Below are positions 1 to 64,000 of a DNA stretch of 64,000 nucleotides, piece after piece. The notes under the pieces were generated by a model. It saw only the letters and a list, made by a program, of their open reading frames with translations. It was not told the origin of the DNA and searched no databases. The translations under genes were made by a program, and so were the position numbers. The stretch lies in sequence record MT708547.1; one strand, written 5' to 3'. Each line of letters opens with the position of its first letter. The first letter of the stretch is position 1.

Positions 1-17
1 AGTCCGTTTATAAAGTC

Positions 18-31
18 GCACCCAGTGGGCT
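18..31 (-). repeat. Short-RNA core element (AGCCC-ACT-GGGTGC on - strand) at extreme left end
   Basis: gcacccagtgggct = reverse complement of family core; promoter unclear. Confidence 0.6.
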
Positions 32-149
32 ACATTTGTAACTATTCAGTACTGAATAATTCAATGCATATATTATTTCAGTACTTAATCATTAGCAAAC
101 TATTAATTTCAATATCTCCTTTAGATAATATTTCGTATCTTATATTAAC

Positions 150-208
150 AAAAATCTGAATAGCATGTCAAGAAAAATCTGGATTACCAACGAGAAAAAA
201 TCTGGATT
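150..208. repeat. Three AAAAATCTG(G/A)AT(T) repeats (another at 989-1000)
   Basis: 150-161, 172-185, 194-208; core AATC-TG-GATT is an inverted repeat. Confidence 0.7.
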
Positions 209-270
209 TTAAAAATTTTGAAATGTCGTTTATAGTTCAGGAAAAAAATGAAATTATAACAAGAAAATTG

Positions 271-299
271 TTGACATGGATATGCTGCCATTATATAAT
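271..299 (+). promoter_or_regulatory. Consensus sigma70 promoter
   Basis: TTGACA-17-TATAAT. Confidence 0.9.
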
Positions 300-305
300 G
301 TAATC

Positions 306-720
306 CTCAAGACGAGAGAATGTTCTCTCATAGAAAATGCGAAGAAGCCGAGTTTATCTGTCCCTGCGTGAGTGGGCTAACATTTGAATAGGACAATACG
401 TAGATGAATGAAAAAGGTTTAAAGGGAAGTATTTGATTCCCTGTAGTATAGTTAATGAGTTAGTACTGATATAGTTTAATCATTGAGTACTACTGTCGCA
501 AAGGGAAACCTTTGGCTTCCATGGGGAGTGATGACAGAAGGGCATTATCCTCCATATAGAGTTACTGCGAATAACTCCATAAGTTGGGTTGTGGCAAACC
601 TCCTAAAATAGTGAATCTACAGTACTACTGCTTGGTAGTACTGCTTTTAATTTAAAGAATCCTCTCCGCCAAGAAAGGTGCATGTAACTTGAACATGTGA
701 ACTACGGGAACAGTACTGAA
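306..720 (+). ncRNA. Candidate ~400-nt structured ncRNA
   Basis: Perfect promoter, no ORF, many stems (GAGAGAA/TTCTCTC, GTAGTA/TACTAC, CAAAGG-GAAA-CCTTTG, GAGTTA/TAACTC, CAGTACTAC/GTAGTACTG). Confidence 0.55.
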
Positions 721-791
721 TTATTCAGTACTAATTCCTCCCCAAATTCTGGATACAATGATGCTAGGCTTCAGTTAGTACTGAGTGAGAA

Positions 792-901
792 TGATAATGA
801 TTCTCATTTGAATTGGATGAGAATGATTCTCATTTACTATTGCAAATGATAATAGATTGCATTTACGAATGGTTCTCATTCGCAGATGATAATGATTCTT
901 A
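792..901. promoter_or_regulatory. Cluster of 3 strong + 2 weak Fur-box-like sites
   Basis: TGATAAT-G-ATTCTCA 792-806, TGAGAAT-G-ATTCTCA 818-832, TGATAAT-G-ATTCTTA 887-901; weak 847, 864. Confidence 0.75.
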
Positions 902-929
902 TTTGAAATTGATTTTTCCGATTTTTCCC

Positions 930-995
930 ATTAGCCACCCTTCAGCGTAGGGTTAATTTTTCCCCTGCCGAATCGGTTTTATATTTTCAAAATCT
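930..995 (-). ncRNA. Short-RNA family copy A
   Basis: - strand TTGTTT-17-TATGAT (1030-1002); ACCCT-8nt-AGGGTGG core. Confidence 0.45.
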
Positions 996-1036
996 GGATT
1001 AATCATATCAGTACTAACCAAGATAAACAATACCCC

Positions 1037-1051
1037 TTTACAAATCTTTAC
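1037..1051. promoter_or_regulatory. TTTAC-N5-TTTAC box (CpxR/RstA-like)
   Basis: TTTACAAATCTTTAC = revcomp GTAAA-N5-GTAAA. Confidence 0.6.
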
Positions 1052-1077
1052 AAAAAGATTCTAAATGTGAATACAAA

Positions 1078-1092
1078 TGATAATGATTCTCA
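1078..1092. promoter_or_regulatory. Fur-box-like site
   Basis: TGATAAT-G-ATTCTCA. Confidence 0.75.
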
Positions 1093-1099
1093 TTTACAG

Positions 1100-1149
1100 T
1101 ACTGAATACTTTTTCCCACGCCCTGGCGTCTCCGGTTCCTCCCGTCTAT
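1100..1149 (-). ncRNA. Short-RNA family copy B
   Basis: - strand TTGACT-16-TATAAT (1183-1156); CGG-GAGGAA-CCG stem, divergent core CGCCAGGGCGTGGG. Confidence 0.5.
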
Positions 1150-1251
1150 ATAAACATTATACAGTACTGAATAATTAAGTCAATACTATTTTTGCAAAAA
1201 GATTAAAATAAAATACTTGCAATCCTGGTTAGTACTATATTATAATGTTTA

Positions 1252-1300
1252 CAGTACTGAGAAAGTGCTTTTGCCCGCTAGGGTGCTGGGGAGTATGCGT
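1252..1300 (+). ncRNA. Short-RNA family copy C
   Basis: TTGCAA-18-TATAAT (1217-1246); GCCC-GCTA-GGGTGC-N6-GTAT. Confidence 0.55.
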
Positions 1301-1304
1301 TAAA

Positions 1305-1319
1305 TGATAATGAGAATCA
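1305..1319. promoter_or_regulatory. Fur-box-like site between convergent copies C and D
   Basis: TGATAAT-G-AGAATCA. Confidence 0.65.
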
Positions 1320-1334
1320 TTTACAGTACTGGAC

Positions 1335-1370
1335 GGATTTTCCCACCCTCGGGGGTCTCTTTTTGTCTAT
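1335..1370 (-). ncRNA. Short-RNA family copy D
   Basis: - strand TTGATA-16-TATAAT (1404-1377); CCCC-GA-GGGTGG core. Confidence 0.5.
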
Positions 1371-1409
1371 GTAGTAATTATACAGTACTGAGATACTATA
1401 TCAAGTCTC

Positions 1410-1424
1410 TTTACAAATCTTTAC
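1410..1424. promoter_or_regulatory. TTTAC-N5-TTTAC box
   Basis: exact TTTACAAATCTTTAC. Confidence 0.6.
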
Positions 1425-1522
1425 AAAGCACCCGGGGAGATTTTTCTTTACAATAAAAGTACTTGCATAATTCTTTCAGTACTGACATAATGACTACATC
1501 AACCAATTAGGAGTATTACCAG

Positions 1523-1735
1523 ATGGCTACCATTACGACCCTGTTAAAAAATGCAAAAACTGTATTATTCAGTGATGACGAACATACCAACGTGGATATC
1601 ACTGGAGTTAAAAACCTGTTGGATATCAAAAAGATGTTTTCTATTCATGGCAAACTTACGCGTGTTGGCACGTTCGGAAATAAAGTATGTTACCGCCTTT
1701 CAAGTGATTATAATTTCACACTAACTTTACTGTAA
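1523..1735 (+). CDS. Hypothetical protein, paralog of C-terminal half of 4362-4721
   Basis: SD + promoter; LKNAKTVLFxDDE shared. Confidence 0.85.
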   Translation: MATITTLLKNAKTVLFSDDEHTNVDITGVKNLLDIKKMFSIHGKLTRVGTFGNKVCYRLSSDYNFTLTLL

Positions 1736-1798
1736 AAGTACTTGCATAATTCTTTCAGTACTACTATTATATATTCATACCAAAACAGGAGAACTACT

Positions 1799-1969
1799 AT
1801 GAAATATGCATACTCTTATTTTATTGTAAACGGTGAACGTTTGACCATCGGCCAGGCCGCTGTAAAACATGAAATCATTTGCGATGATCTGGCGAAGATG
1901 CTACCAGGTGAAACGCAAGAGTTTTACAAAGGCTTTCAGAAAGTCGTTGTAACACGTTGCGAAGATTGA
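1799..1969 (+). CDS. Hypothetical protein (56 aa)
   Basis: AGGAG SD before ATG 1799. Confidence 0.75.
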   Translation: MKYAYSYFIVNGERLTIGQAAVKHEIICDDLAKMLPGETQEFYKGFQKVVVTRCED

Positions 1970-2034
1970 TCCAGTACTTGGGGCGGAAACGCCCCTAAAA
2001 CGTCCTGTAACGCATTGTAAGAGGTTTTTATAAT

Positions 2035-2262
2035 ATGGCTATAGAAGTTAACGCTGGGGATATAAAGTCGGCTGTACTGCGTACCCTGAAAGCATACGGC
2101 AGAAAGCTGAATGATCGCAACGTTCCCTATTATTTCCTTGCTGCTACTCATAAAATGGCAATCGCTGAGGCTCGCGGGTGGTTGAATGATCGCAGTACTG
2201 TAAAGAGTACCAGAACAAGAAACGCAATTGAGCGATGGATAAAAGAATTAGAACATTTTTAA
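2035..2262 (+). CDS. Hypothetical protein
   Basis: ORF with GAGG SD, followed by terminator. Confidence 0.7.
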   Translation: MAIEVNAGDIKSAVLRTLKAYGRKLNDRNVPYYFLAATHKMAIAEARGWLNDRSTVKSTRTRNAIERWIKELEHF

Positions 2263-2282
2263 TAATTCAGTACTGAAATTAT

Positions 2283-2306
2283 AAGGGGAGTTAATTAATT
2301 CCCCTT
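2283..2306 (+). terminator. Hairpin terminator
   Basis: AAGGGGAG-TTAATTAA-TTCCCCTT. Confidence 0.55.
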
Positions 2307-2319
2307 TACAAATCTTTAC
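2305..2319. promoter_or_regulatory. TTTAC-N5-TTTAC box 10 nt upstream of -35
   Basis: exact match. Confidence 0.6.
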
Positions 2320-2363
2320 AAAAGAATGGTTGACATAGTATTCCAGTACTGGTATTATGTATT

Positions 2364-2415
2364 CATAGACAGAACAAGTCTTTGGCCCACCGGGTGCGGA
2401 GGAGTATATATTAGA
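2364..2415 (+). ncRNA. Short-RNA family copy E
   Basis: TTGACA-17-TATTAT (2330-2358); GAC-AGAACAA-GTC; GCCC-ACC-GGGTGC-N6-GTAT. Confidence 0.65.
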
Positions 2416-2420
2416 TTGAA

Positions 2421-2441
2421 TGAGAATGATAATGATTCTCA
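2421..2441. promoter_or_regulatory. Extended Fur-box-like site between convergent copies E and F
   Basis: TGAGAATGATAATGATTCTCA. Confidence 0.75.
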
Positions 2442-2451
2442 TTTACTGTAC

Positions 2452-2499
2452 TGAATATATTTCCGCACCCTTTTGGGCTTTTCGATTACTTTCTACTTG
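2452..2499 (-). ncRNA. Short-RNA family copy F
   Basis: - strand TTGCAT-16-TATACT (2533-2506); GCCC-AAAA-GGGTGC. Confidence 0.55.
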
Positions 2500-2538
2500 T
2501 TAATAAGTATACCATAATCAGTACTGAATGCAATGGTC

Positions 2539-2553
2539 TTTACAAATCTTTAC
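2539..2553. promoter_or_regulatory. TTTAC-N5-TTTAC box
   Basis: exact match. Confidence 0.6.
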
Positions 2554-2650
2554 AAAAGAAAATAATTATAAAAAGTACTGAAAAAGTACTTGACGCAATA
2601 ATGTAGTACTGGCATAATACATCCATACCAAACAGAACGGAGTAACTAAA

Positions 2651-2938
2651 ATGTTTAATGAAAATGATCATATTGTTAAAGAGTTTTCTTTCAGTAAGCC
2701 GATCCATTTAGAAAACGGTGAAACGCTGGACAATAAATTTTATGGTAGTATTATTAAGCGTTATACATCGCGGAGTAGTACTGGAATTTTGTGGGAAGTG
2801 AATAAACAGTACAATGGTAATTCGCTGGTTGTCAATGAGTGGGAAAGTTATGCAGTAGCTGAAATGGATTTTTCAAACTTCATTACTGAATCTTTGAACG
2901 ATGATATTTTTTACAAGTTCACGGCGGAAAGGGTTTAA
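2651..2938 (+). CDS. Hypothetical protein
   Basis: cassette promoter + GGAG SD. Confidence 0.85.
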   Translation: MFNENDHIVKEFSFSKPIHLENGETLDNKFYGSIIKRYTSRSSTGILWEVNKQYNGNSLVVNEWESYAVAEMDFSNFITESLNDDIFYKFTAERV

Positions 2939-3054
2939 AAAGTTTTAAAGAGTACTTGACAACATAAACCAGTACTGTATAATGTATTGCATAGAAAGGA
3001 GATTCCAGAATAATGGAATCTCCGATAAAATAAACTAATCAGGAGTTAATTACC

Positions 3055-3666
3055 ATGAACGTTATCGATACCATCTATTCTAAATCTTTCGATGAACTGA
3101 ATGCAGAGCAGAAAGAAAAAGCAATTGATATTATGCGGGATCTGGAACGTCACGATTCAGATCCATTCTGGGCACAATTAATTAATGAAGATAAACGCGA
3201 ATTAATGAATAATGAATATGGTTTTACTGATACTGTAATTCATTATAGCGGCTTTTGCTCACAAGGTGACGGGGCGTCAATTAGTACTGAATCAATCGAC
3301 GCAGAGACGTTTTTACGCAAAATTAAAGCATGGTCGAAATTCCGTGTATTGCATAAACATTTCAATGATGGTACAATTACATTAAAGATCGAACGCAACG
3401 ATCATCGTTATTCTCATGAAAATACTGTTTCTGGTGTGGTGGATCTGGACTACGGCACTGAATTCACTGCTAAAAAGGAAGAGAAAGCGGAAGAACTTGA
3501 AACGCTTTTGACTGAAACTATTCGTGATCTTTCACGCCAGCATTATCAGGTTCTGAGCGATGAAAACGATTATCAAAATAGTGATGAAGCATTGATTGAA
3601 TTGATTAATGCAAATGATTATAATTTCAAAGTGGATAGTACTGGTAACGTATTGGGGTTAGCGTAA
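3055..3666 (+). CDS. Acidic conserved phage protein (YSGFxSQGDGAS ... SDEAxxExIxANxYxF family)
   Basis: motifs recalled from a widespread phage/plasmid family often loosely annotated 'antitoxin'; function unproven. Confidence 0.6.
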   Translation: MNVIDTIYSKSFDELNAEQKEKAIDIMRDLERHDSDPFWAQLINEDKRELMNNEYGFTDTVIHYSGFCSQGDGASISTESIDAETFLRKIKAWSKFRVLHKHFNDGTITLKIERNDHRYSHENTVSGVVDLDYGTEFTAKKEEKAEELETLLTETIRDLSRQHYQVLSDENDYQNSDEALIELINANDYNFKVDSTGNVLGLA

Positions 3667-3960
3667 TGACTAAATTATATATTCGTTTCTGTTTTGCCTG
3701 GTACTTGTATAATCTACAAAATGGTTATACAGTGAAATAATATATATTTTTACTGATATACTGTAAAACGTCCTGTAAACGATTATGGGACGTTTTAAGG
3801 AATATTGGTACAATGTTAGTACTGAATGATTTAAAACGGCTTACAGTGGCTTACAGAGCGTTTAAAAAGTACTTGACGCAATAATGTAGTACTGGCATAA
3901 TTCATCTATACCAAATAGCAAAGGGAATCAGTACTGATTCCAATATAAGGAGTAACCAAA

Positions 3961-4275
3961 ATGAGTACTAAAGAACTGAATGTAACTACCAACACTTATA
4001 AGACGTTATGCGGGCGGTTGTTACGTGATTATTACACGGTCGAAATCGAAGAACGCGAATTACCCGAAGATAAACACTATTGGGAAAGTGGTGTGAGTCC
4101 TCTGTTACGGGTAACAACGTCTAAGCATGTTTTCTTTACTTCCCGTATTCATGTTAATAAGCGTGTTGAATTGACTTTCTCTTTCAGTGGTAGTTATAAA
4201 GATCATGAGATATTAAATGATCATATCGTTATTAGCAAATTTATTCAAATGTACGGGGCGGATTCTTTGCTTTAA
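3961..4275 (+). CDS. Hypothetical protein
   Basis: cassette promoter + SD. Confidence 0.85.
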   Translation: MSTKELNVTTNTYKTLCGRLLRDYYTVEIEERELPEDKHYWESGVSPLLRVTTSKHVFFTSRIHVNKRVELTFSFSGSYKDHEILNDHIVISKFIQMYGADSLL

Positions 4276-4361
4276 GTACTTGACAATGCGATCCAGTACT
4301 GTATAATGTATTACATCAAAGGGGATACATAGGGTATCCCTGATTTAAAGGAGTAGCGACT

Positions 4362-4721
4362 ATGCGAGCTTTTAACGTTTATAAGAATGACAAAAAAATT
4401 GACGTTGTTTATTATTCCGAAGTAATGACGGCAAAAGAAGTAACCGATTTGCTGAATAGCCGCGGTGAATACAACGGCGAAGTAAAAGCATTTCGGTCAT
4501 TGAATAGTGCGAATATTCGCACAGTACTGAAAAATGCTAAAACTGTTTTATTCAATGATGACGAATATTTTAATAAAGATGTTACGGGTATTAAAAACCT
4601 GGAAGATCTGAAAAGCCTTATTGGTATTAAAGGCAACGTATACAAAGTGGGGGAAGTCGGATCTCGCCATGAATATAAATTAGCTGGAAGTGATTATAAA
4701 TTTTCAATCCTGGTAATGTAA
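4362..4721 (+). CDS. Two-domain hypothetical protein
   Basis: N-term AFNVYKNxKxIDxVxY domain + paralog of 1523-1735. Confidence 0.85.
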   Translation: MRAFNVYKNDKKIDVVYYSEVMTAKEVTDLLNSRGEYNGEVKAFRSLNSANIRTVLKNAKTVLFNDDEYFNKDVTGIKNLEDLKSLIGIKGNVYKVGEVGSRHEYKLAGSDYKFSILVM

Positions 4722-4722
4722 T

Positions 4723-4926
4723 ATGAAAGTTTATATTTTGGAAGTGGAAGAATGTAATTCATATTCTTACAGTGGTACACTATCACGTGTGGAGGCGGTA
4801 TTTGCCAGCGAGAAAGAAGCCCACACTGCCGGGATTCAAAAAGTAAAAGAAGGCTATGAAGGTTATAGCGTCGATGCTTATGATATTCAGGGCGATCTTT
4901 CAGTACTGAAAAATATGTTGACATAG
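4723..4926 (+). CDS. Hypothetical protein
   Basis: directly follows upstream stop. Confidence 0.75.
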   Translation: MKVYILEVEECNSYSYSGTLSRVEAVFASEKEAHTAGIQKVKEGYEGYSVDAYDIQGDLSVLKNMLT

Positions 4927-4949
4927 TTTTTTGTTACTGTATAATAATT

Positions 4950-4974
4950 AGGGGATCAATCGATCCCCTTTTTT
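4950..4974. terminator. Hairpin terminator
   Basis: AGGGGATC-AATC-GATCCCCT-TTTTT. Confidence 0.8.
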
Positions 4975-5043
4975 GTTTCAGTACTTAATTAATAATAGAT
5001 ACACTACCGCACCCTATGGGTTAGTGCCTTGTGTCCGGCTTAT
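4950..5043 (-). ncRNA. Short-RNA family copy G
   Basis: - strand TTGACT-17-CATAAT (5078-5050); GCC-GGACACAA-GGC; ACCC-ATA-GGGTGC-N6-GTATCTA. Confidence 0.65.
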
Positions 5044-5089
5044 GTAGTTATTATGCCAGTACTGCGAATATAAGTCAATAGGTAGTTTT

Positions 5090-5104
5090 GTAAAGAAGTG
5101 TAAA
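5090..5104. promoter_or_regulatory. GTAAA-N5-GTAAA box 11 nt upstream of copy G -35
   Basis: GTAAAGAAGTGTAAA. Confidence 0.6.
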
Positions 5105-5307
5105 TGCACAGGAAGCATTGTAAGGCGTTAATCTGTTGCTGGTGGCTGATAGTATAGAGAAGTGTTTTAGATTGATTGTAGGCCGTTGTAGGCGTTTATG
5201 AATAGTAAAGTACTGATATTGTTTAATGATCCCGGTATGTGCAAATTATTTTAATTTTTTTCATATTAGGTATTGACGGATTGTGTCAGTACTGGCATAA
5301 TGTATCA

Positions 5308-5375
5308 CATAGAGCGACGGGCAAGACAAGTAGTCAACCTGTAAGACATACGAAAACCAGGTGACGTTGCACTGA
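5308..5375 (+). ncRNA. Candidate ~70-nt three-way-junction RNA
   Basis: TTGACG-17-CATAAT (5273-5301); GCGACG/CGTTGC enclosing GAC/GTC and ACCTG/CAGGT. Confidence 0.5.
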
Positions 5376-5442
5376 TTCAGTACTGAATAATACATAACAT
5401 CTAAATGTTGACAGTACTGAAAAAATGTAGTATAATGATTCA

Positions 5443-5585
5443 CAGAAAGAAGCAATCCAGTAAGCATGGATTAGTGATAAACGTAGACCGGAATCACGAA
5501 AAACTTTCAAGGAAATACCCTTATATAATAAGGGAAGCGTTAAGCGTAGAACGTAAACGCGAAAGTCCTAGCCTTGAACTGAAAA
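5443..5585 (+). ncRNA. Candidate ~140-nt multibranch RNA
   Basis: TTGACA-17-TATAAT (5408-5436); AATCCA/TGGATT, GTGAT/ATCAC, TTCAAGG/CCTTGAA enclosing CCCTTA/TAAGGG and GCGTT/AACGC. Confidence 0.6.
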
Positions 5586-5708
5586 AGTAAACAAGGTAAT
5601 TTAAGAAAAAAGATTTAAAAAAGTAGTTGACAAGTACTAACGAGAATGAGATAATCTCTCTCGTTGAAACAAACAAACAATCTTAATCAAAACTTAAAGG
5701 TGAATAAA

Positions 5709-6209
5709 ATGGCTAAACTGAATTCTGTTGTTGTTGCTCTGATCGCTGGTGATGTTGCTGCTCTGAATGCTTCTTTCGCGTCGGTATCGATGGAAGATAT
5801 GAAAACTGTTCGCAATAACTTTAACGAGTTTTACTCGAAGTTTAAAGCGGCAAATGAAGCGGCGGAAGCGGCTGCAAAAGAGCGTAAAGCACAGATCGAA
5901 ACCGAAACGAAAGCCCTGGTAGATGCCCTGGTAACTGCTGGCCTGGATCTGGAAATGGCCGCCGAAGTCGCCAGCCAGAAAATGGCGGTTAAATATCCCG
6001 AACTGGCCGCGAAGCCGGAAACTGGTAAATCCTGGTCGTTTGAAACGGTATTCGTTAACCTCGACGGCGAAAAACTGGAAATTGGCACTAAAGGCAACAA
6101 AGGCAGCATGAAAGCACTTAAAGCGGCACGCGACGCAATTGCTGCCGGCGAGTACAAAGATCGTGCTGAATGGATCGCCGCACACGCCTGGACTGAAACC
6201 GAAGCGTAA
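5709..6209 (+). CDS. H-NS/MvaT-like nucleoid-associated protein
   Basis: Ala/Glu coiled coil ending ALVTAGLDLE (H-NS MLIADGIDPNE-like); C-term GEKLEIGTKGNK (MvaT GEVIETKGGN-like); high-expression codons. Confidence 0.5.
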   Translation: MAKLNSVVVALIAGDVAALNASFASVSMEDMKTVRNNFNEFYSKFKAANEAAEAAAKERKAQIETETKALVDALVTAGLDLEMAAEVASQKMAVKYPELAAKPETGKSWSFETVFVNLDGEKLEIGTKGNKGSMKALKAARDAIAAGEYKDRAEWIAAHAWTETEA

Positions 6210-6230
6210 TAATTCAGTCCAGTAATAATT

Positions 6231-6254
6231 AGCCTCCTAATTGGAGGCTTTTTA
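6231..6254 (+). terminator. Rho-independent terminator
   Basis: AGCCTCC-TAATT-GGAGGCT-TTTT. Confidence 0.85.
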
Positions 6255-6344
6255 TTTTTGTTCAAAAAAATATTTTAATTTATTTTTTGAACGGATTTCA
6301 AAAATCAGGTATAATAATAAAGGGTGTTAATTACAAAGACCCCC

Positions 6345-6400
6345 ATAGTGTTCGCTACGCTCACATAATGATCTTACTCGTTGCACTCGTAAGATCATTA
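6345..6400. repeat. Hairpins with TTCGCTACGCT / TCGTTGCACTC loops
   Basis: perfect 12-bp stem TAATGATCTTAC/GTAAGATCATTA 6366-6400. Confidence 0.75.
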
Positions 6401-6826
6401 TCCAATCGGCCTTTGGCGATTTCTTTTTGATTTCCTACGGAAACCAAACGAAACCACCAGCAAAGGCATATCCCTTTATTTGATTTAGTTAGTACTGCGA
6501 TTAATTAGTAATTCATTGCACTACATAGCAATCAATTCCTTTTGTAATAACTCACAGGACGCAATAAGACGCGTTTAAATGACTTCCCTATGTAATGCCA
6601 TTCCTTTTTAATAAGTCCTCTCAAAACGCGTTATAGTGCGTTATACGGCGTTTTTATAATACTCATCATTTCTTTTTCAAAAAGTACTTGCATTAATGAT
6701 CCAGTACTGTAATAATGTACTCACTGAAACGCAGTAAGTGAAGTAAGTAAATGCAAATAAGTACTTGACAAAGTGTTATAGTACTGGCATAATGAATACA
6801 CCAAAACGATTAAGGAGAAACACCAA

Positions 6827-7300
6827 ATGTTAAAACTTCATAAAGTACTCGATAACGCTGTTGTAACCGACTTTTTCCTGTCTCTTAACAACGAACCGAA
6901 AACAGCAAAAGAAATTGTTTTGAGTGGTTACGTTGCCAGCAAGTCAGAGATCGCACATTTGGAAAGTGCTTTCAAGTCCGGTGATGCATTATACAAAAAA
7001 ATGCAAAATACCATAGAAGATTTGCAATATATCAATTTACGTGATATTGTAGACAATAAATTGGATATTTCAGAAGAAGCACGCGAGAAGCTGGTAAGTA
7101 AATTATGTTACCGCTGCCGAACTGCAAAATGGAATCGCATTCGTAGTATTATTACTTACGATTTAAGTAATATCGATTCCAAATCAATTCTTGAACGTAT
7201 GTTATTAAATTTGCAAAGCAATGAATGGTTTTATACCGCTGCTCAATCTCATAGCGAAGAAATTGCATATATTCGTGATTATGTAATTTACAGCAAGTAA
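6827..7300 (+). CDS. Hypothetical protein
   Basis: cassette promoter + SD. Confidence 0.85.
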   Translation: MLKLHKVLDNAVVTDFFLSLNNEPKTAKEIVLSGYVASKSEIAHLESAFKSGDALYKKMQNTIEDLQYINLRDIVDNKLDISEEAREKLVSKLCYRCRTAKWNRIRSIITYDLSNIDSKSILERMLLNLQSNEWFYTAAQSHSEEIAYIRDYVIYSK

Positions 7301-7373
7301 TTAATAATTGATTAGCCATCATTAAAGCTGGTGGCTAACAGAATATTAATAACCTGTTGGGAGAATAATCTTT

Positions 7374-7643
7374 ATGAAAGGTATTAGTACTTTAATTGAT
7401 GCAAATACCCGCGTAGCTCGTTCAATGGTTGCTACGTCATTACGTGAATATACTGCAAGCGGGTATTTAGTATTCGCCGTAAATGGCAAATTGCAAGAAC
7501 GTAGAATAGCATTCAGTACTAAAGAGAATTGCCGTTATATTGTATTCAAGAAAGAAGCATACAAGATAGATTTACCAGCTAAACCGATCTCAGGCGGTTA
7601 CAATGTTGAAAGCCTTTATGAAAGGCCACCGTATACTGCGTAG
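7374..7643 (+). CDS. Hypothetical protein
   Basis: GGAG SD. Confidence 0.8.
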   Translation: MKGISTLIDANTRVARSMVATSLREYTASGYLVFAVNGKLQERRIAFSTKENCRYIVFKKEAYKIDLPAKPISGGYNVESLYERPPYTA

Positions 7644-7752
7644 AATCGATTTTGAGCGACTTTAATAAAAATATAGGGAATCATACTGATACCCGTTTAA
7701 AACAGTGTAGAAAGGCGTATAACGCGTTATACGCCGTAAGGGAGTGGATTCT

Positions 7753-7923
7753 GTGAAGCGTGAACAAGCTTTATTAACGCCAGAAGAGGCCCGCCGCTAT
7801 GAAATGTTTTCAAACCAGGAAACGATCAAAGCGGCACAATATAACCCGGTTGCTTGTACAGTACAAAGAAAAAATTTTGTACTGAATGAAGTAGAAAGTA
7901 TTATCAAATCAAATAAGGAGTAA
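7753..7923 (+). CDS. Hypothetical protein (56 aa, GTG start; not in ORF track)
   Basis: AAGGGAG SD, open to TAA 7921. Confidence 0.55.
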   Translation: MKREQALLTPEEARRYEMFSNQETIKAAQYNPVACTVQRKNFVLNEVESIIKSNKE

Positions 7924-7928
7924 ACACT

Positions 7929-8201
7929 ATGCAAAATAACCGCCCAATGATAAGAAATATGCTTTTCGTATTCCAGAAAAAAGTTAATGTAACTTCGGTA
8001 AATGGTGAACGTAAATTAAATGCGGCATTCGCCAAATATACACAAAGCAAAAACATCCATTACTTTTATCTTACTCTGAATGAGTTTAATGATCTGGTAA
8101 AAGAAATGTTTGTCAGTACTGAAATTGTTGCACCTGTAAGCACTGATATCATTCTAAAAGAATGGGAAAGTTTTTACAAAAGTTCTGTTGTAATCGCTTG
8201 A
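7929..8201 (+). CDS. Hypothetical protein
   Basis: AAGGAG SD. Confidence 0.85.
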   Translation: MQNNRPMIRNMLFVFQKKVNVTSVNGERKLNAAFAKYTQSKNIHYFYLTLNEFNDLVKEMFVSTEIVAPVSTDIILKEWESFYKSSVVIA

Positions 8202-8255
8202 CAACATAATCCAGTACTGGCATAATAACTACATAGACCACAAAGGAGAAACATA

Positions 8256-8435
8256 ATGGAAACTGTAATTGCTACTACCAAAATCAATGGACTGGATAAT
8301 GAAGTTTCATTGATTCATAAACAAAGCACATATGTTGTGTCATATGGTCACTATAGAACCTATCATGACACCATCAATGAAGCTTTTGTGGATTATATGA
8401 AAGCAATTGAAATTGCCTATGATGATTATCGTTAA
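8256..8435 (+). CDS. Hypothetical protein (59 aa; not in ORF track)
   Basis: cassette promoter + AAGGAG. Confidence 0.75.
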   Translation: METVIATTKINGLDNEVSLIHKQSTYVVSYGHYRTYHDTINEAFVDYMKAIEIAYDDYR

Positions 8436-8518
8436 AAGTACTTGCTTTAATCATTCAGTACTGTATAATGTATTACATCAAAGGGAATGAATGATTCATT
8501 CCCACATAACCAGGAGTA

Positions 8519-8881
8519 ATGACTATGTTTGATAAAGTTTTATTTTCTGATAACACCTCTGAAACCGAGATCCCGGAAGCGGTAAAAGCTTTTGCTCAAT
8601 TAGTTGCCCAGCGTCAAACTGATAATTACGACGGGCCTTATTCTTTCCTTACTGAGATTAGTAAAGGCAAAAAGTTTATTAAACTTATTCGCCGCGAGAA
8701 GTGGAAAGATAACGGACAATTAACAGGCGGATCGGTATTTGCCTTTATTGATCCCGATGGTAACATTTACAAATCAGCGACAGCTAAAGCACCAGCTAAA
8801 GGCATTCGCGGAAATGTTAACATCAACGGCGGCGGCGATGCAATCGGGCGTGATGGTTATATTCGTTACTTTCGTAATTGA
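8519..8881 (+). CDS. Conserved phage hypothetical protein (GKKFIK..SVFAFID..GNIYKxAxxKAPAKG.RGN family)
   Basis: motif common in T4-like phages; function unknown. Confidence 0.8.
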   Translation: MTMFDKVLFSDNTSETEIPEAVKAFAQLVAQRQTDNYDGPYSFLTEISKGKKFIKLIRREKWKDNGQLTGGSVFAFIDPDGNIYKSATAKAPAKGIRGNVNINGGGDAIGRDGYIRYFRN

Positions 8882-8932
8882 CAAATCTTTACAAATCCAG
8901 GGGTTGACTTCGGTCGCCCCTTTTGTTATTAT
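8878..8932 (+). promoter_or_regulatory. TTGAC-N5-TTTAC box + terminator/promoter hybrid
   Basis: GGGGTTGAC-TTCG-GTCGCCCC-TTTT containing TTGACT-17-TATTAT. Confidence 0.8.
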
Positions 8933-8937
8933 ATATT

Positions 8938-8995
8938 CATACCACAGAGCAAGTGGTTTAGCCCACAGGGTGCCGAGATGTATCTATAGTTTAAT
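8938..8995 (+). ncRNA. Short-RNA family copy H
   Basis: ACCAC-AGAGCAA-GTGGT; GCCC-ACA-GGGTGC-N6-GTATCTATAGTTT. Confidence 0.7.
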
Positions 8996-9039
8996 GATTT
9001 GAAGTACTGAAAAATAATTATAAAAAGTACTTGTTAGAC

Positions 9040-9061
9040 GTGAATTCTTTTAAGAATTCAC
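9040..9061. repeat. Perfect 10-bp palindrome inserted in promoter cassette
   Basis: GTGAATTCTT-TT-AAGAATTCAC. Confidence 0.8.
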
Positions 9062-9120
9062 TTGTATTTGTGATTCAGTACTGATATTATATATTCATAC
9101 CAATTAAGGAGATTATCCAA

Positions 9121-9282
9121 ATGAATACACAATATGTACCGGTGATGAATATCACTATCGGAAATGGTAAAGGTATGCATCGATTCAGTACTACAAAAAG
9201 TTATACTCAGCGTACATTAGAATCATGTGCAATTACCAAATGGCAAATAAAACATTACTTTACTACGGACAAGAAAAATTGA
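9121..9282 (+). CDS. Hypothetical protein (53 aa; not in ORF track)
   Basis: cassette promoter + AAGGAG. Confidence 0.65.
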   Translation: MNTQYVPVMNITIGNGKGMHRFSTTKSYTQRTLESCAITKWQIKHYFTTDKKN

Positions 9283-9391
9283 TTAAAAAAGTATTGACTG
9301 CGATACTCAAGTACTGTATTATAACTGGTATAGCGTTTGCACTAGCAGTAACCGTGGTTTTTGGTACTGTAATTATATTGGGGAACATATC

Positions 9392-9697
9392 ATGATTAAA
9401 AATATTGATGCATTCAATAAAGCATATCTTTATACCAGTACTTTTCGGAATAGCGAAGGAGATCCGGTTGAATTTAAAAATGTAGTACTGATCCGGCCTG
9501 GGTTCGATATTATTCATATCTCGAATACCTGGAATCAAGCTGCGGGCAATCGCTACACTATTGATAAAGAAATTTCAATAGAAGAAGCGTTAAAACTTCC
9601 ATCATTGCCGGATCGCTTATCCCTGGCTAGTCGTGTGGAACTGGTAGGCGATACTGCACAATATATTACGCATGAGTATGAATTTAAGTACCTATAA
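9392..9697 (+). CDS. Hypothetical protein
   Basis: ORF with purine-rich SD. Confidence 0.75.
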   Translation: MIKNIDAFNKAYLYTSTFRNSEGDPVEFKNVVLIRPGFDIIHISNTWNQAAGNRYTIDKEISIEEALKLPSLPDRLSLASRVELVGDTAQYITHEYEFKYL

Positions 9698-10073
9698 GTA
9701 CTTGACAATATAATTCAGTACTGTATAATGTATTACATCAAAGGGGATACATAGTGTATCCCCAATTAACAGGAGTAACCCATATGTCTAGTATCGTTAT
9801 TAATGAAACCTTATTATCTGTTACTTATGATGATGCGAGTATTTTTCCTGGTAATGATTATGGGTATGAAATTCCCGTAAAAGTTGAACTCGATCAAAGT
9901 GTCGGCAATCCCGATGATATTAAACGCACTATGGTGGTTAAAATTGGTGATATCACTTTATTGCCCAGTGATATTGATCATATCAAAAGTATGATTGATC
10001 GTGCAAATAATATCGCTGAAACCTTCAAATAAGTACTTGACAATATAATTCAGTACTGTATAATGTATTACAT
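9694..10073 (+). repeat. 45-bp perfect direct repeats (9694-9738, 10029-10073) flanking one gene
   Basis: ataagtacttgacaatataattcagtactgtataatgtattacat x2. Confidence 0.9.
9784..10032 (+). CDS. Hypothetical protein
   Basis: AGGAG SD. Confidence 0.85.
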   Translation: MSSIVINETLLSVTYDDASIFPGNDYGYEIPVKVELDQSVGNPDDIKRTMVVKIGDITLLPSDIDHIKSMIDRANNIAETFK

Positions 10074-10125
10074 AGAAAAGAGATTCCAGTACTGGAATCT
10101 CTAAGATAACCCAAGGAGATTAAAA

Positions 10126-10314
10126 ATGGCAGTAGTATACGGTTATATCAGCAACTATGATTTGACTTTCCGGGAAGTCGGTACTGAATTAGGTGCAAAG
10201 AATGCAGCAACGCGAAACGGCTCGACCCGCGTAGGATATCGCAGTAGTATTAATAATATGTATATTGAAACGCATATCCGCAACGATAAAAAGGGTAAAT
10301 GGGAAAAAGTGTAA
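10126..10314 (+). CDS. Hypothetical protein
   Basis: AAGGAG SD. Confidence 0.85.
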   Translation: MAVVYGYISNYDLTFREVGTELGAKNAATRNGSTRVGYRSSINNMYIETHIRNDKKGKWEKV

Positions 10315-10324
10315 TCTAATTCCA

Positions 10325-10339
10325 TTTACAAATCTTTAC
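10325..10339. promoter_or_regulatory. TTTAC-N5-TTTAC box 11 nt upstream of -35
   Basis: exact match. Confidence 0.6.
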
Positions 10340-10384
10340 AAAACCAGTACTTGATTTAATTATTGAGTACTGGTATTATATATT

Positions 10385-10437
10385 CATTGGCAGATAAGCC
10401 GCAGCCCACAGGGTGCCGAGATGTATCTATAGTTTAT
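10385..10437 (+). ncRNA. Short-RNA family copy I
   Basis: TTGATT-17-TATTAT (10351-10379); GGC-AGATAA-GCC; GCCCACAGGGTGCCGAGATGTATCTATAGTTT. Confidence 0.7.
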
Positions 10438-10704
10438 TGAATTGAAGTACAGAAAAATATTTCTTGCATAATTCATTTCTTATGATATAATAGTAATCAC
10501 ATAAATTAATTGGAGTGAACAAAAATGTTATTAGATTGGCTCAATACTTTATCCCCTGCCGCTGGCCGTCGCTGGGCTATCGGTTCGTCGGTTGCCATCG
10601 TTGTAGGCGTCATTGTACTTTTAGTGATGATTTTCTAAAAAGTACTTGCTTTAATGATTCAGTACTGTATAATGTACTTATACCAAATAACAGGAGTAAA
10701 ACCG

Positions 10705-11022
10705 ATGAAAGATGTAACTTTACCAGTAGTTCAAACTAACTTTGAAAACCAATTCCTGGCCGAAGTGTTCAAGATTGATAATGGCGTTGTATCAATCAAT
10801 TACGGTTTCAATAGCGGCGGTTATGAAAAATTCATTTATTTCGTTACTGCCGATGGTGGATGCCTGGCAATTGATACAGTACTGAATGAATTCAGTAAAG
10901 TAGATTTTAATGATGATAATGATCCTCAGTGGTATATCGTCGGCTATGACGTGAACTATGAAGATGAAGATCTTTATGATGATCATACTAATCAAAAAAT
11001 TGAATCTGCTTATGGGGAATAA
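10705..11022 (+). CDS. Acidic conserved phage protein (GGY..YFVTADGGxL..WYIVGYDVNYED..SAY)
   Basis: SD at 10692; acidic C-terminus. Confidence 0.8.
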   Translation: MKDVTLPVVQTNFENQFLAEVFKIDNGVVSINYGFNSGGYEKFIYFVTADGGCLAIDTVLNEFSKVDFNDDNDPQWYIVGYDVNYEDEDLYDDHTNQKIESAYGE

Positions 11023-11339
11023 AAATGATCATCGTACTATCAGAGAAAGAAAAGAAATTAATTCTTTCAGTACTGAAAGAATATCCCAGAAATATGCGGG
11101 AGCCGTTTGAAACAAATGGTGAATTCGAAGAGCATTTAAACGATATCGATTTATTGATATCCAAGATTGAATCACAATAGTGATGTACTGTAAAACGTCC
11201 TGTAATCGATTATGGGACGTTTTAAGGAATAGCACTATGATTTATTCAGTACTGTAAAAAAACGCTTGAAAATTGATTCCAGTACTGTATAATGTTTTAC
11301 ATAGGAAAATTATTCTCCCCATTATTAGGAATAAAGAAT

Positions 11340-11567
11340 ATGTTTTATCTTGGAACTGTTAAAGAAAATTCGAATGTAATTGAGGCGTCATTGATTTGTA
11401 CTAATAATGAAGTCGCTGGCTATGATTTTGCAAAAGAGCGATTCATGAAATATTACACTGGTGATAATTCAGTGTCATTCGATTTTGAACGTATCGGTGA
11501 TGGTGTTACAATTATGAAATTTGAAGATCTCCCTGAAATCGATTTTGATTTTGTCGTTACACTGTAA
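11340..11567 (+). CDS. Hypothetical protein
   Basis: cassette promoter. Confidence 0.75.
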   Translation: MFYLGTVKENSNVIEASLICTNNEVAGYDFAKERFMKYYTGDNSVSFDFERIGDGVTIMKFEDLPEIDFDFVVTL

Positions 11568-11666
11568 AAAAAGTACTTGCATAATTCTTTCAGTACTGTA
11601 TACTGTACTTATACCAAACAAAAGCAAATGGAATCAGTACTGATTCCCTGTAAAGGAGATAGACCA

Positions 11667-11918
11667 ATGTCAGATCGTATCACTCGCAAAATGGTAGCAG
11701 ATAAAGTTGCTGGGCTGAATCTTGCTATTGACCGTCGTGGATTGCCTGAAAAATATCAGGTAGTACTGGAAGATGGTAAATTCAATATTGAATTACAGCC
11801 GTCTCATGTTTATACTAAACCAACAGCGGTACAAAAGTATTTGAGTACACGAGAAGCATATTTTTATCTTAAAGGTATGTTTCAAATTCTTCTCGACAAT
11901 GTACCACATAAAGATTAA
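11667..11918 (+). CDS. Hypothetical protein
   Basis: AAGGAG SD. Confidence 0.85.
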   Translation: MSDRITRKMVADKVAGLNLAIDRRGLPEKYQVVLEDGKFNIELQPSHVYTKPTAVQKYLSTREAYFYLKGMFQILLDNVPHKD

Positions 11919-11920
11919 AG

Positions 11921-11951
11921 AAAAAGGGGAGACAATGAGTCTCCCTTTTTT
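11921..11951. terminator. Bidirectional terminator
   Basis: A-tract-GGGAGAC-loop-GTCTCCC-T-tract. Confidence 0.85.
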
Positions 11952-12020
11952 GTATTCAGTACTATATATATTTTAGATACAATTTGGCACCCTGTGGGTT
12001 AGTAGCTTGTTCTGCTTTAT
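11925..12020 (-). ncRNA. Short-RNA family copy J
   Basis: - strand TTGACA-17-TATAAT (12055-12027); AGC-AGAACAA-GCT; ACCC-ACA-GGGTGC-N6-GTATCTA; ends at bidirectional terminator. Confidence 0.75.
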
Positions 12021-12146
12021 GTAGTAATTATATGATAAAGCTGGTGGCTTGTCAACACTTATTTTAAAATAAAAAGTACTGAATAGTACTTGCAAAAAGT
12101 ATTCAGTACTGTATAATGTTTATATTGAGATTAAGGAGTACTGACT

Positions 12147-12686
12147 ATGTTAATCAAAATGTATCACGGTTCTAATAATTTTGATCATCGCCGTGGATAT
12201 CTGGGCGGAAAACCAGGTAATTTTCATATGGGTTTTGGACTATATCTAACTAACTCTTATCGCTGGGCTGATAATTATGGGCGACGTCATTATGAGTTAG
12301 ATTTAGATCTTTGTAGTACTGGTGCCGCACATAATGTATGGATTCCTACTAAACACTTTATGGAATTCATAAGAGTATATTGTACTAAAAAGTTTTTTAC
12401 AATGTGCTGTAAAGAATTTAAAGACCGTGAATCTTTGAATGTAGAACGCGTTGAATTGCTTATTATCAATATGGAAAGGCATGTTACTAAAATCGCTAAA
12501 CCATTTGCTGAATTCGTCGCCGCCTGGGGTTGTACGCATAGCATTGAAATATCCGGTAACTATGGTGGTGTTTGCTTGCGGCTTTATGATTTCAGTACTA
12601 TAAAGAATTGTATCATAAGCCAGGAAACGCAAGATTTTTATTATCCAGATGAATTGACAAGATATCCTCAAAAAAACTTGTATTAA
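12147..12686 (+). CDS. Putative ADP-ribosyltransferase-fold protein
   Basis: MYHGS..F..G.GLYLTN...A..YG pattern of H-Y class ARTs. Confidence 0.5.
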   Translation: MLIKMYHGSNNFDHRRGYLGGKPGNFHMGFGLYLTNSYRWADNYGRRHYELDLDLCSTGAAHNVWIPTKHFMEFIRVYCTKKFFTMCCKEFKDRESLNVERVELLIINMERHVTKIAKPFAEFVAAWGCTHSIEISGNYGGVCLRLYDFSTIKNCIISQETQDFYYPDELTRYPQKNLY

Positions 12687-12737
12687 TGATTCAGTACTGA
12701 TATAATGTATTAAATTAATCAGGAGGAATTATCTTAA

Positions 12738-12866
12738 ATGAATAACCGTCAATTGATGATCGATGCATCTCGTTTTCGTTCAAAAGAAGAAAAGAGAAGT
12801 TGCATTAAATGGGTTTTGTCAACTTTCATTATTGGATTACTTATTGTTGCTTTTGTTTATAGTTAG
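12738..12866 (+). CDS. Small membrane protein (42 aa; not in ORF track)
   Basis: AGGAGG SD; C-terminal hydrophobic helix. Confidence 0.65.
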   Translation: MNNRQLMIDASRFRSKEEKRSCIKWVLSTFIIGLLIVAFVYS

Positions 12867-13246
12867 TACTTGACAACTGATTTCAGTACTGTATAATGTT
12901 TATCAAAGGGAATGAATAATTCATTCCCAAATAATCAAAGGAGTTTTGCCATGATCTATATTATCAAAGTATCCCCGACTGTAGGCAAATCAGAAGTTGT
13001 AGCCGTCATCACTTCCCTGGAAGCGAAAGATCTTCATACGCCGTTTAATGTATGGGTGGAGGATAATTTCGGCCAATTCAGTACTGCTGAATATATCGAA
13101 CAATTCGCCGTACCGGATACTGGTAAAATCAAAGTGGATCGTATCCTGGATTTTGATAACAGTAATTATTTTTAAAAGTACTTGACAACTGATTTCAGTA
13201 CTGTATAATGTTTATCAAAGGGAATGAATAATTCATTCCCAAATAA
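12865..13246 (+). repeat. 70-bp perfect direct repeats (12865-12934, 13177-13246) flanking one gene
   Basis: identical promoter+hairpin cassette. Confidence 0.9.
12951..13175 (+). CDS. Hypothetical protein
   Basis: AAGGAG SD. Confidence 0.85.
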   Translation: MIYIIKVSPTVGKSEVVAVITSLEAKDLHTPFNVWVEDNFGQFSTAEYIEQFAVPDTGKIKVDRILDFDNSNYF

Positions 13247-13262
13247 ACAAAGGAGTTTTATC

Positions 13263-13409
13263 ATGAAAGAATATATCTTTGAGGTAACTTTCACCTTCGG
13301 CCCGCATCAACTGATCCGCTCTTCTGGTTATAACCGCGAACAAGCATTCAGCAACCTTCGCCGTATGTACCCCAGTGTCGTGACCTGGGTCAAATGTGAA
13401 GAAGCATAA
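13263..13409 (+). CDS. Hypothetical protein (48 aa)
   Basis: AAGGAG SD. Confidence 0.75.
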   Translation: MKEYIFEVTFTFGPHQLIRSSGYNREQAFSNLRRMYPSVVTWVKCEEA

Positions 13410-13489
13410 AATAATTAGTCAGTACTATTGACAACGCGTGATAGTACTGCTATAATTATTTTAACTTATACGGAATGGAGTTAAAACAA

Positions 13490-13726
13490 ATGTTCAGTGT
13501 CAGCAAACAAGGCGACAAATTTCTGGTTCAATACCATCATTTTGATCTGGTATACACTCAGCCAGATTGTGTATTCAGTACTCAGGAAGGTGCCGAAAAG
13601 CACAAAAAAGCCTTGATCGAAAATAGCAACAGTGGTACATTAGATTTCATCCAACAGTACTGGAATGAATCTAAGCTGCTGGATGGATATTCCAATACAG
13701 TTTATTATGTAGGCATGACTGATTAA
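13490..13726 (+). CDS. Hypothetical protein
   Basis: GGAG SD. Confidence 0.8.
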   Translation: MFSVSKQGDKFLVQYHHFDLVYTQPDCVFSTQEGAEKHKKALIENSNSGTLDFIQQYWNESKLLDGYSNTVYYVGMTD

Positions 13727-13828
13727 TCGGGAGTACTGCTAATGTATATACCAATTATCATACCGTTAGCAGTACTGTTAATCGCCGCCGTCATCTGCGA
13801 ACATTATCATTTGTTAGGAATGTAAACT

Positions 13829-13999
13829 ATGATTCAATGTGAATTGTCAGTACTGATCACGCTGTTCTATATGTTGGGACAAAAGAAACAATATATTTCT
13901 GGTGATAATGCATTATTGTATCAATCATTAGACCAATGGCAACGCACTGAATTAAGCAATGCATGGGCGAAAGGTTACAACGATAGTACTGCAAAATAA
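13829..13999 (+). CDS. Hypothetical protein (56 aa; not in ORF track)
   Basis: AGGA SD. Confidence 0.5.
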   Translation: MIQCELSVLITLFYMLGQKKQYISGDNALLYQSLDQWQRTELSNAWAKGYNDSTAK

Positions 14000-14008
14000 T
14001 TTAAAAAA

Positions 14009-14041
14009 GGGGTTGACACAGGTCAGCCCTTTTGTTATTAT
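14009..14041 (+). promoter_or_regulatory. Terminator/promoter hybrid
   Basis: GGGGTTGAC-ACAG-GTCAGCCC-TTTT containing TTGACA-17-TATTAT. Confidence 0.8.
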
Positions 14042-14046
14042 TAGTA

Positions 14047-14100
14047 CATAGCAAGAACAATGCTCAAGCCCACAGGGTGCCGAAGTGTATCTATAGTTTA
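14047..14100 (+). ncRNA. Short-RNA family copy K
   Basis: AGCA-AGAACAA-TGCT; GCCC-ACA-GGGTGC-N6-GTATCTATAG. Confidence 0.7.
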
Positions 14101-14218
14101 TGTAGTACTGAATCATTAATTTTTCTTGACAATTGGTTTAGTACTGGATATAATAGCCGCCATTGAATACAGAACGGGAAATTAGTACTAATTTCCCTTA
14201 CAGGAGGATTTTAAAAAA

Positions 14219-14485
14219 ATGGCCTATCATACACCACATAGACATTTCATTGATAAACGCGGTATGGCTTTTAAAGCAATGAGTGACAATCGTAACACAC
14301 AAATGTACTTTAAAGATATGACGTTAGAAGAAGCTATTGAAGCTGTAAGGAATGATCGTAAGCTTTCCAAGAAAGTTGCATCAGTACTTAATGCTTTTTG
14401 GTTTGAACGTACTACCAACAAAGAATACAAAGAAAAGATGATTGCACTTGGTAAAGTAGTACGAGAAGAAAAATTATATCTTTAA
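14219..14485 (+). CDS. Hypothetical basic protein
   Basis: AGGAGG SD. Confidence 0.85.
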   Translation: MAYHTPHRHFIDKRGMAFKAMSDNRNTQMYFKDMTLEEAIEAVRNDRKLSKKVASVLNAFWFERTTNKEYKEKMIALGKVVREEKLYL

Positions 14486-14580
14486 GTACTTGACTATGTG
14501 ATTCAGTACTGTATACTGTACTTATACCAAACAAAAGTAAAGGGAATCAGTACTGATTCCCTGTAAAGGAGATAGACCAA

Positions 14581-14688
14581 ATGAAACAAGCAAAATTTAA
14601 TTCAGAAATAAAAGCAGCAAAAGCACACAAAGTACAGTTAGTAGTACTGGTTATTGTATCAATCTTTTTGCTGTGCAACATCGGCTAA
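14581..14688 (+). CDS. Small membrane peptide (35 aa; not in ORF track)
   Basis: full cassette + AAGGAG; hydrophobic C-terminus. Confidence 0.6.
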   Translation: MKQAKFNSEIKAAKAHKVQLVVLVIVSIFLLCNIG

Positions 14689-14768
14689 AATAATTATTAC
14701 AGTACTATTGACAACACGTGATAGTACTGGTATAATTACTTTACCAAATCAAAAAGGAGTAACCAAAA

Positions 14769-15044
14769 ATGCGGATTAAACTTACTAATGATGAGATTCA
14801 TTCAGTACTTACTACCAATATGCAGGACTGGAAAAAGTACGCTGATATCGAAGAAGTCCAGGAACTCAATGATGATTTGAGTGTAGATGAAATTATCACT
14901 ATTTGCTCATCTCAATTCTTTGATGATATCAATGATGAAGAGCAAGATGTATTTGATATCATGGAAAAACATTTTATTGCGTATGATGTTTTCCCGTATA
15001 CTCGCCAGGCTTATATTCTTATTCACAACATTTATAACAAATAA
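14769..15044 (+). CDS. Small acidic protein
   Basis: 20 D/E vs 7 K/R in 91 aa. Confidence 0.85.
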   Translation: MRIKLTNDEIHSVLTTNMQDWKKYADIEEVQELNDDLSVDEIITICSSQFFDDINDEEQDVFDIMEKHFIAYDVFPYTRQAYILIHNIYNK

Positions 15045-15056
15045 GGAATAATAATC

Positions 15057-15422
15057 ATGGAAAAAGAATTTAAAATCAAATACAATATCAGTACTGATTG
15101 TGGTTTTGAAGTACCAGAAGAAGATCAAGAACGTCTTAATGATGTTATTATGATTGACATTTCAAATAAAATCATTCAAGGCTACCGCGAAGGTGAATTG
15201 TGTGAATCGTTGATGGATCAATTCGATGAAGTGGAAACATTTTATCGTGGCTGGTGGAGCATCGAAGAAGTTCACAAAGTACACGAATACCGTGTATTCT
15301 GGATTAACGGCGTTAATGATATCGAAGATATCATTGTAAAAGAAAGTAGTGAATCCGCCGCCATTCAGTACTTTAAAGATCACTACCCCAACAAACGTTA
15401 TCACCATTTAGAAAAAATTTAA
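15057..15422 (+). CDS. Acidic hypothetical protein
   Basis: AAGGA SD. Confidence 0.85.
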   Translation: MEKEFKIKYNISTDCGFEVPEEDQERLNDVIMIDISNKIIQGYREGELCESLMDQFDEVETFYRGWWSIEEVHKVHEYRVFWINGVNDIEDIIVKESSESAAIQYFKDHYPNKRYHHLEKI

Positions 15423-15485
15423 AAAGTACTTGACACCTAATATCAGTACTGACATAATTACTTTAAACAAACAAGGTATTACAAA

Positions 15486-15872
15486 ATGAAAAAGATTATT
15501 CTGGCTGTTACTCTGATGGTTTCCGCTTCCTCTGTGATGGCTGTTAATCTCAATGAATTAACTGATTTCAGTAATACTATGCGTGATCGTTTCAGTGTAC
15601 CAGATCACATTGCAAAAGCCGAACAAGCTCGCAACGCTGGCATGAAATGCAATGCATTGATGACCGATGAGAAAACGGGTAAACAGTTTAAATCACAATT
15701 CAGTACTGGCCCGGAGGATAAACCGATGGTATCAGGTAACGATCTGACTTATCATGAAGAAGATGATACCGGTAGTACTACACTGGTTATCAATAAAAAT
15801 ACTGGTAAAGGTTTTATTACTATTATGGACGCAAGCCAGGTAATTGCAACTGGTAACGTAATTTGCAAATAA
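15486..15872 (+). CDS. Exported (signal peptide) protein
   Basis: MKKIILAVTLMVSASSVMA; two Cys. Confidence 0.8.
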   Translation: MKKIILAVTLMVSASSVMAVNLNELTDFSNTMRDRFSVPDHIAKAEQARNAGMKCNALMTDEKTGKQFKSQFSTGPEDKPMVSGNDLTYHEEDDTGSTTLVINKNTGKGFITIMDASQVIATGNVICK

Positions 15873-15957
15873 AATACTTGACAACATAATCCAGTACTGA
15901 TATATTAATACGCATAGGGGCAAACAACTTGCCCCACTAAACAAAAGGAACTACCAA

Positions 15958-16314
15958 ATGATTACTAAATTCTACGCTACTCGTGAACTGGCTCGGAACG
16001 TCGCTCGTGAAGAAGGTGAAACCTTCAAAGATATGGGTAAAGATTCCCCTGCTGGTCAACGCTGGGCAGTACTGTTCCGCGAGGTCAAAGACCTGGTAGA
16101 AAACGCTAAAGCCGTTGAAATGAACGTTCCCACCAAAGAAGATAAAGAACTGACTGATGCCCTCGCCGCTGCATTCTCCGCGATGGATAAAGCCGCAGCG
16201 GTAGTACTGAAAGTACCGGAATTTGTTACCAGAAAAGTGCATTCAGTACTACAAAATAAATTCAATGGTAAACAGGTTCAAGTGTTTACTAAACGTAAAA
16301 TTCCGGTCATGTAA
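15958..16314 (+). CDS. Hypothetical protein
   Basis: cassette + SD; followed by terminator. Confidence 0.85.
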   Translation: MITKFYATRELARNVAREEGETFKDMGKDSPAGQRWAVLFREVKDLVENAKAVEMNVPTKEDKELTDALAAAFSAMDKAAAVVLKVPEFVTRKVHSVLQNKFNGKQVQVFTKRKIPVM

Positions 16315-16337
16315 AATCTGACTATTACAGTACTAAC

Positions 16338-16360
16338 AAAGGGGCTTCAATGCCCCTTTA
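16338..16360. terminator. Hairpin terminator
   Basis: AAAGGGGC-TTCAAT-GCCCCTTT. Confidence 0.75.
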
Positions 16361-16422
16361 AACGTCCTGTAAGCCATTCTAAGAGGTTTTACATGAAAAA
16401 GGTACAATTACACAAAGGAGTA

Positions 16423-16641
16423 ATGAAAGTTCATTATAATGCCCCGCAACGCATTATAGATAGATCCATTGAACTAGCCAATCAATACCTAGCTGGTGGA
16501 TTAACTCCCAGGAAGTTAAGCAACGGGAAGTTATATGTAATCAACGTTGATACTAATAATCGTATAGTAATCAAAGGTGAAAGCATATCACTGTATGAAC
16601 ATCAACAGTATAACAAGAAAGTAAAAAATATTAGTAGATAA
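16423..16641 (+). CDS. Possible ParE/RelE-like small toxin-fold protein
   Basis: ..Y..G...PRKL....Y.INV...RIV......L.EH..YN pattern; AAAGGAG SD. Confidence 0.35.
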   Translation: MKVHYNAPQRIIDRSIELANQYLAGGLTPRKLSNGKLYVINVDTNNRIVIKGESISLYEHQQYNKKVKNISR

Positions 16642-16720
16642 GTATTGACAACTGATTTCAGTACTGCCATAATGTATACATACAAGGCAATACCGCCTAA
16701 TAACATAGGAGTAACTGAAA

Positions 16721-17143
16721 ATGAAAAAATCAACTAAAATTGTCTTAGGTGTATTTGTTGTTCCGGCAGTCGCCTTTTTTACTTGTGCTATGATTTTTGG
16801 TGATGCTTCTCGGGTTGCCGCAAAAATCGAAAAAGAAAAACAAGTCCAGGCACAAGTCAAGAAAGAAGAAAAACCAAATTATAACACTGTATGGGAAGCA
16901 ATTTGCCATACCAGTACAGGTAAACGAATTTCCATCCTTACAGCAATGAATAATGGAAAATCAATCGTCGGAAACGAATACATGGAAGTGACTTCCAGTA
17001 CTGGTAAAGAATTCGTAATGACGAACTATAATAACAATAATGTTGCAATTGTTACACAGGATTTTAAAGGTAATGCAGTACTTGAATATCATACGGAATA
17101 TGAAGTAATATTTGCAAAATGCACGTTTGAATGGGGTGCATAA
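16721..17143 (+). CDS. N-terminally membrane-anchored protein
   Basis: hydrophobic IVLGVFVVPAVAFFTCAMIF. Confidence 0.8.
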   Translation: MKKSTKIVLGVFVVPAVAFFTCAMIFGDASRVAAKIEKEKQVQAQVKKEEKPNYNTVWEAICHTSTGKRISILTAMNNGKSIVGNEYMEVTSSTGKEFVMTNYNNNNVAIVTQDFKGNAVLEYHTEYEVIFAKCTFEWGA

Positions 17144-17163
17144 AAATAAAAAAAAATCAAAAA

Positions 17164-17198
17164 GGGGGGTTGACATATGTCAGCCCCTTTGCTATTAT
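17164..17198 (+). promoter_or_regulatory. Terminator/promoter hybrid
   Basis: GGGGTTGAC-ATAT-GTCAGCCCC-TTT containing TTGACA-17-TATTAT. Confidence 0.8.
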
Positions 17199-17203
17199 TA
17201 ATA

Positions 17204-17252
17204 TCAAGAAAACAAGCTAACCCACAGGGTGCATAAATGTATCTATAGTTTA
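17204..17252 (+). ncRNA. Short-RNA family copy L
   Basis: ACCC-ACA-GGGTGC-N6-GTATCTATAGTTT; stem 1 degenerate. Confidence 0.6.
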
Positions 17253-17324
17253 TTAAAGAATTTTAGTACTTGACAACGTAGTACAGTAGTACTAAAATAT
17301 CTACATACAAAGGAGATTACCAAA

Positions 17325-17909
17325 ATGAACAAACATCTTAAAGTACTGAATAAATGTAAATCCAATACCGAAATGTTACTGTACTGTTACAAAAATTTAA
17401 TTAAACTCGGGAGAGGTTCATCCAGGACAGTATTTTTGTTAACAAAAAATAAAGTACTGAAAGTTGCTCATAACCATATTGGCAACCAACAGAATACAGC
17501 AGAAATCACTGCATGGTTGTATATTGATTATGACCGCTATTATAATAAACGTTTTTTCGCTAAAGTGTTCCCTGATATGTCGCATTTCAAAGATGTATAC
17601 ATAGTACAGGAGTACTGCGACAATATCAGTACTAAAGAAGCGAAGCCATATATTGAACATTACAAAGATTCACGTACAATTAAAAATGAAAGGGCTAAAC
17701 GCTTCCACACGGCGTTAAGAGATGTAGATAATACCCTTAACTATAAAACGCTGGTGGACTTAAACATGGGCAATATAGGCCGTTCTGTAAGGGGTGCAAT
17801 CAAAATCCGTGATTATGGTTTGTCTGAACATATTGCTAAACAGTACCGAGAAGCCCGCTTCCAATACCAGAAGCTCAAAAGTATTAGTAAAATAAGTATT
17901 GATTTATAA
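17325..17909 (+). CDS. Minimal Ser/Thr protein kinase-like protein
   Basis: LGRGSSRTVF (Gly loop), VLKVA (Lys), AE (alphaC), YIVQEY (hinge), DLNMGNIG (catalytic D..N), IRDYG (DFG-like). Confidence 0.75.
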   Translation: MNKHLKVLNKCKSNTEMLLYCYKNLIKLGRGSSRTVFLLTKNKVLKVAHNHIGNQQNTAEITAWLYIDYDRYYNKRFFAKVFPDMSHFKDVYIVQEYCDNISTKEAKPYIEHYKDSRTIKNERAKRFHTALRDVDNTLNYKTLVDLNMGNIGRSVRGAIKIRDYGLSEHIAKQYREARFQYQKLKSISKISIDL

Positions 17910-17975
17910 TTTCAGTACTGGTATAGTACTTTCACAGGGGAGATAATCTCCCCAAATCACAAAGGAGATTTTACC

Positions 17976-18338
17976 ATGAGTACTAAACCATTTGTAACCA
18001 CTCGTTCCAATCTGACTGAGATCTATGTACATGGTGGATATGAGGAAACGTATGTCACTGGTATTATGGTAGAATTCCATCAGGGTTATCGGTTTATGTT
18101 GGTAGATTCAGAAATCTATCATACCCAACAAGATAAACATGGTTATGTCAATAAGTACTCCACCGATGAAGTACTGAAACGCCTGGATAATAAAATTAAA
18201 CAAATTCAAAAACATCTTGACAACGGCGGAAAACTTAATCATTTACTTTGGGATAGCTTAGATCCCTGCTACGGTTCGGATGCATATGGTAAAAGCCGTG
18301 ACACTGCAATGAAAGTACTTAAAGATTATTTCTTTTAA
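17976..18338 (+). CDS. Hypothetical protein
   Basis: cassette + SD. Confidence 0.85.
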   Translation: MSTKPFVTTRSNLTEIYVHGGYEETYVTGIMVEFHQGYRFMLVDSEIYHTQQDKHGYVNKYSTDEVLKRLDNKIKQIQKHLDNGGKLNHLLWDSLDPCYGSDAYGKSRDTAMKVLKDYFF

Positions 18339-18429
18339 GTATTGACATAGGTTATCAGTACTGTATAATGTTTTGCATACACAAGAGATTCCAGTGCTGG
18401 AATCTCTAATCTAAAGGAGAATACCGAAA

Positions 18430-18711
18430 ATGATTACTGGTCACATTACTAACTATGCAAAACGCCGCGATGTAGAAATCGAAGTACTGAAAGCTGGCGA
18501 AGTTGACGATGACGCCCAGGTATGGTTCTACACCGCAGACAATGATTGTGAACCAGTACTGATGTACCTGATTAATAATGATGGTTCTCTTACTTATCGT
18601 AGCAAACTGATGAAGTCACTGGAAGATATGCCAGCACATATCAATAATAAAGAAGTACTGAAACGCGTAATCTGCTACATCTCAGACCAGCACAAAGCGG
18701 ATATGATGTAA
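18430..18711 (+). CDS. Hypothetical protein
   Basis: cassette + SD. Confidence 0.85.
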   Translation: MITGHITNYAKRRDVEIEVLKAGEVDDDAQVWFYTADNDCEPVLMYLINNDGSLTYRSKLMKSLEDMPAHINNKEVLKRVICYISDQHKADMM

Positions 18712-18724
18712 TCTTTACAAATAT

Positions 18725-18758
18725 GGGGGTTGACTAATGTCAGCCCTTTTGGTATTAT
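18725..18758 (+). promoter_or_regulatory. Terminator/promoter hybrid
   Basis: GGGGTTGAC-TAAT-GTCAGCCC-TTTT containing TTGACT-17-TATTAT. Confidence 0.8.
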
Positions 18759-18763
18759 ATATT

Positions 18764-18815
18764 CAATCCAGCGAAATGGTCTAACCCTCAAGGGTGCCGA
18801 TATGTATCTATAATT
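18764..18815 (+). ncRNA. Short-RNA family copy M
   Basis: CCA-GCGAAA-TGG; ACCC-TCAA-GGGTGC-N6-GTATCTA. Confidence 0.65.
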
Positions 18816-18961
18816 TAATGATTTGAAGTACTGAAAAATAATTATAAAAAGTACTTGTATTTGTGATTCAGTACTGCCATAATATATCCATACAAGGGAA
18901 ACACATTGTTTCCCGATAATCCACAGCAATAGTGCTGGTGGATGAACCAGGAGTAATAACC

Positions 18962-19258
18962 ATGCAAGACAAATCAATTCATGTTCAAGTAGTTTCAAGC
19001 CGTGGCTATGATGATGTAGTACTGGATATCATGGTTAAAGATCTGCGGGACTATGCAACCATTGCACGTCATATCATGGTTAACTCCATTTGTATCAGTA
19101 CTGGTGCAGACCTGGAAGCTAACCGCTTACATATAGAGGAACATCTATACAAAGCACGTATGAATGATAGCAGTGTATTCATCATTGAAGGTGCTGAGGG
19201 TAAAGAGTATACCGTATACCTTCGCCAGTACCTGGAAGCAGAAAAAGAAGAAGATTAA
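18962..19258 (+). CDS. Hypothetical protein
   Basis: AGGAG SD. Confidence 0.85.
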   Translation: MQDKSIHVQVVSSRGYDDVVLDIMVKDLRDYATIARHIMVNSICISTGADLEANRLHIEEHLYKARMNDSSVFIIEGAEGKEYTVYLRQYLEAEKEED

Positions 19259-19353
19259 TTTATAAAAAGTACTTGCTTTAATAGTTCAGTACTGTATACT
19301 GTTTATCAAGGGGAAGCATAGGGCTTTCCCGTTACACTCAAAGGAGATACACC

Positions 19354-19752
19354 ATGTTTACTATCACTTCTCGCCAGGATGTTCTGTACGTTGCTAAAAC
19401 TTTTGGTCTGGAAGCACTCGATCATATCATTCGCAACAGTACAATGAATGCTGATGCAAATGGGATTATCATTGATACTCGGGCATGGGCCGCCAATGAA
19501 GTCATTGCCATCGAGCATGTTAACGATGGTAACAATGTCTATGAAGTGGATGCATGTTTCAATGCTGTTAATGTAGCAGGTATGTATATCACTGGCATTG
19601 ATGATATTACTATCATCCGTTCGGGTATGGGTAACTTCTCCATGCCTTTACGTTCAGCAATGGAAAGTAAAGAGATCAGTACAGAACAATGTGCAAATTT
19701 AATCAATGAGATTACCGCACGTAATGAAGCTGCTGCTATCCTTTACCCGTAG
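19354..19752 (+). CDS. Hypothetical protein
   Basis: cassette + SD. Confidence 0.85.
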   Translation: MFTITSRQDVLYVAKTFGLEALDHIIRNSTMNADANGIIIDTRAWAANEVIAIEHVNDGNNVYEVDACFNAVNVAGMYITGIDDITIIRSGMGNFSMPLRSAMESKEISTEQCANLINEITARNEAAAILYP

Positions 19753-19771
19753 TAGTTCAGTACAGTACTGT

Positions 19772-19805
19772 AAGCCCATAGGATAAACCCTGTGGGCTTT
19801 TTCTT
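19772..19805 (+). terminator. Terminator closing the cassette region
   Basis: AAGCCCATAGG-loop-CCTGTGGGCTT-TTT. Confidence 0.8.
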
Positions 19806-20054
19806 TATGGGTAATATGATTGGGTAGGTTATGGTATAAGTACTGTCAGAATTGATTACAGGAGGATAACAGAAAAATTGATTAATTGATTTCAGTACTG
19901 AACTGTCATTGAGAAAAAATATTAGTCAAAAAATAATTGACTTAGAAAATAATTAAACCAATACCTTATACTGTATGAAATAGTTTCGGACTGTTATTAT
20001 ATATTTGACTAAGTAAAGTGGTATTAGGCTTAGCACTTTTATATAGTATTACAG

Positions 20055-20145
20055 TACTGAATACTTATATCATTCTGTGCACTATTCTGTACACTATTCT
20101 GTACTGAATACTTATATCATTCTGTACACTATTCTGTACTACACT
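20055..20145. repeat. Compound tandem repeat
   Basis: TACTGAATACTTATATCATTCTGT x2 interleaved with (G/A)CACTATTCTGT x3. Confidence 0.85.
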
Positions 20146-20171
20146 AATTGAAATTCATGGATATAAAACCC

Positions 20172-20200
20172 TTGCCTCTTCAATAAAAGTGTGCTATGAT
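20172..20200 (+). promoter_or_regulatory. Plain sigma70-type promoter (no AGTACT); similar at ~20907, 21955, 24880, 28740, 33738, 35926, 46413, 60560
   Basis: TTGCCT-17-TATGAT; e.g. TTGACA-17-TATTAT at 21955. Confidence 0.7.
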
Positions 20201-20245
20201 GTAATTAATATGTGTGTTTCTATTATGTGAAATTATGGGTACAAA

Positions 20246-20434
20246 ATGAAAACCAGACCGTATCACACTGAAATAAAAGAAGCTTTTTATAATGGTAATC
20301 CATTAAGAAGTATTGAATTAGTTTTGCTTCGTAATTTAGGTACATCATCACAAGAAGAGTGTGCTCAAGAATATATAAATCGTTTGATATATAATGTAAA
20401 GTACAAAGCAAAAGGCATTTTTATCATTACTTAA
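20246..20434 (+). CDS. LGTxxQ family
   Basis: IELVLLRNLGTSSQ..EYI. Confidence 0.75.
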   Translation: MKTRPYHTEIKEAFYNGNPLRSIELVLLRNLGTSSQEECAQEYINRLIYNVKYKAKGIFIIT

Positions 20435-20502
20435 ATCGTAATACATAAAGAATTAGATGATATTTAATGCTGCACTAATATCTTGACTCTTTTTTTCTAC
20501 AA

Positions 20503-20748
20503 TTGTATATAACAGGAATAGTAATGCAGCCTAAATTAATAAATTTTATAAAATTTGATTCAATGGTTAGTAAATCATGTAAAGAGCATATAAAAATATA
20601 TTCAATTAAACCTAATACTGTTAGGATGAGAGAAATCTATTTACTTCATGCATTGGGTACTAATGTACAATATAGGTACTCATTGCAGTACATTGATGCA
20701 TTAATGAAAGAAATAAAAGGAAAGTGTATGTATGTATATTACTACTAA
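20503..20748 (+). CDS. LGTxxQ family
   Basis: REIYLLHALGTNVQ..QYI. Confidence 0.7.
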   Translation: MYITGIVMQPKLINFIKFDSMVSKSCKEHIKIYSIKPNTVRMREIYLLHALGTNVQYRYSLQYIDALMKEIKGKCMYVYYY

Positions 20749-20890
20749 TACGAATTATGAGAAGTTCAGATTTTCAGTAAAAGACTGGAATGATCCTCCT
20801 GTGGTACTGAAAGAATTCGAAACATTAGAAGAAGCATTAACGTTTATCAAGACCAACAATTATCTTTGTGTAGAAAATTTATCAATTTGA
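20732..20890 (+). CDS. Hypothetical protein (52 aa; not in ORF track)
   Basis: open frame filling gap. Confidence 0.5.
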   Translation: MYITTNTNYEKFRFSVKDWNDPPVVLKEFETLEEALTFIKTNNYLCVENLSI

Positions 20891-20988
20891 CTAACCTTTG
20901 TTTGCATTAAAAGTAGACAAAGGTTTTTCTTTTTGCTATGATATCAGTACTACATAATTGTATCAACTCATTGGTGAGGAATCAAAAA

Positions 20989-21387
20989 ATGGCAAAGAAA
21001 AAGAAAAAGATTGACAGAACATTACGGCATCCTAAGTACAGAGTTCAATATCATGATAGTGAACAGATAGAAGTAGATTTGGGAGGTGGAAGTAGGTTAA
21101 AATATGCTAACAATGCATATGTGAATAATAAATTTGTATTAACATTGTATAAAAATTTCAAGTATCATTCAAGTAATGATCTTCTTGATTATACATTTAT
21201 TAGTACTGAAGAAGAATTATTTCAGCATTCTTTGCTGTGTACTGTTTATATTGATTTTTCTGTACTGGTACAGTTACAGAAAGCTTTAAAGCATCAAATG
21301 TATCAATATATTTTTCCAAATAAACTGGAAATGATTAATATGAAGAATAGATATGTTTTGGATATTACTGGTACTGAAATTGTTTAA
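20989..21387 (+). CDS. FQYST family
   Basis: STEEELFQHSL. Confidence 0.8.
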   Translation: MAKKKKKIDRTLRHPKYRVQYHDSEQIEVDLGGGSRLKYANNAYVNNKFVLTLYKNFKYHSSNDLLDYTFISTEEELFQHSLLCTVYIDFSVLVQLQKALKHQMYQYIFPNKLEMINMKNRYVLDITGTEIV

Positions 21388-21412
21388 TAACAATTATAAC
21401 TAATGAGCCAAA

Positions 21413-21940
21413 ATGAAAATTAATATCAAAGATGATAGTGAATTAAGTACATTAGTACAAGATATATGTACTGTATACAATAAGATGAAATCTGTAACTA
21501 AAGATAAAGGAAGGATAGATGTATTACGCGGTGAATACAGATTTAATCATATATTGAGTAAAAATTTATCTGTACTGCAAACTTGTATTAGTAATGTTCA
21601 ATACAATATCATTGAATACGGTTCTTTCTTTTCTGATTACTGCTATGATAATATGATAAAGATTGATAATACTGGTAATATTTTGGATGTTTATTTAGCA
21701 CCGAATAGTCCAGTATTAGAAATTATTAAAATTGGTGATATTAATAACACGTTGGAACACATTGAATTGCCTCCAAGGTCTACTGAGATGACAGAGGAAT
21801 ATGTATTCCAATTAAGTACAGTACATGAATATTTTTCTGCTATTATAATGATCACAGAGTTAAAGAAAAGAATTAATCGCAAGATGCGTGTTCATGTACC
21901 TGATTTCAGTACTGAATTGATCAAGTACATTGAGCATTGA
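21413..21940 (+). CDS. FQYST family
   Basis: TEEYVFQLSTV. Confidence 0.8.
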   Translation: MKINIKDDSELSTLVQDICTVYNKMKSVTKDKGRIDVLRGEYRFNHILSKNLSVLQTCISNVQYNIIEYGSFFSDYCYDNMIKIDNTGNILDVYLAPNSPVLEIIKIGDINNTLEHIELPPRSTEMTEEYVFQLSTVHEYFSAIIMITELKKRINRKMRVHVPDFSTELIKYIEH

Positions 21941-22026
21941 GATATAAAATGTCTTGACATTGGCTTTTCTTTTTGCTATTATAATCATAAACCCGTATTA
22001 TCCTTTACAAAGAGTAAGAAAATAAA

Positions 22027-22665
22027 ATGACTACAAGTGAATTATCTGAACTGTTTGGGATTTTATCAGTACTGATGCCTAAGATTGAAAGTAATCCACA
22101 TCATTTATTGAGTCCAAAAGCACAATCTATTTTCAGTATTGAAAAGCGAATGGATCTGGAATACGAGGAACTTTGTGCTCGTTTGAAAGCTATTGCAAAT
22201 GATGAGATAATTCCAAAAGAATATCTTGTTAGTATCAATGAATTGAGTTCTTACACTCGTTGTGAAATCACTCGTCCTGAATATTATGATAGTGGTACTT
22301 GTAGTTATAAACGAGTATTAACAATGAAAGAAAATTCACATGATTTTAATGTAATTAATCTTACTGATGATGGTAAAGTGAAAGAAGTTATGTATCATCC
22401 TACATCAGAAGAAATTATGATCAACAAAGGTGGTGTTTGGGGAAGTCGACATAAAATTAAAATTCCTAATTACAAAGACTATGATGATGTTGATGCTTAC
22501 ATGTTTCAGTTAAGTACTGTAAAGAATATTAGTACTGAAGAAGAAAATATTATGAAGTTCTTTATGTTCTTACAGAAGTTTAAAAGTTCACGAAAGCGTT
22601 TGCCTAAATTTAGTACAAACATTAAACTGATTTCATTATCTAAACTGCTAGAGTTATATGACTAA
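22027..22665 (+). CDS. FQYST family
   Basis: DAYMFQLSTV. Confidence 0.8.
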   Translation: MTTSELSELFGILSVLMPKIESNPHHLLSPKAQSIFSIEKRMDLEYEELCARLKAIANDEIIPKEYLVSINELSSYTRCEITRPEYYDSGTCSYKRVLTMKENSHDFNVINLTDDGKVKEVMYHPTSEEIMINKGGVWGSRHKIKIPNYKDYDDVDAYMFQLSTVKNISTEEENIMKFFMFLQKFKSSRKRLPKFSTNIKLISLSKLLELYD

Positions 22666-22942
22666 AATTGAATACTATTCAGTACTGAATATACAGGAAG
22701 TATGCAATGAATTATACTTCACTCCTTATACAGAAGTATTGCGTTCTGTACTACAATCACTACAGAAGGAATTCAATGCAAAGTACAAAGGAACACCAGT
22801 ACGAACAAAAAACAATGAATTTGTCTATGAGACTGTAATTGATCATTATATTATATCGTTCATTGATTGTGTGTTCAAAACTGATATTGACTGGAACAGA
22901 TATTTTGATGAAACTGTTATGATCATTGGGGATAAAAAATGA
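22658..22942 (+). CDS. EY/FNxKY family
   Basis: MTKIEY..LQKEFNAKYKG. Confidence 0.8.
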   Translation: MTKIEYYSVLNIQEVCNELYFTPYTEVLRSVLQSLQKEFNAKYKGTPVRTKNNEFVYETVIDHYIISFIDCVFKTDIDWNRYFDETVMIIGDKK

Positions 22943-23220
22943 CTAAAGATGAATATAAATCTGTTTCTATTATTAGAAAAATGTGTGATTCTTTTTACAG
23001 AAATACAGAATACGGTACTGCTATGCGTTCAGTACTGAAGACGTTATCAAAAGATTTTACTCATAAGTATCATGGCCGAAAGATAAAAATTAATACTATT
23101 AATGCAGAATATTACACAAAAATTAAAAAGTACAAGATTACATTAGGTGAATGTGATTTTCGTACTAACACCGGAATTAATGGTTCATTTTTTGGTGATT
23201 ATGTGACGCTATGTGATTAA
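22939..23220 (+). CDS. EY/FNxKY family
   Basis: MTKDEY..DFTHKYHG. Confidence 0.8.
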   Translation: MTKDEYKSVSIIRKMCDSFYRNTEYGTAMRSVLKTLSKDFTHKYHGRKIKINTINAEYYTKIKKYKITLGECDFRTNTGINGSFFGDYVTLCD

Positions 23221-23290
23221 AAATGTTTTTTTACTTACCATGTTAGTACATAGATAAAACAACCATGATATTTAATATAAAGGAAACGTT

Positions 23291-23515
23291 ATGAAACAAT
23301 TTTTTAAAACCATCTGGAATTCACTGTTCAGTAAAAATGTTAGTACTGTTGATAGTACTATTACTACCAATCCACAAAGTACATACATTCCTGTATATAG
23401 CAATGAAAATCCATTCTATACAGAAGAAGAGAAGAAACAATGGATTGAAGATGAGATTCGTTTACGTAAAGAAGAAGCAGAGCGTATGAAACTTGAAAAA
23501 AGTAATAAGAAATGA
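23291..23515 (+). CDS. Hypothetical protein
   Basis: AAAGGA SD. Confidence 0.75.
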   Translation: MKQFFKTIWNSLFSKNVSTVDSTITTNPQSTYIPVYSNENPFYTEEEKKQWIEDEIRLRKEEAERMKLEKSNKK

Positions 23516-23694
23516 AACCAATGCAACAAATAAATTCTGACTATTATTACAGTACTGTACAGTACAATATGTATTTAAGTTCTTTTATGAATTTAAAAAC
23601 GAGTTCAATAGACAAAGACGTATATGAAAGTATATTGGGTTGTTTGAATCATAGTATTCATAAATTATATAAATTAAAAGGTACGTTGGGATGA
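23512..23694 (+). CDS. QGKLP-type small protein
   Basis: ends LYKLKGTLG. Confidence 0.7.
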   Translation: MKPMQQINSDYYYSTVQYNMYLSSFMNLKTSSIDKDVYESILGCLNHSIHKLYKLKGTLG

Positions 23695-23873
23695 TTGATA
23701 ATTACCAGCAAATAAAAATACTATCTGAGTATTATAAAATTGATACTAATTATATAGTACGGATGCCTGTAGAGTTGGATGAATCTTTACATAAGTGGAG
23801 ATATTTTTCAGTATTAAATAATTTGAATTTTGTCATTAATAGTTTATATGAATTACAAGGTAAATTACCATGA
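23691..23873 (+). CDS. QGKLP-type small protein
   Basis: ends LYELQGKLP. Confidence 0.7.
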   Translation: MIDNYQQIKILSEYYKIDTNYIVRMPVELDESLHKWRYFSVLNNLNFVINSLYELQGKLP

Positions 23874-24217
23874 AATATAAACGATGTGATGATGGATATC
23901 TAGCTGCCAGGTATTACAGTAAATTTGTATCTACAACTAACAAAGATGATTTGTTATTGCTTATGTTAGTAGGTACAATTAAACAAGAAATGGCGGCGGA
24001 AAGATATATCAACACGTTAATACATAAAATGGTACTGAAACACAGGCTGGTTAAGATCAGGACTATTGGTGGTTATGAACCTTATAAATTTGGTGTATTT
24101 TATCTTGACAATACTAAATTAGCTGCTGCTGATTCTATTATAATTTGTGAGTCCATTGAAAAAGCGGTTCAGTACTGTAAAAATAATAATTATAAATTGA
24201 TTGGTACAGAGGTATGA
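23870..24217 (+). CDS. LGTxxQ family with C-terminal extension
   Basis: LMLVGTIKQ..RYI. Confidence 0.75.
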   Translation: MKYKRCDDGYLAARYYSKFVSTTNKDDLLLLMLVGTIKQEMAAERYINTLIHKMVLKHRLVKIRTIGGYEPYKFGVFYLDNTKLAAADSIIICESIEKAVQYCKNNNYKLIGTEV

Positions 24218-24220
24218 ATT

Positions 24221-24472
24221 ATGATGAGTTTAAAATTTTATGACCATTTACCAAAAAGTATTAAATTCAGTAATATACAATATTATACATTAGAAGATTG
24301 GGAAATGCATTATCGAAAGATACTTGGTTTTTCTTTGGGATTTGAAGAAACTGAGTACCAGGAAATACATTATAATTATTATATTGAAATATTAAAATGT
24401 ATGATACATAAAGATTATGAAATTTTAATTTCCAGATATATAGTGACGAGTAAAAATGGATCAAGAAATTAA
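24221..24472 (+). CDS. Degenerate LGTxxQ-like protein
   Basis: TEYQE..YYIEIL. Confidence 0.65.
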   Translation: MMSLKFYDHLPKSIKFSNIQYYTLEDWEMHYRKILGFSLGFEETEYQEIHYNYYIEILKCMIHKDYEILISRYIVTSKNGSRN

Positions 24473-24623
24473 GAAGAAGTTAACAGAACTTATTGAATCA
24501 TCTATTAAAGCCGAGGGTGCTTTCTTTGAGCACTACGATAAGTACGATAAAAAAGGACGAGTATTGTGGGAGAAGCGTAATAGTACCAGGAAGGAGTTGG
24601 ATGAATTTATTTCTAAATTGTGA
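24456..24623 (+). CDS. Hypothetical protein (55 aa; not in ORF track)
   Basis: open frame, overlaps neighbours. Confidence 0.55.
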   Translation: MDQEIKKKLTELIESSIKAEGAFFEHYDKYDKKGRVLWEKRNSTRKELDEFISKL

Positions 24624-24838
24624 GGAAATTAGTGAATAGTCCAAATGGTCGTGCATCTATATCCCAACTATATTTGTATAATCTTAAATTATCTTATATT
24701 ATAAAATCAATAAAAACTCAAAATAACTTCATTGGTTTGCCTAATTATGTAAGAGAAATGGAGATAGATTCATTTGTTAAGGATATGATAGAAATATATA
24801 AAATTCAAGGTAAGTTACCACCGTTTGATGCGTTGTAA
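24620..24838 (+). CDS. QGKLP-type small protein
   Basis: IYKIQGKLP. Confidence 0.65.
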   Translation: MRKLVNSPNGRASISQLYLYNLKLSYIIKSIKTQNNFIGLPNYVREMEIDSFVKDMIEIYKIQGKLPPFDAL

Positions 24839-24940
24839 TACTATTCACTTCATCCCCACCGTGTGTCTTTTTTAAACACTTGACTTCCAGTCAAATCTGT
24901 GTTATTGTTATCATTGTAATAATCAAAATGGTACAATATA

Positions 24941-25225
24941 ATGACCAAAAGTGAATACTATTCTGTACTGAATATTCAGGAAGCGTGCAAAGGTTTATAC
25001 TTTACTCCTTATACTGAAGTTATGCGTTCTGTGTTACAATCATTACAGATGGAATTTAATGCAAAGTACAAAGGGACACCCATTTCCATAAAATGCTATA
25101 ATGAAAATTTTGGTGTTTTAATTAATAGTTATAGTATAACATTTATTGTTTGTTATTTTGAAACATCGGGTTCTATAGCAGTGACAAGAAAATATTTTGA
25201 TTCTGATACAAAGATTAGGAAATAA
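24941..25225 (+). CDS. EY/FNxKY family (recent duplicate of 22658)
   Basis: near-identical first ~48 aa. Confidence 0.85.
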   Translation: MTKSEYYSVLNIQEACKGLYFTPYTEVMRSVLQSLQMEFNAKYKGTPISIKCYNENFGVLINSYSITFIVCYFETSGSIAVTRKYFDSDTKIRK

Positions 25226-25286
25226 AAAATAGTGTAATCTTTTATACATCCAACAATCTTTAAAAATAACTGGTAATTACTGTATC

Positions 25287-25562
25287 ATGACTGAACAAGA
25301 ATACAAATGCACAACGCATGTAATCGGAGTATTAGGTGATATTGAATCAAAGTATCGCAGTACAATGCTTACTATCTTATCAATTCTACAAGCTGATTTT
25401 AATAAAAAGTACGCACAAAGAAAAGTACAAATAACTGTAGGTTCAGGTGTTAAAACCAAAACAATCAAGGGGTATTGTATTGGATTTAGATATGTGTATT
25501 TTACTATTACCAAAGGATATAAAAGAGAGTATTTCAATGAATTCACTACTTTGTGTTCATAA
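25287..25562 (+). CDS. EY/FNxKY family
   Basis: MTEQEY..LQADFNKKY. Confidence 0.8.
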   Translation: MTEQEYKCTTHVIGVLGDIESKYRSTMLTILSILQADFNKKYAQRKVQITVGSGVKTKTIKGYCIGFRYVYFTITKGYKREYFNEFTTLCS

Positions 25563-25571
25563 AGAGGGATT

Positions 25572-25838
25572 ATGAAAAGAGATAAACATTATAAACAAAT
25601 TGAATTCATTTATAAACTTGCACGAAATAGTGATGCTTACACCTATATTTCTTATGAATCATATCTCAAAGAAGTTGTTGTTTTGTATCTTAAAAAGTAC
25701 AAATCAAAAAAGGTTGATTCTGGTACTTACATCATAGACGATGTTAAATTTTTATACGGCGAGCTTCGTGTATACCAGAGAAGAGTAAGTGATGGTATGC
25801 TTTTGTGGGATTCAATCTGGAATACAAATATAGATTAA
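25572..25838 (+). CDS. EY/FNxKY-like protein
   Basis: YLKKYKSKKV. Confidence 0.7.
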   Translation: MKRDKHYKQIEFIYKLARNSDAYTYISYESYLKEVVVLYLKKYKSKKVDSGTYIIDDVKFLYGELRVYQRRVSDGMLLWDSIWNTNID

Positions 25839-25840
25839 TT

Positions 25841-26269
25841 ATGAAAACACTAGAAGAATTAATTAGAATAAGTAAAAATATCATTTATATTAACAATGTA
25901 TTCAGTACTGGAAAAGGTCATCTTATTGTTGATGATGTTAGATACTTTTATTCTGAGTCTGCTCATATATGGTACAGTTCATTTTATGTTCGTGATTTTG
26001 AACCCGAGTGGGATTGTATTTCTTATTCGAGGGGTTTAAGTACAGTCACAACTATTTCTTCTATGAAGGAACATACTCACACACTCGATTGTTCAGAATT
26101 TGATTTAAGTGAAGAGATGCTTTTTCAGTACAGTACAATGTATTCCAGTACCGAACTGGAAGCTATATTTGTTAAAGTGTACATAGATAAATTCACAGAT
26201 GTAGATGAATTTTGTATAAATCTATCACAATATCCCGTGTATTGTGAAAAACTTGGATTAATACCATGA
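25841..26269 (+). CDS. FQYST family
   Basis: SEEMLFQYSTMY. Confidence 0.8.
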   Translation: MKTLEELIRISKNIIYINNVFSTGKGHLIVDDVRYFYSESAHIWYSSFYVRDFEPEWDCISYSRGLSTVTTISSMKEHTHTLDCSEFDLSEEMLFQYSTMYSSTELEAIFVKVYIDKFTDVDEFCINLSQYPVYCEKLGLIP

Positions 26270-26682
26270 GTTACCGAAGTTCATTATTTTTTGCACAAAA
26301 GGTATACTGTACCGTTCAGTGCTTTTATAATTCCGAATTTGATAATACCGTACTGAAAAAGACAGGAAATGACAGTATATTTGAGTACTACGATTATCAG
26401 AATTTATTTTTTGATTACCCAGTCTTCAATACTACACAGATGGATTGTCATATTTCTCTGGATTTTTCTTTTATGACATTCAATTCCTATAGTACAGGTT
26501 ACATGTCACTTGATTCTGTTGTTAGATTAAATTCTAGTAAGATAGTACCAATTCATAGTAGTGAGGATTATGATTTCTTTAGTAATTATTATACTGAAAA
26601 TGAATTGTTTGTTTGTACTGTATTTTCGTACCTAATTCTTAACAAATGTAAACCATTCTATCTGGATTTGCGTATAATTTAA
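26266..26682 (+). CDS. Paralog pair member 1 (degenerate FQYST-like)
   Basis: ends CKPFYLDLRII. Confidence 0.8.
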   Translation: MSYRSSLFFAQKVYCTVQCFYNSEFDNTVLKKTGNDSIFEYYDYQNLFFDYPVFNTTQMDCHISLDFSFMTFNSYSTGYMSLDSVVRLNSSKIVPIHSSEDYDFFSNYYTENELFVCTVFSYLILNKCKPFYLDLRII

Positions 26683-26752
26683 AGATAAGGATTTTAATAT
26701 CATGTTAGGAATTTTCCCACTACAATTACAATGAAATATGGAATAAAGTATA

Positions 26753-27148
26753 ATGAAAAATAACGAGTCACTTTTTCTTGCTAAAAAGATATACAACACA
26801 GCACAGCTTTTTTATAATTCAAGCTTTAACTGTACTGGATTTAAGAGAAGTTTTGTGGGAATGGATTATGAATATAAATTTTCTGATTTAATTGTTTTCA
26901 GTACTGAAAATACTTACGGTTCTTTCTTTTCTTTTCAAAAAAATATTATACTTTTTGATAATGAATTTACTGGTATAATTGAATGTGAATACAAAGATGG
27001 AACACGTAATTATCTTTCTGAAACATTGTCTTTACGTCAACAGTACCAGCCTGCATATACAAAGGATAATATGTCAGTGATTACAATTTTTTCGTACTTA
27101 GTGCAGATGAAGTGTCAACCATTTTATATGGATTTACGTATAATTTAG
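26753..27148 (+). CDS. Paralog pair member 2
   Basis: ends CQPFYMDLRII. Confidence 0.8.
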   Translation: MKNNESLFLAKKIYNTAQLFYNSSFNCTGFKRSFVGMDYEYKFSDLIVFSTENTYGSFFSFQKNIILFDNEFTGIIECEYKDGTRNYLSETLSLRQQYQPAYTKDNMSVITIFSYLVQMKCQPFYMDLRII

Positions 27149-27456
27149 GGGATATTCTTTTGTTAAAAATTCATTGTCATAACGGTCTTCTGTTTTGCAG
27201 CACTACAATACATAACGGAAGGTTGATTTACAACAAAAAAGATGATTCCTTTTTTTGTATCCATAAGAATTATGAAAAACCACACAAAATTATTGATTAT
27301 TCTGCATTACAAGAGGATGAACTTTTCCAGATGCATTTAGTATATGATAAAGTACTGAATTTGGATTTTCACACTTTAGTATATATTCAGAACAAAATGC
27401 GAGAATTATCAAAAATTTATACTGCTGATTTTAAGATTATAACACCTGAAATATAA
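27112..27456 (+). CDS. FQYST family (start uncertain)
   Basis: QEDELFQMHLVY. Confidence 0.7.
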   Translation: MSTILYGFTYNLGDILLLKIHCHNGLLFCSTTIHNGRLIYNKKDDSFFCIHKNYEKPHKIIDYSALQEDELFQMHLVYDKVLNLDFHTLVYIQNKMRELSKIYTADFKIITPEI

Positions 27457-27457
27457 G

Positions 27458-27790
27458 ATGAATAAAAATATTAGAACCAATCGTAATATGTGGTGCACTG
27501 TATATAAACTGATTTATTCTACTTTTACCCTTATACGATTAGTTAACAAAAATAATATAAAAATTGATGTTTATTTCCATAACAACGGTAATAAAGAGTA
27601 TTACTTAACAGAGGGTAACATATATGAAATTAATGATTTATCCTCTTTGAGTACTGAAGAATATTTTCAATTACTTACTGTATGGGACTATAAAACTGAT
27701 ATTGATTTTGTTATTTCTGCACATAAACGCATAGAGGAACTTAAAAAGGATGAGTTTTTCAATCGTGTCGATACAGTGATTGAATATTAA
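27458..27790 (+). CDS. FQYST family
   Basis: STEEYFQLLTV. Confidence 0.75.
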   Translation: MNKNIRTNRNMWCTVYKLIYSTFTLIRLVNKNNIKIDVYFHNNGNKEYYLTEGNIYEINDLSSLSTEEYFQLLTVWDYKTDIDFVISAHKRIEELKKDEFFNRVDTVIEY

Positions 27791-27957
27791 AAGAGTGTAC
27801 TAAAAAATGATTTATGATGAAAATGTTAAGTATATAACACAATTCATAGTACTATCATACACCAGATATGGCAGTTCTGGTTCTAGGTATATTGATAGCA
27901 TACTTAAACAACATATTAAGTTCAATGTTATCAATAACAAGAAAGGTTAATATAGAA

Positions 27958-28422
27958 ATGATTTTTGATACAAGGGAGGGTGCACTTTTTTATGCCAATC
28001 AAATATGCAATTTAGTATTGTATTACAAAAGTAATGAAAATTTATTAGATGAATATAAATGTTTGTATTCTAAAGTAGATGATATAGAAAGAGTTTCTTT
28101 GGAAATCGAAAACGACGACCCATTCCCTGAATCAATTATTGATTTTCAAGAAAAATATATTAATTATATTCCAGGTGAAGAATGTGAAATAATTCTTTCC
28201 GATGTATTTGGTCATAGTATCAAAATCAATCCCAGTGACCAAAATGAAGAATTCAATACCAGTACAGAAGAAGGTTATTTCCAGAAGAGTACTATATACA
28301 ATTCTGATGAATTGTTCTGCATTATTCTTTTTGAAAATATAGTACGTAAAATTCCCTTTCAATTCTATATTGATTTAGAAACAATTAATGACATAATAAA
28401 AGAGAAAAATTATGCGATATAA
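27958..28422 (+). CDS. FQYST family
   Basis: STEEGYFQKSTIY. Confidence 0.8.
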   Translation: MIFDTREGALFYANQICNLVLYYKSNENLLDEYKCLYSKVDDIERVSLEIENDDPFPESIIDFQEKYINYIPGEECEIILSDVFGHSIKINPSDQNEEFNTSTEEGYFQKSTIYNSDELFCIILFENIVRKIPFQFYIDLETINDIIKEKNYAI

Positions 28423-28750
28423 AATATATAAAACCAACCACCTGGTTGTAGCTGAGTACCTTTGTGATAATATGTTAGATATGTTCGAAAATGAACATGA
28501 TTTTGTTTTAAATTTAAGTACTAAAAAATTTAAGTTGAACTATTATGGTTCACATGAATTATCTGAACAATATTCAGTTGAATTGCAAGATTGTACTCAG
28601 ATGCAGGATGATGAATTGTTTCAGTACTCTTTGATTTTTGATTTTAATTTATTAAGTTTAAAGAATATTGTATTACTTCAGAAAGAAATGCTTACCATAC
28701 AAGATGATGATACTCATGATACTAAAGAAATTAATTTTATTGACTTTTGA
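28412..28750 (+). CDS. FQYST family
   Basis: MQDDELFQYSLI. Confidence 0.8.
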   Translation: MRYKIYKTNHLVVAEYLCDNMLDMFENEHDFVLNLSTKKFKLNYYGSHELSEQYSVELQDCTQMQDDELFQYSLIFDFNLLSLKNIVLLQKEMLTIQDDDTHDTKEINFIDF

Positions 28751-28810
28751 ATGTATATGTGATAGCATATGTTGTATGGGTGATACAAAACCATAAAAGG
28801 GGAATATATA

Positions 28811-29185
28811 GTGCAGACAAATCAAGAAATACAAATAAAATTAAAAATTAATAATTATTTTAATAAAGTTGTTAGTGCTTCGTATAATGAAGAAGTTTTG
28901 TACGAAATAAATTATTCCATGAATTGTTCATCCTTTTCATTTCGTGAGTATAATGGTATAACTTTAATTAGATCTTATGTAATTCCAGTGATTGATTATA
29001 CTGAAATGCAAGATGATGAATTGTTCCAGTACTCTTTAATATACGATCTGGAACATGTTATCCCCTTTGACTCTATGGTTGAATTACAGGGTATTATGAA
29101 ATCATGTACACAATTAGACCAATTGCAGGGTGGTATTGAATACACATTTAGTACAATGAATAAGAAGAATTATTATGTACAATGA
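28811..29185 (+). CDS. FQYST family
   Basis: MQDDELFQYSLIY. Confidence 0.8.
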   Translation: MQTNQEIQIKLKINNYFNKVVSASYNEEVLYEINYSMNCSSFSFREYNGITLIRSYVIPVIDYTEMQDDELFQYSLIYDLEHVIPFDSMVELQGIMKSCTQLDQLQGGIEYTFSTMNKKNYYVQ

Positions 29186-29414
29186 ATGTATTAAATCTCA
29201 CATAGAAAAAATAACTCTAATGTCTCCTGAGTATTTTACTTTACGAAATGCAAAAATTTATCGTAAAATACAAAAAGATGTTGTTAATTATTATCTTTCA
29301 TTGTACTGCAATGGAACTAAATCAAATTATATCATAATAGATATAAGATCGATAATTGATGGTACCTTTAGTATCCAGTACAGGGTTTATCAAAGGAAAT
29401 ATAATGATGACTAG
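29175..29414 (+). CDS. Hypothetical protein
   Basis: overlapping neighbours. Confidence 0.65.
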   Translation: MYNECIKSHIEKITLMSPEYFTLRNAKIYRKIQKDVVNYYLSLYCNGTKSNYIIIDIRSIIDGTFSIQYRVYQRKYNDD

Positions 29415-29688
29415 AGATGAATATTTTGTATTGCAATGCATCAATTCATTTTACTACGATAATACGATTAATTACAAATACAGGGATGTATTTTTTGACT
29501 ATATTTGTGAAGCTCAGGAGTACTACAGCAAAAAAATAAAAGGTACACCATGCACAATAAAAAACATAAATGAAGATGCTATACTGGAGAATATACACTG
29601 TATTGGATTTAAACATATATTATTCACTGTATATATGTTTAATCTAAAGAATTCAACAATAACCAGATATGAGAACATTGAATTTTGA
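29404..29688 (+). CDS. EY/FNxKY family
   Basis: MMTRDEY..KKIKGTPC. Confidence 0.75.
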   Translation: MMTRDEYFVLQCINSFYYDNTINYKYRDVFFDYICEAQEYYSKKIKGTPCTIKNINEDAILENIHCIGFKHILFTVYMFNLKNSTITRYENIEF

Positions 29689-29906
29689 AAACAACAAAAA
29701 ATATATCAAAACAACAAAGTACTGACCTCATGTTTAAAGCTTATTTACAGGTGGAATTGGAAAGTGGTATTTCTCCAGAGTGGTCGAGTTATCGTTTATC
29801 TGAATTGTTCATGTTGTATCATCTGGGTACTACTAGTCAGGATGAAATGTCGGAGTTCTACATTTATGCACTTATGCATAAAATGAATTATGTACACAAG
29901 GGGTAA
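29685..29906 (+). CDS. LGTxxQ family
   Basis: ELFMLYHLGTTSQ..FYI. Confidence 0.75.
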   Translation: MKTTKNISKQQSTDLMFKAYLQVELESGISPEWSSYRLSELFMLYHLGTTSQDEMSEFYIYALMHKMNYVHKG

Positions 29907-29910
29907 GTAA

Positions 29911-30129
29911 ATGAAAACATTAACAATTCCTCAGTGGTCTAATTTATATGATTATTATCATGAAAAATACAAAACCAATTGCAAATCCAGTAAAGACGTG
30001 ATAAGATGTATTGAAGTGACATTGATTGCTTCACTTGGTACAGATAAACAAACATATTGTGTAGAGCAATATATTGCAATGCTTATTGATTACACTAAGG
30101 AATTACAACATGAGTACAAATTTATCTAG
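29911..30129 (+). CDS. LGTxxQ family
   Basis: EVTLIASLGTDKQ..QYI. Confidence 0.8.
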   Translation: MKTLTIPQWSNLYDYYHEKYKTNCKSSKDVIRCIEVTLIASLGTDKQTYCVEQYIAMLIDYTKELQHEYKFI

Positions 30130-30544
30130 TGTAGAATTAGATTTTTTAGTTCGCAAATGTGATCCTTATGTGCAAAAATTACTGAAGAAATGTAAAACAT
30201 ATTCATACACAAATATTAAATTACAGTTCGAATTTACTACAATAAAAATTTATTCCTCTGTGTTAATTGATTCTGATATTATACCAAAAAGAAGTTCATG
30301 TGAAATTCCTTTGGAAATCTTTTATAAGAAACATTATAAATTATTAAAGAAGTTGAATTATATTCAGTACTACAGTAATGCACATTTATATACTGAATTG
30401 CAATGTATGTATAATCAGTACCTTGAAAGCATGGGGGTATCTATTGGCGATTTTGATGGATATCCTTTAAGTACTGAACAGATTAATTTATACAAATTTG
30501 TTTTTAATTTTAATTGTTCATTTTTAAGGAATGAATTAATATGA
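30110..30544 (+). CDS. Hypothetical protein
   Basis: AAGGA SD. Confidence 0.75.
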   Translation: MSTNLSSVELDFLVRKCDPYVQKLLKKCKTYSYTNIKLQFEFTTIKIYSSVLIDSDIIPKRSSCEIPLEIFYKKHYKLLKKLNYIQYYSNAHLYTELQCMYNQYLESMGVSIGDFDGYPLSTEQINLYKFVFNFNCSFLRNELI

Positions 30545-30879
30545 AAAACGAATTGCGTGGTTTATTGAGTACTCAATCGTTTCTTAAACGAATATCCACG
30601 GAAGAAATAGATTTTATCAGGAAAGAATTACTAAATCAATTATTTGATAGTGCCATTAAAAATTTTGCAAATGATCTTACTGTAATACATAAAGATAAAA
30701 TTGTATCAATTAAAATTCTAGTATGTAATACAAATACAAATACGTTTGAATACATTAAATCTGATTTTGTTATAAATGAATTTAGTTGTTCTTTATTCAA
30801 TGCTACCTGTCTTGTTGATAGTGTTGAGGGTTACATCAGAATAAAACGAGTACATTGTAAATTTATAGTGGATGGGTAA
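30541..30879 (+). CDS. Hypothetical protein
   Basis: AAGGA SD. Confidence 0.75.
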   Translation: MKNELRGLLSTQSFLKRISTEEIDFIRKELLNQLFDSAIKNFANDLTVIHKDKIVSIKILVCNTNTNTFEYIKSDFVINEFSCSLFNATCLVDSVEGYIRIKRVHCKFIVDG

Positions 30880-31151
30880 TGCAAAAATATGAATTTGACT
30901 CAGTACATATCATCATAAGTACTTTATGGGATATGGATCCTTCTTATACAACAGTGTATTATAAAATATTCTCTTCAATACAAGATGATTTTAATAAAAA
31001 ATACGCACAAAAAGAAGTACTCATAGAATCGAATAATAAAGTGATAAAAGAAAAAATATCGTACTACATTATTTCCTTTGGTGTATTGAAATTTATTTGT
31101 ACAAATTCATTTAGTAGACAATACTTCGCCGACGGGTGTCAATTATTATGA
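30879..31151 (+). CDS. EY/FNxKY family
   Basis: IQDDFNKKYAQK. Confidence 0.8.
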   Translation: MQKYEFDSVHIIISTLWDMDPSYTTVYYKIFSSIQDDFNKKYAQKEVLIESNNKVIKEKISYYIISFGVLKFICTNSFSRQYFADGCQLL

Positions 31152-31447
31152 CTAAAGAAGAATATATGAAAGTTTTGTTCATTAAAGAAATTTTTGTCCA
31201 AATGGTATTGGGTACTGATTATTTGTACAAAAATGCATTCATTAACATTCTTGAAGTACTACAAGATGATTTTGATTCAAAGTATAAAGGAATGAAAATA
31301 AATTACAAAACATATAATCAGGATTATATTAAAATTATCAAAAAATATACAATTAATTTAAGTTCTGTAAATTTTGAAACTGCACTTGGAATGAGGTTTA
31401 AACATTTTGATTATTATTTAATTCCAATTGGATTTAAAGATGAATAA
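31148..31447 (+). CDS. EY/FNxKY family
   Basis: MTKEEY..LQDDFDSKYKG. Confidence 0.8.
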   Translation: MTKEEYMKVLFIKEIFVQMVLGTDYLYKNAFINILEVLQDDFDSKYKGMKINYKTYNQDYIKIIKKYTINLSSVNFETALGMRFKHFDYYLIPIGFKDE

Positions 31448-31745
31448 ATTCGAATACCAATCAATACAATTAATTAAAGAGTATTCAAATTCTTTACATA
31501 GTTCTTTTATTTTAAAAAATAATAATTATTCCACTAAAATTTGTGATATAATTAATAATTATTTTAAATGTATATCTAAAGAATTTTCCACAAAATATAA
31601 GAATAAAAATATAAAAACCGATGTAGATGTTTTTGTAATAGTGGGTTTCATTATACAACAAGATTTATGTGTTGTAAAATCACTGGCGAATAGTACTAAT
31701 TATTTCTTTAATTGTAAATCCCTTATAGAAGGTGAACTTTTGTGA
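31440..31745 (+). CDS. EY/FNxKY family
   Basis: ISKEFSTKYKN. Confidence 0.75.
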   Translation: MNKFEYQSIQLIKEYSNSLHSSFILKNNNYSTKICDIINNYFKCISKEFSTKYKNKNIKTDVDVFVIVGFIIQQDLCVVKSLANSTNYFFNCKSLIEGELL

Positions 31746-32074
31746 ATAAACCAAACATTTATCTGGAATTTGATAACAGCATAAAGCAAGTTAATATGTT
31801 GAGATCAATTTTGAGAGATTGTTATATAGAAGCATATTACTACAAGAACTGGAATACTAAAATGTATTCTAATACATTATATTACTCATTCAATGAATAT
31901 TTAGATTACATTTCCGAAGAATTCAATGAAAAATATAATTCAATTGTACTTACCTATAATTCAAAAAAGCATGTACTGAATAATATAGAAATGAGTTTGA
32001 AATTTATCACATTACATTTATCCAGTTCAGAATTACCAACAACAATTATTATACATCCTTCATATCTGGAATAA
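31742..32074 (+). CDS. EY/FNxKY family
   Basis: ISEEFNEKY. Confidence 0.75.
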   Translation: MNKPNIYLEFDNSIKQVNMLRSILRDCYIEAYYYKNWNTKMYSNTLYYSFNEYLDYISEEFNEKYNSIVLTYNSKKHVLNNIEMSLKFITLHLSSSELPTTIIIHPSYLE

Positions 32075-32080
32075 AATATA

Positions 32081-32290
32081 ATGAATGATTTGGATTCCCT
32101 GTTGTGGTATACTTTATCCGTTCTTTCATTTGAACGCGATAAACACAAAGTACAAGCATCTAAAAATCCAGATATATTACAGAAAAAGAAAGAATACGCA
32201 TTAGTGTATTCTTTGGAAAAATCATTTATTTCTATGCATCTGGAATACAGAGAATACAGAACATCAAATGGTATAAAAAATGAAATATAA
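32081..32290 (+). CDS. Hypothetical protein
   Basis: gap-filling ORF. Confidence 0.65.
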   Translation: MNDLDSLLWYTLSVLSFERDKHKVQASKNPDILQKKKEYALVYSLEKSFISMHLEYREYRTSNGIKNEI

Positions 32291-32615
32291 ATCTATAGTA
32301 CACAAAAGATTCAAGTCAATATATTATACGGAAATTTATGTTCATAAAAAAGTAAAAGGTATTGATTTTTATATTGATAAAGTATATCTGGATTATGATG
32401 TAGTTACTAATACATTCGAATGTACAGACCTCTTTGATTCAATACCAGTACCTAACTTGGCTGAATTAAGTGAAGAAGAAGAATTTCAGTACTCATTAGT
32501 ATATGAAGATATATGGGGATTTAAATGGGATTATTATCGAATGGTGTCTTATCAAAAAGCACTAATATCCTCTATAAAAAAACAAAATTACTTATTAATT
32601 AACCTGGAATATTAA
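32280..32615 (+). CDS. FQYST family
   Basis: SEEEEFQYSLVY. Confidence 0.8.
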   Translation: MKYKSIVHKRFKSIYYTEIYVHKKVKGIDFYIDKVYLDYDVVTNTFECTDLFDSIPVPNLAELSEEEEFQYSLVYEDIWGFKWDYYRMVSYQKALISSIKKQNYLLINLEY

Positions 32616-32616
32616 T

Positions 32617-33150
32617 ATGCAAAACAAGTACAACTATAATGACCCAGAATTTGCTACACTCGCATATGATATAGCAAAAATGGTAAAAGACTTAAAGGAA
32701 TGTGCTATTGGTACTAAAGATATTAGTACTGTAATGAATACCGATGTGAATTTTAAGAAAGAATTACAGGTAACTGATTCGACAAACCCTTTGGCTGCAT
32801 TCAAGAATTGTGTGGTAGATTTCGATGGTGTAGTGCAATGTAATATAGGGTATAGATCACTCAAAGGTAATGTAATAACGTTTGATGCACATGGGAATCT
32901 ATATGAAATTGACATTTATAAGGGTCAAAAATTGATCATTAAATTCATTGATATATATCGATGTAGCATATCATATCAATTCGAATTACCAAAAATTGAT
33001 GGTGCATTCATTGATAATTATGATGCTTATATTTTTCAGTTAAGTACTACAAATGAATATTACAGTATCATTGATTTTGTACTTAGAATGAAAATGAAAT
33101 TCCAGAGTAATTTGTACTTAAAAGGAAGTATCCTTGATCTGGTGTTATAA
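32617..33150 (+). CDS. FQYST family (21413/22027 subgroup)
   Basis: YDAYIFQLSTT. Confidence 0.8.
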   Translation: MQNKYNYNDPEFATLAYDIAKMVKDLKECAIGTKDISTVMNTDVNFKKELQVTDSTNPLAAFKNCVVDFDGVVQCNIGYRSLKGNVITFDAHGNLYEIDIYKGQKLIIKFIDIYRCSISYQFELPKIDGAFIDNYDAYIFQLSTTNEYYSIIDFVLRMKMKFQSNLYLKGSILDLVL

Positions 33151-33155
33151 AATAT

Positions 33156-33335
33156 ATGAAAATTTTAACAAAAGAAGAAGTACAAAAACGATTAATTGTA
33201 CAACAAGATTATACAACAATGCATAGATTTCTTGAGCTTCGTTTATTGAATTTTATTGGTACTAATTACCAGAAGAGTTGTGTAAATTTTTATATCAAAA
33301 TGCTTCGATCTGAAATTAAACTAAAATTAAAATGA
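33156..33335 (+). CDS. LGTxxQ family (59 aa; not in ORF track)
   Basis: ELRLLNFIGTNYQ..FYI. Confidence 0.75.
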   Translation: MKILTKEEVQKRLIVQQDYTTMHRFLELRLLNFIGTNYQKSCVNFYIKMLRSEIKLKLK

Positions 33336-33508
33336 AACACATTAATAGTATTCAGTACCTTAAATTGTACAAAAAAGCACTTGATAATTCCAGTACAATG
33401 TTGGAGTTTAATGAAAACTTTTTCATATACGTATTGGGAACTAACTATCAAGAAAAGTTAATTCTTCCATATTTGGAAACTCTCTGCTATTCAATGAAGA
33501 AAAAATGA
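33332..33508 (+). CDS. LGTxxQ family (58 aa; not in ORF track)
   Basis: FIYVLGTNYQ..PYL. Confidence 0.75.
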   Translation: MKHINSIQYLKLYKKALDNSSTMLEFNENFFIYVLGTNYQEKLILPYLETLCYSMKKK

Positions 33509-33696
33509 AAATGTTAACTCCAACCGAATATGACAATGTAATAAGTTTAGTATATGTTTCTTTACCACGAAAATGTAGTTCTATTAGAAAATTTGAATTG
33601 TATTTAAAAGCGGTTCTTGACACCAATTATCAGTTACAAATTACAAATATATACATTTCCAGACTTATTCTACATATGCAAGGAAAAATTATATGA
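33505..33696 (+). CDS. LGTxxQ family with QGK tail
   Basis: ELYLKAVLDTNYQ..IYI..MQGKII. Confidence 0.75.
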   Translation: MKMLTPTEYDNVISLVYVSLPRKCSSIRKFELYLKAVLDTNYQLQITNIYISRLILHMQGKII

Positions 33697-33711
33697 TTTA
33701 TTTGAATCTGA

Positions 33712-33734
33712 ACCCTCTTAATTGAGGGTTTTTG
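33712..33734 (+). terminator. Terminator
   Basis: AACCCTC-TTAATT-GAGGGTT-TTT. Confidence 0.8.
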
Positions 33735-33764
33735 TAATTGACTTTCTCTATAATTTAATGTACA

Positions 33765-34124
33765 ATGACAATAAATGTTACTAACATAGGGGTATTATGT
33801 TTGAAAATCACACTAGGTGAAGATAAGTATATCAAATTTTTAATCAATTTATATCAATCATTTAATTCAATGCCAGAAGATACTGAATATGATAGGAATA
33901 TGAAATTGATTTCTATAATTATGTCAGATACTATATGTGAACCACACATTGAGTATTTGAACAAAAAATACAAAAACAAAAGAGTAACAGACCGACTTAA
34001 TAATCCATATTATATTAGATATTTCAAAAGCACCCCGCTGGCTCTCTTTGCTTATACATTTACTGTTAATTTTCATATGTTCAGTTTTAAAGATTTGTAT
34101 TTAACTGAGGAGACTTTCGCGTGA
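33765..34124 (+). CDS. EY/FNxKY family (YIEYLxxKY subgroup)
   Basis: EPHIEYLNKKYKN. Confidence 0.75.
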   Translation: MTINVTNIGVLCLKITLGEDKYIKFLINLYQSFNSMPEDTEYDRNMKLISIIMSDTICEPHIEYLNKKYKNKRVTDRLNNPYYIRYFKSTPLALFAYTFTVNFHMFSFKDLYLTEETFA

Positions 34125-34414
34125 GTATGTATGAACGAATAGATAAAACAGTACTAAAAACTTTACAAATGATTTATCGATTGACTAATTCAAGACACAA
34201 ATACACTGAAATATTCACTTATACATTTATTGAGTATCTTAATTCCAGATACGAATATTGTACTATAAATGATGATACATTCAGGGTGGTGGAATTTAAG
34301 ATTGGGCTATTTGGTATTTTATGTGTGATTAATTGTGAAAGAACCGGTAGAAATGAATACATTTATACCCATGATTTAGGTGATGTAGATTTTGTTGTAC
34401 AAAAAACATCATAG
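34121..34414 (+). CDS. YIEYLxxKY subgroup
   Basis: FIEYLNSRY. Confidence 0.75.
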   Translation: MSMYERIDKTVLKTLQMIYRLTNSRHKYTEIFTYTFIEYLNSRYEYCTINDDTFRVVEFKIGLFGILCVINCERTGRNEYIYTHDLGDVDFVVQKTS

Positions 34415-34424
34415 AGATAATATA

Positions 34425-34742
34425 ATGAAACTATCAGAAGACAAATATTATTGTACTTTAGATTTAATTACTGAATTATTTCTTGATAATAAAATACGAA
34501 AAACATATGCTTCTTATACATTGAGTAAATTGCGAGGCATTCATTATGAAGAATATATTCAGTACTTATCTATGAAATACAAAAATTCAGTATGTGATGT
34601 TTATTCTCATGGAGAAAGTGTCATTCTTGAATTTTCATATGATCAATTTGGTATTTTAATTTATTGTACTAACAATTCATACGGGTTTTGTACTAGACTG
34701 GATTTTGTGGAAATATCTTCTTATGAAAAAACTGAAAAATAG
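34425..34742 (+). CDS. YIEYLxxKY subgroup
   Basis: YIQYLSMKYKN. Confidence 0.75.
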   Translation: MKLSEDKYYCTLDLITELFLDNKIRKTYASYTLSKLRGIHYEEYIQYLSMKYKNSVCDVYSHGESVILEFSYDQFGILIYCTNNSYGFCTRLDFVEISSYEKTEK

Positions 34743-35049
34743 TATAGTACACAAAACAATAAAAATGATTAATACTTCTATCATTTATACAGATTTTGTA
34801 TATTGCTCACAAACATATAAAAATTTATTTGATTTACTAATGGAACCGTATATTGAATATTTGAGAGAAAAATATATCAACAAACAAGGTTCAAGTTCTT
34901 ACGGTGTTTCTATGAATTATTTTATAAACATAGTTGAAATAAATTCAGATCACGACTGGTTAGTTATTATTAAAGGACAAAATAGCACTTTATGTTCCCA
35001 AAATTATGTATATTTCTCAATTGATGATTTTATTATAAAAGATGAATAA
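34723..35049 (+). CDS. YIEYLxxKY subgroup
   Basis: EPYIEYLREKY. Confidence 0.75.
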   Translation: MKKLKNSIVHKTIKMINTSIIYTDFVYCSQTYKNLFDLLMEPYIEYLREKYINKQGSSSYGVSMNYFINIVEINSDHDWLVIIKGQNSTLCSQNYVYFSIDDFIIKDE

Positions 35050-35338
35050 AGAAAAAACACAAAGAACAATAGATTATATAGAAAAATTACTTATTGATGA
35101 TTTGTATATGGGTAATATTATTCCACACAATGGTTCATTTTTACATGATATAACATATGAAATATTAAAACCATTTATGGATTATCTTTATGTAAAATAT
35201 ACAGGAAAATTATGTTTAATTAATTCTCTTAATACCTGTTCTTATATTACTTCAGTTGAAATAAGAGTTGTTGTTGGTATTGTATTCCTCACCAATTCAG
35301 AAAATAGTTACAAAATGAAGGATATAACAATAATATGA
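35042..35338 (+). CDS. YIEYLxxKY subgroup
   Basis: PFMDYLYVKYTG. Confidence 0.75.
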   Translation: MNKEKTQRTIDYIEKLLIDDLYMGNIIPHNGSFLHDITYEILKPFMDYLYVKYTGKLCLINSLNTCSYITSVEIRVVVGIVFLTNSENSYKMKDITII

Positions 35339-35544
35339 AAAAGATATCAGATTTGGTATATTATGAAATTTTTTATAAGTACTTTGACCGATTTACTAAT
35401 ACTATTCTGGATAAACCGTACAGAAAATATGAAATTGAATTATTGGCGTTTATTGGAACAGATCAACAACAACAATGTCAAGATGATTATATACTATCAT
35501 TGATTCGATACATGAGATTTTACCAAAATGATGAAGAATATTAA
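35335..35544 (+). CDS. LGTxxQ family
   Basis: EIELLAFIGTDQQ..DYI. Confidence 0.8.
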   Translation: MKKISDLVYYEIFYKYFDRFTNTILDKPYRKYEIELLAFIGTDQQQQCQDDYILSLIRYMRFYQNDEEY

Positions 35545-35722
35545 TATATTCGAAGCAGAAAAACTTCTAAACAAATATGAAAATGAATACAAATACAACC
35601 AATGTGATAAATTAAGAAAATCCGAAATTCATTTTTTTGCGTTACTTGGTACTAATTTTCAGGATAACGTTTATCATTTTTATTTCGGTAATTTACTTAA
35701 CAAAGCGAGAAATATAAATTAA
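35528..35722 (+). CDS. LGTxxQ family
   Basis: EIHFFALLGTNFQ. Confidence 0.8.
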   Translation: MMKNINIFEAEKLLNKYENEYKYNQCDKLRKSEIHFFALLGTNFQDNVYHFYFGNLLNKARNIN

Positions 35723-35723
35723 T

Positions 35724-35906
35724 ATGAAACAGATTACTTTATTGGATTTATCTACCAGAAGAATAGTTGCAAGAAGAACAATGACTGAATATAATGAACT
35801 TAGATATCATGAATTAAATTTGTTAGCATCACTTGGTACTAATTTTCAGGAAAATCATAATCAGATTTATATTACTGCCTTAAAAGATTCATTAAAGATA
35901 AAATAA
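35724..35906 (+). CDS. LGTxxQ family
   Basis: ELNLLASLGTNFQ..IYI. Confidence 0.8.
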   Translation: MKQITLLDLSTRRIVARRTMTEYNELRYHELNLLASLGTNFQENHNQIYITALKDSLKIK

Positions 35907-36032
35907 AAATAATTTTTAATTTAAACTTGACATTTGTTCATTTTGTGATATAGTATTAAAATGAAATTCAAGTACTTGATTTTGTACTGAAAATATTTTA
36001 TCAAATTAAATCTACTCATTGGGGTTAATAAA

Positions 36033-36242
36033 ATGAAATATACCGTTATTGGTATTTTGGGTTCAGATATTTGTAGTACTAACACCTCGCTGGAAGCAGT
36101 ACAAGTTGTATTGAAACAGATTCCATTGAGTGAAAAAAATTCAAAAAAGTTTGAAAATCGATTACAAAATGCAAAAGAAGGCTCCACGATTTATATTGAA
36201 TATGGTGGAGCTTCATGTGCTGTTAAAGTTCACAAGAATTAA
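36033..36242 (+). CDS. Hypothetical protein
   Basis: own promoter at ~35926. Confidence 0.7.
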   Translation: MKYTVIGILGSDICSTNTSLEAVQVVLKQIPLSEKNSKKFENRLQNAKEGSTIYIEYGGASCAVKVHKN

Positions 36243-36250
36243 GGGTTACT

Positions 36251-36523
36251 ATGAAATTAATTAAAAATATTTTATTCTTTTTTATTTTTAGTATATGTAT
36301 TACAAATAATGTATATGCCATACAAATGAATTGTGTCAATGTACAGGACAATAAATTTTGCACAAGTACAGATGAAAATGGTAATACAGTACGTACCAAC
36401 ATTTATCGTTTTGGTAATATAGAAACCATCGAATCATCCGGTACTGATTCTAATGGTAATACTTTTATCAACAAGTGTACTGTAATTAAAATGGATAATT
36501 ATAGTACTATTAATTGTAATTAA
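36251..36523 (+). CDS. Exported Cys-containing protein
   Basis: signal peptide ending VYA; TDENGNT/TDSNGNT repeat. Confidence 0.75.
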   Translation: MKLIKNILFFFIFSICITNNVYAIQMNCVNVQDNKFCTSTDENGNTVRTNIYRFGNIETIESSGTDSNGNTFINKCTVIKMDNYSTINCN

Positions 36524-36531
36524 GGTACACT

Positions 36532-36927
36532 ATGTCATTTATGAAAGATAAAGAATATGCTGACATAATAATTAAAATTATAAAACATTTAAAACAACAA
36601 AATTCTGATCTAGGAACTTCAAATTTTAATGAATATGCCAGCTTTGGATATTTGTGTTATAATTATAATGAACCAACATTGACGTATTTTTATGATAAAA
36701 AAGACAAAGATTTCGACAAGTTTTCAACTAAACTGGAAGTACTTTCATTTGATATCAGTACAGAAGAAGGTTATTTTCAGGCATCTTTTATGTATCCAGA
36801 TTCACAAATGAGAGTAATGTTTTTATTTACAGAATTGAAAAAGAATTTTAAAAATGATTCATTCGTTATTCCCATGAAGTTACTAAATGATTATTTAATA
36901 TATAAAGGTTATAACTGTTATGTCTGA
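36532..36927 (+). CDS. FQYST family
   Basis: DISTEEGYFQAS. Confidence 0.85.
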   Translation: MSFMKDKEYADIIIKIIKHLKQQNSDLGTSNFNEYASFGYLCYNYNEPTLTYFYDKKDKDFDKFSTKLEVLSFDISTEEGYFQASFMYPDSQMRVMFLFTELKKNFKNDSFVIPMKLLNDYLIYKGYNCYV

Positions 36928-37309
36928 ATTTGAAAAAATCATTAAACGTTGTGAAATGTATTTTTCTTTTATTACCAAAAATATAGAAAAAACAGAAAGA
37001 GAATATGTTTTAAAATGCGAATACAAAGATAATGGATTTATCTGTTATACACCAGAAAATAATGAATACTATTTTTATTTCCCAGATCCAGAATTTGGTT
37101 CTTCTGGTATAAAAACAGAAATACCAGATGATGTTCTAACCGAAGAAGGATATTTTCAGTACTCAACTATTTTTGATAATGAAAAATTATTCAGTATGGT
37201 GTTAATGAAATATTTTAAAGATAATTGTGATTTTAGATTTTCTGTAGAGGCTACTGATTGTCTTTTTGACTTCCTACAACGAACGGTATACAATGAAAAT
37301 ACTAACTGA
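36920..37309 (+). CDS. FQYST family
   Basis: TEEGYFQYSTIF. Confidence 0.85.
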   Translation: MSEFEKIIKRCEMYFSFITKNIEKTEREYVLKCEYKDNGFICYTPENNEYYFYFPDPEFGSSGIKTEIPDDVLTEEGYFQYSTIFDNEKLFSMVLMKYFKDNCDFRFSVEATDCLFDFLQRTVYNENTN

Positions 37310-37487
37310 GAGTGATTGCTACAGAATATGTTCTGAAGTATCTTTAAACTCAATCAATAAAAATAAAGCACAACGTGCAGAACTAATATTAGTAAGATTT
37401 ATGGGTACAAACTTTGAAGGAATTGCTTTGCATAATTATATGAATTGTTTAACGGAATATTGTAATGAGTTACATAATAGAAAGTAG
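37293..37487 (+). CDS. LGTxxQ family
   Basis: AELILVRFMGTNFE..NYM. Confidence 0.75.
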   Translation: MKILTESDCYRICSEVSLNSINKNKAQRAELILVRFMGTNFEGIALHNYMNCLTEYCNELHNRK

Positions 37488-37887
37488 TTATGAAAGAGAT
37501 ACTCTTATGTGTTCAGAAATAATGAGAATTCATGAACGATTTATTGGTCTTGATTCTTTGGTGTGGAGTTTCAGAGAGGATGCATATTTAATTTTCAGTC
37601 CAGGAACTAAAAATTATATACAATACCATCTTTCATCACAAGAACAAAAAGAGTTATTTTTTAAAGGATCTACAGTACCGAGTTCAATCGATCTGAGTTA
37701 TCCTCTTAAAGAAGACATTGATTTGTGTACAGAAGAAGGCTATTTTCAGGGTTCATTAATTCTTGACAAAAAATATTTAACAGTATATACTATTTTTCAG
37801 TTCCTTGATAAAAATTGTAATTCTGCGTTCTCTATTGATATGGTACCTTTTTTGAAGGGGTTTAGACGAAAATATGAAAATAGTTGA
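37465..37887 (+). CDS. FQYST family
   Basis: TEEGYFQGSL. Confidence 0.8.
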   Translation: MSYIIESSYERDTLMCSEIMRIHERFIGLDSLVWSFREDAYLIFSPGTKNYIQYHLSSQEQKELFFKGSTVPSSIDLSYPLKEDIDLCTEEGYFQGSLILDKKYLTVYTIFQFLDKNCNSAFSIDMVPFLKGFRRKYENS

Positions 37888-38269
37888 TTATGATTACCAA
37901 AGGGATCTAGCTATATCTAATATCATTTTGGAACTCTGTGAAGATGATCCTTATTATACTGTAGTTCGAGGGTATAGTAATAATGAATACAAAAGTGATG
38001 GGTTTTTGGTTTATTCCAATGGAACACCCGTAAATCAAATTCTTGTATTTCCAAGGTTCAATGAAATACTACAAAAGAACATGGTACCAAATAAACTTGT
38101 TAAATTAGTCCAAACTGATTTGTTGTCCGAAGAATCATATTTTCAACATAGTACTTTATATGATGCATTCGAATTGCATGTTATGTTTATTTTTCAATAC
38201 TTAATGAAATATAGTACACATTCAGTATCAATGCCAATGAGATCAATCTGGAATGAATATGAAAAATAG
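37874..38269 (+). CDS. FQYST family
   Basis: SEESYFQHSTLY. Confidence 0.8.
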   Translation: MKIVDYDYQRDLAISNIILELCEDDPYYTVVRGYSNNEYKSDGFLVYSNGTPVNQILVFPRFNEILQKNMVPNKLVKLVQTDLLSEESYFQHSTLYDAFELHVMFIFQYLMKYSTHSVSMPMRSIWNEYEK

Positions 38270-38786
38270 TTATATCTATGATGAAAAAGAAAACAAAGGT
38301 GAATTAATTCAACACATGACTATACAAAAATGTTTTGAATACGCTGATAAAGTAATTGATTTATATAATATCTTACATAATAAACCAAAAATCAAAATAC
38401 TCAATTTAGCTGAACTATCGTCGGATAAATCTTTTGAATACACAAGTAATGATAATTTAAATGATTTAGTTTATTCAGAAGATAATCATTATTTTATAGG
38501 TACTTCATTTATTGAGATTTATTCAGGAATACGATATATTCCAGAGAGTGTTCATAAAATATTAGGTATAACATCAGGTGGTGGAACATCCAACCTCATT
38601 GATATCGGTGATGTTATCATTGAAAACACGGAAGAGGATATCTTTCAGTACAGTACTGTTTATAGTGAACACGAATTAAAGCATTTGATTATTTTAAGTG
38701 CAATTAAAAAGAATAATTGTAGAGAGTTCTTTATGGATTTGAATTATTTGGAATTTTTATTAGATTATCATTATAACTTAAATTAA
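38253..38786 (+). CDS. FQYST family
   Basis: TEEDIFQYSTVY. Confidence 0.85.
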   Translation: MNMKNSYIYDEKENKGELIQHMTIQKCFEYADKVIDLYNILHNKPKIKILNLAELSSDKSFEYTSNDNLNDLVYSEDNHYFIGTSFIEIYSGIRYIPESVHKILGITSGGGTSNLIDIGDVIIENTEEDIFQYSTVYSEHELKHLIILSAIKKNNCREFFMDLNYLEFLLDYHYNLN

Positions 38787-38797
38787 AAAAACAAACT

Positions 38798-39319
38798 ATG
38801 AAATCAATTTACACTGAAAGTATTAAACTTATTAATGACATTGATGATTTCTTTAAATTTGTAAATTCAAATTCTTATTATGCACTTCATAATTTGAATA
38901 TACTAATTTTTGATCATCCAGGTTCGGTTATTTCTGCATTTGAACCAAAAAATTTTTATCAAATCTGTTTAATTAGAGATAATGTACAGGAATCAATTTT
39001 TAAGGTATCATTGAATACAAGATATGAATACTGGAATGAATCAAGAATGTTTTATTTCGACGCGAGCAGAAATAATTTTTCTATATGTGAAAAAACAAAA
39101 ATCCAAAATACTGTTGATATTTTGGAATATGATAACAATATAGAAGAGTTAGCATTCCAATACAGTACTGAAGTACGACTGGAATTTGTTCCTGTTTGTG
39201 TATTGGCTTCGTACTTAAAGAAGAATCACGACCCGAAATATCCATTATTTAAATTGATACTCAATGATGTTGATTTTTTATTAAAACGATTCAAGGAAAT
39301 AGAAGATTATGATTGGTAA
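38798..39319 (+). CDS. FQYST family
   Basis: EELAFQYSTE. Confidence 0.85.
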   Translation: MKSIYTESIKLINDIDDFFKFVNSNSYYALHNLNILIFDHPGSVISAFEPKNFYQICLIRDNVQESIFKVSLNTRYEYWNESRMFYFDASRNNFSICEKTKIQNTVDILEYDNNIEELAFQYSTEVRLEFVPVCVLASYLKKNHDPKYPLFKLILNDVDFLLKRFKEIEDYDW

Positions 39320-39800
39320 TTTAATCGATTTTAATTCGGTATTAAAATTCTCAGAGAATTTAATTAAAATTCACAAAGCATTTACTGATGGTTTCTTTTT
39401 GAAAGTACCGAACTTTTGTACTAAACTGGAAGTAGTACAAGGTGAGTATGAATATTCGGTTAATCAACCAATAAAATGTTCACAAATGTATACCAGTTTA
39501 ACTGAAGAATATATTATTGATATTAATGATATATATTTTATATCTTTTAATCCTGATTCAGTACTTGAGATATACATCAATGCCGTTAGATCAAAAGTAC
39601 TTAGTACAAAAGATGTAAATTCATTTGATATATCAGAAGAGGGTTACTTCCAGGGAAGCACGATTTATGAACCAGCAATGTTAAATTCTATTTTAATTGC
39701 ATCTGTTCTAAACCGAAGTGATTGTGGTAAATTTTATTTTGATTTAGATTATTACGATCTTTGTGTTGAGTATATGGAAAAATATAATTATGTTCAATGA
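39309..39800 (+). CDS. FQYST family
   Basis: DISEEGYFQGSTIY. Confidence 0.85.
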   Translation: MIGNLIDFNSVLKFSENLIKIHKAFTDGFFLKVPNFCTKLEVVQGEYEYSVNQPIKCSQMYTSLTEEYIIDINDIYFISFNPDSVLEIYINAVRSKVLSTKDVNSFDISEEGYFQGSTIYEPAMLNSILIASVLNRSDCGKFYFDLDYYDLCVEYMEKYNYVQ

Positions 39801-40281
39801 ACGTATCAGAACTGCACAAGAAATTATTCAAATTATAGTAGCAATAGAATCTACTGATAAAAAGTATGATGATTTCAAAAGTAATTTTACAGAAAAATAT
39901 GTTCAGGACTCGGATTTTATTCAGTACTATATTAAAGGTGAAGAAAATGTATTCTATGCAAATGAAACATATATTTGTGATTATGACAATTCTTCTAGAT
40001 TTAATTACATCTGTTTTATTCCAAAATCAAATATTATAGTATTTCGCCTTTGTGATGAATTCGAAACAATATATGAATATGAACTGTTTAAAGATTTTTC
40101 AGAAGAACTGGCATTTCAGTACAGTACATTGTACAATTATGATATAATTGAAATGATGATTATGTTCTGGTATTTTAACCAGATCTACAATGGCTCTTTT
40201 TATATTAATATGAATTTATTTGAAAAAGCCAAAAAAATATATGAGAGATATCATGACTTCGAATACAAATCCATTAATTGA
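39790..40281 (+). CDS. FQYST family
   Basis: SEELAFQYSTLY. Confidence 0.85.
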   Translation: MFNERIRTAQEIIQIIVAIESTDKKYDDFKSNFTEKYVQDSDFIQYYIKGEENVFYANETYICDYDNSSRFNYICFIPKSNIIVFRLCDEFETIYEYELFKDFSEELAFQYSTLYNYDIIEMMIMFWYFNQIYNGSFYINMNLFEKAKKIYERYHDFEYKSIN

Positions 40282-40843
40282 ACACGATAGTCAATTTTTT
40301 TACGAAAAAATAACTAATAGTATAGAATTATTAAAAAATATAGTCACTTATTTAAATCAAAATGATATGGAATATGTTGCTCATAAAACTGGCGATTTGT
40401 ATTTTTATATTACAAATGAAAACCCTCGTATTATGTCATTCCACACTGGTGAATATTCTTTTATGGATTTTTATACTAGTACAGAAAAGAAAGATGGTAG
40501 AAATTCAGTAGACATATTCAATAATAAAAAGAAAACGTGTATAGATTTTAATATACTACAAAATACTGATTCTTTTTTTCTCTCAGATTCCAGAAATGGT
40601 GCAGCGAATGTAATTGATGCGTCAAAAATAATCGAATTGCCTATAATTAAAGTTCAAACAGAAGAAGAAAGATTTCAGTACAGTACTGTGTATAACGATA
40701 TTGAATTACGTAGTATTGAATTGTATTATAAATTTATGAAAGAACAATTGTATTTTTACGTTACATTAGATGGTGTTGAAGAAATTCAAACTGTACTTCA
40801 AACAATACACAATGATTTACCAAAATATATAAGGAAAAAATAA
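40253..40843 (+). CDS. FQYST family
   Basis: TEEERFQYSTVY. Confidence 0.85.
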   Translation: MTSNTNPLIEHDSQFFYEKITNSIELLKNIVTYLNQNDMEYVAHKTGDLYFYITNENPRIMSFHTGEYSFMDFYTSTEKKDGRNSVDIFNNKKKTCIDFNILQNTDSFFLSDSRNGAANVIDASKIIELPIIKVQTEEERFQYSTVYNDIELRSIELYYKFMKEQLYFYVTLDGVEEIQTVLQTIHNDLPKYIRKK

Positions 40844-41340
40844 TGAATTGTGAATATAAAAAATCTAAACACATCGCGGATTCGTTGGTAAAATTAATCA
40901 AATCAATACTGAATGGTGCAATCGATGGACGACTAAACTATGATGACAGTGATGACATTATTAATGTTACATTAAAATCCAACAAAAAGAGTTATAGGAA
41001 TTTATTTTCTACTGGGTGGTATTATAGTGAGTACTTACTTGAAGACAACTCTTCAATGGGATATCCAGAAACCCATTATTTTGCTTTTGACCCAAATGAT
41101 AGTTCTCTTGTTGTTACTATTCGACAATGTAATGGTAAAAGAACAAGAGAGAAACTTAGTACAACTGGACTTAATATAGATACAGAAGAAGAGTGGTTCC
41201 AGTATAGTACTTTATATAATGATAATGAATTATTTTCTATTATGTTATGGTGTGCATTTAAGAAAGAAAACTTCCCATCATGTTTAGTCGAATTTTCAGA
41301 ATTTTTCAAATATTTGGAAGAAACAAATGCTATTATCTGA
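40843..41340 (+). CDS. FQYST family
   Basis: TEEEWFQYSTLY. Confidence 0.85.
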   Translation: MNCEYKKSKHIADSLVKLIKSILNGAIDGRLNYDDSDDIINVTLKSNKKSYRNLFSTGWYYSEYLLEDNSSMGYPETHYFAFDPNDSSLVVTIRQCNGKRTREKLSTTGLNIDTEEEWFQYSTLYNDNELFSIMLWCAFKKENFPSCLVEFSEFFKYLEETNAII

Positions 41341-41908
41341 TATCAAATCTTTTAGTACTGAACTGGATGTAATTAAAAATATCATTATTAAGATGATTGA
41401 AATTCACAGAACTAAAAGACGATATACGTCTTTTAGCGAAGAAGGTTTTGAACTTGAGCGTGGATTGTTTCATATTGATTTGATGATTAGTGATTATGAA
41501 TGTATTTTTAGTTTAAGAAACGATTCGTCTCAAATGAAAAATACTGGGATTGATTTATCCATTATTCCACATCATCAAATTATACTTGGTGGTTCTGGAA
41601 ACGTATACATTTCACCATTCGAATCTGGATTTAGTAGAAGTATAGCTTTACCAAAAAATGAAGGTAGTGAACCTTACATTTTAATTAACGATGATGCACT
41701 TGATGAATGGAAATTTCAGTTAAGTACATTATATGATCCAATAATCGTTGATATAATCAACCTAGAAGAAGAACTAAGAGAGCACTTAGCCTCTTTGGAG
41801 CACAACAATAATGTATATGCACCTTTGTTATTGGTTGTTGATTTAAAATGTTTAGAAAAGAAAAAACACGATTTGAATTCTATGCTTGAATTTTTAGAGA
41901 ACATATAA
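41327..41908 (+). CDS. FQYST family
   Basis: DEWKFQLSTLY. Confidence 0.85.
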   Translation: MLLSDIKSFSTELDVIKNIIIKMIEIHRTKRRYTSFSEEGFELERGLFHIDLMISDYECIFSLRNDSSQMKNTGIDLSIIPHHQIILGGSGNVYISPFESGFSRSIALPKNEGSEPYILINDDALDEWKFQLSTLYDPIIVDIINLEEELREHLASLEHNNNVYAPLLLVVDLKCLEKKKHDLNSMLEFLENI

Positions 41909-41911
41909 AAC

Positions 41912-42520
41912 ATGAAATTAGAATATTTCCCAAATTTAGAATACAAACATTGTATTGCTTATTCAATGTTTGTGGAAGATTTAATTAACGCATTACATGA
42001 TCCAGAAATACGAAGAGAATGTAAAATTATAAGAATAGAAAATGATAGATTTTATATCAACACTGGAATTAGAAAAATAGATCTGGATATATTAAGTGTA
42101 GATACAACCTCTACACCAACCTTGATTTCTTCCAGAGTTGGTAATTTCGAATTTTACTGGACTCACTGTTATGAATTCAATAAAGATTCTAAACATGATT
42201 TTATGATAGATGGTGATTTGTGCGAAAAAATTAAGTACAGTTATGACTATACAGAAGAAATGTTCTTTCAAAACAGCTTATTATACAAAAACTGTGATTT
42301 GTTTTATATTATATTATTCAATTATTTAAAATGTAATTTAAATCATTCATTCTGTATGGCATCTGCACCCATCCCTGAAGATTTTTTTAAATTAATTCCA
42401 AATTTACTTTACATTGCTACCGAAAAGGGGTATTATGGTGATCTGTTAGAGTTGATGAAAAATATTCATCCAAATAACAACGATAAAAGTTCATATCTAT
42501 CAGGATTTAGCAATCTATGA
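41912..42520 (+). CDS. FQYST family
   Basis: TEEMFFQNSLLY. Confidence 0.85.
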   Translation: MKLEYFPNLEYKHCIAYSMFVEDLINALHDPEIRRECKIIRIENDRFYINTGIRKIDLDILSVDTTSTPTLISSRVGNFEFYWTHCYEFNKDSKHDFMIDGDLCEKIKYSYDYTEEMFFQNSLLYKNCDLFYIILFNYLKCNLNHSFCMASAPIPEDFFKLIPNLLYIATEKGYYGDLLELMKNIHPNNNDKSSYLSGFSNL

Positions 42521-43080
42521 CATACGAAGAATACAAAAAGACAATACCAGTACTCGCTGAAATTGTTTCATTACTAAAAAATCATCTAAGTAAAAGAACC
42601 ATATACAACGATAGATTCTTCACCTTACCCAAATCCAATTTTTATATAAAACAAATCAATGATGCTGATATTGACATAAGAATTTCAAAAAATAGTGATT
42701 CTATTATTCGCGTTGCAAAAGAATCTCAGTGTTTTGATGGAGAGATTCCTATGTTACTTCGTCAGTTCGGTGATGTATATTGTTCATCCAGAAAACACCC
42801 AGGGTATATTAAAATATATTCAAGTGAAAGTGACATAGATTTACTTGATGTTGACTGCCCAGAAGAGCAATTATTTCAATATAGTACAATTCTTTCTGAT
42901 ATAGATCTTATCGTACTTGAACTTGAGTTAGAACTTCAAAAAGTACTTGACGAAAATGTTTACTGTGTAATTACATTATTCTATGATAATGATTACTATA
43001 GTGAATGTGCTTCATACAATGATTATGTAAATCTACGAGATGATTTAAAAGATGAAAAAAGAACATGGGAACATTATTAA
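42517..43080 (+). CDS. FQYST family
   Basis: EEQLFQYSTIL. Confidence 0.85.
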   Translation: MTYEEYKKTIPVLAEIVSLLKNHLSKRTIYNDRFFTLPKSNFYIKQINDADIDIRISKNSDSIIRVAKESQCFDGEIPMLLRQFGDVYCSSRKHPGYIKIYSSESDIDLLDVDCPEEQLFQYSTILSDIDLIVLELELELQKVLDENVYCVITLFYDNDYYSECASYNDYVNLRDDLKDEKRTWEHY

Positions 43081-43636
43081 TAACTTAAAAGTTATTAAAG
43101 AATTAAGCACTGCTATGATTTTGTTGTACAAAAATACAGACAAAATTAATGCTGATAATTATATTCTAAGTACTACCAGATTAAATCCATACGAAAATGG
43201 AACATTGTACTTGAGAACAAAAGCATCTCAAAATATCATTGGAATTATGAATGAATCAGTTTGCCTGGAAGAATATGCATACAAAGATGAAGAGGTACCT
43301 GGTAATTACAGGGTTATTATACGAGATTCGGCATTCTTCTTATGTAGTCCGATGAATCCATTTTTCAATAAAATATATGCTGATTTTAATTATACAAATG
43401 GTGTTGAAACTTTTCCTATTCCCAGTGAAGATACATGGGAAGAAGAGATGTTTCAACTATCATTAGTAGTACCAAATATGGTATGTTCCGAAGTACTGGA
43501 ATTATATAAAGAAATACACAATAATATTGAAAGTCATTTTTATATTTCATATGAATATGAAAATTATGATACCACATTATTAAAAGATGCATTAAATGAC
43601 GTTAAAAAATTTATCAAGCACTACATCAACAAATGA
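43052..43636 (+). CDS. FQYST family
   Basis: EEEMFQLSLV. Confidence 0.8.
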   Translation: MKKEHGNIINNLKVIKELSTAMILLYKNTDKINADNYILSTTRLNPYENGTLYLRTKASQNIIGIMNESVCLEEYAYKDEEVPGNYRVIIRDSAFFLCSPMNPFFNKIYADFNYTNGVETFPIPSEDTWEEEMFQLSLVVPNMVCSEVLELYKEIHNNIESHFYISYEYENYDTTLLKDALNDVKKFIKHYINK

Positions 43637-44174
43637 TACTGAAATGTACTTATTGTACAAAAATATTTTACTTGAATTAAAAAGATTATTGCATACTGAT
43701 AATGTACGCGATAATTATCTACATCAAGATATAAATGGTGAAATTTATTGTATAATTTCTGATGGTAAAATCGCATTATATGCTAATTCCGAAAATATAG
43801 CATTCACTTATGTTTTATTTGCTTATTCGTTTAATTCACCAAATTACGTATCAGAAAAATATAGAGTAGAATATGATTCATATGTATACTTTGATCGTGA
43901 TAATTCAACAAATGAATATATGATTAATCACGAAACAAATAATATCATCCAATTGATTAAAGAAAATGAGTTGAGTTCAGATGAATTAGAAAGTTTATTA
44001 TTCCAACACAATACATTGCATTCAGATGAAGATAAATTTTGTATTTGGATGGATTATTATATCAGAGATTACATTGAAGATAAACATTATTTCTGTGTAA
44101 ACTATAACAAATTAAATGAATTCAGTACTGATATATATGAAAATATTCTATTGGAATTAAAGAAATATGATTGA
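43596..44174 (+). CDS. FQYST family
   Basis: ESLLFQHNTL. Confidence 0.8.
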   Translation: MTLKNLSSTTSTNDTEMYLLYKNILLELKRLLHTDNVRDNYLHQDINGEIYCIISDGKIALYANSENIAFTYVLFAYSFNSPNYVSEKYRVEYDSYVYFDRDNSTNEYMINHETNNIIQLIKENELSSDELESLLFQHNTLHSDEDKFCIWMDYYIRDYIEDKHYFCVNYNKLNEFSTDIYENILLELKKYD

Positions 44175-44778
44175 ATTAAAATTTAAAATACAAGAACTAA
44201 AAGAACTGGTAATTCACTTAAAGAATGTAAATGATAAATTCCATCTCTCAGAAAATTTCATGATTTATATTCCAGGTACCGAATCAACACTCATTCACGA
44301 AATGTCAACAAAAGGGATATATTCCAATATTACATTGAAATCAAGAGATTACAAAACTAATATCTATTACAACACCATCTCTTTAATCAGGAGTTCAGAT
44401 CCCTCTGAAGAACGTATCAGGAAATCTAAAACAGTAGGTTCAATTTATAGTAGTTCATGTAATATATATTCTTTATCCGATAATACCAAAATGCAGATTG
44501 GTATATATGAAAACTATCATAGAAAGTGTGATACCAGTGAAAATGGAACTATTGAATTGCCTGATTATGTAAAAGATTCTGATGAATTTGAAGCATTATT
44601 ATTTCAATACAGTACAGAGAGTGATATTAAGTACAACAGATTATTAAAAATGCGTATCATAAAAGAAATATATGATGTACTTCAATATGAAGAAATATCA
44701 ATAGATGATACATTATTTGATTTGGATTCAAATGATTTGAAAACAATTATACAGGAATTGAAATTAAAATTATGCTAA
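44167..44778 (+). CDS. FQYST family
   Basis: EALLFQYSTE. Confidence 0.85.
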   Translation: MIELKFKIQELKELVIHLKNVNDKFHLSENFMIYIPGTESTLIHEMSTKGIYSNITLKSRDYKTNIYYNTISLIRSSDPSEERIRKSKTVGSIYSSSCNIYSLSDNTKMQIGIYENYHRKCDTSENGTIELPDYVKDSDEFEALLFQYSTESDIKYNRLLKMRIIKEIYDVLQYEEISIDDTLFDLDSNDLKTIIQELKLKLC

Positions 44779-45335
44779 CATTGTCCGAAATTCTGGAATA
44801 CGATAATAAAATTATCAATCTCTTGGGTGATATATCCTTTGAATTCAACAAAAAAGAAGATAAAAACACCAATAAAGCCACTATACTGAAAGTAAATGAT
44901 AGTGAATTAGTTGTATTAGAAAATAATCTTCATTTTTATTCTGTTGTACTTAAAGTGTATAATGGTATGTCAGAAACTCCGTGGTATATGGTGAAAAACA
45001 CAGATGATTATGATACATTTCGTGGTATTAAACCATTCATCAACGAGTATGGTATTTTTTGTACTGCAAATGATTACGATGTATTATATGATGAATACGA
45101 TCAATTCGGTACTGTTCATAACGTATTCACAGAAGAACAATATTCCTGTATAGAAAGTACTGCTTTTCAGTTAAGTACAGAGTTTGATTTACAAGTAGTA
45201 AGAGCATTAGCAATGCAAACCAATTTGTATTACAACAAAAGACACTATCAAATAATGTGTAATACAAAAATCCAGGATCATTTATATAATCCAAAATTAA
45301 TTTTAAATCTAGAAAAATATCTGGAAACACTATGA
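44772..45335 (+). CDS. FQYST family
   Basis: ESTAFQLSTE. Confidence 0.85.
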   Translation: MLTLSEILEYDNKIINLLGDISFEFNKKEDKNTNKATILKVNDSELVVLENNLHFYSVVLKVYNGMSETPWYMVKNTDDYDTFRGIKPFINEYGIFCTANDYDVLYDEYDQFGTVHNVFTEEQYSCIESTAFQLSTEFDLQVVRALAMQTNLYYNKRHYQIMCNTKIQDHLYNPKLILNLEKYLETL

Positions 45336-45823
45336 AAGAAATTATTGAATTAATAGAATTGATGCAGTCAAGTATAAGTTCATGTAAACTTGCAACCGGT
45401 GAACATAATTTGAATGCTGATTTTGATTTAGTAGTCAATAATCAAAAGAAATGTATTCACTTGATTAAAAAATCCAGTACTAAAGCAATCAAACATACAG
45501 CACTCATGATAGCTTCTTCACATCCTGCTAAAAAATATAATTCAAATATTGCTAATATAAGTTCACTGTACAAACCAGAAAGTACATCTTCATATATCAG
45601 TTCAATTAAAAGTGAATTGGATTTTCATAAATGCATGTTGGATTCTTATGAAGAATTAGAATTTCAGTACAGTACGATAATTGCACGAAGTGATATTTTT
45701 ATAATTCAATGCTTGTTATATTCAATTGATTTTAAAGATATTGTGTACATGACAAATGATTTTATGAAATATAATTATATTGAAATACTCAGATCATTAA
45801 AGGACAAATTATGCCAAAATTAG
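45332..45823 (+). CDS. FQYST family
   Basis: EELEFQYSTI. Confidence 0.85.
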   Translation: MKEIIELIELMQSSISSCKLATGEHNLNADFDLVVNNQKKCIHLIKKSSTKAIKHTALMIASSHPAKKYNSNIANISSLYKPESTSSYISSIKSELDFHKCMLDSYEELEFQYSTIIARSDIFIIQCLLYSIDFKDIVYMTNDFMKYNYIEILRSLKDKLCQN

Positions 45824-46404
45824 ATGCACAGTACTGTGATAAATTACTGAATGCATTGATTACTATACAGAAGAATATAAAAAAAGAAAAGAGTATTCAA
45901 ATTTACTATAATGACAGTTATATTCTTGTACAATGTAATCCAGATGGTAATTACGTAGAGTTCAGTTTTAAGAAAGAAGATGTTCATGATTGCATTAGTA
46001 TTGATTTACATGAAGCAACACCACATCAAAGTTTAAAAAATATTATTAAAGCATATAAAAGAACTACTTATGCATTTGACACTTTAGTTCACAGATATAA
46101 AACATTTTATTGTATGTTTGATACAGACGAATATGATTTCAATTTAGTAGGATTTGATGAAAATAACATCATTAACATTCCTTATGATTTTGATGATGAA
46201 TTATATTTTCAGTACAGTACTTTATATAGTTTACCACCACAGAGTGATCTTGAGCTTCACAAAAGTATTCATAAAAAATGCAAAAATGAACTACCAAATA
46301 AAAGTGTAGTTAGAATTTCATATCTATCCATCGAATTAGATCAAAACGAAATGGATGAAATTTTGGAATCTTTGTATTCATTGGTTCCTGTGTTTAAGCA
46401 TTAA
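45811..46404 (+). CDS. FQYST family
   Basis: DELYFQYSTLY. Confidence 0.85.
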   Translation: MPKLDAQYCDKLLNALITIQKNIKKEKSIQIYYNDSYILVQCNPDGNYVEFSFKKEDVHDCISIDLHEATPHQSLKNIIKAYKRTTYAFDTLVHRYKTFYCMFDTDEYDFNLVGFDENNIINIPYDFDDELYFQYSTLYSLPPQSDLELHKSIHKKCKNELPNKSVVRISYLSIELDQNEMDEILESLYSLVPVFKH

Positions 46405-46407
46405 AAT

Positions 46408-46441
46408 CCCCCTTGACTGGGGTTTTTTTATTTGTTATAAT
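46408..46441 (+). promoter_or_regulatory. Terminator whose loop is a -35 box
   Basis: CCCC-TTGACT-GGGG-TTTTTTT; TTGACT-17-TATAAT. Confidence 0.75.
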
Positions 46442-46460
46442 AAAAAATAGAGAATATAAA

Positions 46461-47087
46461 ATGAAAAAAGAATCATATAACATACTTCGTGTATGTGAAA
46501 ATTTAATATTATTACTACTGTCTTATAAGAAAAATATAAATTTAAGCAAGAAAATTCTTGATTATCATATTAATATTAATATTACATGTAGTACTCATAT
46601 TTCAATATATTTAAATATTAGTAATTTTGGTTCTATTACAACAACATCATCCAATATAATTTCATTTAATGCTGATAATATTCAACCAGTTGAATTAAAT
46701 TTACCAATTGAAGATATTAAAGGTGAAATGATTTATTTTGATGACCGATATTGTGAATATGATGTTAATAGTCCAAATTTAGTAGGAGCGTATTTAAAAA
46801 AATATGATCCTGATATTGATGGATACAATGAAACAAATTGCCATGAAGTAATGGAAAAGACGTATGATGAATGGGCTTTTCAGTACAGTACATTATATGA
46901 TTTTGTTCCAGATAAAGAAGATTATTTTTACTTGAAAAATTTCATGCATAAATTGGGTAACGAATTCGATTATACATATTCAAATATTTTATTTGAATCA
47001 AAAGTGGATATTGTGAATCTAAAATCTGCAATTGATATATGTACCGAAACTGTTAAAAGGAAGATTGATGAAAACTCCGATATTTGA
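46461..47087 (+). CDS. FQYST family
   Basis: DEWAFQYSTLY. Confidence 0.85.
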   Translation: MKKESYNILRVCENLILLLLSYKKNINLSKKILDYHININITCSTHISIYLNISNFGSITTTSSNIISFNADNIQPVELNLPIEDIKGEMIYFDDRYCEYDVNSPNLVGAYLKKYDPDIDGYNETNCHEVMEKTYDEWAFQYSTLYDFVPDKEDYFYLKNFMHKLGNEFDYTYSNILFESKVDIVNLKSAIDICTETVKRKIDENSDI

Positions 47088-47583
47088 AAAATCAAAGAAA
47101 TATGCACAACGTATATCTGATTGTATTGAACTTATACAATTAATGAGAAAAACTTTTTACGTAAATCACAAAGGTTCTTTTCGATATCAACATGAAAATA
47201 ATGGACTTATTACCATGAGCAGAGGCAAATCACCCTTTGGTGAGGTTATATTAACATATGTACCAGATAATATTCATATTCCGTTCAATGATAATTATCT
47301 AATAGAAATATCAAATTATATTCCAGTACTAGATTATACAGAAGAAACCGAATTTCAATATAGTACTTTGTATAATAATGAAGAATTGTTAATGCATTAT
47401 ATATATTCCATTCTATGGAATTTGAACATCAAAGGTAAAATTTATATAAACCCAAAAATAAATTTAAGAACATATACAATGGCATTGAAAAATATCAATA
47501 ATTATTTTGAGATCACAAATTATAATTTATATAAAGAATTGTGTAATAAAAAATTCAAATCAATGGAAATAAACCACTTATGA
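47068..47583 (+). CDS. FQYST family
   Basis: TEETEFQYSTLY. Confidence 0.85.
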   Translation: MKTPIFEKSKKYAQRISDCIELIQLMRKTFYVNHKGSFRYQHENNGLITMSRGKSPFGEVILTYVPDNIHIPFNDNYLIEISNYIPVLDYTEETEFQYSTLYNNEELLMHYIYSILWNLNIKGKIYINPKINLRTYTMALKNINNYFEITNYNLYKELCNKKFKSMEINHL

Positions 47584-48164
47584 TTGAAAGATATGAGTTT
47601 AGTACAAGAATATTAAATGAAGCACTCAAAAAAGTTCCATCAATTGTAGAAAAACATAGTAAATTATATTCTAAGTACAATAGTAATAGTACATTCAATG
47701 TTGGTATTAAAAATCAGAATTATGAAACTAACATTGATGATAGTTCCATTGAATATGGTTCAGCAAATGGTTCTTCATGGACAATTGAATTTGACAATTC
47801 ACTCCATGATTATTATAACTGGACACCAGAATATAATGAATTTAGCTTTAATACATCATCTGTTGCTTTTTTGGTTAGTAGTGAACATATGTTGTACGCT
47901 CTTTATGATTTTAATACTGAAATTTTTATAATCGAAGACACCGATTTATCTTTTGAAGTAAATTGCATAGATTCGCTACGTGAAATGATTTTTACATTAC
48001 AACTGGAGTACTCAGATATTATTGAGACTGAATTACTATGGAGTATGCTATCACCGATGATTGAGTTTAAAAAGCTGTTGACACCTGACAAAGATGTTGC
48101 TATTATATTTGAACCATATAGACAAGAGTTTTTAGAATTAAACCCAGAGATACCAAACGTATGA
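47580..48164 (+). CDS. Hypothetical protein (degenerate FQYST-like)
   Basis: REMIFTLQLEY at equivalent position. Confidence 0.8.
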   Translation: MIERYEFSTRILNEALKKVPSIVEKHSKLYSKYNSNSTFNVGIKNQNYETNIDDSSIEYGSANGSSWTIEFDNSLHDYYNWTPEYNEFSFNTSSVAFLVSSEHMLYALYDFNTEIFIIEDTDLSFEVNCIDSLREMIFTLQLEYSDIIETELLWSMLSPMIEFKKLLTPDKDVAIIFEPYRQEFLELNPEIPNV

Positions 48165-48571
48165 TTCTATATCACTGTAGTACTGTAAAAATTGACAGCT
48201 TTTATATCCCCTTTGGTGGCTTACATTTTGGTGGTATTAATAGTGCTTTAGAAGCGGCGTTACGTAAGCTGAGAAGCCCACGAAACACGTTGGATCACAA
48301 GGAGATACATATCCATAAATGTTTCGTGGAACTCGGTAAAACACAGCACAGTGAGGATTTGGGTGGTGAGGATTCGTGGAGAGCGGTGATCGATGAATGC
48401 TCACGATTAGGATTTAATTCAGTACAATATAAGAATGTATACGAACCTGATTCAGTACCTAGCTATATGATTTGGGACGCCAGTAGAGTAAAAATCATAG
48501 AAGTGGATTGTATTCATATGGATGACGCCGAACAAATGCTGGAAGAATTTTATGATTCACATTGTACTTAA
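48161..48571 (+). CDS. Putative ADP-ribosyltransferase-fold protein (ART-PolyVal-like)
   Basis: LYHCS..F..GLHFG..A ... GFNSVQYKNVYE..SYMIWD pattern. Confidence 0.5.
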   Translation: MILYHCSTVKIDSFYIPFGGLHFGGINSALEAALRKLRSPRNTLDHKEIHIHKCFVELGKTQHSEDLGGEDSWRAVIDECSRLGFNSVQYKNVYEPDSVPSYMIWDASRVKIIEVDCIHMDDAEQMLEEFYDSHCT

Positions 48572-48591
48572 ACTAATACAGGTAACGATTC

Positions 48592-49143
48592 ATGTCAGAA
48601 CCAATAGAATATTTTAAAGCATGTTCTCGTTTGGTTAATTCAATTTCAAAGGATTTTTTATCAAGAAAACCAAAAGAGTATATTGATGATGTACTTGGAT
48701 ATAATTTTATATTATATTGTGGTTTTAGTTCATTAAGAATTTCAGTTGATGATGAAAACGAAACACCAGTACTTACAATTTTTAATGTTGATTACATAAC
48801 ATGCAACCCAAAAGTATTTCATAAACCACGCTGGTGTATAACTAATATTGTTAACAGTGGTATTCAATGTGGTTTGGTGAAAAAAATTACCCACCGTTTT
48901 GATTCAGACGCTGAACTCATAGATTATGAGAATGATTTTAGTTCTAAGTTATTCTCTAATACTTTAACTGAAGAAGAATTTTTCCAGTACAGTACAGTAC
49001 TGAAATTAAACACATTGGAATATTATCTGGAATGGAATAAAACTATAATGCAAGACGATACAAATGAAAAAGTTGTTTGGCATTGGTATTATGGTGATTT
49101 CATTTCAAAAGAAGCTATTGATGAATTATCGAAAAGAATATAA
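48592..49143 (+). CDS. FQYST family
   Basis: TEEEFFQYSTVL. Confidence 0.85.
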   Translation: MSEPIEYFKACSRLVNSISKDFLSRKPKEYIDDVLGYNFILYCGFSSLRISVDDENETPVLTIFNVDYITCNPKVFHKPRWCITNIVNSGIQCGLVKKITHRFDSDAELIDYENDFSSKLFSNTLTEEEFFQYSTVLKLNTLEYYLEWNKTIMQDDTNEKVVWHWYYGDFISKEAIDELSKRI

Positions 49144-49156
49144 TAAGGATTAAAAA

Positions 49157-49645
49157 ATGATGCTTGACATTATCGGAAATTTAGATATAGTTAATCAAAT
49201 CATTCAATCAGCAATTGATGATATTAAGAAGAAGGAGATTGAGGTACGATGGAATTTCTTATCGTCTGATATTGGATACCTTGTTGATATTAGTGAACCA
49301 ACAAAGAAACAAATGGTTGTACAAATCAATGCACTAAGTAACAGACAATCTCTCTGTAAATTTTATATTACAAAGAATGGGATAATTCTCAGATATAATA
49401 ATAAATTGTTGTTTGAATACAAAAACAGTACTAAAACATTCATTACAAATTTATTTGATGAACCATTTTATATTGATGATTTAGAAAGTACTTTCTTTAC
49501 TCAAAGATGTTTAAATTCGTTTGGTTCACTGGATAATATAGTATTTGATTATGATATCATGACTGAAACATTAAAGAAAACACAGGATTTATATTATGCC
49601 TACTTGGTGTTTACCCAAAAACGAGAAAATGCTAACACAGCCTGA
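49157..49645 (+). CDS. Hypothetical protein (degenerate FQYST-like)
   Basis: DLESTFFTQ. Confidence 0.75.
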   Translation: MMLDIIGNLDIVNQIIQSAIDDIKKKEIEVRWNFLSSDIGYLVDISEPTKKQMVVQINALSNRQSLCKFYITKNGIILRYNNKLLFEYKNSTKTFITNLFDEPFYIDDLESTFFTQRCLNSFGSLDNIVFDYDIMTETLKKTQDLYYAYLVFTQKRENANTA

Positions 49646-50075
49646 CGATAGCGTATATAAGTGTATTGAGCATTTCGATTATTTTATTAATTCAAACAAA
49701 GAATTTATTGTGGTCGATTGTATACCATTGTATTTCATTAAATCCGATTCAAATACAATCAAAGAATTTAATATGTACTATGGTAGTGAATTTATATCAA
49801 TTAAATTAATCAATAAATATTTGAAAAATTCTTATTCAATTGAAAGTTATTACAATGGAATATTTTTGCTCGGTATTAGCAATGAGTACATCAATTCAGT
49901 ACTATTAAAATCAAACACAAATGAACCAGTTTATGCTGATCGAGAAGCATTCAATGAAATCGATTTCTTCCAGTATACATGTGGTGATGCTTATATACCA
50001 TTACACACCAATACGATGTGTTTAGTTAAAGATAAATTGTTGGAGATTGAAAATGATTTCAAAAAATACTATTAA
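49629..50075 (+). CDS. FQYST family
   Basis: EIDFFQYT. Confidence 0.75.
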   Translation: MLTQPDDSVYKCIEHFDYFINSNKEFIVVDCIPLYFIKSDSNTIKEFNMYYGSEFISIKLINKYLKNSYSIESYYNGIFLLGISNEYINSVLLKSNTNEPVYADREAFNEIDFFQYTCGDAYIPLHTNTMCLVKDKLLEIENDFKKYY

Positions 50076-50544
50076 AACTGGAATGCAATGTTTGATTGAT
50101 TATTTTGAAAATCCAAAATCATACACTGAGGTACTGAAAGGTGATCACACATTTCATTACTACGGTGATGATATTCAGATTATAGTTGGATTTCATACAT
50201 TAAAACTTTGTATTATTGATAATAAAAATTCAAATTGTTTTATTTTCTCTCCAGTAAAAATGCGAGAAGATGATATTTGCACCGAATTCGGTACTATTGT
50301 TGCTGTAATTGATGATGATGGTAGAAAAACACATATATACGATACACTATTCATTGAAAGTTCTACTTTGTTTCAATTGAGTTTAATTCACGATATTAAT
50401 ATTGATGGATTGGATATATTGATGTATAAGTATAGTGAATTACTTGAATTACTAGGGAAATCTAAAATTAATCACAATACTAAATACATTAAAGAAGCAT
50501 GTGATAATTTATCAAAAGCTCACGTGCAATACTCTAACGAATAA
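50047..50544 (+). CDS. FQYST family
   Basis: ESSTLFQLSLI. Confidence 0.8.
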   Translation: MKMISKNTIKTGMQCLIDYFENPKSYTEVLKGDHTFHYYGDDIQIIVGFHTLKLCIIDNKNSNCFIFSPVKMREDDICTEFGTIVAVIDDDGRKTHIYDTLFIESSTLFQLSLIHDINIDGLDILMYKYSELLELLGKSKINHNTKYIKEACDNLSKAHVQYSNE

Positions 50545-50585
50545 GACACTTCAGGAAGAAGTGCATTTTTTGGAAAGGATGCCCC

Positions 50586-51062
50586 ATGGAAAAGACCAGC
50601 ATCATCGAAAATGGTGATATTAACGATATTTTATCTTTGAATGGATTTAAAATTCATGATATAATGTTTTCAGTGAGAGACATAATTCAGTGCTTATTTT
50701 TATGTAGTAAAACAATGTACGATTATTATCATAGTGATTTATGTAATATGTTTGTCATTACTATCAGTACTGAAAACTCTTTTGTATTATCTTTTCCAAT
50801 GAATACCAATGAAGAATTCATTCAAGCAGTACTAAGAAATGATAATGTAACTAATGCACAAACTGAAGTTCATAGAAAGAAGAATACTTATACAATTAAA
50901 GATGATAAAATCATTATGTTTGTTAGTAAAGGTTTTATCATGGATAACTTCATTGTTAAAGAATCTTATCATGATTTTAAAATTGAACCTGATAGTTCTA
51001 AAGTTATGATTTATGCTAGTGATATTGAATCAATTACAGTATCTGATCCTGAACTGGAGTAA
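50586..51062 (+). CDS. Hypothetical protein
   Basis: AAAGGA SD. Confidence 0.8.
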   Translation: MEKTSIIENGDINDILSLNGFKIHDIMFSVRDIIQCLFLCSKTMYDYYHSDLCNMFVITISTENSFVLSFPMNTNEEFIQAVLRNDNVTNAQTEVHRKKNTYTIKDDKIIMFVSKGFIMDNFIVKESYHDFKIEPDSSKVMIYASDIESITVSDPELE

Positions 51063-51066
51063 TATT

Positions 51067-51207
51067 ATGTCAAAGAAAAATAAAATAAACAACTACGTTG
51101 CAAAGTACTGCAATGAGTTCAATAAAGCTCAAACTCACGTAGATCGTAAAAAAGAATTCAAAAAGGGTAAAATCAAACACAAAGGCGGGAGTGAATACTT
51201 CCGCTAA
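51067..51207 (+). CDS. Small basic protein (NxVAK..FNKAxxHxDRKK type)
   Basis: GGAG SD; motif recalled from T4-like phages. Confidence 0.7.
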   Translation: MSKKNKINNYVAKYCNEFNKAQTHVDRKKEFKKGKIKHKGGSEYFR

Positions 51208-51241
51208 TTTTTCGCCTAAATTTCGAGAAGAATAACATAAT

Positions 51242-52135
51242 ATGAAAGACTTTTTAAATTTCTCTGTACTATCTGTAAAAGAGCACTTTGATATAATTAA
51301 AGGAAGCTCTTTAAGCAATCCACCATTTAATTCAATTCATAAAAAAACTTATAGAAATGCAATAATTTATGAACTAATGGACTATGATATTTGTTTTTAT
51401 AAACACGACGGTGATAGTACTGAATTTAGTATTCAGGATCATTCATTTAATCTACCGTGTTATTCATTAGTTGAATCAAGAAATTATAGTTCTTATTGTT
51501 CACATGATTATTCGTACAGAAAAGATTTATACACAAATGAATTGTCTTATAAACAATTCACATTAAATGGTATTGATTATGCAAAAAACACATTTAATGC
51601 AAGTGTAAGATATCATAGTATTTCTGATAAAATCAAATACAACCGAATTCTTACTGATTATAATTACTGCATTCGTTCATTATATAGTGATATCAATAAT
51701 ATAAGTGCAACTGCAATTGAATCAGAATTCTTCAACAGAAATTTTCAAATTTTAGAAAAATCTAAAATTAGTACTGGATTTGTATTCGAATCTAATTTTG
51801 ATATTAGTGTACCAAAAGAAAATAATAATAAATTATTAACAAGTGTTCACGTTAATCTAAAGAAAGAAACAAAAGATAGTAACACATTATTTGAAATGAA
51901 ATGGAATTATGATGATAGATTGGTATTTGAATTAGATACACCAGATGCAAGTATTATGCATTTATATAATACACTATACACATTTCAATCTGAATTGTTG
52001 TTTGGTAAAACCGATTATTATCATTTTAAAAATTCATTAATTTATCTGGAAAAAATATTAGAGTATTATAAATCAGAATTACCCATAATCAGTATTGTGT
52101 TAGAAAATATTAAGAGGAACAAAGATGGAAACTAA
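51242..52135 (+). CDS. Hypothetical protein (possible FQ-like tail)
   Basis: 297 aa ORF; LYTFQSELL. Confidence 0.8.
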   Translation: MKDFLNFSVLSVKEHFDIIKGSSLSNPPFNSIHKKTYRNAIIYELMDYDICFYKHDGDSTEFSIQDHSFNLPCYSLVESRNYSSYCSHDYSYRKDLYTNELSYKQFTLNGIDYAKNTFNASVRYHSISDKIKYNRILTDYNYCIRSLYSDINNISATAIESEFFNRNFQILEKSKISTGFVFESNFDISVPKENNNKLLTSVHVNLKKETKDSNTLFEMKWNYDDRLVFELDTPDASIMHLYNTLYTFQSELLFGKTDYYHFKNSLIYLEKILEYYKSELPIISIVLENIKRNKDGN

Positions 52136-52433
52136 TTTTAAAATTGTATTCAAGGAATTTTTAATTCCATACCTTGGAAAGAGATTCATTCCTTATAATG
52201 CAAAGAAAGTACAACACCCAGATGGTACTGAACTGTATTTGGTTGAAAGTACAGAACAAGATGCACTTGATTTATTCCTAATGCATATCAAGAATGCAAA
52301 TTCAGACGTTTATAACAAATATTTTGAGTACTTGTATAATGAATATATTCTTGAATTCCAGGATGAAAATATGTTCAGATTAGCAATGAGTGATTATTCT
52401 GAATGGTCAAATATCGTAATTGGAACAAACTAA
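52125..52433 (+). CDS. Hypothetical protein
   Basis: GAGG SD. Confidence 0.8.
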   Translation: METNFKIVFKEFLIPYLGKRFIPYNAKKVQHPDGTELYLVESTEQDALDLFLMHIKNANSDVYNKYFEYLYNEYILEFQDENMFRLAMSDYSEWSNIVIGTN

Positions 52434-52456
52434 ACTAAACAAGAAGGATTAAAATT

Positions 52457-52843
52457 ATGCGTGATGAAAAGACAAGTAAAATTCTAAAAGCAATCGGTGG
52501 TGTTCTTATTATTGATGTAAAAGGAGAACCAAAACTTTGTGCTATGGAAGATCTAAAAAAATCAAAATTCTTTGATATTGGATCACTCTTCAATGCTATC
52601 CGAGTGCTGAATAATAAAGAAGTTGAAGATTATGGTCTTAAATGGCCTACATACCGTGATGCTTCAGGTGAAATCAGCAATTCATGGAAAACAATTCAGG
52701 AAGTACACAGTCGTTCTGATAATGATTGGGACTTTATCGTTGCTGTCTGTGAACAACTAAATGAAGAAGTACCTGAAGTACTGGAGAAATATATTGTATT
52801 ACAAAATCTGGATAGTTTTCGTAATGGAACTTTGCAGTACTAA
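52457..52843 (+). CDS. Hypothetical protein
   Basis: AAGGA SD. Confidence 0.85.
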   Translation: MRDEKTSKILKAIGGVLIIDVKGEPKLCAMEDLKKSKFFDIGSLFNAIRVLNNKEVEDYGLKWPTYRDASGEISNSWKTIQEVHSRSDNDWDFIVAVCEQLNEEVPEVLEKYIVLQNLDSFRNGTLQY

Positions 52844-52872
52844 TTAACAAAAAAACATAAAGGAATATAATA

Positions 52873-53160
52873 ATGAAAGAACAAGATATGGATATGGAAT
52901 ACGATTTTATTAAAATTGAAGAAGGTGAAGAGAGTGAACAAGTAAGTACACAACTTGTTGCTAATACAAAACGTTCAATGATTGCCCGCAAACCAACCAG
53001 AACGCAGGAGGAATATGAATCGTTTATTGAATCAAAATACACAGAAGTCCATTATATGCAAGATGGTACACCATATGACGTCACCGTTACAGTACTGAAA
53101 CCTGAAGTTAATGATCTTGAAGGTTTAAAACAGTGCTACGCATACCAAACACGTAGTTAA
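52873..53160 (+). CDS. Acidic hypothetical protein
   Basis: AAGGA SD. Confidence 0.8.
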   Translation: MKEQDMDMEYDFIKIEEGEESEQVSTQLVANTKRSMIARKPTRTQEEYESFIESKYTEVHYMQDGTPYDVTVTVLKPEVNDLEGLKQCYAYQTRS

Positions 53161-53169
53161 TATATTAAA

Positions 53170-53198
53170 GGCAGAGATGTACTTCTCTGCCAATTTTT
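53170..53198 (+). terminator. Terminator
   Basis: GGCAGAGA-TGTACT-TCTCTGCC then T-rich. Confidence 0.7.
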
Positions 53199-53229
53199 AA
53201 TTTAAAACAAAATAAGGTTTAGTAGATAT

Positions 53230-54090
53230 ATGAAATTATATTTTTTATTTTCTTTTGCTGAAGATATGTATGGATTTGCAGAAGTTGCAGAAAGTGATGG
53301 AATCTCATCACATACCAGGCATCAAAAACACCCACATGAGTTTTATAATAATTTATTCATGTTTATGCAATATAAAATTTTCTCATCTGAATTTGATAAT
53401 TTAGATCACCCATGGGAATTACCTTTAATTGATATTCCAGACGAATACGTATTTCAGTTCATGTTAATGGGTCTGGAAGACTATGACTTAGTTGTTTATA
53501 ACTACAGAACTAAACGCATTATGCTTGGAACTCACGATAGTTCCATTGTATATGTTTCAAGTACTAATGATGAGTTAGCGTCTGATGAAGGTAATTATAG
53601 AAAATCTTATGGTTATATAGAAAATGATAATGATTTTATTTTAGATTTTCGTGTATCAGAAGAAGAAAGAAGAAAAAGAGAAACTTATCAAGTGGAGTTA
53701 AAACCAGATAATGGTTATAATGAAATTTTAGAAGTACTTAAACCATACTACCTTGATATTGTTTATAAGAAATATAAACGCCTGCTAAATCATCTTAGCG
53801 AAAAAGAACCAATTGGTTTTGAAACCAATTCATTACGTAATAGCATCATATTTCCACCTAGAGTAATGAAATATGGTGAAGTTTCTAAACACAAGATGAA
53901 ACTATATCCAGATGATATTGAAGTTCTATATCATTCGTGGTTGAATAATGATGAACTATATGTAGAAAATAAAAAGTTAATGCGTATAAGTAATAATGAT
54001 GATAGATTGCTACAAGCGTGGTATAATGATTCATATTCTGCATTTACTGACAGTAATTCTGAGTATTGGAAGAATACAGGACAAAACTAA
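53230..54090 (+). CDS. Hypothetical protein with internal FQ-like motif
   Basis: IPDEYVFQFML. Confidence 0.8.
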   Translation: MKLYFLFSFAEDMYGFAEVAESDGISSHTRHQKHPHEFYNNLFMFMQYKIFSSEFDNLDHPWELPLIDIPDEYVFQFMLMGLEDYDLVVYNYRTKRIMLGTHDSSIVYVSSTNDELASDEGNYRKSYGYIENDNDFILDFRVSEEERRKRETYQVELKPDNGYNEILEVLKPYYLDIVYKKYKRLLNHLSEKEPIGFETNSLRNSIIFPPRVMKYGEVSKHKMKLYPDDIEVLYHSWLNNDELYVENKKLMRISNNDDRLLQAWYNDSYSAFTDSNSEYWKNTGQN

Positions 54091-54094
54091 ACCA

Positions 54095-54121
54095 AGGACG
54101 GCGTAAAAACCGTCCTTTTTT
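54095..54121 (+). terminator. Terminator
   Basis: AAGGACGG-CGTAAAAA-CCGTCCTT-TTT. Confidence 0.85.
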
Positions 54122-54125
54122 AATA

Positions 54126-54133
54126 TATAAATA
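54126..54133 (+). promoter_or_regulatory. Possible T4-type late promoter
   Basis: TATAAATA; also TATAAT at 54158. Confidence 0.35.
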
Positions 54134-54139
54134 TCTGAA

Positions 54140-54610
54140 CGAAAAATAGATTTAAGATATAATGTATGTAATTACAAGGATGTTGGATGCACAGGATGTG
54201 CATACACTAAAAACCTGATCCACTCGAAACAAGTAGAGGGCAGATGAGTATACCAACAATACGCCGTGTAGAGGATACCCGTTTAGGCGAGTCGACACGT
54301 TAAAGGGCAAAGGTAGCACGATTGCCCCAATCTCTCAGGAGATTGATAGGACGCGAATCCAGTTAAGTCTGGACATTAAGTGTAAAAAGGGAGATTATTT
54401 TCTTTTAGATATTTTGGAAATAATCACAGTATTGAATTGCTTGAATAGTTCGGTACTGAAGTGCAAGTATGTTTAAACTTGTGACCGTTGCATGTGACTG
54501 CGATAAGGGGAAACCGGGCAACCCGCCTCTGCCTAATAAATTAAATTTATTAGAATTCGCAATTCAAGGAATTTCGACAGCTACGAGCTTCAAGGCTTAG
54601 CTTTTTTATT
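54140..54610 (+). ncRNA. Candidate ~450-nt structured ncRNA
   Basis: GC-richer ORF-free island; GGGCAA/TTGCCC, CAATCTC/GAGATTG, TCCAG/CTGGA, CAAGT/ACTTG, GNRA loops, ends AGCT..AGCT-TTTTTT. Confidence 0.6.
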
Positions 54611-54777
54611 TCTCATCCCCTCCCTGTGGGGGGGATGAAAATATCTCGTGCAAACGCCTTCAAGTATTGAAATTCACGAAGTGAATTGAAATTACTTGTT
54701 CTGTAGTCAAACGACAGTGAGACGTGAGAACAAGTAATTTCTGCATGTATCAACGAAGTGACAACGAGTTGATACAT
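54611..54777. repeat. Cluster of long perfect hairpins
   Basis: AATTCAC-GAA-GTGAATT; 15-bp GAAATTACTTGTTCT/AGAACAAGTAATTTC; 10-bp ATGTATCAAC/GTTGATACAT. Confidence 0.8.
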
Positions 54778-54832
54778 AGCACTTTAAAACATTATTGAAT
54801 TCAATAATTAATATTATTATGGTTTTAAAGAA

Positions 54833-55402
54833 ATGAATTTAGAAGAACAGAAGAAAATCGCTTCAAGAAAACAAAAGAAAGGGATTGATATTAAGTACTA
54901 CAATACTGATTTTGATTTAGTACTAAATCCAGATGTCACATTTAGTGGATATGTAGTAAGAACAGAAAAAAATACATTGTCAAATATTAAAGAATATGAA
55001 AATGGAAAAGAGATTGGAATCATTTCATTTAGACCTACACAAACCCCCACCATAAATGTTGTTCGTTATAAAAGCTATTATGAAGAACGATACGTAAATG
55101 GAAATCTTTCTTTGCAATTCAATGCAACATGTGATTCATTATTCGGTGAATATATAAAATATGATCAAAATGGTGATATTTTAATGAGATATTACTATAA
55201 TAATAATGTTAATTGTACTGAAGAAATCATGGATTTTATTGGATTTAATGGTACAATTGAAGAGTTTAAATATTATACATTTAAAGAAGATGAAGAATTT
55301 AATATTTTAATGCGTTATGGGAGTCACTTTAAATTATTAAAAGAACAAGAAAAAAAACCTCAGTACTTTGACGGTTTATTTGAGAGGTTATATAAAAAAT
55401 AG
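54833..55402 (+). CDS. Protein with MORN-variant-like repeats
   Basis: YENGKEIG..YVNGNL..GEYIKYDQNG. Confidence 0.5.
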   Translation: MNLEEQKKIASRKQKKGIDIKYYNTDFDLVLNPDVTFSGYVVRTEKNTLSNIKEYENGKEIGIISFRPTQTPTINVVRYKSYYEERYVNGNLSLQFNATCDSLFGEYIKYDQNGDILMRYYYNNNVNCTEEIMDFIGFNGTIEEFKYYTFKEDEEFNILMRYGSHFKLLKEQEKKPQYFDGLFERLYKK

Positions 55403-55410
55403 GGAAATAA

Positions 55411-56055
55411 ATGAGAAAAGGAAGTAAAAAAAGTGATTTAGTTCACGGATTTGGTATAAATGATATACATAGAGATTCAAAATTAGATAGTGATTATTAT
55501 AGATGTTATGGTATATGGGTTGGATTTTTGCGTAGATGTTATAGTAATAATAGATCTCTAAAGAATATTTCATATACAAATACTGTTGTATGTGACGAGT
55601 GGAAATACTATTCAAATTTCAAAATATGGTATTATAATAATTACATAGAAGGTTATCAAATAGATAAAGATGTAATTGGTGGTACATTAGATATATATTC
55701 ACCAGAAACGTGTGCTTTCATACCTAACTTGATTAATAGCTGTATTATTGATGGTAATAGAAAAGATAAGAGTACGCCAATTGGTGTTTCATTATCTATA
55801 TATAAAAACAATGTCAAGTACAGAACCTGTATAACAAAATATGGTAAACAATTAAAAAATTTCGGTTTATATGATAATCCGTATGATGCACATAAAATTT
55901 GGCAAATTGAAAAACGTAATTATCTTTTAGAATTAATTGATAAGTACAGTAATGATGTAGTACCAGAAGTCATTCAAGGATTACAACGACGAGTTGATAT
56001 TTTGAATAATGATATTTTAAATGGAATAGAGACAAAAACAATAAGTAAAGTATAA
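55411..56055 (+). mobile_element. Free-standing HNH-type homing endonuclease with AP2-like C-terminus
   Basis: W..FLRRCY..VCDEW..F..W..IDKD..YSPETC.F..PIGV..FGLYD..AH. Confidence 0.7.
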
Positions 56056-56068
56056 GGATTATACAATC

Positions 56069-56587
56069 ATGGAAGAAGAAAAGAAAGATAAACATGCCGT
56101 ACATTTTACAGGTGGTCATGATATATGGACTACTCCACTTGATTTTTTTAAGAAATTAGATGATGTTTGGCATTTTACATTAGATAGTGCTTGTGTAAAA
56201 GAAACTGCGTTATGCTCTAAGTACTATACACCAGAAACTGATGGTTTATCTCAGGATTGGGGGAACGAAATTGTATGGTGTAATTGTCCTTACAGTGATA
56301 TAAAAACTTGGTTATCTAAGTGTGCAGATGCGTATAAAAAAGGTGCTACCGTACTGATATTAGTTCCTGCTCGTACCGAGACTATTGCATTTCAAAATTA
56401 TGCTATGCCAATTGCTGATTGTATTACCTTTATTAAAGGTAGATTAAAATTTGGTGATCCTGCTAATCCAGAACGTAAAACAACTAGTGCACCGTTCCCA
56501 TCATGTCTAATAGTACTGGATAAGAATCTAACACAAGCGAAAATAGATTGCCTAAAATCATTAGGAAACACTATGGTTAACATATGA
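56069..56587 (+). CDS. Phage DNA N6-adenine methyltransferase (Dam/T1-type family)
   Basis: WTTP..FF..L..F.LD.A..Y..DGL.QDW..WCNCPYS..LVPART..F..GRLKF..APFPS. Confidence 0.85.
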   Translation: MEEEKKDKHAVHFTGGHDIWTTPLDFFKKLDDVWHFTLDSACVKETALCSKYYTPETDGLSQDWGNEIVWCNCPYSDIKTWLSKCADAYKKGATVLILVPARTETIAFQNYAMPIADCITFIKGRLKFGDPANPERKTTSAPFPSCLIVLDKNLTQAKIDCLKSLGNTMVNI

Positions 56588-57120
56588 ATAAATGTATAAT
56601 TACTTTTGGTAGAATAAATCCAATTCATTTAGGTCATGGGATTTTATTCAATAAAGTTCAAGATATTAGTACTGAATTAAATGCAGATTTAAAAATTTAT
56701 CTTAGTACTACACAAGATCCAAAGAAAAATCCACTTCCACCTAATCTAAAACAATATTACACTTCAAATTTTTATCCAAACATTAAAGATGTATTGAGTA
56801 CTGAAAGTAATGTAATTAATATTATGCAAGATTTGGATTCTCAGTACAGTGATATTATTTTTGTTTGTGGATCAGATCGAATAAATTCCTTTAAAAAAGC
56901 ACTTGACAGTGCTAATGGAAAATTATATAATTTCGATTCAATAGAAGTAATTCAGGCTGGGATTGAAAGAGAATGTAGCAAATATAGTAGTACTGTAATG
57001 CGTTCGTATGCACTTGATGGTGATTACAACTCATTTAGTACCTTTTTACCTGGAAAAGATGTTTATTTAAAAGAACAGCTATTTGAAGATGTTCGACTGT
57101 ATTTGGGAGTACAAAAATGA
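56584..57120 (+). CDS. Cytidyltransferase-like nucleotidyltransferase
   Basis: TFGRINPIHLGH (HxGH), GSDR, SSTVMR. Confidence 0.85.
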   Translation: MNKCIITFGRINPIHLGHGILFNKVQDISTELNADLKIYLSTTQDPKKNPLPPNLKQYYTSNFYPNIKDVLSTESNVINIMQDLDSQYSDIIFVCGSDRINSFKKALDSANGKLYNFDSIEVIQAGIERECSKYSSTVMRSYALDGDYNSFSTFLPGKDVYLKEQLFEDVRLYLGVQK

Positions 57121-57407
57121 TTCTGTTTAACACCAATGCACTACATTGGGATGAAAATGAAAAAACTGGATTCAGGAAAATTTCAGTACTATATAAATCA
57201 AACAATGTATTGAATATTATTGCAAATAAAACGAATAATCAATGGATGACACAAGTGGTACCTATGGGTTATTCATATACAAAAGATGAAGTTGAATTTC
57301 TTGTTGAGTTGTACAAAATTATAGTACCTATTATGGATTTTTTAGAACAAGATATTGTAATGGTACATTCCGATGTTCTTGATTTTCTGGAATACATAAA
57401 TGTCTAA
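57117..57407 (+). CDS. Hypothetical protein
   Basis: coupled ORF. Confidence 0.75.
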   Translation: MILFNTNALHWDENEKTGFRKISVLYKSNNVLNIIANKTNNQWMTQVVPMGYSYTKDEVEFLVELYKIIVPIMDFLEQDIVMVHSDVLDFLEYINV

Positions 57408-57660
57408 AATAGATATTTCATCTATATTCTATGAATCATGGGTTGAACTTCGAGATGAACTGGCTATCATTGAAAGTACTGAATTGTGGTTAATCAAGAG
57501 CCAAAAAAAATTTTCAGTAGAATTAAAACATAAATTACATCACGCATATAAAAATTCTCTACCTTGCACTTTTAAAACACAAAACATTAATTACGATGGT
57601 AAAATAATATACTTAGACGATGGTTGTATATTTTATCTGGTAAAAATTGAATACATTTAA
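57400..57660 (+). CDS. Hypothetical protein
   Basis: coupled ORF. Confidence 0.7.
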   Translation: MSKIDISSIFYESWVELRDELAIIESTELWLIKSQKKFSVELKHKLHHAYKNSLPCTFKTQNINYDGKIIYLDDGCIFYLVKIEYI

Positions 57661-57669
57661 GGAATAAAA

Positions 57670-58275
57670 ATGAATACTAATAGTAATACTTATTTTCGTT
57701 ATCTACGTCTGGGTCTATCTCTTCGTCCAGTACGTGGTTATTGTGATGATCTGGAAGATTTTGAATACGCGTGGGCTGTTCATTGTGAAAATGTACAATA
57801 CGTACTTAATGATTTTGGTGAATTTGAAAAAGATAATGATGCAACTTCAATGATGAATGCAATTGATAATCTTGATTGTATTGCTAATTCAGATCGTCAT
57901 GAAACAGTACTTGCAGTACAGAAATATATTGAAAGCAATCTTCACAAACCGGTTTGGTGTATGGTAAGCACTGAAGAACAACTTGGAATTACTTTTGGTA
58001 GTGAAGATGGTTATGTTGCACAATTAATTATGGATTTCAGTACTGAAGAAAAATTCATCTCTTATCGTGATAAAATTTATCAAGCACTATTGCGTAGTGG
58101 TATCAGTGAAGATCAAGTACCAGAAATTGCACCAATGAAAGATTTCTTCCTTATCCCAAGTGATGAAAAATATGATGCAATGTTTTATAAAATGAATGTG
58201 CCAGGTGTTATTGTTGAACATTTTGATGATGATAATACTGAGTGGTTGGACTTGGGTGATGACGAAGACGATTGA
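57670..58275 (+). CDS. Acidic hypothetical protein
   Basis: AAGGA SD, high-expression codons. Confidence 0.85.
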   Translation: MNTNSNTYFRYLRLGLSLRPVRGYCDDLEDFEYAWAVHCENVQYVLNDFGEFEKDNDATSMMNAIDNLDCIANSDRHETVLAVQKYIESNLHKPVWCMVSTEEQLGITFGSEDGYVAQLIMDFSTEEKFISYRDKIYQALLRSGISEDQVPEIAPMKDFFLIPSDEKYDAMFYKMNVPGVIVEHFDDDNTEWLDLGDDEDD

Positions 58276-58361
58276 TGATTTTTATTGCTTTATAGAAAAT
58301 ACAACTGCACTATTAGAGTATTTTGACAATACTCCTTATCATAAAATATTAGTGCAGGTTT

Positions 58362-58688
58362 ATGATGATCTTTTTTATGAATATGGTAACTATTTTGATT
58401 GGTTCGCACATCTTAGTACATAACTTTTTATTACTTCTTAATAACAAAATACAAATTAACTATATTTTCAGAGATGATCCTTTATATAAAAATGAAATCT
58501 CTGATATATACAAGAATATGACAACTGAAATCTATCATTATTACATGAATAAAAAATTCAAGTGCTATTATATCAAAGGAATTGTAAAACCAGCAAGGTT
58601 ATATATATGCACTAAAAATGATATGGTGAGTAAAGTTATAGATATCAAAGATTTAAAAGATGAGGTTCTTAGGGATGAGTGGTGTTGA
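58362..58688 (+). CDS. Hypothetical protein
   Basis: ORF track. Confidence 0.6.
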   Translation: MMIFFMNMVTILIGSHILVHNFLLLLNNKIQINYIFRDDPLYKNEISDIYKNMTTEIYHYYMNKKFKCYYIKGIVKPARLYICTKNDMVSKVIDIKDLKDEVLRDEWC

Positions 58689-58992
58689 ATGTGTGAAAAA
58701 GAAAATCGAATTTATACAAATGACATGTAAGGTAATTTTCGATTTAGCACACAGTAACAACATGCCAACAGCATTTAAAGAAGTACTATTATTAAGTACT
58801 GAGATTATTTTTGAAGAATATTTCAGTACTAAATTGTATTTATATTATGGTAATTTTTGCAAAATTCACGGCTTTACTATAAGTAGTTCAAATGGAAGTG
58901 TTTATATTTTAACTTCATTTGGTCATTTCGAATTAACAGAAAGTACTGTAAAAAATTTATATGAATATCCATCAAAAATGAGAGTAAATTAA
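58660..58992 (+). CDS. Hypothetical protein (EY/FNxKY-like)
   Basis: FEEYFSTKLY. Confidence 0.65.
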   Translation: MRFLGMSGVECVKKKIEFIQMTCKVIFDLAHSNNMPTAFKEVLLLSTEIIFEEYFSTKLYLYYGNFCKIHGFTISSSNGSVYILTSFGHFELTESTVKNLYEYPSKMRVN

Positions 58993-59192
58993 TGAAAAAA
59001 TGTTCGTGTTGTGGATCTACTCAAATTGCACGTTTTCGATTAGATTCTGATTGGGCCGTTGGTTGTGGTGATTTCTACCCAGTGAATGATTATTCAGAAT
59101 ATACTGAAGAACAACTGAAAGATTTTGATAATAGTTGGAGGCCAGATTTTGAATTTCTTTATTGTTTGAATTGTAATTCAGTACAAGAATGA
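58992..59192 (+). CDS. Small zinc-ribbon protein
   Basis: CSCCGS ... CLNC. Confidence 0.7.
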   Translation: MKKCSCCGSTQIARFRLDSDWAVGCGDFYPVNDYSEYTEEQLKDFDNSWRPDFEFLYCLNCNSVQE

Positions 59193-59461
59193 TTAAACCA
59201 CATTATTATTGTATTCATTACTTGGGAACGATTCTTTGTAATGAATTTGCGAAAAATAAACAGTATAAATTTAGTACTGTAATACGTGATATATTGTTAT
59301 ACATTGAAAAAGAATTAACATTATTTTATAAAAATACTGAATATACTTATTGTTATAAAAAGTACAAAATACTTAATTTGTCATTTGATAATAGAGGATT
59401 TTTATATGTAATGAGTACTGAAAATTATTCTCATTTGGTTCTACATACGGATTTATCATGA
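59189..59461 (+). CDS. EY/FNxKY-like protein
   Basis: IRDILLYIEKELTLFYKN. Confidence 0.7.
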   Translation: MIKPHYYCIHYLGTILCNEFAKNKQYKFSTVIRDILLYIEKELTLFYKNTEYTYCYKKYKILNLSFDNRGFLYVMSTENYSHLVLHTDLS

Positions 59462-59715
59462 ATAAACAAAAATTATATTCAAATATTGTATATTGTTTGA
59501 CATATTCAGTACTTAATCATTTCAATTATTCATATTGTATTAGAAGTATTCTAGATAATATAGAAGATGAACTCAATATTATATATACTGGAAAAAAGTT
59601 TACAATCAACAATATAAGCCACCGATGTAGGGGTATTGTTATTTCTAATGGTATTATATTTGTTTTATATGGCATAAATTACAATTGTTATTTTAAGAGG
59701 GCTAAATTCAAATGA
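59458..59715 (+). CDS. EY/FNxKY-like protein
   Basis: IRSILDNIEDELNIIYTG. Confidence 0.7.
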   Translation: MNKQKLYSNIVYCLTYSVLNHFNYSYCIRSILDNIEDELNIIYTGKKFTINNISHRCRGIVISNGIIFVLYGINYNCYFKRAKFK

Positions 59716-60329
59716 AAACTGATTATTCAAAATTAAGAACAAAACTTTATGGAATTATAGAGGGATTATCTCTAATCGATCCAAAGTACTATGAATTACG
59801 TCGATTACTTGCATTTGCTGAGCAATATCATTGTAATACACGTAAAGATGGTTCTGAAGAATTCTCTCATCAATTACAAATGCTTGGATTGGCTCTTACG
59901 CTTCATGAATCACTATGTAAGCCGTTTGAAGTATACATGGCAATTGTATCTCATGATTTAATCGAAGACTATCCAGAAGCTTCTGAAACGCTTGAGATGT
60001 TATTCCCTGATGTAATCCAATATAGTCGCAAACTGGCTAAATTTAAAGATTCAAATACTGATGAAGATTCGTACTATGGATACTTTAATCAGCTTGCTAA
60101 TTGTCAAGTATGTTCAATTGTAAAACTCGTAGATAGAGTGCACAATTTGAGTACCGCACCTGGTGTATTCAGTACTGAAAAAATTATAAGTTATTGTGAT
60201 GAAACTGATAAGTATTTCTTTGATATGATAAAAAAATCCAAAGTTATGTTCAATCAACGTTCAGCATATGAAGTTCTAAAATTCATGTTGAATACCGAAG
60301 TCAGTACTATCAGGAATTTATTAAAATGA
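59712..60329 (+). CDS. HD-domain hydrolase, RelA/SpoT/Mesh1 (p)ppGpp-hydrolase-like
   Basis: FAEQYH..RKDG..F.H; SHDLIEDY; VKLVDRVHNL. Confidence 0.8.
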   Translation: MKTDYSKLRTKLYGIIEGLSLIDPKYYELRRLLAFAEQYHCNTRKDGSEEFSHQLQMLGLALTLHESLCKPFEVYMAIVSHDLIEDYPEASETLEMLFPDVIQYSRKLAKFKDSNTDEDSYYGYFNQLANCQVCSIVKLVDRVHNLSTAPGVFSTEKIISYCDETDKYFFDMIKKSKVMFNQRSAYEVLKFMLNTEVSTIRNLLK

Positions 60330-60532
60330 AAATAGTTTTAGAATTTGCATTTATTATTTTTGGTTTCATTTGGTTCACTGCTATTTCAATTTTTGCTGGA
60401 TATCTCATTATTAAACCGGATATGTTGATTTTCTACTGGATTTTGACTTTAATTGCATTCATCAGTGTTGTCTATTTGTCTTATAAACTGGTATATCTAT
60501 ATGCAGATGAAATCAAAAAATATAACACTTAG
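60326..60532 (+). CDS. Small two-TM membrane protein
   Basis: two hydrophobic segments. Confidence 0.75.
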   Translation: MKIVLEFAFIIFGFIWFTAISIFAGYLIIKPDMLIFYWILTLIAFISVVYLSYKLVYLYADEIKKYNT

Positions 60533-60639
60533 TTGGTTTTATGTTGAAAAGATTTAAAATCGATATTGAATAAACATTTCTCCTTGTGATATAATACTAT
60601 ATGTAAAAGGATTTTACATAAGCACAAGGAGAGTCAAAG

Positions 60640-61368
60640 ATGATAGATAATTTAGCATTTGCATCCGAAATGGCTAATCAGTTGAACATGAGTAATTTTC
60701 AGAGTCTTACACCAGTGATGGCGGAATATGCTGTTGCTCATGCCACCTGTGGTGAACAAGTTGGATCAGCAAATTTATTAGCTGATGTATTCAGTACTGT
60801 ACAAAGTACCCAATACAGTGTTAAAATGTATAGGGATAAGTTTGTACAGTTGTATATGCTTGATGTAATAAAAGAAGAACCAGAATGGACTGATTTTATT
60901 ATTGAACGTAGGATTAGTGGTGTTTCTAATCCAGATAAAGATGCAGTACAAGTATTTGATGAAATACTTCAAGATGTATATAGTAATGAACAAAAAAGTC
61001 TAAATCAATACAATGTACGTTCTACCAAGACAGTGCTCGTGGGATTTGATGAAGATGAAGAATATTACTATTTTCGTTGTACTGAAGTAGATTTTAAATA
61101 CGAAACCCCCAGTACAGTTAAAGTTAAAGAATTTACTGAAAAGAGTAAAAACTTCAAAAAACATTCTTCTAATATTAGTAATATAGTTGGTTATAATAAA
61201 GATGGTATTGACATATATCAATGGGTACACCCAAATAACTCAACTTATACCAGATGTTTAAAGAAACGTTATAATTTAAAACAAGAAGAATCATTTTATT
61301 TTAAGATAAAGAAGCATTCCTATCAACGACCTGATGAATCAGTGTTACTTGGTATGATTTACTTCTGA
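60640..61368 (+). CDS. Hypothetical protein
   Basis: own promoter + AGGAG SD. Confidence 0.85.
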   Translation: MIDNLAFASEMANQLNMSNFQSLTPVMAEYAVAHATCGEQVGSANLLADVFSTVQSTQYSVKMYRDKFVQLYMLDVIKEEPEWTDFIIERRISGVSNPDKDAVQVFDEILQDVYSNEQKSLNQYNVRSTKTVLVGFDEDEEYYYFRCTEVDFKYETPSTVKVKEFTEKSKNFKKHSSNISNIVGYNKDGIDIYQWVHPNNSTYTRCLKKRYNLKQEESFYFKIKKHSYQRPDESVLLGMIYF

Positions 61369-61376
61369 TTTTAGTC

Positions 61377-61408
61377 GTCCAGTACAATATAAGTACTGGA
61401 CATTTTTT
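61377..61408 (+). terminator. Terminator
   Basis: GTCCAGTAC-AATATAA-GTACTGGAC-ATTTTTT. Confidence 0.7.
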
Positions 61409-61420
61409 TAAGGTAAAAAA

Positions 61421-61699
61421 ATGAATATATTACAAAAAGTTAATCTATTTGGAAAAGCGTATACAAATGCTTTTTATGGTATTGATAAACGTTATGAATA
61501 TGCTAATTTTTTAAATAGGGAAATTGAATTTAGTGGAATGAATAGGTTATTGTCTGGTAAACGAGTAACTATTATTTTTAATGGTTATCAGGGATATATT
61601 AATCAAATTCGTCATCTAGATAAGAAAATTTTTGCATACGTTTATACTAATAATGGAAATTTATTGATTAATTTATCTTTTTTGGAATTGATTGAATGA
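61421..61699 (+). CDS. Hypothetical protein (paralog of 61696, 62010)
   Basis: M..L.KV.L..KAY/KVF N-terminus. Confidence 0.75.
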   Translation: MNILQKVNLFGKAYTNAFYGIDKRYEYANFLNREIEFSGMNRLLSGKRVTIIFNGYQGYINQIRHLDKKIFAYVYTNNGNLLINLSFLELIE

Positions 61700-61980
61700 A
61701 ATTAATAGACCAAGTTATTCTTTATAAGAAAGTATTTGATTATATGGAAGATTTTCTTGATGGTACACATTATGAATGTTGCATTTATGTTACATGGAAA
61801 AAGAATGTAATGGAAATAGAAAAAGCTACCATTTCTAAAATAGTGCGTATAAAAAGCCTTGATACTATTGGTACTATTATTGAACTTAATATAGGAAGAT
61901 ATTTTGCATTTTTTGGTGTAAAAGTACCTGAAAACGATTTTGCTCTTATAATTTCATTAGATGATATTGAGTTTCTTTGA
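61696..61980 (+). CDS. Hypothetical protein
   Basis: coupled ORF. Confidence 0.75.
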   Translation: MKLIDQVILYKKVFDYMEDFLDGTHYECCIYVTWKKNVMEIEKATISKIVRIKSLDTIGTIIELNIGRYFAFFGVKVPENDFALIISLDDIEFL

Positions 61981-62009
61981 GTTTTATCTATTTGGTAATA
62001 TAAAATATT

Positions 62010-62321
62010 ATGGATAAATTACACAAAGCAGTATTATTTTTAAAAGCATATAGCTATGAGTACTTACAAAGTCATGGAAAATGGAATGGTAGTTATAAGG
62101 ATTTATATTCATCTGTTTTTCTTAATGAAGTAAATCTTGTGATATCAGAAGTACAAAAATTATATGAAAGAAAACTTGTGCATACGAGATTTGGTATTGG
62201 AATTATTATTAGTATATTTTGCTTCACATACGGTTCCTTTTTAGTCGCAATAGAAACAATAGTAGAAGGCAAACCACAAACAATAGTATTAAAATTAAGT
62301 GAGATATATCTGGATGAATGA
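62010..62321 (+). CDS. Hypothetical protein
   Basis: ORF track. Confidence 0.75.
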   Translation: MDKLHKAVLFLKAYSYEYLQSHGKWNGSYKDLYSSVFLNEVNLVISEVQKLYERKLVHTRFGIGIIISIFCFTYGSFLVAIETIVEGKPQTIVLKLSEIYLDE

Positions 62322-62586
62322 ACATTTTAATAGAATACAATTAATCACCCAACTTCTACAAATGGTTGATGACACATTTGATGAATTAAAAAATAATCTT
62401 ATGAATAAGAAAATCAAATGTAAGGTATATATGAATGATGGTGATTATTTCGATATGCGTGAAGTTGAAGTAACTGGAATTGTTACTAATATTACTTTGT
62501 ATGAATATGATCTAACTATTACAGTGAAAATCGACGAAGGTCGTGAATATTACGTTTGTAATCAACATATTGAGGTGGTTGAATGA
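62299..62586 (+). CDS. Hypothetical protein
   Basis: ORF track. Confidence 0.7.
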   Translation: MRYIWMNEHFNRIQLITQLLQMVDDTFDELKNNLMNKKIKCKVYMNDGDYFDMREVEVTGIVTNITLYEYDLTITVKIDEGREYYVCNQHIEVVE

Positions 62587-63728
62587 GTTTAGTAGAAATC
62601 TATAATGATTTAATGAATTTAGTACAAAATAATGAAGCATTTGAATATAAAGATCAGCGTTCAATTGGCGGTGGTTTGTATAGAATCTTTTCTTATCGAA
62701 TGGCCTCATATACTGATTTCTGTGAACCTAATGCCAAAGAAACACGAGGATCAATGTGGGAAATCAATGAAGATGGCACTATGATTCGTTGTGCGGCACG
62801 TACTATGAATAAATTTTTTAACGCATATGAAAACCCATTCACAATGTTTGATAAAAATATGCTTAGTACTGAAATTGAAGTGGCGATGGATAAACGAGAC
62901 GGTTCTATTATCAGTACTTTCAAGGATAATGACGGAATTATTCGTTGTAAATCTCACACTTCTCTATCTTCAGAACACGCAATTAATAGTAATGCTATCA
63001 TGCGTCCTGGTTCTAGTTTATATCAATACGTAGAAGAAGCTGAACTTCAACAATATACCGTGAACCTCGAATATACTTCACCTGAATATCGTATTGTATT
63101 GCCATATCAGAGCGAGAAACTGACTGTATTGAACGTTCGTCATCGAATCACTGGTGAACTACTGTGTGGTGAAAAACTGCGTCAGAAGTTTCCTATGCTC
63201 GCTATGCGTAGCACTAATATGATAAATGGTCAGAACATTGCAAGTAATTTTCCAATGCGTACTACAGTACTTGAAACTGTGGAAGCAGTAAAAGGAATGC
63301 GAGACATTGAAGGATTTGTAGCAGTACTGAAAGATGGCACAATGTTTAAAATTAAAACAGATTGGTACTGTGCTTTGCATTTCAATAAGGATAGTATTAA
63401 TGTTGATTCTAGACTTTACGAATCAGTGCTACAAGGTGCAAGTGATGATTTAAGGCAAATGTTCTCTAATGATCAGTATTGTCTTGATAAGATTAAAAGG
63501 ATGGAAGATTTAGTATTCAGTACTTATAATTCTTTTGAAAAATTTGTTAATGATTTTTACAATGAATTTAAACATTTAGAACGCAAAGAATATGCACTAA
63601 AAGTACAGAAACTTCTACCAAAAGAATTAAATCATCAGGGTTATGCTTTCTCTTTGTATAACAATAAACCGTTTGATTTAAAGGAAAACATGATCAAATA
63701 CAGCAAAGAAGTATTAAAAGATTTCTAA
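62583..63728 (+). CDS. rnlA: RNA ligase 1 (T4 RnlA-like)
   Basis: RIFSYR, RG, KFFN, motif I KRDGS, NLEY, EGFV, FKIKTDWY. Confidence 0.9.
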   Translation: MSLVEIYNDLMNLVQNNEAFEYKDQRSIGGGLYRIFSYRMASYTDFCEPNAKETRGSMWEINEDGTMIRCAARTMNKFFNAYENPFTMFDKNMLSTEIEVAMDKRDGSIISTFKDNDGIIRCKSHTSLSSEHAINSNAIMRPGSSLYQYVEEAELQQYTVNLEYTSPEYRIVLPYQSEKLTVLNVRHRITGELLCGEKLRQKFPMLAMRSTNMINGQNIASNFPMRTTVLETVEAVKGMRDIEGFVAVLKDGTMFKIKTDWYCALHFNKDSINVDSRLYESVLQGASDDLRQMFSNDQYCLDKIKRMEDLVFSTYNSFEKFVNDFYNEFKHLERKEYALKVQKLLPKELNHQGYAFSLYNNKPFDLKENMIKYSKEVLKDF

Positions 63729-63740
63729 TAAGGACACCAA

Positions 63741-63914
63741 ATGAAGAAAAGGAATTCGTGGAGTACTCCTGAAGAATATAGGAAGATTCAGTGTTATTTT
63801 GATACAATACACAAAGAAAAATCCAGTTCAGGAGTACGAAAAAACAGAAATAAAATTAATACTAAAAAGAAAGAACGTATATATTCTTTAGAACGCCATA
63901 CAAGAGAAGCTTAA
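63741..63914 (+). CDS. Small basic protein (57 aa; not in ORF track)
   Basis: AAGGA SD. Confidence 0.55.
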   Translation: MKKRNSWSTPEEYRKIQCYFDTIHKEKSSSGVRKNRNKINTKKKERIYSLERHTREA

Positions 63915-64000
63915 ACGGGAGATTATTATGAAAGTACAAATTCAGCACAGTATTGTTCAAGACATGTCAGTGGTTAAATTTAACAATCTTCATGATTTTT

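Follow-up and report, generated by a model that had tools for sequence, protein, structure and literature searches.

The left terminal repeat of Klebsiella phage Muenster, a RaK2-like jumbo phage, carries in its left part (784-2446) eight boxes that, judged by sequence and placement, have about an even chance of being Fur-type operators at which iron-loaded host Fur would act as a block in cis. The stretch analysed here, hereafter the window, comprises 64,000 nucleotides of record MT708547.1, and the left terminal repeat occupies its positions 1-20030. The boxes are laid out as a five-box tandem array (784-906, with 20-29 bp spacing) and three single boxes. We infer from these features that Fur binds this phage DNA in vivo and has an effect there, and a cis-acting Fur-DNA complex that would block or insulate transcription is favoured over a Fur decoy.

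Each box was scored by its matches to the 19-bp Fur consensus printed in PMC3145626, a consensus match being used instead of a weight matrix, with the operators of the E. coli ent-fep cluster as positive controls. On this scale six strong boxes reach 14-16 of 19 positions and two weak ones reach 12, all within 784-2446. The window contains five 16/19 matches, every one of them in 787-2446; 0.11 would be expected, and 100 shuffles gave none. Similarly, 780-2450 holds five clusters scoring at least 15/19, as compared to 0.02 in 300 dinucleotide shuffles. The boxes thus score well above shuffled controls, the comparison by which the initial annotation had proposed that its reading be judged, and a chance origin of the consensus matches is excluded. 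When the window was searched for the 15-bp 7-1-7 inverted repeat TGAGAATNATTCTCA with at most two mismatches, eight matches were returned where 0.73 were expected, including those at 792, 818 (perfect), 887, 1078, 1311 and 2427; the box starts originally listed (792, 818, 887, 1078, about 1305 and 2421-2441) are indeed the starts of this inverted repeat. Among the controls, the three intergenic regions that Fur regulates in the E. coli ent-fep cluster gave 13, 16, 15 and 15 of 19, and no match elsewhere in its 24 kb reached 15/19. The functional Fur boxes of sci1 match at 11 and 13 of 19 positions (PMC3145626), a range that takes in the two weak phage boxes at 842-866 and 865-883 (12/19 each), and the Fur sites in Table 3 of PMC3212961 are all predicted and weak.

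The internal architecture of the boxes was compared with that of known Fur site clusters, which are built of sites that overlap at an offset of 6 (or 3) bp (PMC2189734), and the phage boxes conform to it. For example, paired consensus matches with a 6-bp offset occur at 787/793, 1073/1079, 1300/1306 and 2422/2428 (boxes 1, 6, 7 and 8), and those in box 5 are offset by 3 bp. Of the features read by Fur (PMC4506495), the half-sites also retain the G and the T/A tract. They favour GAGAAT over the GATAAT of the consensus, and the symmetry of the boxes exceeds that of host operators; the E. coli fepB operator contains a GAGAAT half-site as well. To extend the comparison to bacteria and to viral contigs we used as a pattern a symmetrised box 2, which is one base off window positions 816-834 and has an exact 15-bp core. 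This palindrome, with the exact 15-mer of the window, was present in at least 120 bacterial genomes from many phyla, and 102 of its 121 bacterial sites lay outside ORFs. Its neighbours there included TonB-dependent receptors, FeoB, ECF sigma factors, Fe2+/Fe3+ transport proteins, iron-type binding proteins, haem-use genes (HemS/ChuX), FTR1 and two fur genes, in a list that is descriptive, has no matched background and favours large genes, its flanking ORFs having been picked partly by size. These neighbourhoods support the view that bacteria use the box 2 palindrome as an operator of iron genes. The identification of the phage elements as Fur boxes, first made by inspection, is likewise supported at the level of sequence, with scores that equal or exceed those of bona fide E. 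coli operators and a core that adjoins iron genes in bacteria.

The tandem array opens with box 1 (784-812), a 25-bp near-palindrome with two overlapping matches (787-805, 16/19; 793-811, 15/19), and continues through box 2 (816-837; 15/19), which holds a perfect 7-1-7 repeat (TGAGAAT-G-ATTCTCA) at 818-832, and the weak boxes 3 (842-866; two matches 6 bp apart) and 4 (865-883) to box 5 (882-906), with matches of 13-14/19 at 882, 885 and 888. The first of the single boxes, box 6 (1073-1097; 14 and 16/19), lies about 52 nt 3′ of the predicted start of a leftward sigma-70 promoter (TTGACT-16-TATAAT; 1156-1183, minus strand). Box 7 (1300-1324; 16/19) forms the centre of a convergent unit, into which a predicted promoter at 1217-1246 (plus strand; TTGCAA-18-TATAAT), kept in three genera, reads rightward and another at 1377-1404 (minus strand; TTGATA-16-TATAAT), whose -10 and start region are invariant in seven genomes from three genera, reads leftward. 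Box 8 (2419-2446), a 25-bp palindrome with 11 of 12 arm pairs and two 16/19 matches, stands at the apex of a long imperfect inverted repeat (2384-2479), with a predicted promoter at 2330-2358 (plus strand; TTGACA-17-TATTAT with TG) reading rightward into it and a weaker promoter-like site at 2506-2533 (minus strand; TTGCAT-16-TATACT) reading leftward. Both boxes 7 and 8 are centred in long inverted repeats between convergent predicted promoters, and for these promoters (+1217/-1404 around box 7 and +2330/-2533 around box 8) the head-on convergence described in the initial annotation holds. In the five single-box arms the box is found at a regular distance, 47-55 nt 3′ of the predicted sigma-70 start.

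No convincing -35/-10 pair lies over any box, and a reading of the boxes themselves as promoters was rejected. The strong promoters indeed avoid the boxes, as had been claimed, and only a weak 9/12 minus-strand match (2432-2403) overlaps one. Because 83% of Fur clusters in E. coli lie over promoters, whereas the phage boxes lie off them, the classical Fur mechanism does not apply; the marks of a classical Fur-repressed promoter were absent, there being neither a strong -35/-10 overlap nor a conserved downstream ORF. The boxes had further been placed at the 3′ ends of short RNAs, which is approximately right in that they follow the predicted starts by 47-55 nt, but the terminators predicted on the plus strand lie 15-45 nt beyond the boxes. 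Terminator-like features on this strand comprise hairpins with T-runs at 937-963, 31 nt past the tandem array, and at 1340-1365, 16 nt past box 7, the plus-strand sites of these two being 937-953 and 1340-1355, as well as the 2384-2479 repeat, a 96-nt hairpin on both strands (z = -6.5) after which a U-run follows on the plus strand; the AT-rich boxes, which are islands between GC-rich arms, are located upstream of these sites or at the apex. The unit at 1253-1370 is no more stably folded than shuffled sequences (z = -1.4 to -1.6). Since the arms of the long stem are nearly invariant across genera, they yield no covariation information, and a comparison of positions 1-6000 with Rfam gave only two sub-threshold matches at chance level. 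The boxes had also been said to lie in gene-free DNA, and this stands except for box 7, which overlaps the annotated CDS CPT_Muenster_001 (1304-1456). This CDS is probably not a gene, because its start lies inside the box, its counterpart in PHA46 has 9 codons and its start codon is missing in Asteriusvirus. The many tiny ORFs annotated in the counterpart region of K64-1 are probably not genes either, and annotations of this region would change accordingly. We also rejected the idea that the convergent units are type I toxin-antitoxin systems with a small toxic peptide, as conservation is lacking in the ORFs whose starts lie in the boxes.

The boxes are kept in six Alcyoneusvirus genomes and in Salmonella phage PHA46, and even the divergent KP13-7 keeps the tandem array, with a diverged right flank. 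In relatives, the two hexamers of box 7 are swapped, so that the hairpin is altered and the match to the Fur consensus is still 16/19, which favours protein recognition over RNA pairing. The sister genus Asteriusvirus has no Fur box but retains the convergent unit, with an unrelated motif at the same apex, and the array is absent from an A2-encoding T5-like phage of Vibrio (in which the neighbouring gene is annotated 'DNA transfer protein'); the basic module can therefore do without the boxes. Near-identical arrays were found in Phapecoctavirus and in T5-like phages, amounting to hundreds of genomes. Indeed, box 8 of Muenster is identical at 27 or 28 of 28 positions to sequences in many T5-like phages, and one uncultivated contig contains three perfect copies of the box. 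By hand count, the palindrome lies within 400 bp of the contig end in 13 of 42 whole viral contigs. In the complete RaK2 record, box 8 has six BLAST places, as many as that phage has strong boxes, a hint that the boxes are confined to this region of the genome.

The counterpart in T5 (9468-9637) is already on record, its boxes having been annotated as direct repeat C and as palindromes E-I within 'Repeat Region 3', which is the candidate signal for the injection stop. The shear point calculated for the first step, 9618, is approximate and falls inside a 16/19 box, and one T5-like record labels the array stretch 'similar to DNA injection stop signal'. The literature that we found on the T5 repeats treats them as unexplained and does not mention Fur, and we found no paper that names them Fur boxes. 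The original claim of novelty thus has to be divided: the element had been annotated as repeats and palindromes in T5, and its naming as a Fur-box array was not found in the literature. Repeat Region 3 (DRC copies 1-4, palindromes E-I and DRE) resembles the Muenster array in having essentially the same box (15-16/19 in T5), in tandem and untranslated, and both arrays lie inside a long direct terminal repeat, 0.5-0.8 kb from the repeat boundary. They differ in that the T5 array is at the right edge of its repeat and the Muenster array at the left, and in that the T5 array adjoins DnaA boxes, DRD repeats and the 7.9% nick. In Muenster 1-6000 no DnaA box (TTWTNCACA, a consensus taken from preprint 10.1101/866236) was found. 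Similarly, the enterobacterial Fur operator clusters (such as fepD-entS and fepB-entC) share with the phage array a 19-bp AT-rich palindrome, the same consensus, 6-bp overlaps, spans of 30-140 bp and scores of 13-16/19. Unlike these clusters, the phage boxes lie off promoters, have no downstream gene, are more symmetric and use GAGAAT hexamers, with five of them in tandem at 20-29 bp and two between convergent promoters.

In searches with E. coli Fur (tblastn) no Fur homologue was detected in Alcyoneusvirus, T5-like phages or Phapecoctavirus, and any Fur that bound the boxes of these lineages would therefore be host Fur. Several phage proteins were considered and rejected as binders. For example, T5 A2 is confined to T5-like phages, and no A1 or A2 homologue was detected in Muenster; for the ORFs encoded in the Muenster repeat no genuine matches were obtained in the T5, Sepoy and phiWec188 loci, which argues against a common phage DNA-binding protein; and gene 004, whose annotation mentions sigma-like hits, matched nothing in Pfam and lacks a homologue at the loci of PHA46, T5-like phages and Phapecoctavirus. 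A host factor would be the simplest common binder, because these unrelated lineages share the boxes but no phage protein within the stretches compared.

Based on this arrangement, the boxes would function inside short non-coding transcription units of a promoter-dense leader, in two cases midway between convergent promoters, and promoter occlusion would play no part. In an iron-replete cell some 11-14 Fur dimers per repeat copy, as estimated from the count of consensus windows, could assemble on the boxes, where the resulting Fur-DNA block would stop or insulate early non-coding transcription and mark this part of the terminal repeat; when iron is lacking, the block would dissolve. Protein roadblocks, in which a repressor is bound within the transcription unit, have their operator off the promoter and tens of nucleotides past the start. 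The phage boxes, downstream of predicted start sites, would be analogous, and we know of no described case of Fur as an elongation roadblock. Against such a cis block it can be said that convergent RNA polymerases would run into each other even with no roadblock present, that the terminator-like plus-strand hairpins past the boxes could by themselves end the RNAs, and that Asteriusvirus has its convergent unit, and the Vibrio T5-like phage its genome, without these elements.

Fur could bind the boxes and yet serve other ends. As decoys, the boxes on multiplying phage DNA would soak up host Fur, derepress iron uptake and thereby help iron-dependent phage enzymes, a view that we hold to be unlikely. 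It draws on the principle of FURTA, a laboratory effect of high-copy plasmids whereby Fur boxes that lack a promoter and are carried on a replicating molecule can relieve repression of the chromosomal Fur regulon (PMC3145626). The phage boxes are likewise promoter-less, and they are numerous, high-scoring and present in two copies per virion genome. Multiplied by hundreds of genome copies, the 11-14 dimer sites per repeat copy would fall within the cellular range of Fur, which is several thousand molecules per cell. A single incoming genome, however, cannot titrate Fur, so that an effect would come only late in infection, and a decoy could lie anywhere, whereas the boxes are regularly placed with respect to promoters and inverted repeats. 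In addition, according to the T5 pre-early literature, T5 breaks down the host DNA at an early stage of infection; on that account host derepression cannot be the purpose of the T5 arrays, which makes the decoy weak as a common explanation. No natural phage Fur decoy was documented in the literature searched. It is also rather improbable that Fur, or the boxes with Fur as a cofactor, takes part in a DNA transaction of the terminal repeat, such as a pause at entry, cutting or duplication of the repeat at packaging, or a barrier to replication forks. The T5 boxes in the candidate injection-stop region with its shear point, the label in the T5-like record, the shared distance of the T5 and Muenster arrays from the repeat boundary and the palindromes near contig ends all point in this direction, but, of the three lineages, the near-terminus position is shown for T5 and Muenster, the T5 shear point is approximate, and the A2-encoding Vibrio phage manages without an array.

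Alternatively, the likeness to Fur operators may be incidental and the boxes may be bound by another protein, whether of the phage or a different host factor, which we regard as quite improbable. The preference for GAGAAT over the consensus GATAAT, a symmetry beyond that of host operators and the patchy distribution among phages would fit such a protein, and small DNA-binding proteins can evade tblastn. Nevertheless, the GAGAAT form is itself found at bacterial iron genes and fur genes, its half-site recurs in the fepB operator, and no such protein is common to the Muenster repeat and the loci of T5, Sepoy and phiWec188, A2 being limited to T5-like phages. Equally doubtful is a reading in which protein is irrelevant and the boxes are elements of nucleic-acid structure, that is, tips of RNA hairpins, parts of terminators or the AT-rich unwinding element of a transcription-primed origin that lies between the convergent promoters. 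The position of box 8 at the apex of its strongly folding hairpin and the AT-rich islands between GC-rich arms are in keeping with this reading. In contrast, the box 7 unit folds no better than shuffles, the five tandem boxes lie outside any such hairpin, the hexamer swap in box 7 keeps the Fur match and not the pairing, Asteriusvirus has an unrelated motif at the same apex, and AT-richness alone leaves unexplained both the 16/19 matches and the 28/28 identity with unrelated phages.

Fur boxes are usually operators of promoters, and the arrays described here are promoter-less and lie in terminal non-coding DNA of at least three unrelated lineages of virulent phages. We tentatively suggest that RaK2-like jumbo phages, T5-like phages and Phapecoctavirus may, as large and virulent enterobacterial phages, have independently gained, or exchanged, arrays of optimal Fur operators, and may use host Fur on their DNA as a structural cofactor gated by iron. 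If this is true, Fur would be a component of the T5 injection-stop region, whose palindromes have lacked an explanation since 1987, and these palindromes and repeats, called impossible to interpret in the literature, would gain a candidate ligand. Indeed, if Fur binds these boxes, early events of phage infection would be coupled to the iron status of the host by a route other than promoter occlusion.

The array of Fur-box-like elements near the left end of Klebsiella phage Muenster is real and well above chance. With the 19-bp consensus for Fur, the host iron-sensing repressor, taken for all scans from PMC3145626 (whose two functional boxes score 11 and 13 of 19 against it), the 64-kb window contains five 16/19 matches, all within 787-2446, where 0.11 would be expected; none of 100 shuffles reached five. 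Likewise, 780-2450 holds five separate clusters of at least 15/19, as compared to 0.02 in 300 dinucleotide shuffles. The box positions in that annotation correspond to starts of a 15-bp 7-1-7 inverted repeat, perfect at 818-832 and with one or two mismatches at starts 792, 887, 1078, 1311 and 2427, and the two boxes it had called weaker were recovered at 842-866 and 865-883 (12/19 each). The E. coli K-12 enterobactin cluster (24 kb) served as a positive control: its three known Fur-controlled intergenic regions gave 13, 16, 15 and 15 of 19 and no match of at least 15/19 occurred elsewhere. Furthermore, the strong phage boxes are paired consensus matches offset by exactly 6 bp, a signature of Fur site clusters (PMC2189734).

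The Muenster genome (MT708547.1; 346,937 bp) belongs to the genus Alcyoneusvirus of RaK2-like jumbo phages, and the window comprises bases 1-64000 of this record, with 100% identity over the 4 kb compared. Because 1-20030 is marked there as a terminal repeat (a PhageTerm prediction), the box region is set 0.8-2.4 kb in from the left physical end and is nearly gene-free; the first convincing CDS begins at 1523. An annotated CDS, CPT_Muenster_001 (1304-1456, plus strand), takes its start ATG from within box 7, is not conserved beyond Alcyoneusvirus, and in frame meets a stop after 9 codons in Salmonella phage PHA46 and lacks a start codon in Asteriusvirus; it is probably spurious rather than a gene. 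In K64-1 about 20 tiny ORFs are annotated over the same region. Also within the terminal repeat, gene 011 (5709-6206, plus strand), annotated 'putative DNA-binding protein', matches PF22470, the N-terminal oligomerisation domain of H-NS, at 25.5 bits against a cut-off of 24.5, and its product is a possible H-NS mimic or antagonist.

The same element is widespread in other phages. A 30-nt query over box 8 (2419-2446) matched 835 phage records, 523 of them at 80% or more of query length. Most were T5-like phages (about 105-120 kb), identical at 27 or 28 of 28 bases and carrying several copies per genome, usually 9-10 kb from the left end and within the terminal repeat. In T5 (AY587007) the boxes, scoring 15/19 and 16/19, span 9468-9637 and correspond to the features named 'direct repeat C copies 1-4' and 'palindromes E-I' in the annotation. 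This stretch is part of 'Repeat Region 3', a candidate injection-stop signal, and the calculated first-step shear point of about 9618 (preprint 10.1101/866236) falls within a 16/19 box; the same preprint calls the function of the repeats impossible to guess and does not mention Fur, LexA or iron. In another T5-like record this part of the sequence is annotated as 'similar to DNA injection stop signal'. The suggestion that such an array was without precedent needs amending, since the repeats have long been known in T5, but apparently they were not recognised as Fur boxes: in the literature searched, whose coverage is incomplete, neither T5 nor these jumbo phages are described as having them. 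The T5 terminal repeat has two more consensus matches, at 228-252 inside dmp (16/19) and at 4174-4192 in a short intergenic stretch upstream of A2 (15/19).

Other settings vary. Four boxes of Salmonella phage Sepoy adjoin consensus DnaA boxes, a tandem run of seven boxes occupies non-coding DNA in Phapecoctavirus phiWec188, and an uncultivated viral contig bears three perfect copies, one every 30 bp, shortly before a pair of strong promoter-like sites. The consensus DnaA boxes of Sepoy are two in number and stand directly beside its Fur-like boxes (2620-2740 of locus L013, the reverse complement of 9.5-9.6 kb), as does a perfect palindrome of 20 bp, which we take to resemble an SOS (LexA) box. 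By hand count, 13 of 42 whole viral contigs (L140-L219) carry the Fur-like palindrome no more than 400 bp from one of their ends, as compared to about 10% expected; either assemblies tend to break at the arrays, or the arrays are close to genuine genome termini. The box array is missing from a Vibrio T5-like phage that encodes an A2 homologue, A2 homologues were not found outside T5-like phages, and the T5, Sepoy and phiWec188 loci contain no true counterpart of any Muenster repeat ORF. Since A2 is confined to T5-like phages and no ORFs are shared, a host factor common to these hosts would be the simplest reader of the motif.

The phage boxes consistently read GAGAAT where the Fur consensus has GATAAT, and we therefore searched bacteria directly for this form, using one genome per species and the palindrome AATGAGAAT-N-ATTCTCATT, a symmetrised box 2 (816-837) that includes the exact 15-mer of the window. 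It was found at 120 or more loci in very different phyla, often in GC-rich genomes, and among the matches listed 102 of 121 sites were not within an ORF longer than 150 codons. Twenty large flanking ORFs, selected by size, included seven TonB-dependent receptors, five FeoB, two ECF sigma factors, and one each of an Fe2+ transport protein, a PepSY_TM protein and a ZnuA-type binding protein; neighbours resembling these seed ORFs occurred at 26 of 120 loci among the matches listed. Forty further flanking ORFs, taken in list order, added four iron-type solute-binding proteins, HemS, ChuX, an FTR1 permease and two FUR-family regulators. A site before fur itself is typical of autoregulation. The enrichment of iron genes is plain, if qualitative, as the first 20 ORFs were picked by size and there is no matched background. 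In the structural study PMC4506495, the features that Fur recognises are a conserved G, a T or two, and a minor groove that is AT-rich and narrow; the Muenster boxes retain them all. By tblastn, Alcyoneusvirus, T5-like phages and Phapecoctavirus have no homologue of E. coli Fur, and therefore the binder would be host Fur. Identification of the boxes as Fur sites is thus well supported by sequence comparison, and holo-Fur can very probably bind them.

The geometry around the boxes is regular. Strong sigma-70-like promoters are predicted at 271-299 (plus strand; a perfect TTGACA-17-TATAAT), 1183-1156 (minus), 1217-1246 (plus), 1404-1377 (minus), 2330-2358 (plus) and, weaker, 2533-2506 (minus); as the initial annotation had it, none of these six overlaps a box. 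Its head-on convergence onto single boxes was borne out too at the level of predicted promoters: predicted starts 1253 and 1370 face box 7 (1300-1324) from 50 and 47 nt, and 2365 and 2501 face box 8 from 54 and 55 nt, and box 6 (1073-1097) lies about 52 nt downstream of the leftward start predicted at 1149. The arms are paralogues of one another, and the first six bases are identical in three predicted transcripts. A 96-nt inverted repeat (2384-2479) has box 8 at its tip and folds far better than shuffles on both strands (z = -6.5), and a U-run comes after it on the plus strand; the box 7 unit folds no better than shuffles (z = -1.4 to -1.6). The earlier view that the short RNAs run out at the boxes is only approximately right, in that the predicted transcripts extend past them: because plus-strand terminator-like sites come after the tandem array (937-953) and box 7 (1340-1355), the boxes fall within the predicted transcripts and not at their ends.

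Several other elements share this region. Promoter 271-299 is followed by about 340 nt without an ORF and a terminator-like hairpin at 620-643 (region 271-653, without an Rfam match), with a leftward terminator-like site at 678-661; an equivalent promoter and hairpin occupy the same place in Asteriusvirus and PHA46. AGTACT occurs 272 times in the window, most densely in 1-20000, against about 21 expected from base composition; CAGTACTG has 82 copies, and other palindromic hexamers of like composition 0-35. AGTACT immediately precedes both the -10 and the -35 element as part of the early-promoter design, also in Asteriusvirus and PHA46 promoters. Four copies of TTTACAAATCTTTACAAAA (1034-1055, 1407-1428, 2302-2323, 2536-2557), in which a -35-like hexamer is directly repeated with 10-bp phasing, are usually located after a terminator and before a promoter; the sequence may serve as an UP-like element or be bound by some other protein. 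A AAAAATCTGGATT-type motif recurs at 151-210, 744-756 and 988-1001, at the extreme left end and on both sides of the array, and is related to 'AAATCT...GGA' repeats of the Asteriusvirus and PHA46 left ends.

Among jumbo phages, all boxes are present in RaK2, K64-1, RCIP0023 and OU509535. The most divergent, KP13-7, lacks box 6 and keeps boxes 7 and 8 and the tandem array (784-906 in Muenster; box 1, 784-812; box 5, 882-906), its five boxes nearly unchanged and the DNA to their right unalignable. In box 7 two hexamers are exchanged between Muenster and other Alcyoneusvirus, leaving the 16/19 score intact and altering the potential hairpin, as protein recognition rather than RNA pairing would predict. 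In Asteriusvirus (121Q-like) the convergent unit lies at the same distance from the left end with both promoters and GC-rich arms conserved, a different motif, which recurs upstream, fills its apex, and no Fur box occurs anywhere in the 4-6 kb examined; in PHA46 the two motif types occur together, and both its array and its apex are Fur-like. The convergent unit is thus older than the boxes. In Asteriusvirus, as seen in Escherichia phage vB_Ec-M-J (locus L007, 720-920, 1078-1098, 1296-1312; also 2715-2760 of locus L010), ATTTTGGGCGTA-type repeats and a tandem GGCTAGA/GGCTAAACGG array occupy the places of the Alcyoneusvirus boxes.

Since the boxes do not overlap predicted promoters, their position excludes promoter occlusion, the classical Fur role. 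A decoy that titrates host Fur is quantitatively possible late in infection, but it leaves the fixed box geometry unexplained and cannot account for the same arrays in T5, whose pre-early genes destroy host DNA within minutes. We favour over this weaker reading, and infer as the purpose of binding, a cis-acting Fur-DNA complex that would form only when iron is available. Such a complex might mark the terminal repeat for a DNA transaction, and a role in DNA entry, packaging or as a fork barrier is kept alive by analogy with the T5 boxes in the candidate injection-stop region. Our first choice for the cis-acting complex is a transcriptional roadblock, because of the regular +47 to +55 placement of boxes after predicted starts; it would block or insulate short convergent non-coding transcripts. 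Because Asteriusvirus has the module without boxes, their function is an add-on to the convergent module and does not belong to its core.

Follow-up and report, generated by a model that had tools for sequence, protein, structure and literature searches.

Tandem boxes matching the CpxR consensus at fixed distances from predicted short-RNA promoters in the terminal repeat of Klebsiella phage Muenster

Results

The window analyzed here, 64,000 nucleotides long, is the left 64 kb of the genome of Klebsiella phage Muenster, a RaK2-like jumbo phage (Alcyoneusvirus), and includes its direct terminal repeat at positions 1-20030 (20,030 bp; 5.8% of the genome). A module made of a promoter and a core, CCC-N3-5-GGGTGC, is repeated there in 13 units ("short RNAs"); all promoters described here are sigma-70-type predictions. 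The sequence-only reading had reported TTTAC-N5-TTTAC boxes beside these short-RNA promoters, perfect at 1037, 1410, 2305, 2539, 5090 and 10325, with one mismatch at 8878 and as a half site at 18714-18718. All of them were found at these positions, and each copy in the terminal repeat adjoins a promoter and a core, while 5 of the 13 units carry no box. The core begins 21-29 nt past the -10 in the boxed units other than A, where it is more degenerate and lies about 60 nt past the -10.

Four of the six perfect boxes fall within the first 2.6 kb. This left-end stretch holds few genes and many other repeats and palindromes, including Fur-box-like palindromes that neighbour the boxes. Box A (1036-1055, plus strand; 20-bp element CTTTACAAATCTTTACAAAA) carries TTTAC on the plus strand and is inverted relative to promoter A (1002-1030, minus strand), from whose -35 (TTGTTT, 1030-1025) it is separated by 6 nt; after a 17-nt spacer and a TGn-extended -10 (TATGAT, 1007-1002), this promoter reads towards the degenerate core at 951-935 (minus strand). 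Boxes D (1409-1428, plus strand) and F (2538-2557, plus strand) are likewise inverted, each with a 5-nt gap to a minus-strand promoter with a 16-nt spacer. Promoter D (1377-1404; -35 TTGATA, 1404-1399; -10 TATAAT, 1382-1377) is followed by the core CCCCCGAGGGTGG at 1355-1343 (minus strand), and promoter F (2506-2533; -35 TTGCAT, 2533-2528; -10 TATACT, 2511-2506) by the core at 2477-2465 (minus strand). Taken with the preceding T, both boxes form perfect 10-bp x 2.0 tandem repeats (1408-1427, TCTTTACAAA, and 2537-2556), and each of them also precedes, by 38 nt, the -35 of a predicted plus-strand mRNA promoter, that of gene 002 for box D and that of gene 005 for box F. Box E (2304-2323, plus strand) is direct, with 10 nt between it and the -35 of promoter E (2330-2358, plus strand; -35 TTGACA, 2330-2335; 17-nt spacer; -10 TATTAT, 2353-2358), followed by its core at 2386-2397 (plus strand). 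Promoters E and F are convergent, with an imperfect palindrome between them.

The four remaining copies are direct, each with an 11-nt gap. In box G (TTTACACTTCTTTACAAAA; 5086-5105, minus strand) two spacer bases differ, although the pentamers are intact; it precedes promoter G (5050-5078, minus strand; -35 TTGACT, 5078-5073; 17-nt spacer; -10 CATAAT, 5055-5050) and the core at 5020-5009 (minus strand), and the transcript would stop at a bidirectional terminator annotated at 4951-4978. Box H (8877-8896, plus strand) has its mismatch in the upstream half (TTGAC), which overlaps the stop codon of gene 017. Promoter H follows (8904-8932, plus strand; -35 TTGACT; -10 TATTAT, 8927-8932), with a terminator-like hairpin (8900-8924) that has the -35 in its loop, and then the core at 8962-8973 (plus strand). 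Box I (10324-10343, plus strand), just past the stop codon of gene 022, precedes promoter I (10351-10379, plus strand; -35 TTGATT; 17-nt spacer; -10 TATTAT) and the core at 10405-10416 (plus strand). Half site M (CTTTACAAAT; 18713-18722, plus strand) is the promoter-proximal repeat unit only, because the position of the upstream unit falls in the 3' end of gene 045; it is followed by promoter M (18730-18758, plus strand; -35 TTGACT in a hairpin loop; -10 TATTAT) and the core at 18785-18797 (plus strand).

The five exact plus-strand boxes (1037, 1410, 2305, 2539 and 10325) all read TTTACAAATCTTTAC, the exact minus-strand box at 5090 reads TTTACACTTCTTTAC and the one-mismatch copy at 8878 reads TTGACAAATCTTTAC. 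The element proper is 20 bp long, a tandem repeat of the form 2 x (C)TTTACAAAN that was detected as 10 bp x 2.0 at 100% matches; the half-sites are alike at 9 of 10 positions and the spacer is 5 nt in every copy. The element is 80% A+T (16/20), its T3 and A3-4 tracts are phased each 10 bp, and its T3-N2-A3 pattern is its own reverse complement. One identical 19-mer is common to five of the six perfect copies, which are therefore paralogues and not independent events. With two direct units at a period within 10-11 bp, each made of a conserved block and an A/T-rich tract behind it, the box has the form of a generic tandem operator of an OmpR/PhoB-type winged-helix dimer.

We counted exact TTTAC-N5-TTTAC matches in the window and observed 6 against 0.51 expected (none of 100 shuffles gave 6). 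The whole genome of phage Muenster (346,937 bp), assembled from the record for this purpose, contains 7 exact copies, 6 inside the terminal repeat and one at 186812 that is unrelated to them, so that an equal frequency elsewhere, by which the earlier proposal could have failed, is not what we found. When spacings of N3, N4, N6, N7 and N15 were tried in the terminal repeat, 0-1 matches were obtained for each, and N5 alone was enriched.

Relative to the predicted promoters, each of the eight copies, complete or partial, occupies roughly -62 to -40, and the two geometries proposed from the sequence were borne out. The gap between box and -35 is 10, 11, 11, 11 and 11 nt for the direct copies at 2305, 5090 (minus strand), 8878, 10325 and 18704, and 6, 5 and 5 nt for the inverted copies at 1037, 1410 and 2539. 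Relative to the -35, direct and inverted pentamers are 6 bp apart and therefore on different helical faces; taken as an 18-mer, the box shifts its centre by just about 2-3 bp between orientations. Boxes occur at 7 of 13 core-bearing promoters, whereas none of the 33 remaining promoter-like sites of the terminal repeat has one (Fisher p=3e-5, with the caveat that the box copies are paralogous). The -35 is non-consensus in seven of the eight boxed promoters; of the four unboxed units whose promoter was called with confidence, three have TTGACA.

Among the paralogues, the 20-nt element is 92% identical, compared to 33% for the left flank and 28% for the right flank. The Escherichia coli phages TH47 and PBECO4 of the genus Asteriusvirus possess one box, identical at 17/17 nt and located 11 nt before a TTGACT -35. 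It belongs to the orthologue of unit G and carries the canonical spacer. In 33 records from an E. coli host, the homology (~76%) sets in precisely with the first base of the box; in Asteriusvirus phage UE-S1 the upstream half-site is lost. Beyond the pentamers, the C before each, the AAA after each and the spacer are kept, even across genera; such extended conservation fits a factor that recognises a longer stretch, or else gene conversion. By contrast, no box was observed in the regions fetched from Munch, fENko-Kae01 and GAP32, though each has 6-12 modules; these three phages and KP13-7 carry generic A-rich sequence at the box position. The hosts of Munch, fENko-Kae01 and GAP32 also have CpxR. 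The exact 19-mer was absent from the Enterobacteriaceae (185,579 species genomes searched), and the box is therefore not a copy of a host site.

The CpxR consensus is GTAAA-N(4-8)-GTAAA, or TTTAC-N4-8-TTTAC on the other strand, in agreement with the earlier assignment of GTAAA-N5-GTAAA (PMC3158067; PMC13353760; PMC5063474), and CpxR is reported to act whichever way its site points (PMC5063474). The six perfect copies have the two direct pentamers and a 5-nt spacer within the permitted 4-8, and the boxes stand upstream of promoters in either orientation, 5-11 nt before the predicted -35. They share with the CpxR boxes of the enterobacterial Cpx regulon these pentamers, this spacer, the 10-bp period and the location upstream of sigma-70 promoters. 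Unlike those boxes, they precede non-coding promoter-core modules of a virulent jumbo phage, their unit (CTTTACAAA) is longer than the pentamer, and five or more copies are letter-identical.

For RstA, an OmpR/PhoB-family regulator studied in Klebsiella pneumoniae itself, the box is TACATNTNGTTACA with the classic core TACA-N6-TACA (PMC4117788). As the sequence-only reading had stated, the minimal tandem core is present in every perfect phage box, as TACAAATCTTTACA, whereas direct comparison with the extended consensus gives agreement at just 10 of 12 specified positions. The specificity of RstA in K. pneumoniae is uncertain because the classic boxes are missing at the K. pneumoniae homologues of genes that RstA targets in E. 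coli (PMC4117788). The OmpR porin sites F1-F3 and C1-C3 resemble the phage box in being 20 bp long, in having two 10-bp sub-elements that open TTTAC-like and in abutting the -35 region. The phage box nevertheless fails a 24-site OmpR matrix, on which it scores 7.5 bits, below every known site (10.6-21.9; median 15.2), and about 0.4% of the 20-mers of the phage genome score at least as high. No response-regulator-like or winged-helix protein was found in the HHpred/InterPro-based annotation of the phage record, nor any winged-helix regulator among the 10 terminal-repeat proteins scanned against Pfam.

Discussion

The earlier description of the boxes as OmpR-family-type tandem sites at promoters fits their island-like and cross-genus conservation at fixed spacing and their placement at -62 to -40. 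We propose, with a probability of roughly 40%, that the boxes are operators for a tandem-binding regulator and that host CpxR is the best named candidate. Promoter firing, protein binding, the identity of the binder and the sign of its effect are all deduced here from sequence, and in the literature searched we found no binding or expression results on the RaK2-like phage group. A protein would bind as a head-to-tail dimer to the two 10-bp units, (C)TTTAC + AAA + N, the architecture used by the winged-helix response regulators of the OmpR/PhoB family. At -62 to -40, a bound regulator could touch the C-terminal domain of RNA polymerase alpha or sigma region 4. The boxes accompany just some of the promoter-plus-core modules, and the promoters of these mostly have imperfect -35 hexamers. 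The candidate binder would be host phosphorylated CpxR, whose consensus is matched perfectly and for which either orientation is reported workable; RstA would be the second candidate. The level of the envelope-stress signal in the infected cell might then tune the output of the early non-coding transcripts, and a CpxR-type box before early small-RNA promoters suggests that the phage may read a host stress signal. Intact pentamers in unit G, where the spacer has changed, speak for this host-CpxR reading. It calls for caution because the conservation exceeds the pentamers, three relatives with CpxR-bearing hosts lack boxes, and the box lies in the UP-element window with 80% A+T. The different helical faces of direct and inverted pentamers, the lost half-site in UE-S1 and the absence of the 19-mer from the Enterobacteriaceae also count against it.

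The length of the conserved unit could also reflect a phage-encoded or other host protein, distinct from CpxR and RstA, that would read the full 9-10-bp unit twice and switch this subset of early promoters off or on at a later stage of infection. We regard this as somewhat unlikely. It would account for half-sites agreeing at 9/10 positions, for a 17-20-mer, spacer included, that is invariant in five paralogues and between two genera, and for lineage-specific boxes, present in Alcyoneusvirus and Asteriusvirus and not in Munch-like phages or GAP32; hypothetical proteins also make up most genes in the annotation tables of the record. Against a phage protein, no winged-helix or response-regulator-like protein turned up in the annotation of the record or among the 10 terminal-repeat proteins scanned against Pfam, and gene 004, a small sigma-region-4-like gene adjoining box E, is found only in Alcyoneusvirus and thus does not accompany the box in Asteriusvirus. 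Moreover, only host or virion-borne proteins would presumably be present when sigma-70 promoters first fire. A module needing no regulator, namely an UP-element-like, intrinsically bent A/T-tract sequence bound by RNA polymerase alpha that boosts promoters with a weaker -35, is in our view unlikely. UP elements act in the -40 to -60 window through minor-groove contacts (PMC2613000), and the box fills this window with phased A/T tracts, in a nearly orientation-independent position and with a self-reverse-complementary T3-N2-A3 pattern, before weaker -35 hexamers. RpoD-like promoters with UP-like elements, also at early host-polymerase promoters, are reported for the related RaK2-like phage CBB, and generic A-rich sequence takes the place of the box in Munch, fENko-Kae01, GAP32 and KP13-7. 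Yet an A/T-tract function would not fix four C positions and the base order at 100% amid randomised flanks, nor preserve 17/17 nt between genera whose neighbouring promoter and RNA agree at only ~76%; unlike UP elements, the box has a strict 10-bp tandem structure and stands at only some promoters of one module type.

The crowding of four of the six perfect copies into the first 2.6 kb, gene-poor and dense in repeats and palindromes, could point to DNA-level sites with no part in transcription, such as those for replication or for terminase or end recognition, and where an Asteriusvirus record begins with the terminal repeat, its boxed unit is found some 2.4-3.5 kb from the left end. That every one of the eight copies, even at 5, 9, 10 and 19 kb, keeps a fixed gap of 10-11 or 5-6 nt to the -35 is unexpected for packaging or origin sites, however, and the right boundary of the terminal repeat holds nothing similar; a DNA-level role is thus very improbable. 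We also consider it very doubtful that the boxes are functionless passengers copied along with a duplicating promoter-core cassette. An identical 19-mer in five copies, all beside one repeat family, and the dispensability of boxes in some relatives would agree with this, but passengers would decay like their flanks, which are down to about 30% identity while the element is still at 92%, and the element, at its fixed spacing, does not vary between genera.

The early promoters of virulent phages are commonly regarded as constitutive, serving to trap the RNA polymerase of the host. If some of the earliest non-coding transcription in RaK2-like jumbo phages is indeed under the control of a response-regulator site, the outcome of infection would depend on the envelope-stress state of the host at DNA entry. 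This would bear on Klebsiella phages considered for therapy and offer a way into the function of the 13-copy promoter-core RNA modules. Were the site to belong to a phage protein instead, it would reveal a new regulator-operator pair in a genome whose genes are mostly hypothetical by annotation; in both cases the box is a precise feature that lends itself to testing. A broader and quite unlikely extension is that the phage would couple host signalling directly to its first transcription, with CpxR-type operators and Fur-box-like palindromes together turning the genome end into a detector of envelope stress and iron status in the host that gates a family of early structured RNAs, and that replicating DNA could titrate the regulators off host defence and repair regulons.

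In T4-type phages, promoter-plus-stem-loop cassettes recur between early genes. The modules of phage Muenster resemble them in being short, in their strong predicted sigma-70 promoter, in their many early-region copies and in a possible spread by recombination. Unlike these cassettes, a subset of the phage Muenster modules has an extra upstream operator-like repeat, and the core is not a simple stem-loop.

Distribution and structure of the boxes in the terminal repeat

The window matches Klebsiella phage Muenster (MT708547.1, 346,937 bp), a RaK2-like jumbo myovirus of the genus Alcyoneusvirus, at bases 1-64000 with 100% identity. The record marks a direct terminal repeat at 1-20030 (PhageTerm prediction), and the G+C content goes from about 35% within the repeat to about 27% past its right boundary. 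Small genes of unknown function densely fill this repeat, and the promoters ahead of them are strong and sigma-70-type, with the layout AGTAC-TTGACA ... CAGTACTG-TATAAT.

We recovered all the TTTAC-N5-TTTAC boxes described in the sequence-only reading of this DNA, namely six exact copies, a one-mismatch copy at 8878 and a half site at 18714. The six exact matches in the window compare with 0.51 expected, and 0 of 100 shuffles gave six. For the genome-wide count, the rest of the record, which contains a single copy of the terminal repeat, was joined to the window. We observed seven matches, six of them inside the terminal repeat (5.8% of the genome), in agreement with a motif particular to the terminal region; the seventh, at 186812, has an unrelated spacer. 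One-mismatch matches reached 0.45 per kb in the terminal repeat compared to 0.17 per kb elsewhere, and no enrichment was observed for spacings other than N5.

Five of the six perfect copies contain the identical string CTTTACAAATCTTTACAAA, and Tandem Repeats Finder reported the 10-mer TCTTTACAAA in 2.0 perfect copies at 1408-1427 and at 2537-2556. Therefore, the box is a 20-bp tandem repeat whose halves are alike at 9 of 10 positions, and the 10-bp direct-repeat architecture proposed earlier holds at these two boxes. Among the six perfect copies, pairwise identity was 92% over the 20-nt element, compared to 33% in the left 24 nt and 28% in the right 21 nt. On these alignments, the box is a conserved island, not the edge of a longer repeat.

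The short-RNA modules

The terminal repeat holds 13 modules, each with a predicted sigma-70 promoter and the short-RNA core CCC-N3-5-GGGTGC. The cores lie at 18-29, 935-951, 1343-1355, 2465-2477, 5009-5020 and 11987-11998 on the minus strand, and at 1274, 2386, 8962, 10405, 14069, 17221 and 18785 on the plus strand. In 12 of the 13, the core is found 21-40 nt after the -10 and is followed by a conserved GTATCTAT-like stretch; in unit A it is more degenerate and about 60 nt downstream of the -10. Other RaK2-like phages (Asteriusvirus, Munch-like phages, Mimasvirus) carry 6-12 copies of the module in the regions fetched. Of 46 modules examined in five phages, 32 have a leader hairpin with a 3-6-bp stem and a purine-rich loop of 6-7 nt; stem sequences vary widely, and the 5' hairpins covary. 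The mean folding energy of the leaders was -2.8 kcal/mol compared to -1.0 kcal/mol in shuffles. Overall, the modules probably represent genuine transcription units, their promoters being predicted. The short RNAs matched no Rfam family at the gathering and E-value thresholds, and our search of the literature on RaK2-like phage transcription found no transcriptome study; it yielded nothing beyond promoters predicted in silico for phage CBB.

Two convergent promoter pairs, at 1213-1404 and 2330-2533, each span an imperfect palindrome of about 200 bp. Both palindrome strands would be transcribed, and the two short RNAs of each pair would be largely complementary. The Fur-box-like palindromes (787-805, 793-811, 819-837, 1079-1097, 1306-1324, 2422-2440 and 2428-2446) make up the centres of the convergent short-RNA units near the left end of the genome, where they cluster with four boxes; in one paper, functional Fur boxes matched at 68-74%.

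Position of the boxes relative to promoters

The two fixed geometries noted earlier were confirmed for all eight copies. Direct boxes end 10 nt (E, 2305) or 11 nt (G, 5090 on the minus strand; H, 8878; I, 10325; M, 18704) before the predicted -35, and inverted boxes 6 nt (A, 1037) or 5 nt (D, 1410; F, 2539) before it. A full or partial box is thus present in 8 of the 13 modules, the five box-less ones being those with cores at 29 (minus), 1274 (plus), 11998 (minus), 14069 (plus) and 17221 (plus). An adjacent box was scored for 7 of 13 modules versus none of about 33 other promoter-like sites in the terminal repeat (Fisher p=3e-5, a value inflated by paralogy). The claim that boxes occur only beside short-RNA promoters agrees with these counts, with the caveat that two boxes, D and F, are in addition placed 38 nt ahead of the -35 of predicted mRNA promoters, for genes 002 and 005. 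At H and M, the preceding gene runs with its 3' end into the upstream half-site, a possible reason for the degeneracy of this half.

All the boxes span about -62 to -40 of the predicted promoters, a window in which UP elements and class I activators act (PMC2613000). The -35 is non-consensus at seven of the eight boxed promoters (TTGACT three times, TTGATT, TTGATA, TTGCAT and TTGTTT), and TTGACA is the -35 in three of the four unboxed units whose promoter was called with confidence. On reading the sequence, the TTTACA hexamers of the box were ruled out as an alternative -35, no -10 being found at a suitable distance. At 8900-8924, 14009-14033, 17164-17190 and 18725-18750, a G+C-rich hairpin with a T run behind it holds the -35 TTGAC(T/A) in its loop. 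A single sequence thus resembles a terminator for the gene upstream as well as a promoter for the unit that follows.

Conservation of the boxes in related phages

K64-1 and the K. pneumoniae phage OU509535 retain all six boxes, and in KP13-7 a convergent module pair lacking boxes occupies the region equivalent to the first two boxed units of Muenster. With genomes 93-96% identical, such conservation carries little weight. The E. coli genus Asteriusvirus is more informative: in each of the phages TH47 and PBECO4, a single TTTACAAATCTTTACAA precedes a TTGACT -35 by 11 nt, within the orthologue of the Muenster G module. The spacer is the sole difference from the Muenster G box, and the first base of the box is also the first base of BLAST homology to unit G (33 Escherichia phage records, about 76% identity). 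By our arithmetic, 17 unchanged positions at 24% divergence have a chance of roughly 1%. In the Asteriusvirus phage UE-S1 (about 120-150), the upstream half-site is degenerate and the spacer changed, with flanks and promoter kept. The fetched regions of three more distant phages, Munch (Salmonella), fENko-Kae01 (K. aerogenes) and GAP32 (Cronobacter), hold 6-12 modules each and no box, the box position being occupied by plain A-rich sequence. The conservation in Asteriusvirus and the absence from some relatives indicate that the box is constrained where present, yet a lineage-specific accessory of the module. An exact 15-mer scan of IMG/VR returned at least 118 matches, mostly single and unrelated, and is uninformative outside RaK2-like phages; among the matches listed, several fell together only on the RaK2 contig, which had five in three stretches, and on a 19-kb fragment.

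Candidate binders of the box

Three features argue for base-specific recognition of the box by a protein at the promoter: its C positions do not vary, its 10-bp tandem structure is strict, and it is identical across genera at a fixed spacing. The box has the architecture of OmpR/PhoB-family operators, in which a conserved block and the A/T tract behind it recur with each helical turn. The box matches perfectly the published CpxR consensus, GTAAA-N(4-8)-GTAAA with typically N5 (PMC3158067, PMC13353760, PMC5063474), and CpxR is reported to act independently of site orientation (PMC5063474). As also proposed earlier, it fits the RstA core TACA-N6-TACA; in the extended RstA box, 10 of 12 specified positions are matched (PMC4117788). 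OmpR itself was rejected, the box scoring 7.5 bits compared to 10.6-21.9 for known sites (24-site matrix, PMC3050692). The CpxR/RstA reading is thus partly supported, by consensus, tandem architecture and promoter spacing, but conservation exceeds the pentamers and three relatives are box-less. Host CpxR is the best named candidate, to which we give a probability of about 40%.

Conservation beyond the CpxR pentamers and the lineage-specific occurrence of the box place next a phage-encoded or other specific protein, a doubtful possibility ranked after CpxR. Among 185,579 bacterial species genomes, the exact 19-mer was absent from Enterobacteriaceae, indicating no host template for the box; its 71 matches fell in unrelated phyla (e.g. 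Haemophilus haemolyticus, Gastranaerophilales, cyanobacteria). The H. haemolyticus M19501 contig carries it twice in tandem, at 2353-2391. The annotation of the phage record lists no response-regulator-like protein, and no winged-helix match was obtained for the 10 terminal-repeat proteins scanned against Pfam. The scan did place an H-NS N-terminal oligomerisation domain (PF22470, E=1.3e-5, above the curated cut-off) in gene 011 (5709-6209, plus strand), whose product is an H-NS-like protein encoded by the phage in its earliest region. Gene 004, sigma-factor-like according to the record and adjoining box E, was discarded as a binder, as it does not co-occur with the Asteriusvirus box. A direct UP-element-like role, which we consider less probable again, would fit the position and A/T richness of the box, its nearly symmetric T3-N2-A3 pattern and the fact that box-less relatives have generic A-rich DNA at the equivalent place, but leaves its invariance unexplained. 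Fixed promoter spacing and decayed flanks make a role in packaging or replication, or no role, unlikely. Taken together, the box is predicted to be a tandem operator of the regulator type, unusual in its location, with CpxR as the leading named candidate binder.

Other features of the terminal repeat

The AGTACT hexamer occurs 157 times in the terminal repeat (1-20030), versus about 7 expected from base composition, and 949 times genome-wide; it flanks the -35 as well as the -10 of early promoters. The core motif was ruled out as a terminase signal at both repeat boundaries, being absent at 20030. At 1-30, the physical left genome end lies 17 nt past a minus-strand core copy, and circularly permuted records of relatives continue uninterrupted through the equivalent point. 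Just beyond the right boundary, at 20072-20139, we observed a 12-bp tandem array of ATTCTGTACACT in 5.8 copies.

Follow-up and report, generated by a model that had tools for sequence, protein, structure and literature searches.

A conserved pseudoknot RNA element downstream of early promoters in Klebsiella phage Muenster and T7-like phages

Bases 1-64000 of MT708547.1, the 64,000-nt stretch analyzed here (the window), come from Klebsiella phage Muenster, a RaK2-like jumbo phage (Alcyoneusvirus). A 780-nt gap without a credible gene lies between CPT_Muenster_009 (4723-4926) and the H-NS-like gene CPT_Muenster_011 (5709-6209, plus strand). The initial annotation placed two promoter-driven RNAs in this gap, RNA 1 (5308-5375) and RNA 2 (5443-5585), and read them as two distinct phage sRNAs. 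Both lie inside the 20-kb terminal repeat of Muenster, and CPT_Muenster_011 is the first coding sequence downstream of both. The locus raises the question of whether these RNAs function on their own or as parts of the leader of the gene that follows.

Promoters, hairpin H and an optional cassette upstream of the H-NS-like gene

The label H-NS-like was upheld: CPT_Muenster_011, annotated in the record as a putative DNA-binding protein, matched the Pfam N-terminal domain Histone_HNS_N at 25.5 bits, above the cut-off of 24.5. Homologues sit at the same place in the Asteriusvirus EJP2 (L097, 151-744) and in Erwinia phage Hallingskeid (L098, 95-718), and share a C-terminal G-x-x-G-N motif region; among these three proteins, only that of Muenster reached the Pfam cut-off.

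Both promoters assigned to the RNAs were present on the plus strand. P1 (5273-5301) reads TTGACG-17-CATAAT with an extended -10 TG (10/12) and is of the early class, with CAGTACTG in the spacer, TG-n-CATAAT and then a conserved ATGTATCACATAG start region. P2 (5408-5436) is a perfect TTGACA-17-TATAAT promoter (12/12), in which the CAGTACTG octamer overlaps the -35 element. A third, gene-proximal promoter, P3 (5627-5655, plus strand), reads TTGACA-17-GATAAT with TG (11/12) and has an A-rich stretch 5' of it. P1 and P3 were invariant across the seven Alcyoneusvirus genomes aligned (Muenster, K64-1, RCIP0023, phiKp_21, RaK2, KP13-7 and OU509535), which show ~97% identity as far as the P1 start. 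The RNA 1 segment occurs in two versions that are ~65% alike, one in Muenster, K64-1, RCIP0023 and phiKp_21 and the other in RaK2, KP13-7 and OU509535. A palindrome, AACGAGA...TCTCGTT (5636-5665), covers the -10 element and transcript start of P3, is unchanged in most relatives and may be an operator or a 5' hairpin.

The architecture of P1 is repeated at dozens of early promoters in the window. At these sites CAGTACTG stands in the spacer directly 5' of the -10 element, and a short 5' hairpin and an SD sequence follow. The terminal repeat of Muenster is built from repeated units of this kind, each an early promoter with a 5' stem-loop. The octamer was found 82 times in the window (47-63329), against 0.4 occurrences expected, and is densest in 1-27000. 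Outside early promoters it is often lengthened to a 12-bp palindrome, TTCAGTACTGAA, and it looks like a putative site read by some factor.

On the plus strand, no intrinsic terminator was found between 4970 and 6231, and no T run follows the RNA 1 outer helix, hairpin H or the 7-bp stem of RNA 2. The first intrinsic terminator 3' of P1, P2 and P3 lies at 6231-6249 (plus strand), beyond the H-NS-like gene, and is also annotated in the record. As neither RNA has a terminator, both are most likely leaders of the H-NS-like gene, and transcripts that serve only as leaders of the gene at 5709 appear more likely, for both RNAs, than the separate sRNAs first proposed.

Between the two RNAs lies hairpin H (5376-5421, plus strand). 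Its lower stem is 10 bp long and its upper stem 4 bp (ACAT/ATGT), capped by a 9-nt loop, AACATCTAA, that is invariant in the seven relatives. The lower stem is formed by two CAGTACTG copies, at 5378 and 5412, and the 3' arm provides the -35 element of P2. The hairpin H fold gave z = -3.3. Among six distinct sequences (alignment A5), 94% of cells were paired and five pairs had changed on both sides; G-U pairs were consistent with the plus strand, and separate folds of the RaK2 and phiKp_21 sequences gave the same architecture. In RaK2 both palindromes are lost (AGGTATCA and TGATACTG) and mutual complementarity is retained, which favors a single-strand hairpin over two protein sites on duplex DNA. 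Hairpin H is a candidate processing or protein-binding site.

RNA 2 folds as it had been drawn, the 7-bp TTCAAGG/CCTTGAA stem with its two enclosed helices coming after two 5' hairpins, and this fold is better than chance (-32.4 kcal/mol; z = -3.3; 1 of 200 shuffles as good). It is held by an optional cassette of ~185 nt (5420-5606, plus strand) with GAAAAAA at both borders. The cassette also contains the -10 element of P2 and so makes a consensus promoter out of the 3' arm of hairpin H. It is present in three of the seven Alcyoneusvirus genomes (Muenster, K64-1 and RCIP0023) and is missing from phiKp_21, KP13-7, RaK2 and OU509535, with clean GAAAAAA boundaries. RNA 2 had only three homologues (95-96% identical); no further homologues or paralogues were found in the phage collection, the window or the fetched loci. 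The few substitutions among them fall in loops or turn A-U into G·A, with no compensatory base changes. In the third hairpin (CCCTTAT/ATAAGGG), positions 6 and 12 have both changed, from A-U to G·A, and the pair is lost. The statement that neither RNA contains an SD-led open reading frame was correct: the only long frame (5405-5590) has its start codon inside the promoter, and its changes are all non-synonymous (0 synonymous versus 4-5 non-synonymous), and it was rejected as a coding sequence.

To these genomes we added four runs of wastewater libraries, kept as contigs, which report presence and variants only and never starts, ends or strand. Most wastewater relatives lacked or diverged in 5310-5617. 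In run X1, depth was ~9 over 5364-5560 and ~400 in the flanks; these values are contig depths, and hence no more than a loose indication that the cassette is lacking in most environmental relatives. Contigs in runs X1 and X14 join 5310 to 5617, which would leave environmental relatives with either a diverged, RaK2-type RNA 1 and no cassette or with the whole segment absent. RNA 2, judged by these comparisons, is a dispensable, optional indel cassette, and alone it is of minor interest. In phage T4, PeSL cassettes are reportedly units of an early promoter and a stem-loop that mediate modular shuffling. The promoter and stem-loop units of the Muenster terminal repeat resemble them, as does RNA 2, a block of promoter and hairpins gained or lost between short direct repeats. 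RNA 2 differs from PeSL cassettes in that it has no open reading frame and in that no second copy was found as a recombination partner.

A pseudoknot within RNA 1 and its occurrence in phages

RNA 1 had been described as a three-way junction. This is the minimum-energy fold of 5308-5375 (-13.9 kcal/mol), and it is no better than chance (z = -1.2; 26 of 200 shuffles as stable). Two helices of the junction were retained, namely the outer helix (5314-5370, plus strand), in which GCGACG (5314-5319) pairs with CGTTGC (5365-5370), and ACCTG/CAGGT. The third, GAC/GTC, was rejected: its upstream GAC has no complement in EJP2 and Hallingskeid, and its GTC is taken up by a covarying stem of a pseudoknot that replaces it. 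When copies were placed side by side, the T of GTAGTC co-varied with the A of a GAC within the loop of the ACCTG/CAGGT hairpin.

The outer helix encloses an H-type pseudoknot core (5328-5362, plus strand) made up of S1, L1, S2, L2 and L3. The core lies in sense behind P1, whose -10 element ends at 5301. In S1 (6 bp), GTAGTC (5330-5335) pairs with GAC (5345-5347) and TAC (5349-5351), with A5348 bulged, and all six pairs form; in S2 (5 bp), ACCTG (5337-5341) pairs with CAGGT (5358-5362). The loops are L1, A5336; L2, TAA (5342-5344); and L3, GAAAAC (5352-5357). The unpaired A 5' of S1, the UAA in L2 and the GAA that opens L3, all features of the family, are present in Muenster.

A sensitive search with 5300-5425 retrieved 71 phage records of the Muenster type. 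The central 35 nt found matches close to the left ends of many T7-like genomes, and others in Citrobacter phage Tr1, Escherichia phage EJP2 (Asteriusvirus) and Erwinia phage Hallingskeid. The T7-type element was present in 484 of 50,697 phage records, T3 included, and in none of the 30 records listed was it annotated as an RNA. RNA 1 is not peculiar to Muenster, as T7 and hundreds of further phages carry the element too. Carriers comprise T7-like, SP6-like and Stephanstirmvirinae (phi92-like) phages and three jumbo genera. The genomes of Muenster, RaK2, EJP2, Hallingskeid and Tr1 each carry it once, and no extra copies were found in the window or the Muenster genome. Among 185,579 bacterial and archaeal species (one genome each), we found no prokaryote copies, the hits being two contigs of T7-like contaminants and three matches by chance; by these searches, the pseudoknot is phage-only.

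In T7 (NC_001604) the core occupies about nt 552-587, between promoters A1 and A2; it is 54 nt 3' of the A1 start as annotated and directly precedes the -35 element of A2. In T7, T3 and other Autographiviridae this stretch agrees with Muenster in its 34-35-nt core, in how S1 and S2 pair and in the invariant AAGUAG, UAA and GAA. As in Muenster, it stands in sense after the first host-type early promoter, with another promoter following at once.

Covariation supports both stems of the pseudoknot. Pairs were counted in 30 distinct cores (alignment A3), with controls in which the partners were slid by 1-3 columns. Pair cells were 97.9% paired, compared to 20-35% in the slid controls, and four pairs had changed on both sides: AU/CG/UA and CG/UA/UG in S1, and UA/AU and GU/GC/AU/UA in S2. 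None of 500 shuffles reached the observed covariation score. Family-wide, 96.7% of cells were paired in S1 (GUAGNN with the loop of S2) and 99.3% in S2 (NCCWG with CWGGN); because the aligned sequences are related, these cell counts overstate the number of independent events, and at least four unrelated phage groups each have their own pair combinations. The RaK2 core pairs GTAGCT with AGC-A-TAC and CCAG with CTGG, and thus preserves both stems via double changes. Conservation of structure among homologues, on which the initial annotation had staked both RNAs, was therefore seen for RNA 1 (97.9% paired, four compensatory pairs) and not for RNA 2, which showed no covariation.

A pattern search of IMG/VR, in which AGTAG, AA and GAA were fixed and the covarying positions left free, returned 63 contigs; the invariance of these three motifs is partly imposed by the pattern and hence is not independent evidence. 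A relaxed pattern added two more true members with a UCAG/CUGA second stem and one false positive in a coding sequence, and a pattern with CCSG/CSGG in S2 gave no matches.

An outer helix equivalent to that of Muenster, with differing sequence, is present in RaK2, Tr1, EJP2, Hallingskeid and SP6-like contigs. In the jumbo and SP6-like copies it stands at the same place with unrelated sequences, as judged by eye (TAGAG/CTCTA, ATCAA/TTGAT, ACCGAA/TTCGGT and CAGGAC/GTTCTG). T7-like phages differ in where the 5' arm stands: an extra covarying hairpin carries it in its loop, ~55 nt from the start, compared to ~6 nt for the outer helix in Muenster. Their 3' arm directly follows the core and overlaps the A2 -35 element; in T7 itself the arm is TTGAC, the -35 of A2. 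Across 34 distinct T7-like sequences, 5 of 5 outer-helix pairs showed double-sided changes and the three-helix model was 95% paired; some of these double changes represent a one-base register shift between subgroups, with complementarity in every subgroup. A simple test in which helix arms were swapped gave a mean length of 5.5 for own and 4.8 for cross combinations. This test did not discriminate, and the outer helix was therefore judged from position-fixed pair counts.

Sequence comparison shows RNA 1 to be a real RNA element whose structure is strongly conserved. To that extent the reading of the locus as two distinct phage sRNAs holds for RNA 1; the status of free sRNA, with terminators lacking, was left without support. 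A check against Rfam, which the initial annotation had proposed, was negative: Rfam 15 gave no match for Muenster 5273-5585 at E up to 1 (preQ1, SAM-II and ToxI included), and none for the T7, Dev2, EJP2, Hallingskeid or Tr1 copies. In a literature search that included the sequence string, the pseudoknot was undescribed, and only T7 A1 as a template was found.

Genomic context and possible roles of the pseudoknot

In jumbo phages, the gene after the pseudoknot is homologous to 5709-6209 (26-35% identity, with the C-terminal half clearly aligned). Hallingskeid, RaK2 and a 366-kb contig have the same order as Muenster: pseudoknot, A-rich stretch, second promoter and gene. In EJP2 the pseudoknot is ~45 nt 5' of the start codon of the homologue, with no clear promoter in the interval (a weak TTGATA/TATAAG pair is too near the SD to serve), and so looks like part of the 5' UTR of the gene. 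The genes downstream of the pseudoknot in T7-like phages are unrelated to the H-NS-like gene. A crude sigma-70 score upstream of all pseudoknot loci was weakly above that of shuffles.

Of 68 loci, 41 have an rrn-type boxA (GCTCTTTAACAA, perfect or with one mismatch) at 19-434 nt 3' of the pseudoknot, and none has one upstream, which suggests that podophage early leaders may recruit the host Nus complex. All 41 loci are on contigs of ~6-45 kb, podophage-sized where complete (T7-like and SP6-like). T7-like leaders mostly carry the boxA, whereas Muenster has none: no boxA was found in jumbo-phage pseudoknot leaders, and matches in the Muenster window were at chance level. The HK022 put and the rrn and lambda nut leaders likewise place a structured RNA soon after an early promoter and before a long transcription unit, and the podophage pseudoknot is co-linear with boxA. 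HK022 put RNA consists of two stem-loops and alters, in cis, the very RNA polymerase that transcribed it, which then passes terminators. The pseudoknot is not two stem-loops and has no sequence or model similarity to put, and a comparable effect on RNA polymerase would be hypothetical. The T7 early terminator is functional in vivo, which argues against general antitermination by the pseudoknot.

The best explanation, to which we give an even chance when it is taken as a whole, is that the pseudoknot acts in cis on the first-wave leader of the H-NS-like gene. RNA 1 would be the one Muenster copy of a phage-wide early-leader pseudoknot. Its outer helix would begin a few bases past the start of a host-type early promoter and enclose a 35-nt H-type pseudoknot bearing invariant unpaired AA, UAA and GAA. 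We infer that the RNA is made and that it remains on the mRNA: the P1 transcript would run unterminated through hairpin H, the RNA 2 cassette where present and P3, and then into the H-NS-like gene. The resulting leader, carrying the pseudoknot and hairpin H, would be ~400 nt in Muenster and ~215 nt in RaK2. The gene would be made with two or three alternative leaders, the pseudoknot being on the longest only, since transcripts from P3, and from P2 in phages with the cassette, would be without it. This would redefine the leader of the Muenster H-NS-like gene as a three-promoter unit. The pseudoknot, as a compact protein- or ligand-binding fold, may shield the long leader from Rho or RNases, or may set leader use. 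RNA 2 would have been inserted later and be dispensable, contributing a consensus promoter and ~165 nt of structured leader.

Several points weigh against a role in cis. The linkage to the H-NS-like gene is confined to jumbo phages, and the T7-like context, in which unrelated genes follow, suits a portable module with its own function in trans at least as well. Invariance of the loop nucleotides points to a specific partner, RNA 1 could be set free by processing at hairpin H or by Rho-dependent termination, and the protective role is read from position only. T7 deletion mutants missing parts of the A1-A2 region are viable. In the main alternative, itself doubtful, the pseudoknot RNA would instead be the first product of infection and act in trans without translation, being cut from the leader and then binding and neutralizing or redirecting a host protein. 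The target might be, for example, a defense nuclease or toxin, RNA polymerase, Rho or an RNase, and the cut might fall at hairpin H in Muenster and at the first RNase III site in T7. An element common to unrelated virulent phage groups, standing before different genes, is what would be expected of an accessory module that spreads horizontally. The pseudoknot is found without exception in the earliest region, the one transcribed by the host, a specific binding partner would fit its invariant unpaired nucleotides, and hairpin H, kept by compensatory change, comes straight after it as a conceivable processing site. Against release in trans, the RNA has no terminator or mapped processing site and, in EJP2, sits directly in a 5' UTR; it is unlike the ToxI-type antitoxin RNAs in Rfam, and one copy per genome makes a modest dose for a decoy.

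The case for two independent, separately functioning sRNAs is unlikely. Each RNA has a strong promoter, RNA 2 folds significantly better than shuffles and RNA 1 is conserved, but both are without a terminator, and RNA 2 is missing in four of the seven close relatives, is rare in wastewater populations, has no homologues elsewhere and does not keep the pair changed on both sides in its third hairpin. A small riboswitch-like aptamer, by which early transcription or translation would be adjusted to host metabolism, is more improbable still. PreQ1-I and SAM-II are among the smallest known aptamers, with short S1 and S2, a 1-nt L1, a 3-4-nt L2 and a 6-nt, A-rich L3. The pseudoknot is like them in size and topology and in its invariant unpaired bases; with preQ1-I, SAM-II and ToxI it shares a length of ~35 nt, the H-type fold, an A-rich third loop and conserved unpaired nucleotides. 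It differs from ToxI in not being in tandem repeats, and from preQ1-I and SAM-II in having no recognizable expression platform: the T7 3' arm abuts a promoter rather than a terminator or SD. Rfam riboswitch models gave no match up to E = 1, and absence from all bacterial genomes scanned would be unusual for a metabolite sensor.

An RNA that is near-unchanged across otherwise dissimilar phage families, and in every case at the outset of host-polymerase transcription, should mark an early need common to enteric phages; candidates are transcript survival, polymerase processivity and defense evasion. We tentatively propose that the pseudoknot may be a horizontally moved, translation-independent device of the first minute of infection that binds one specific host component, with the transcribing RNA polymerase/Rho machinery or an RNA-targeting defense protein as its conceivable, equally tentative target. 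If this is true, a previously overlooked class of phage RNA effector would lie in the most-used promoter region of T7. The T7 A1 region is among the most heavily used DNA in transcription research, and its covariation-supported fold, common to giant Klebsiella, Escherichia and Erwinia phages, is absent from Rfam and from the literature searched. T7 genetics offers a direct test of the pseudoknot.

Features flanking the leader

An annotated gene, CPT_Muenster_010 ('putative membrane protein', 5334-5510, minus strand, TTG start, 58 aa), overlaps the pseudoknot, hairpin H and the cassette. The gene is impossible in the four relatives without 5420-5606, and the call is therefore probably spurious.

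Two further promoters were seen at the upstream end of the gap. A perfect consensus promoter at 4918-4945 stops 5 nt short of the hairpin of a bidirectional terminator (4950-4969), so that its transcript would start within the terminator stem; in K64-1, RCIP0023, RaK2 and OU509535 this promoter is replaced by a different sequence and an extra open reading frame. On the minus strand, an early-class promoter (5078 to 5050; TTGACT, CAGTACTG, G, CATAAT) faces the same terminator at a distance of ~95 nt, and a GTAAA-N5-GTAAA box lies just upstream of it (5098-5112). This arrangement occupies 4950-5094; the stretch between promoter and terminator contains CCC-N3-GGGTGC-N6-GTAT, and parts of it show 90-96% identity in Erwinia and Escherichia jumbo phages.
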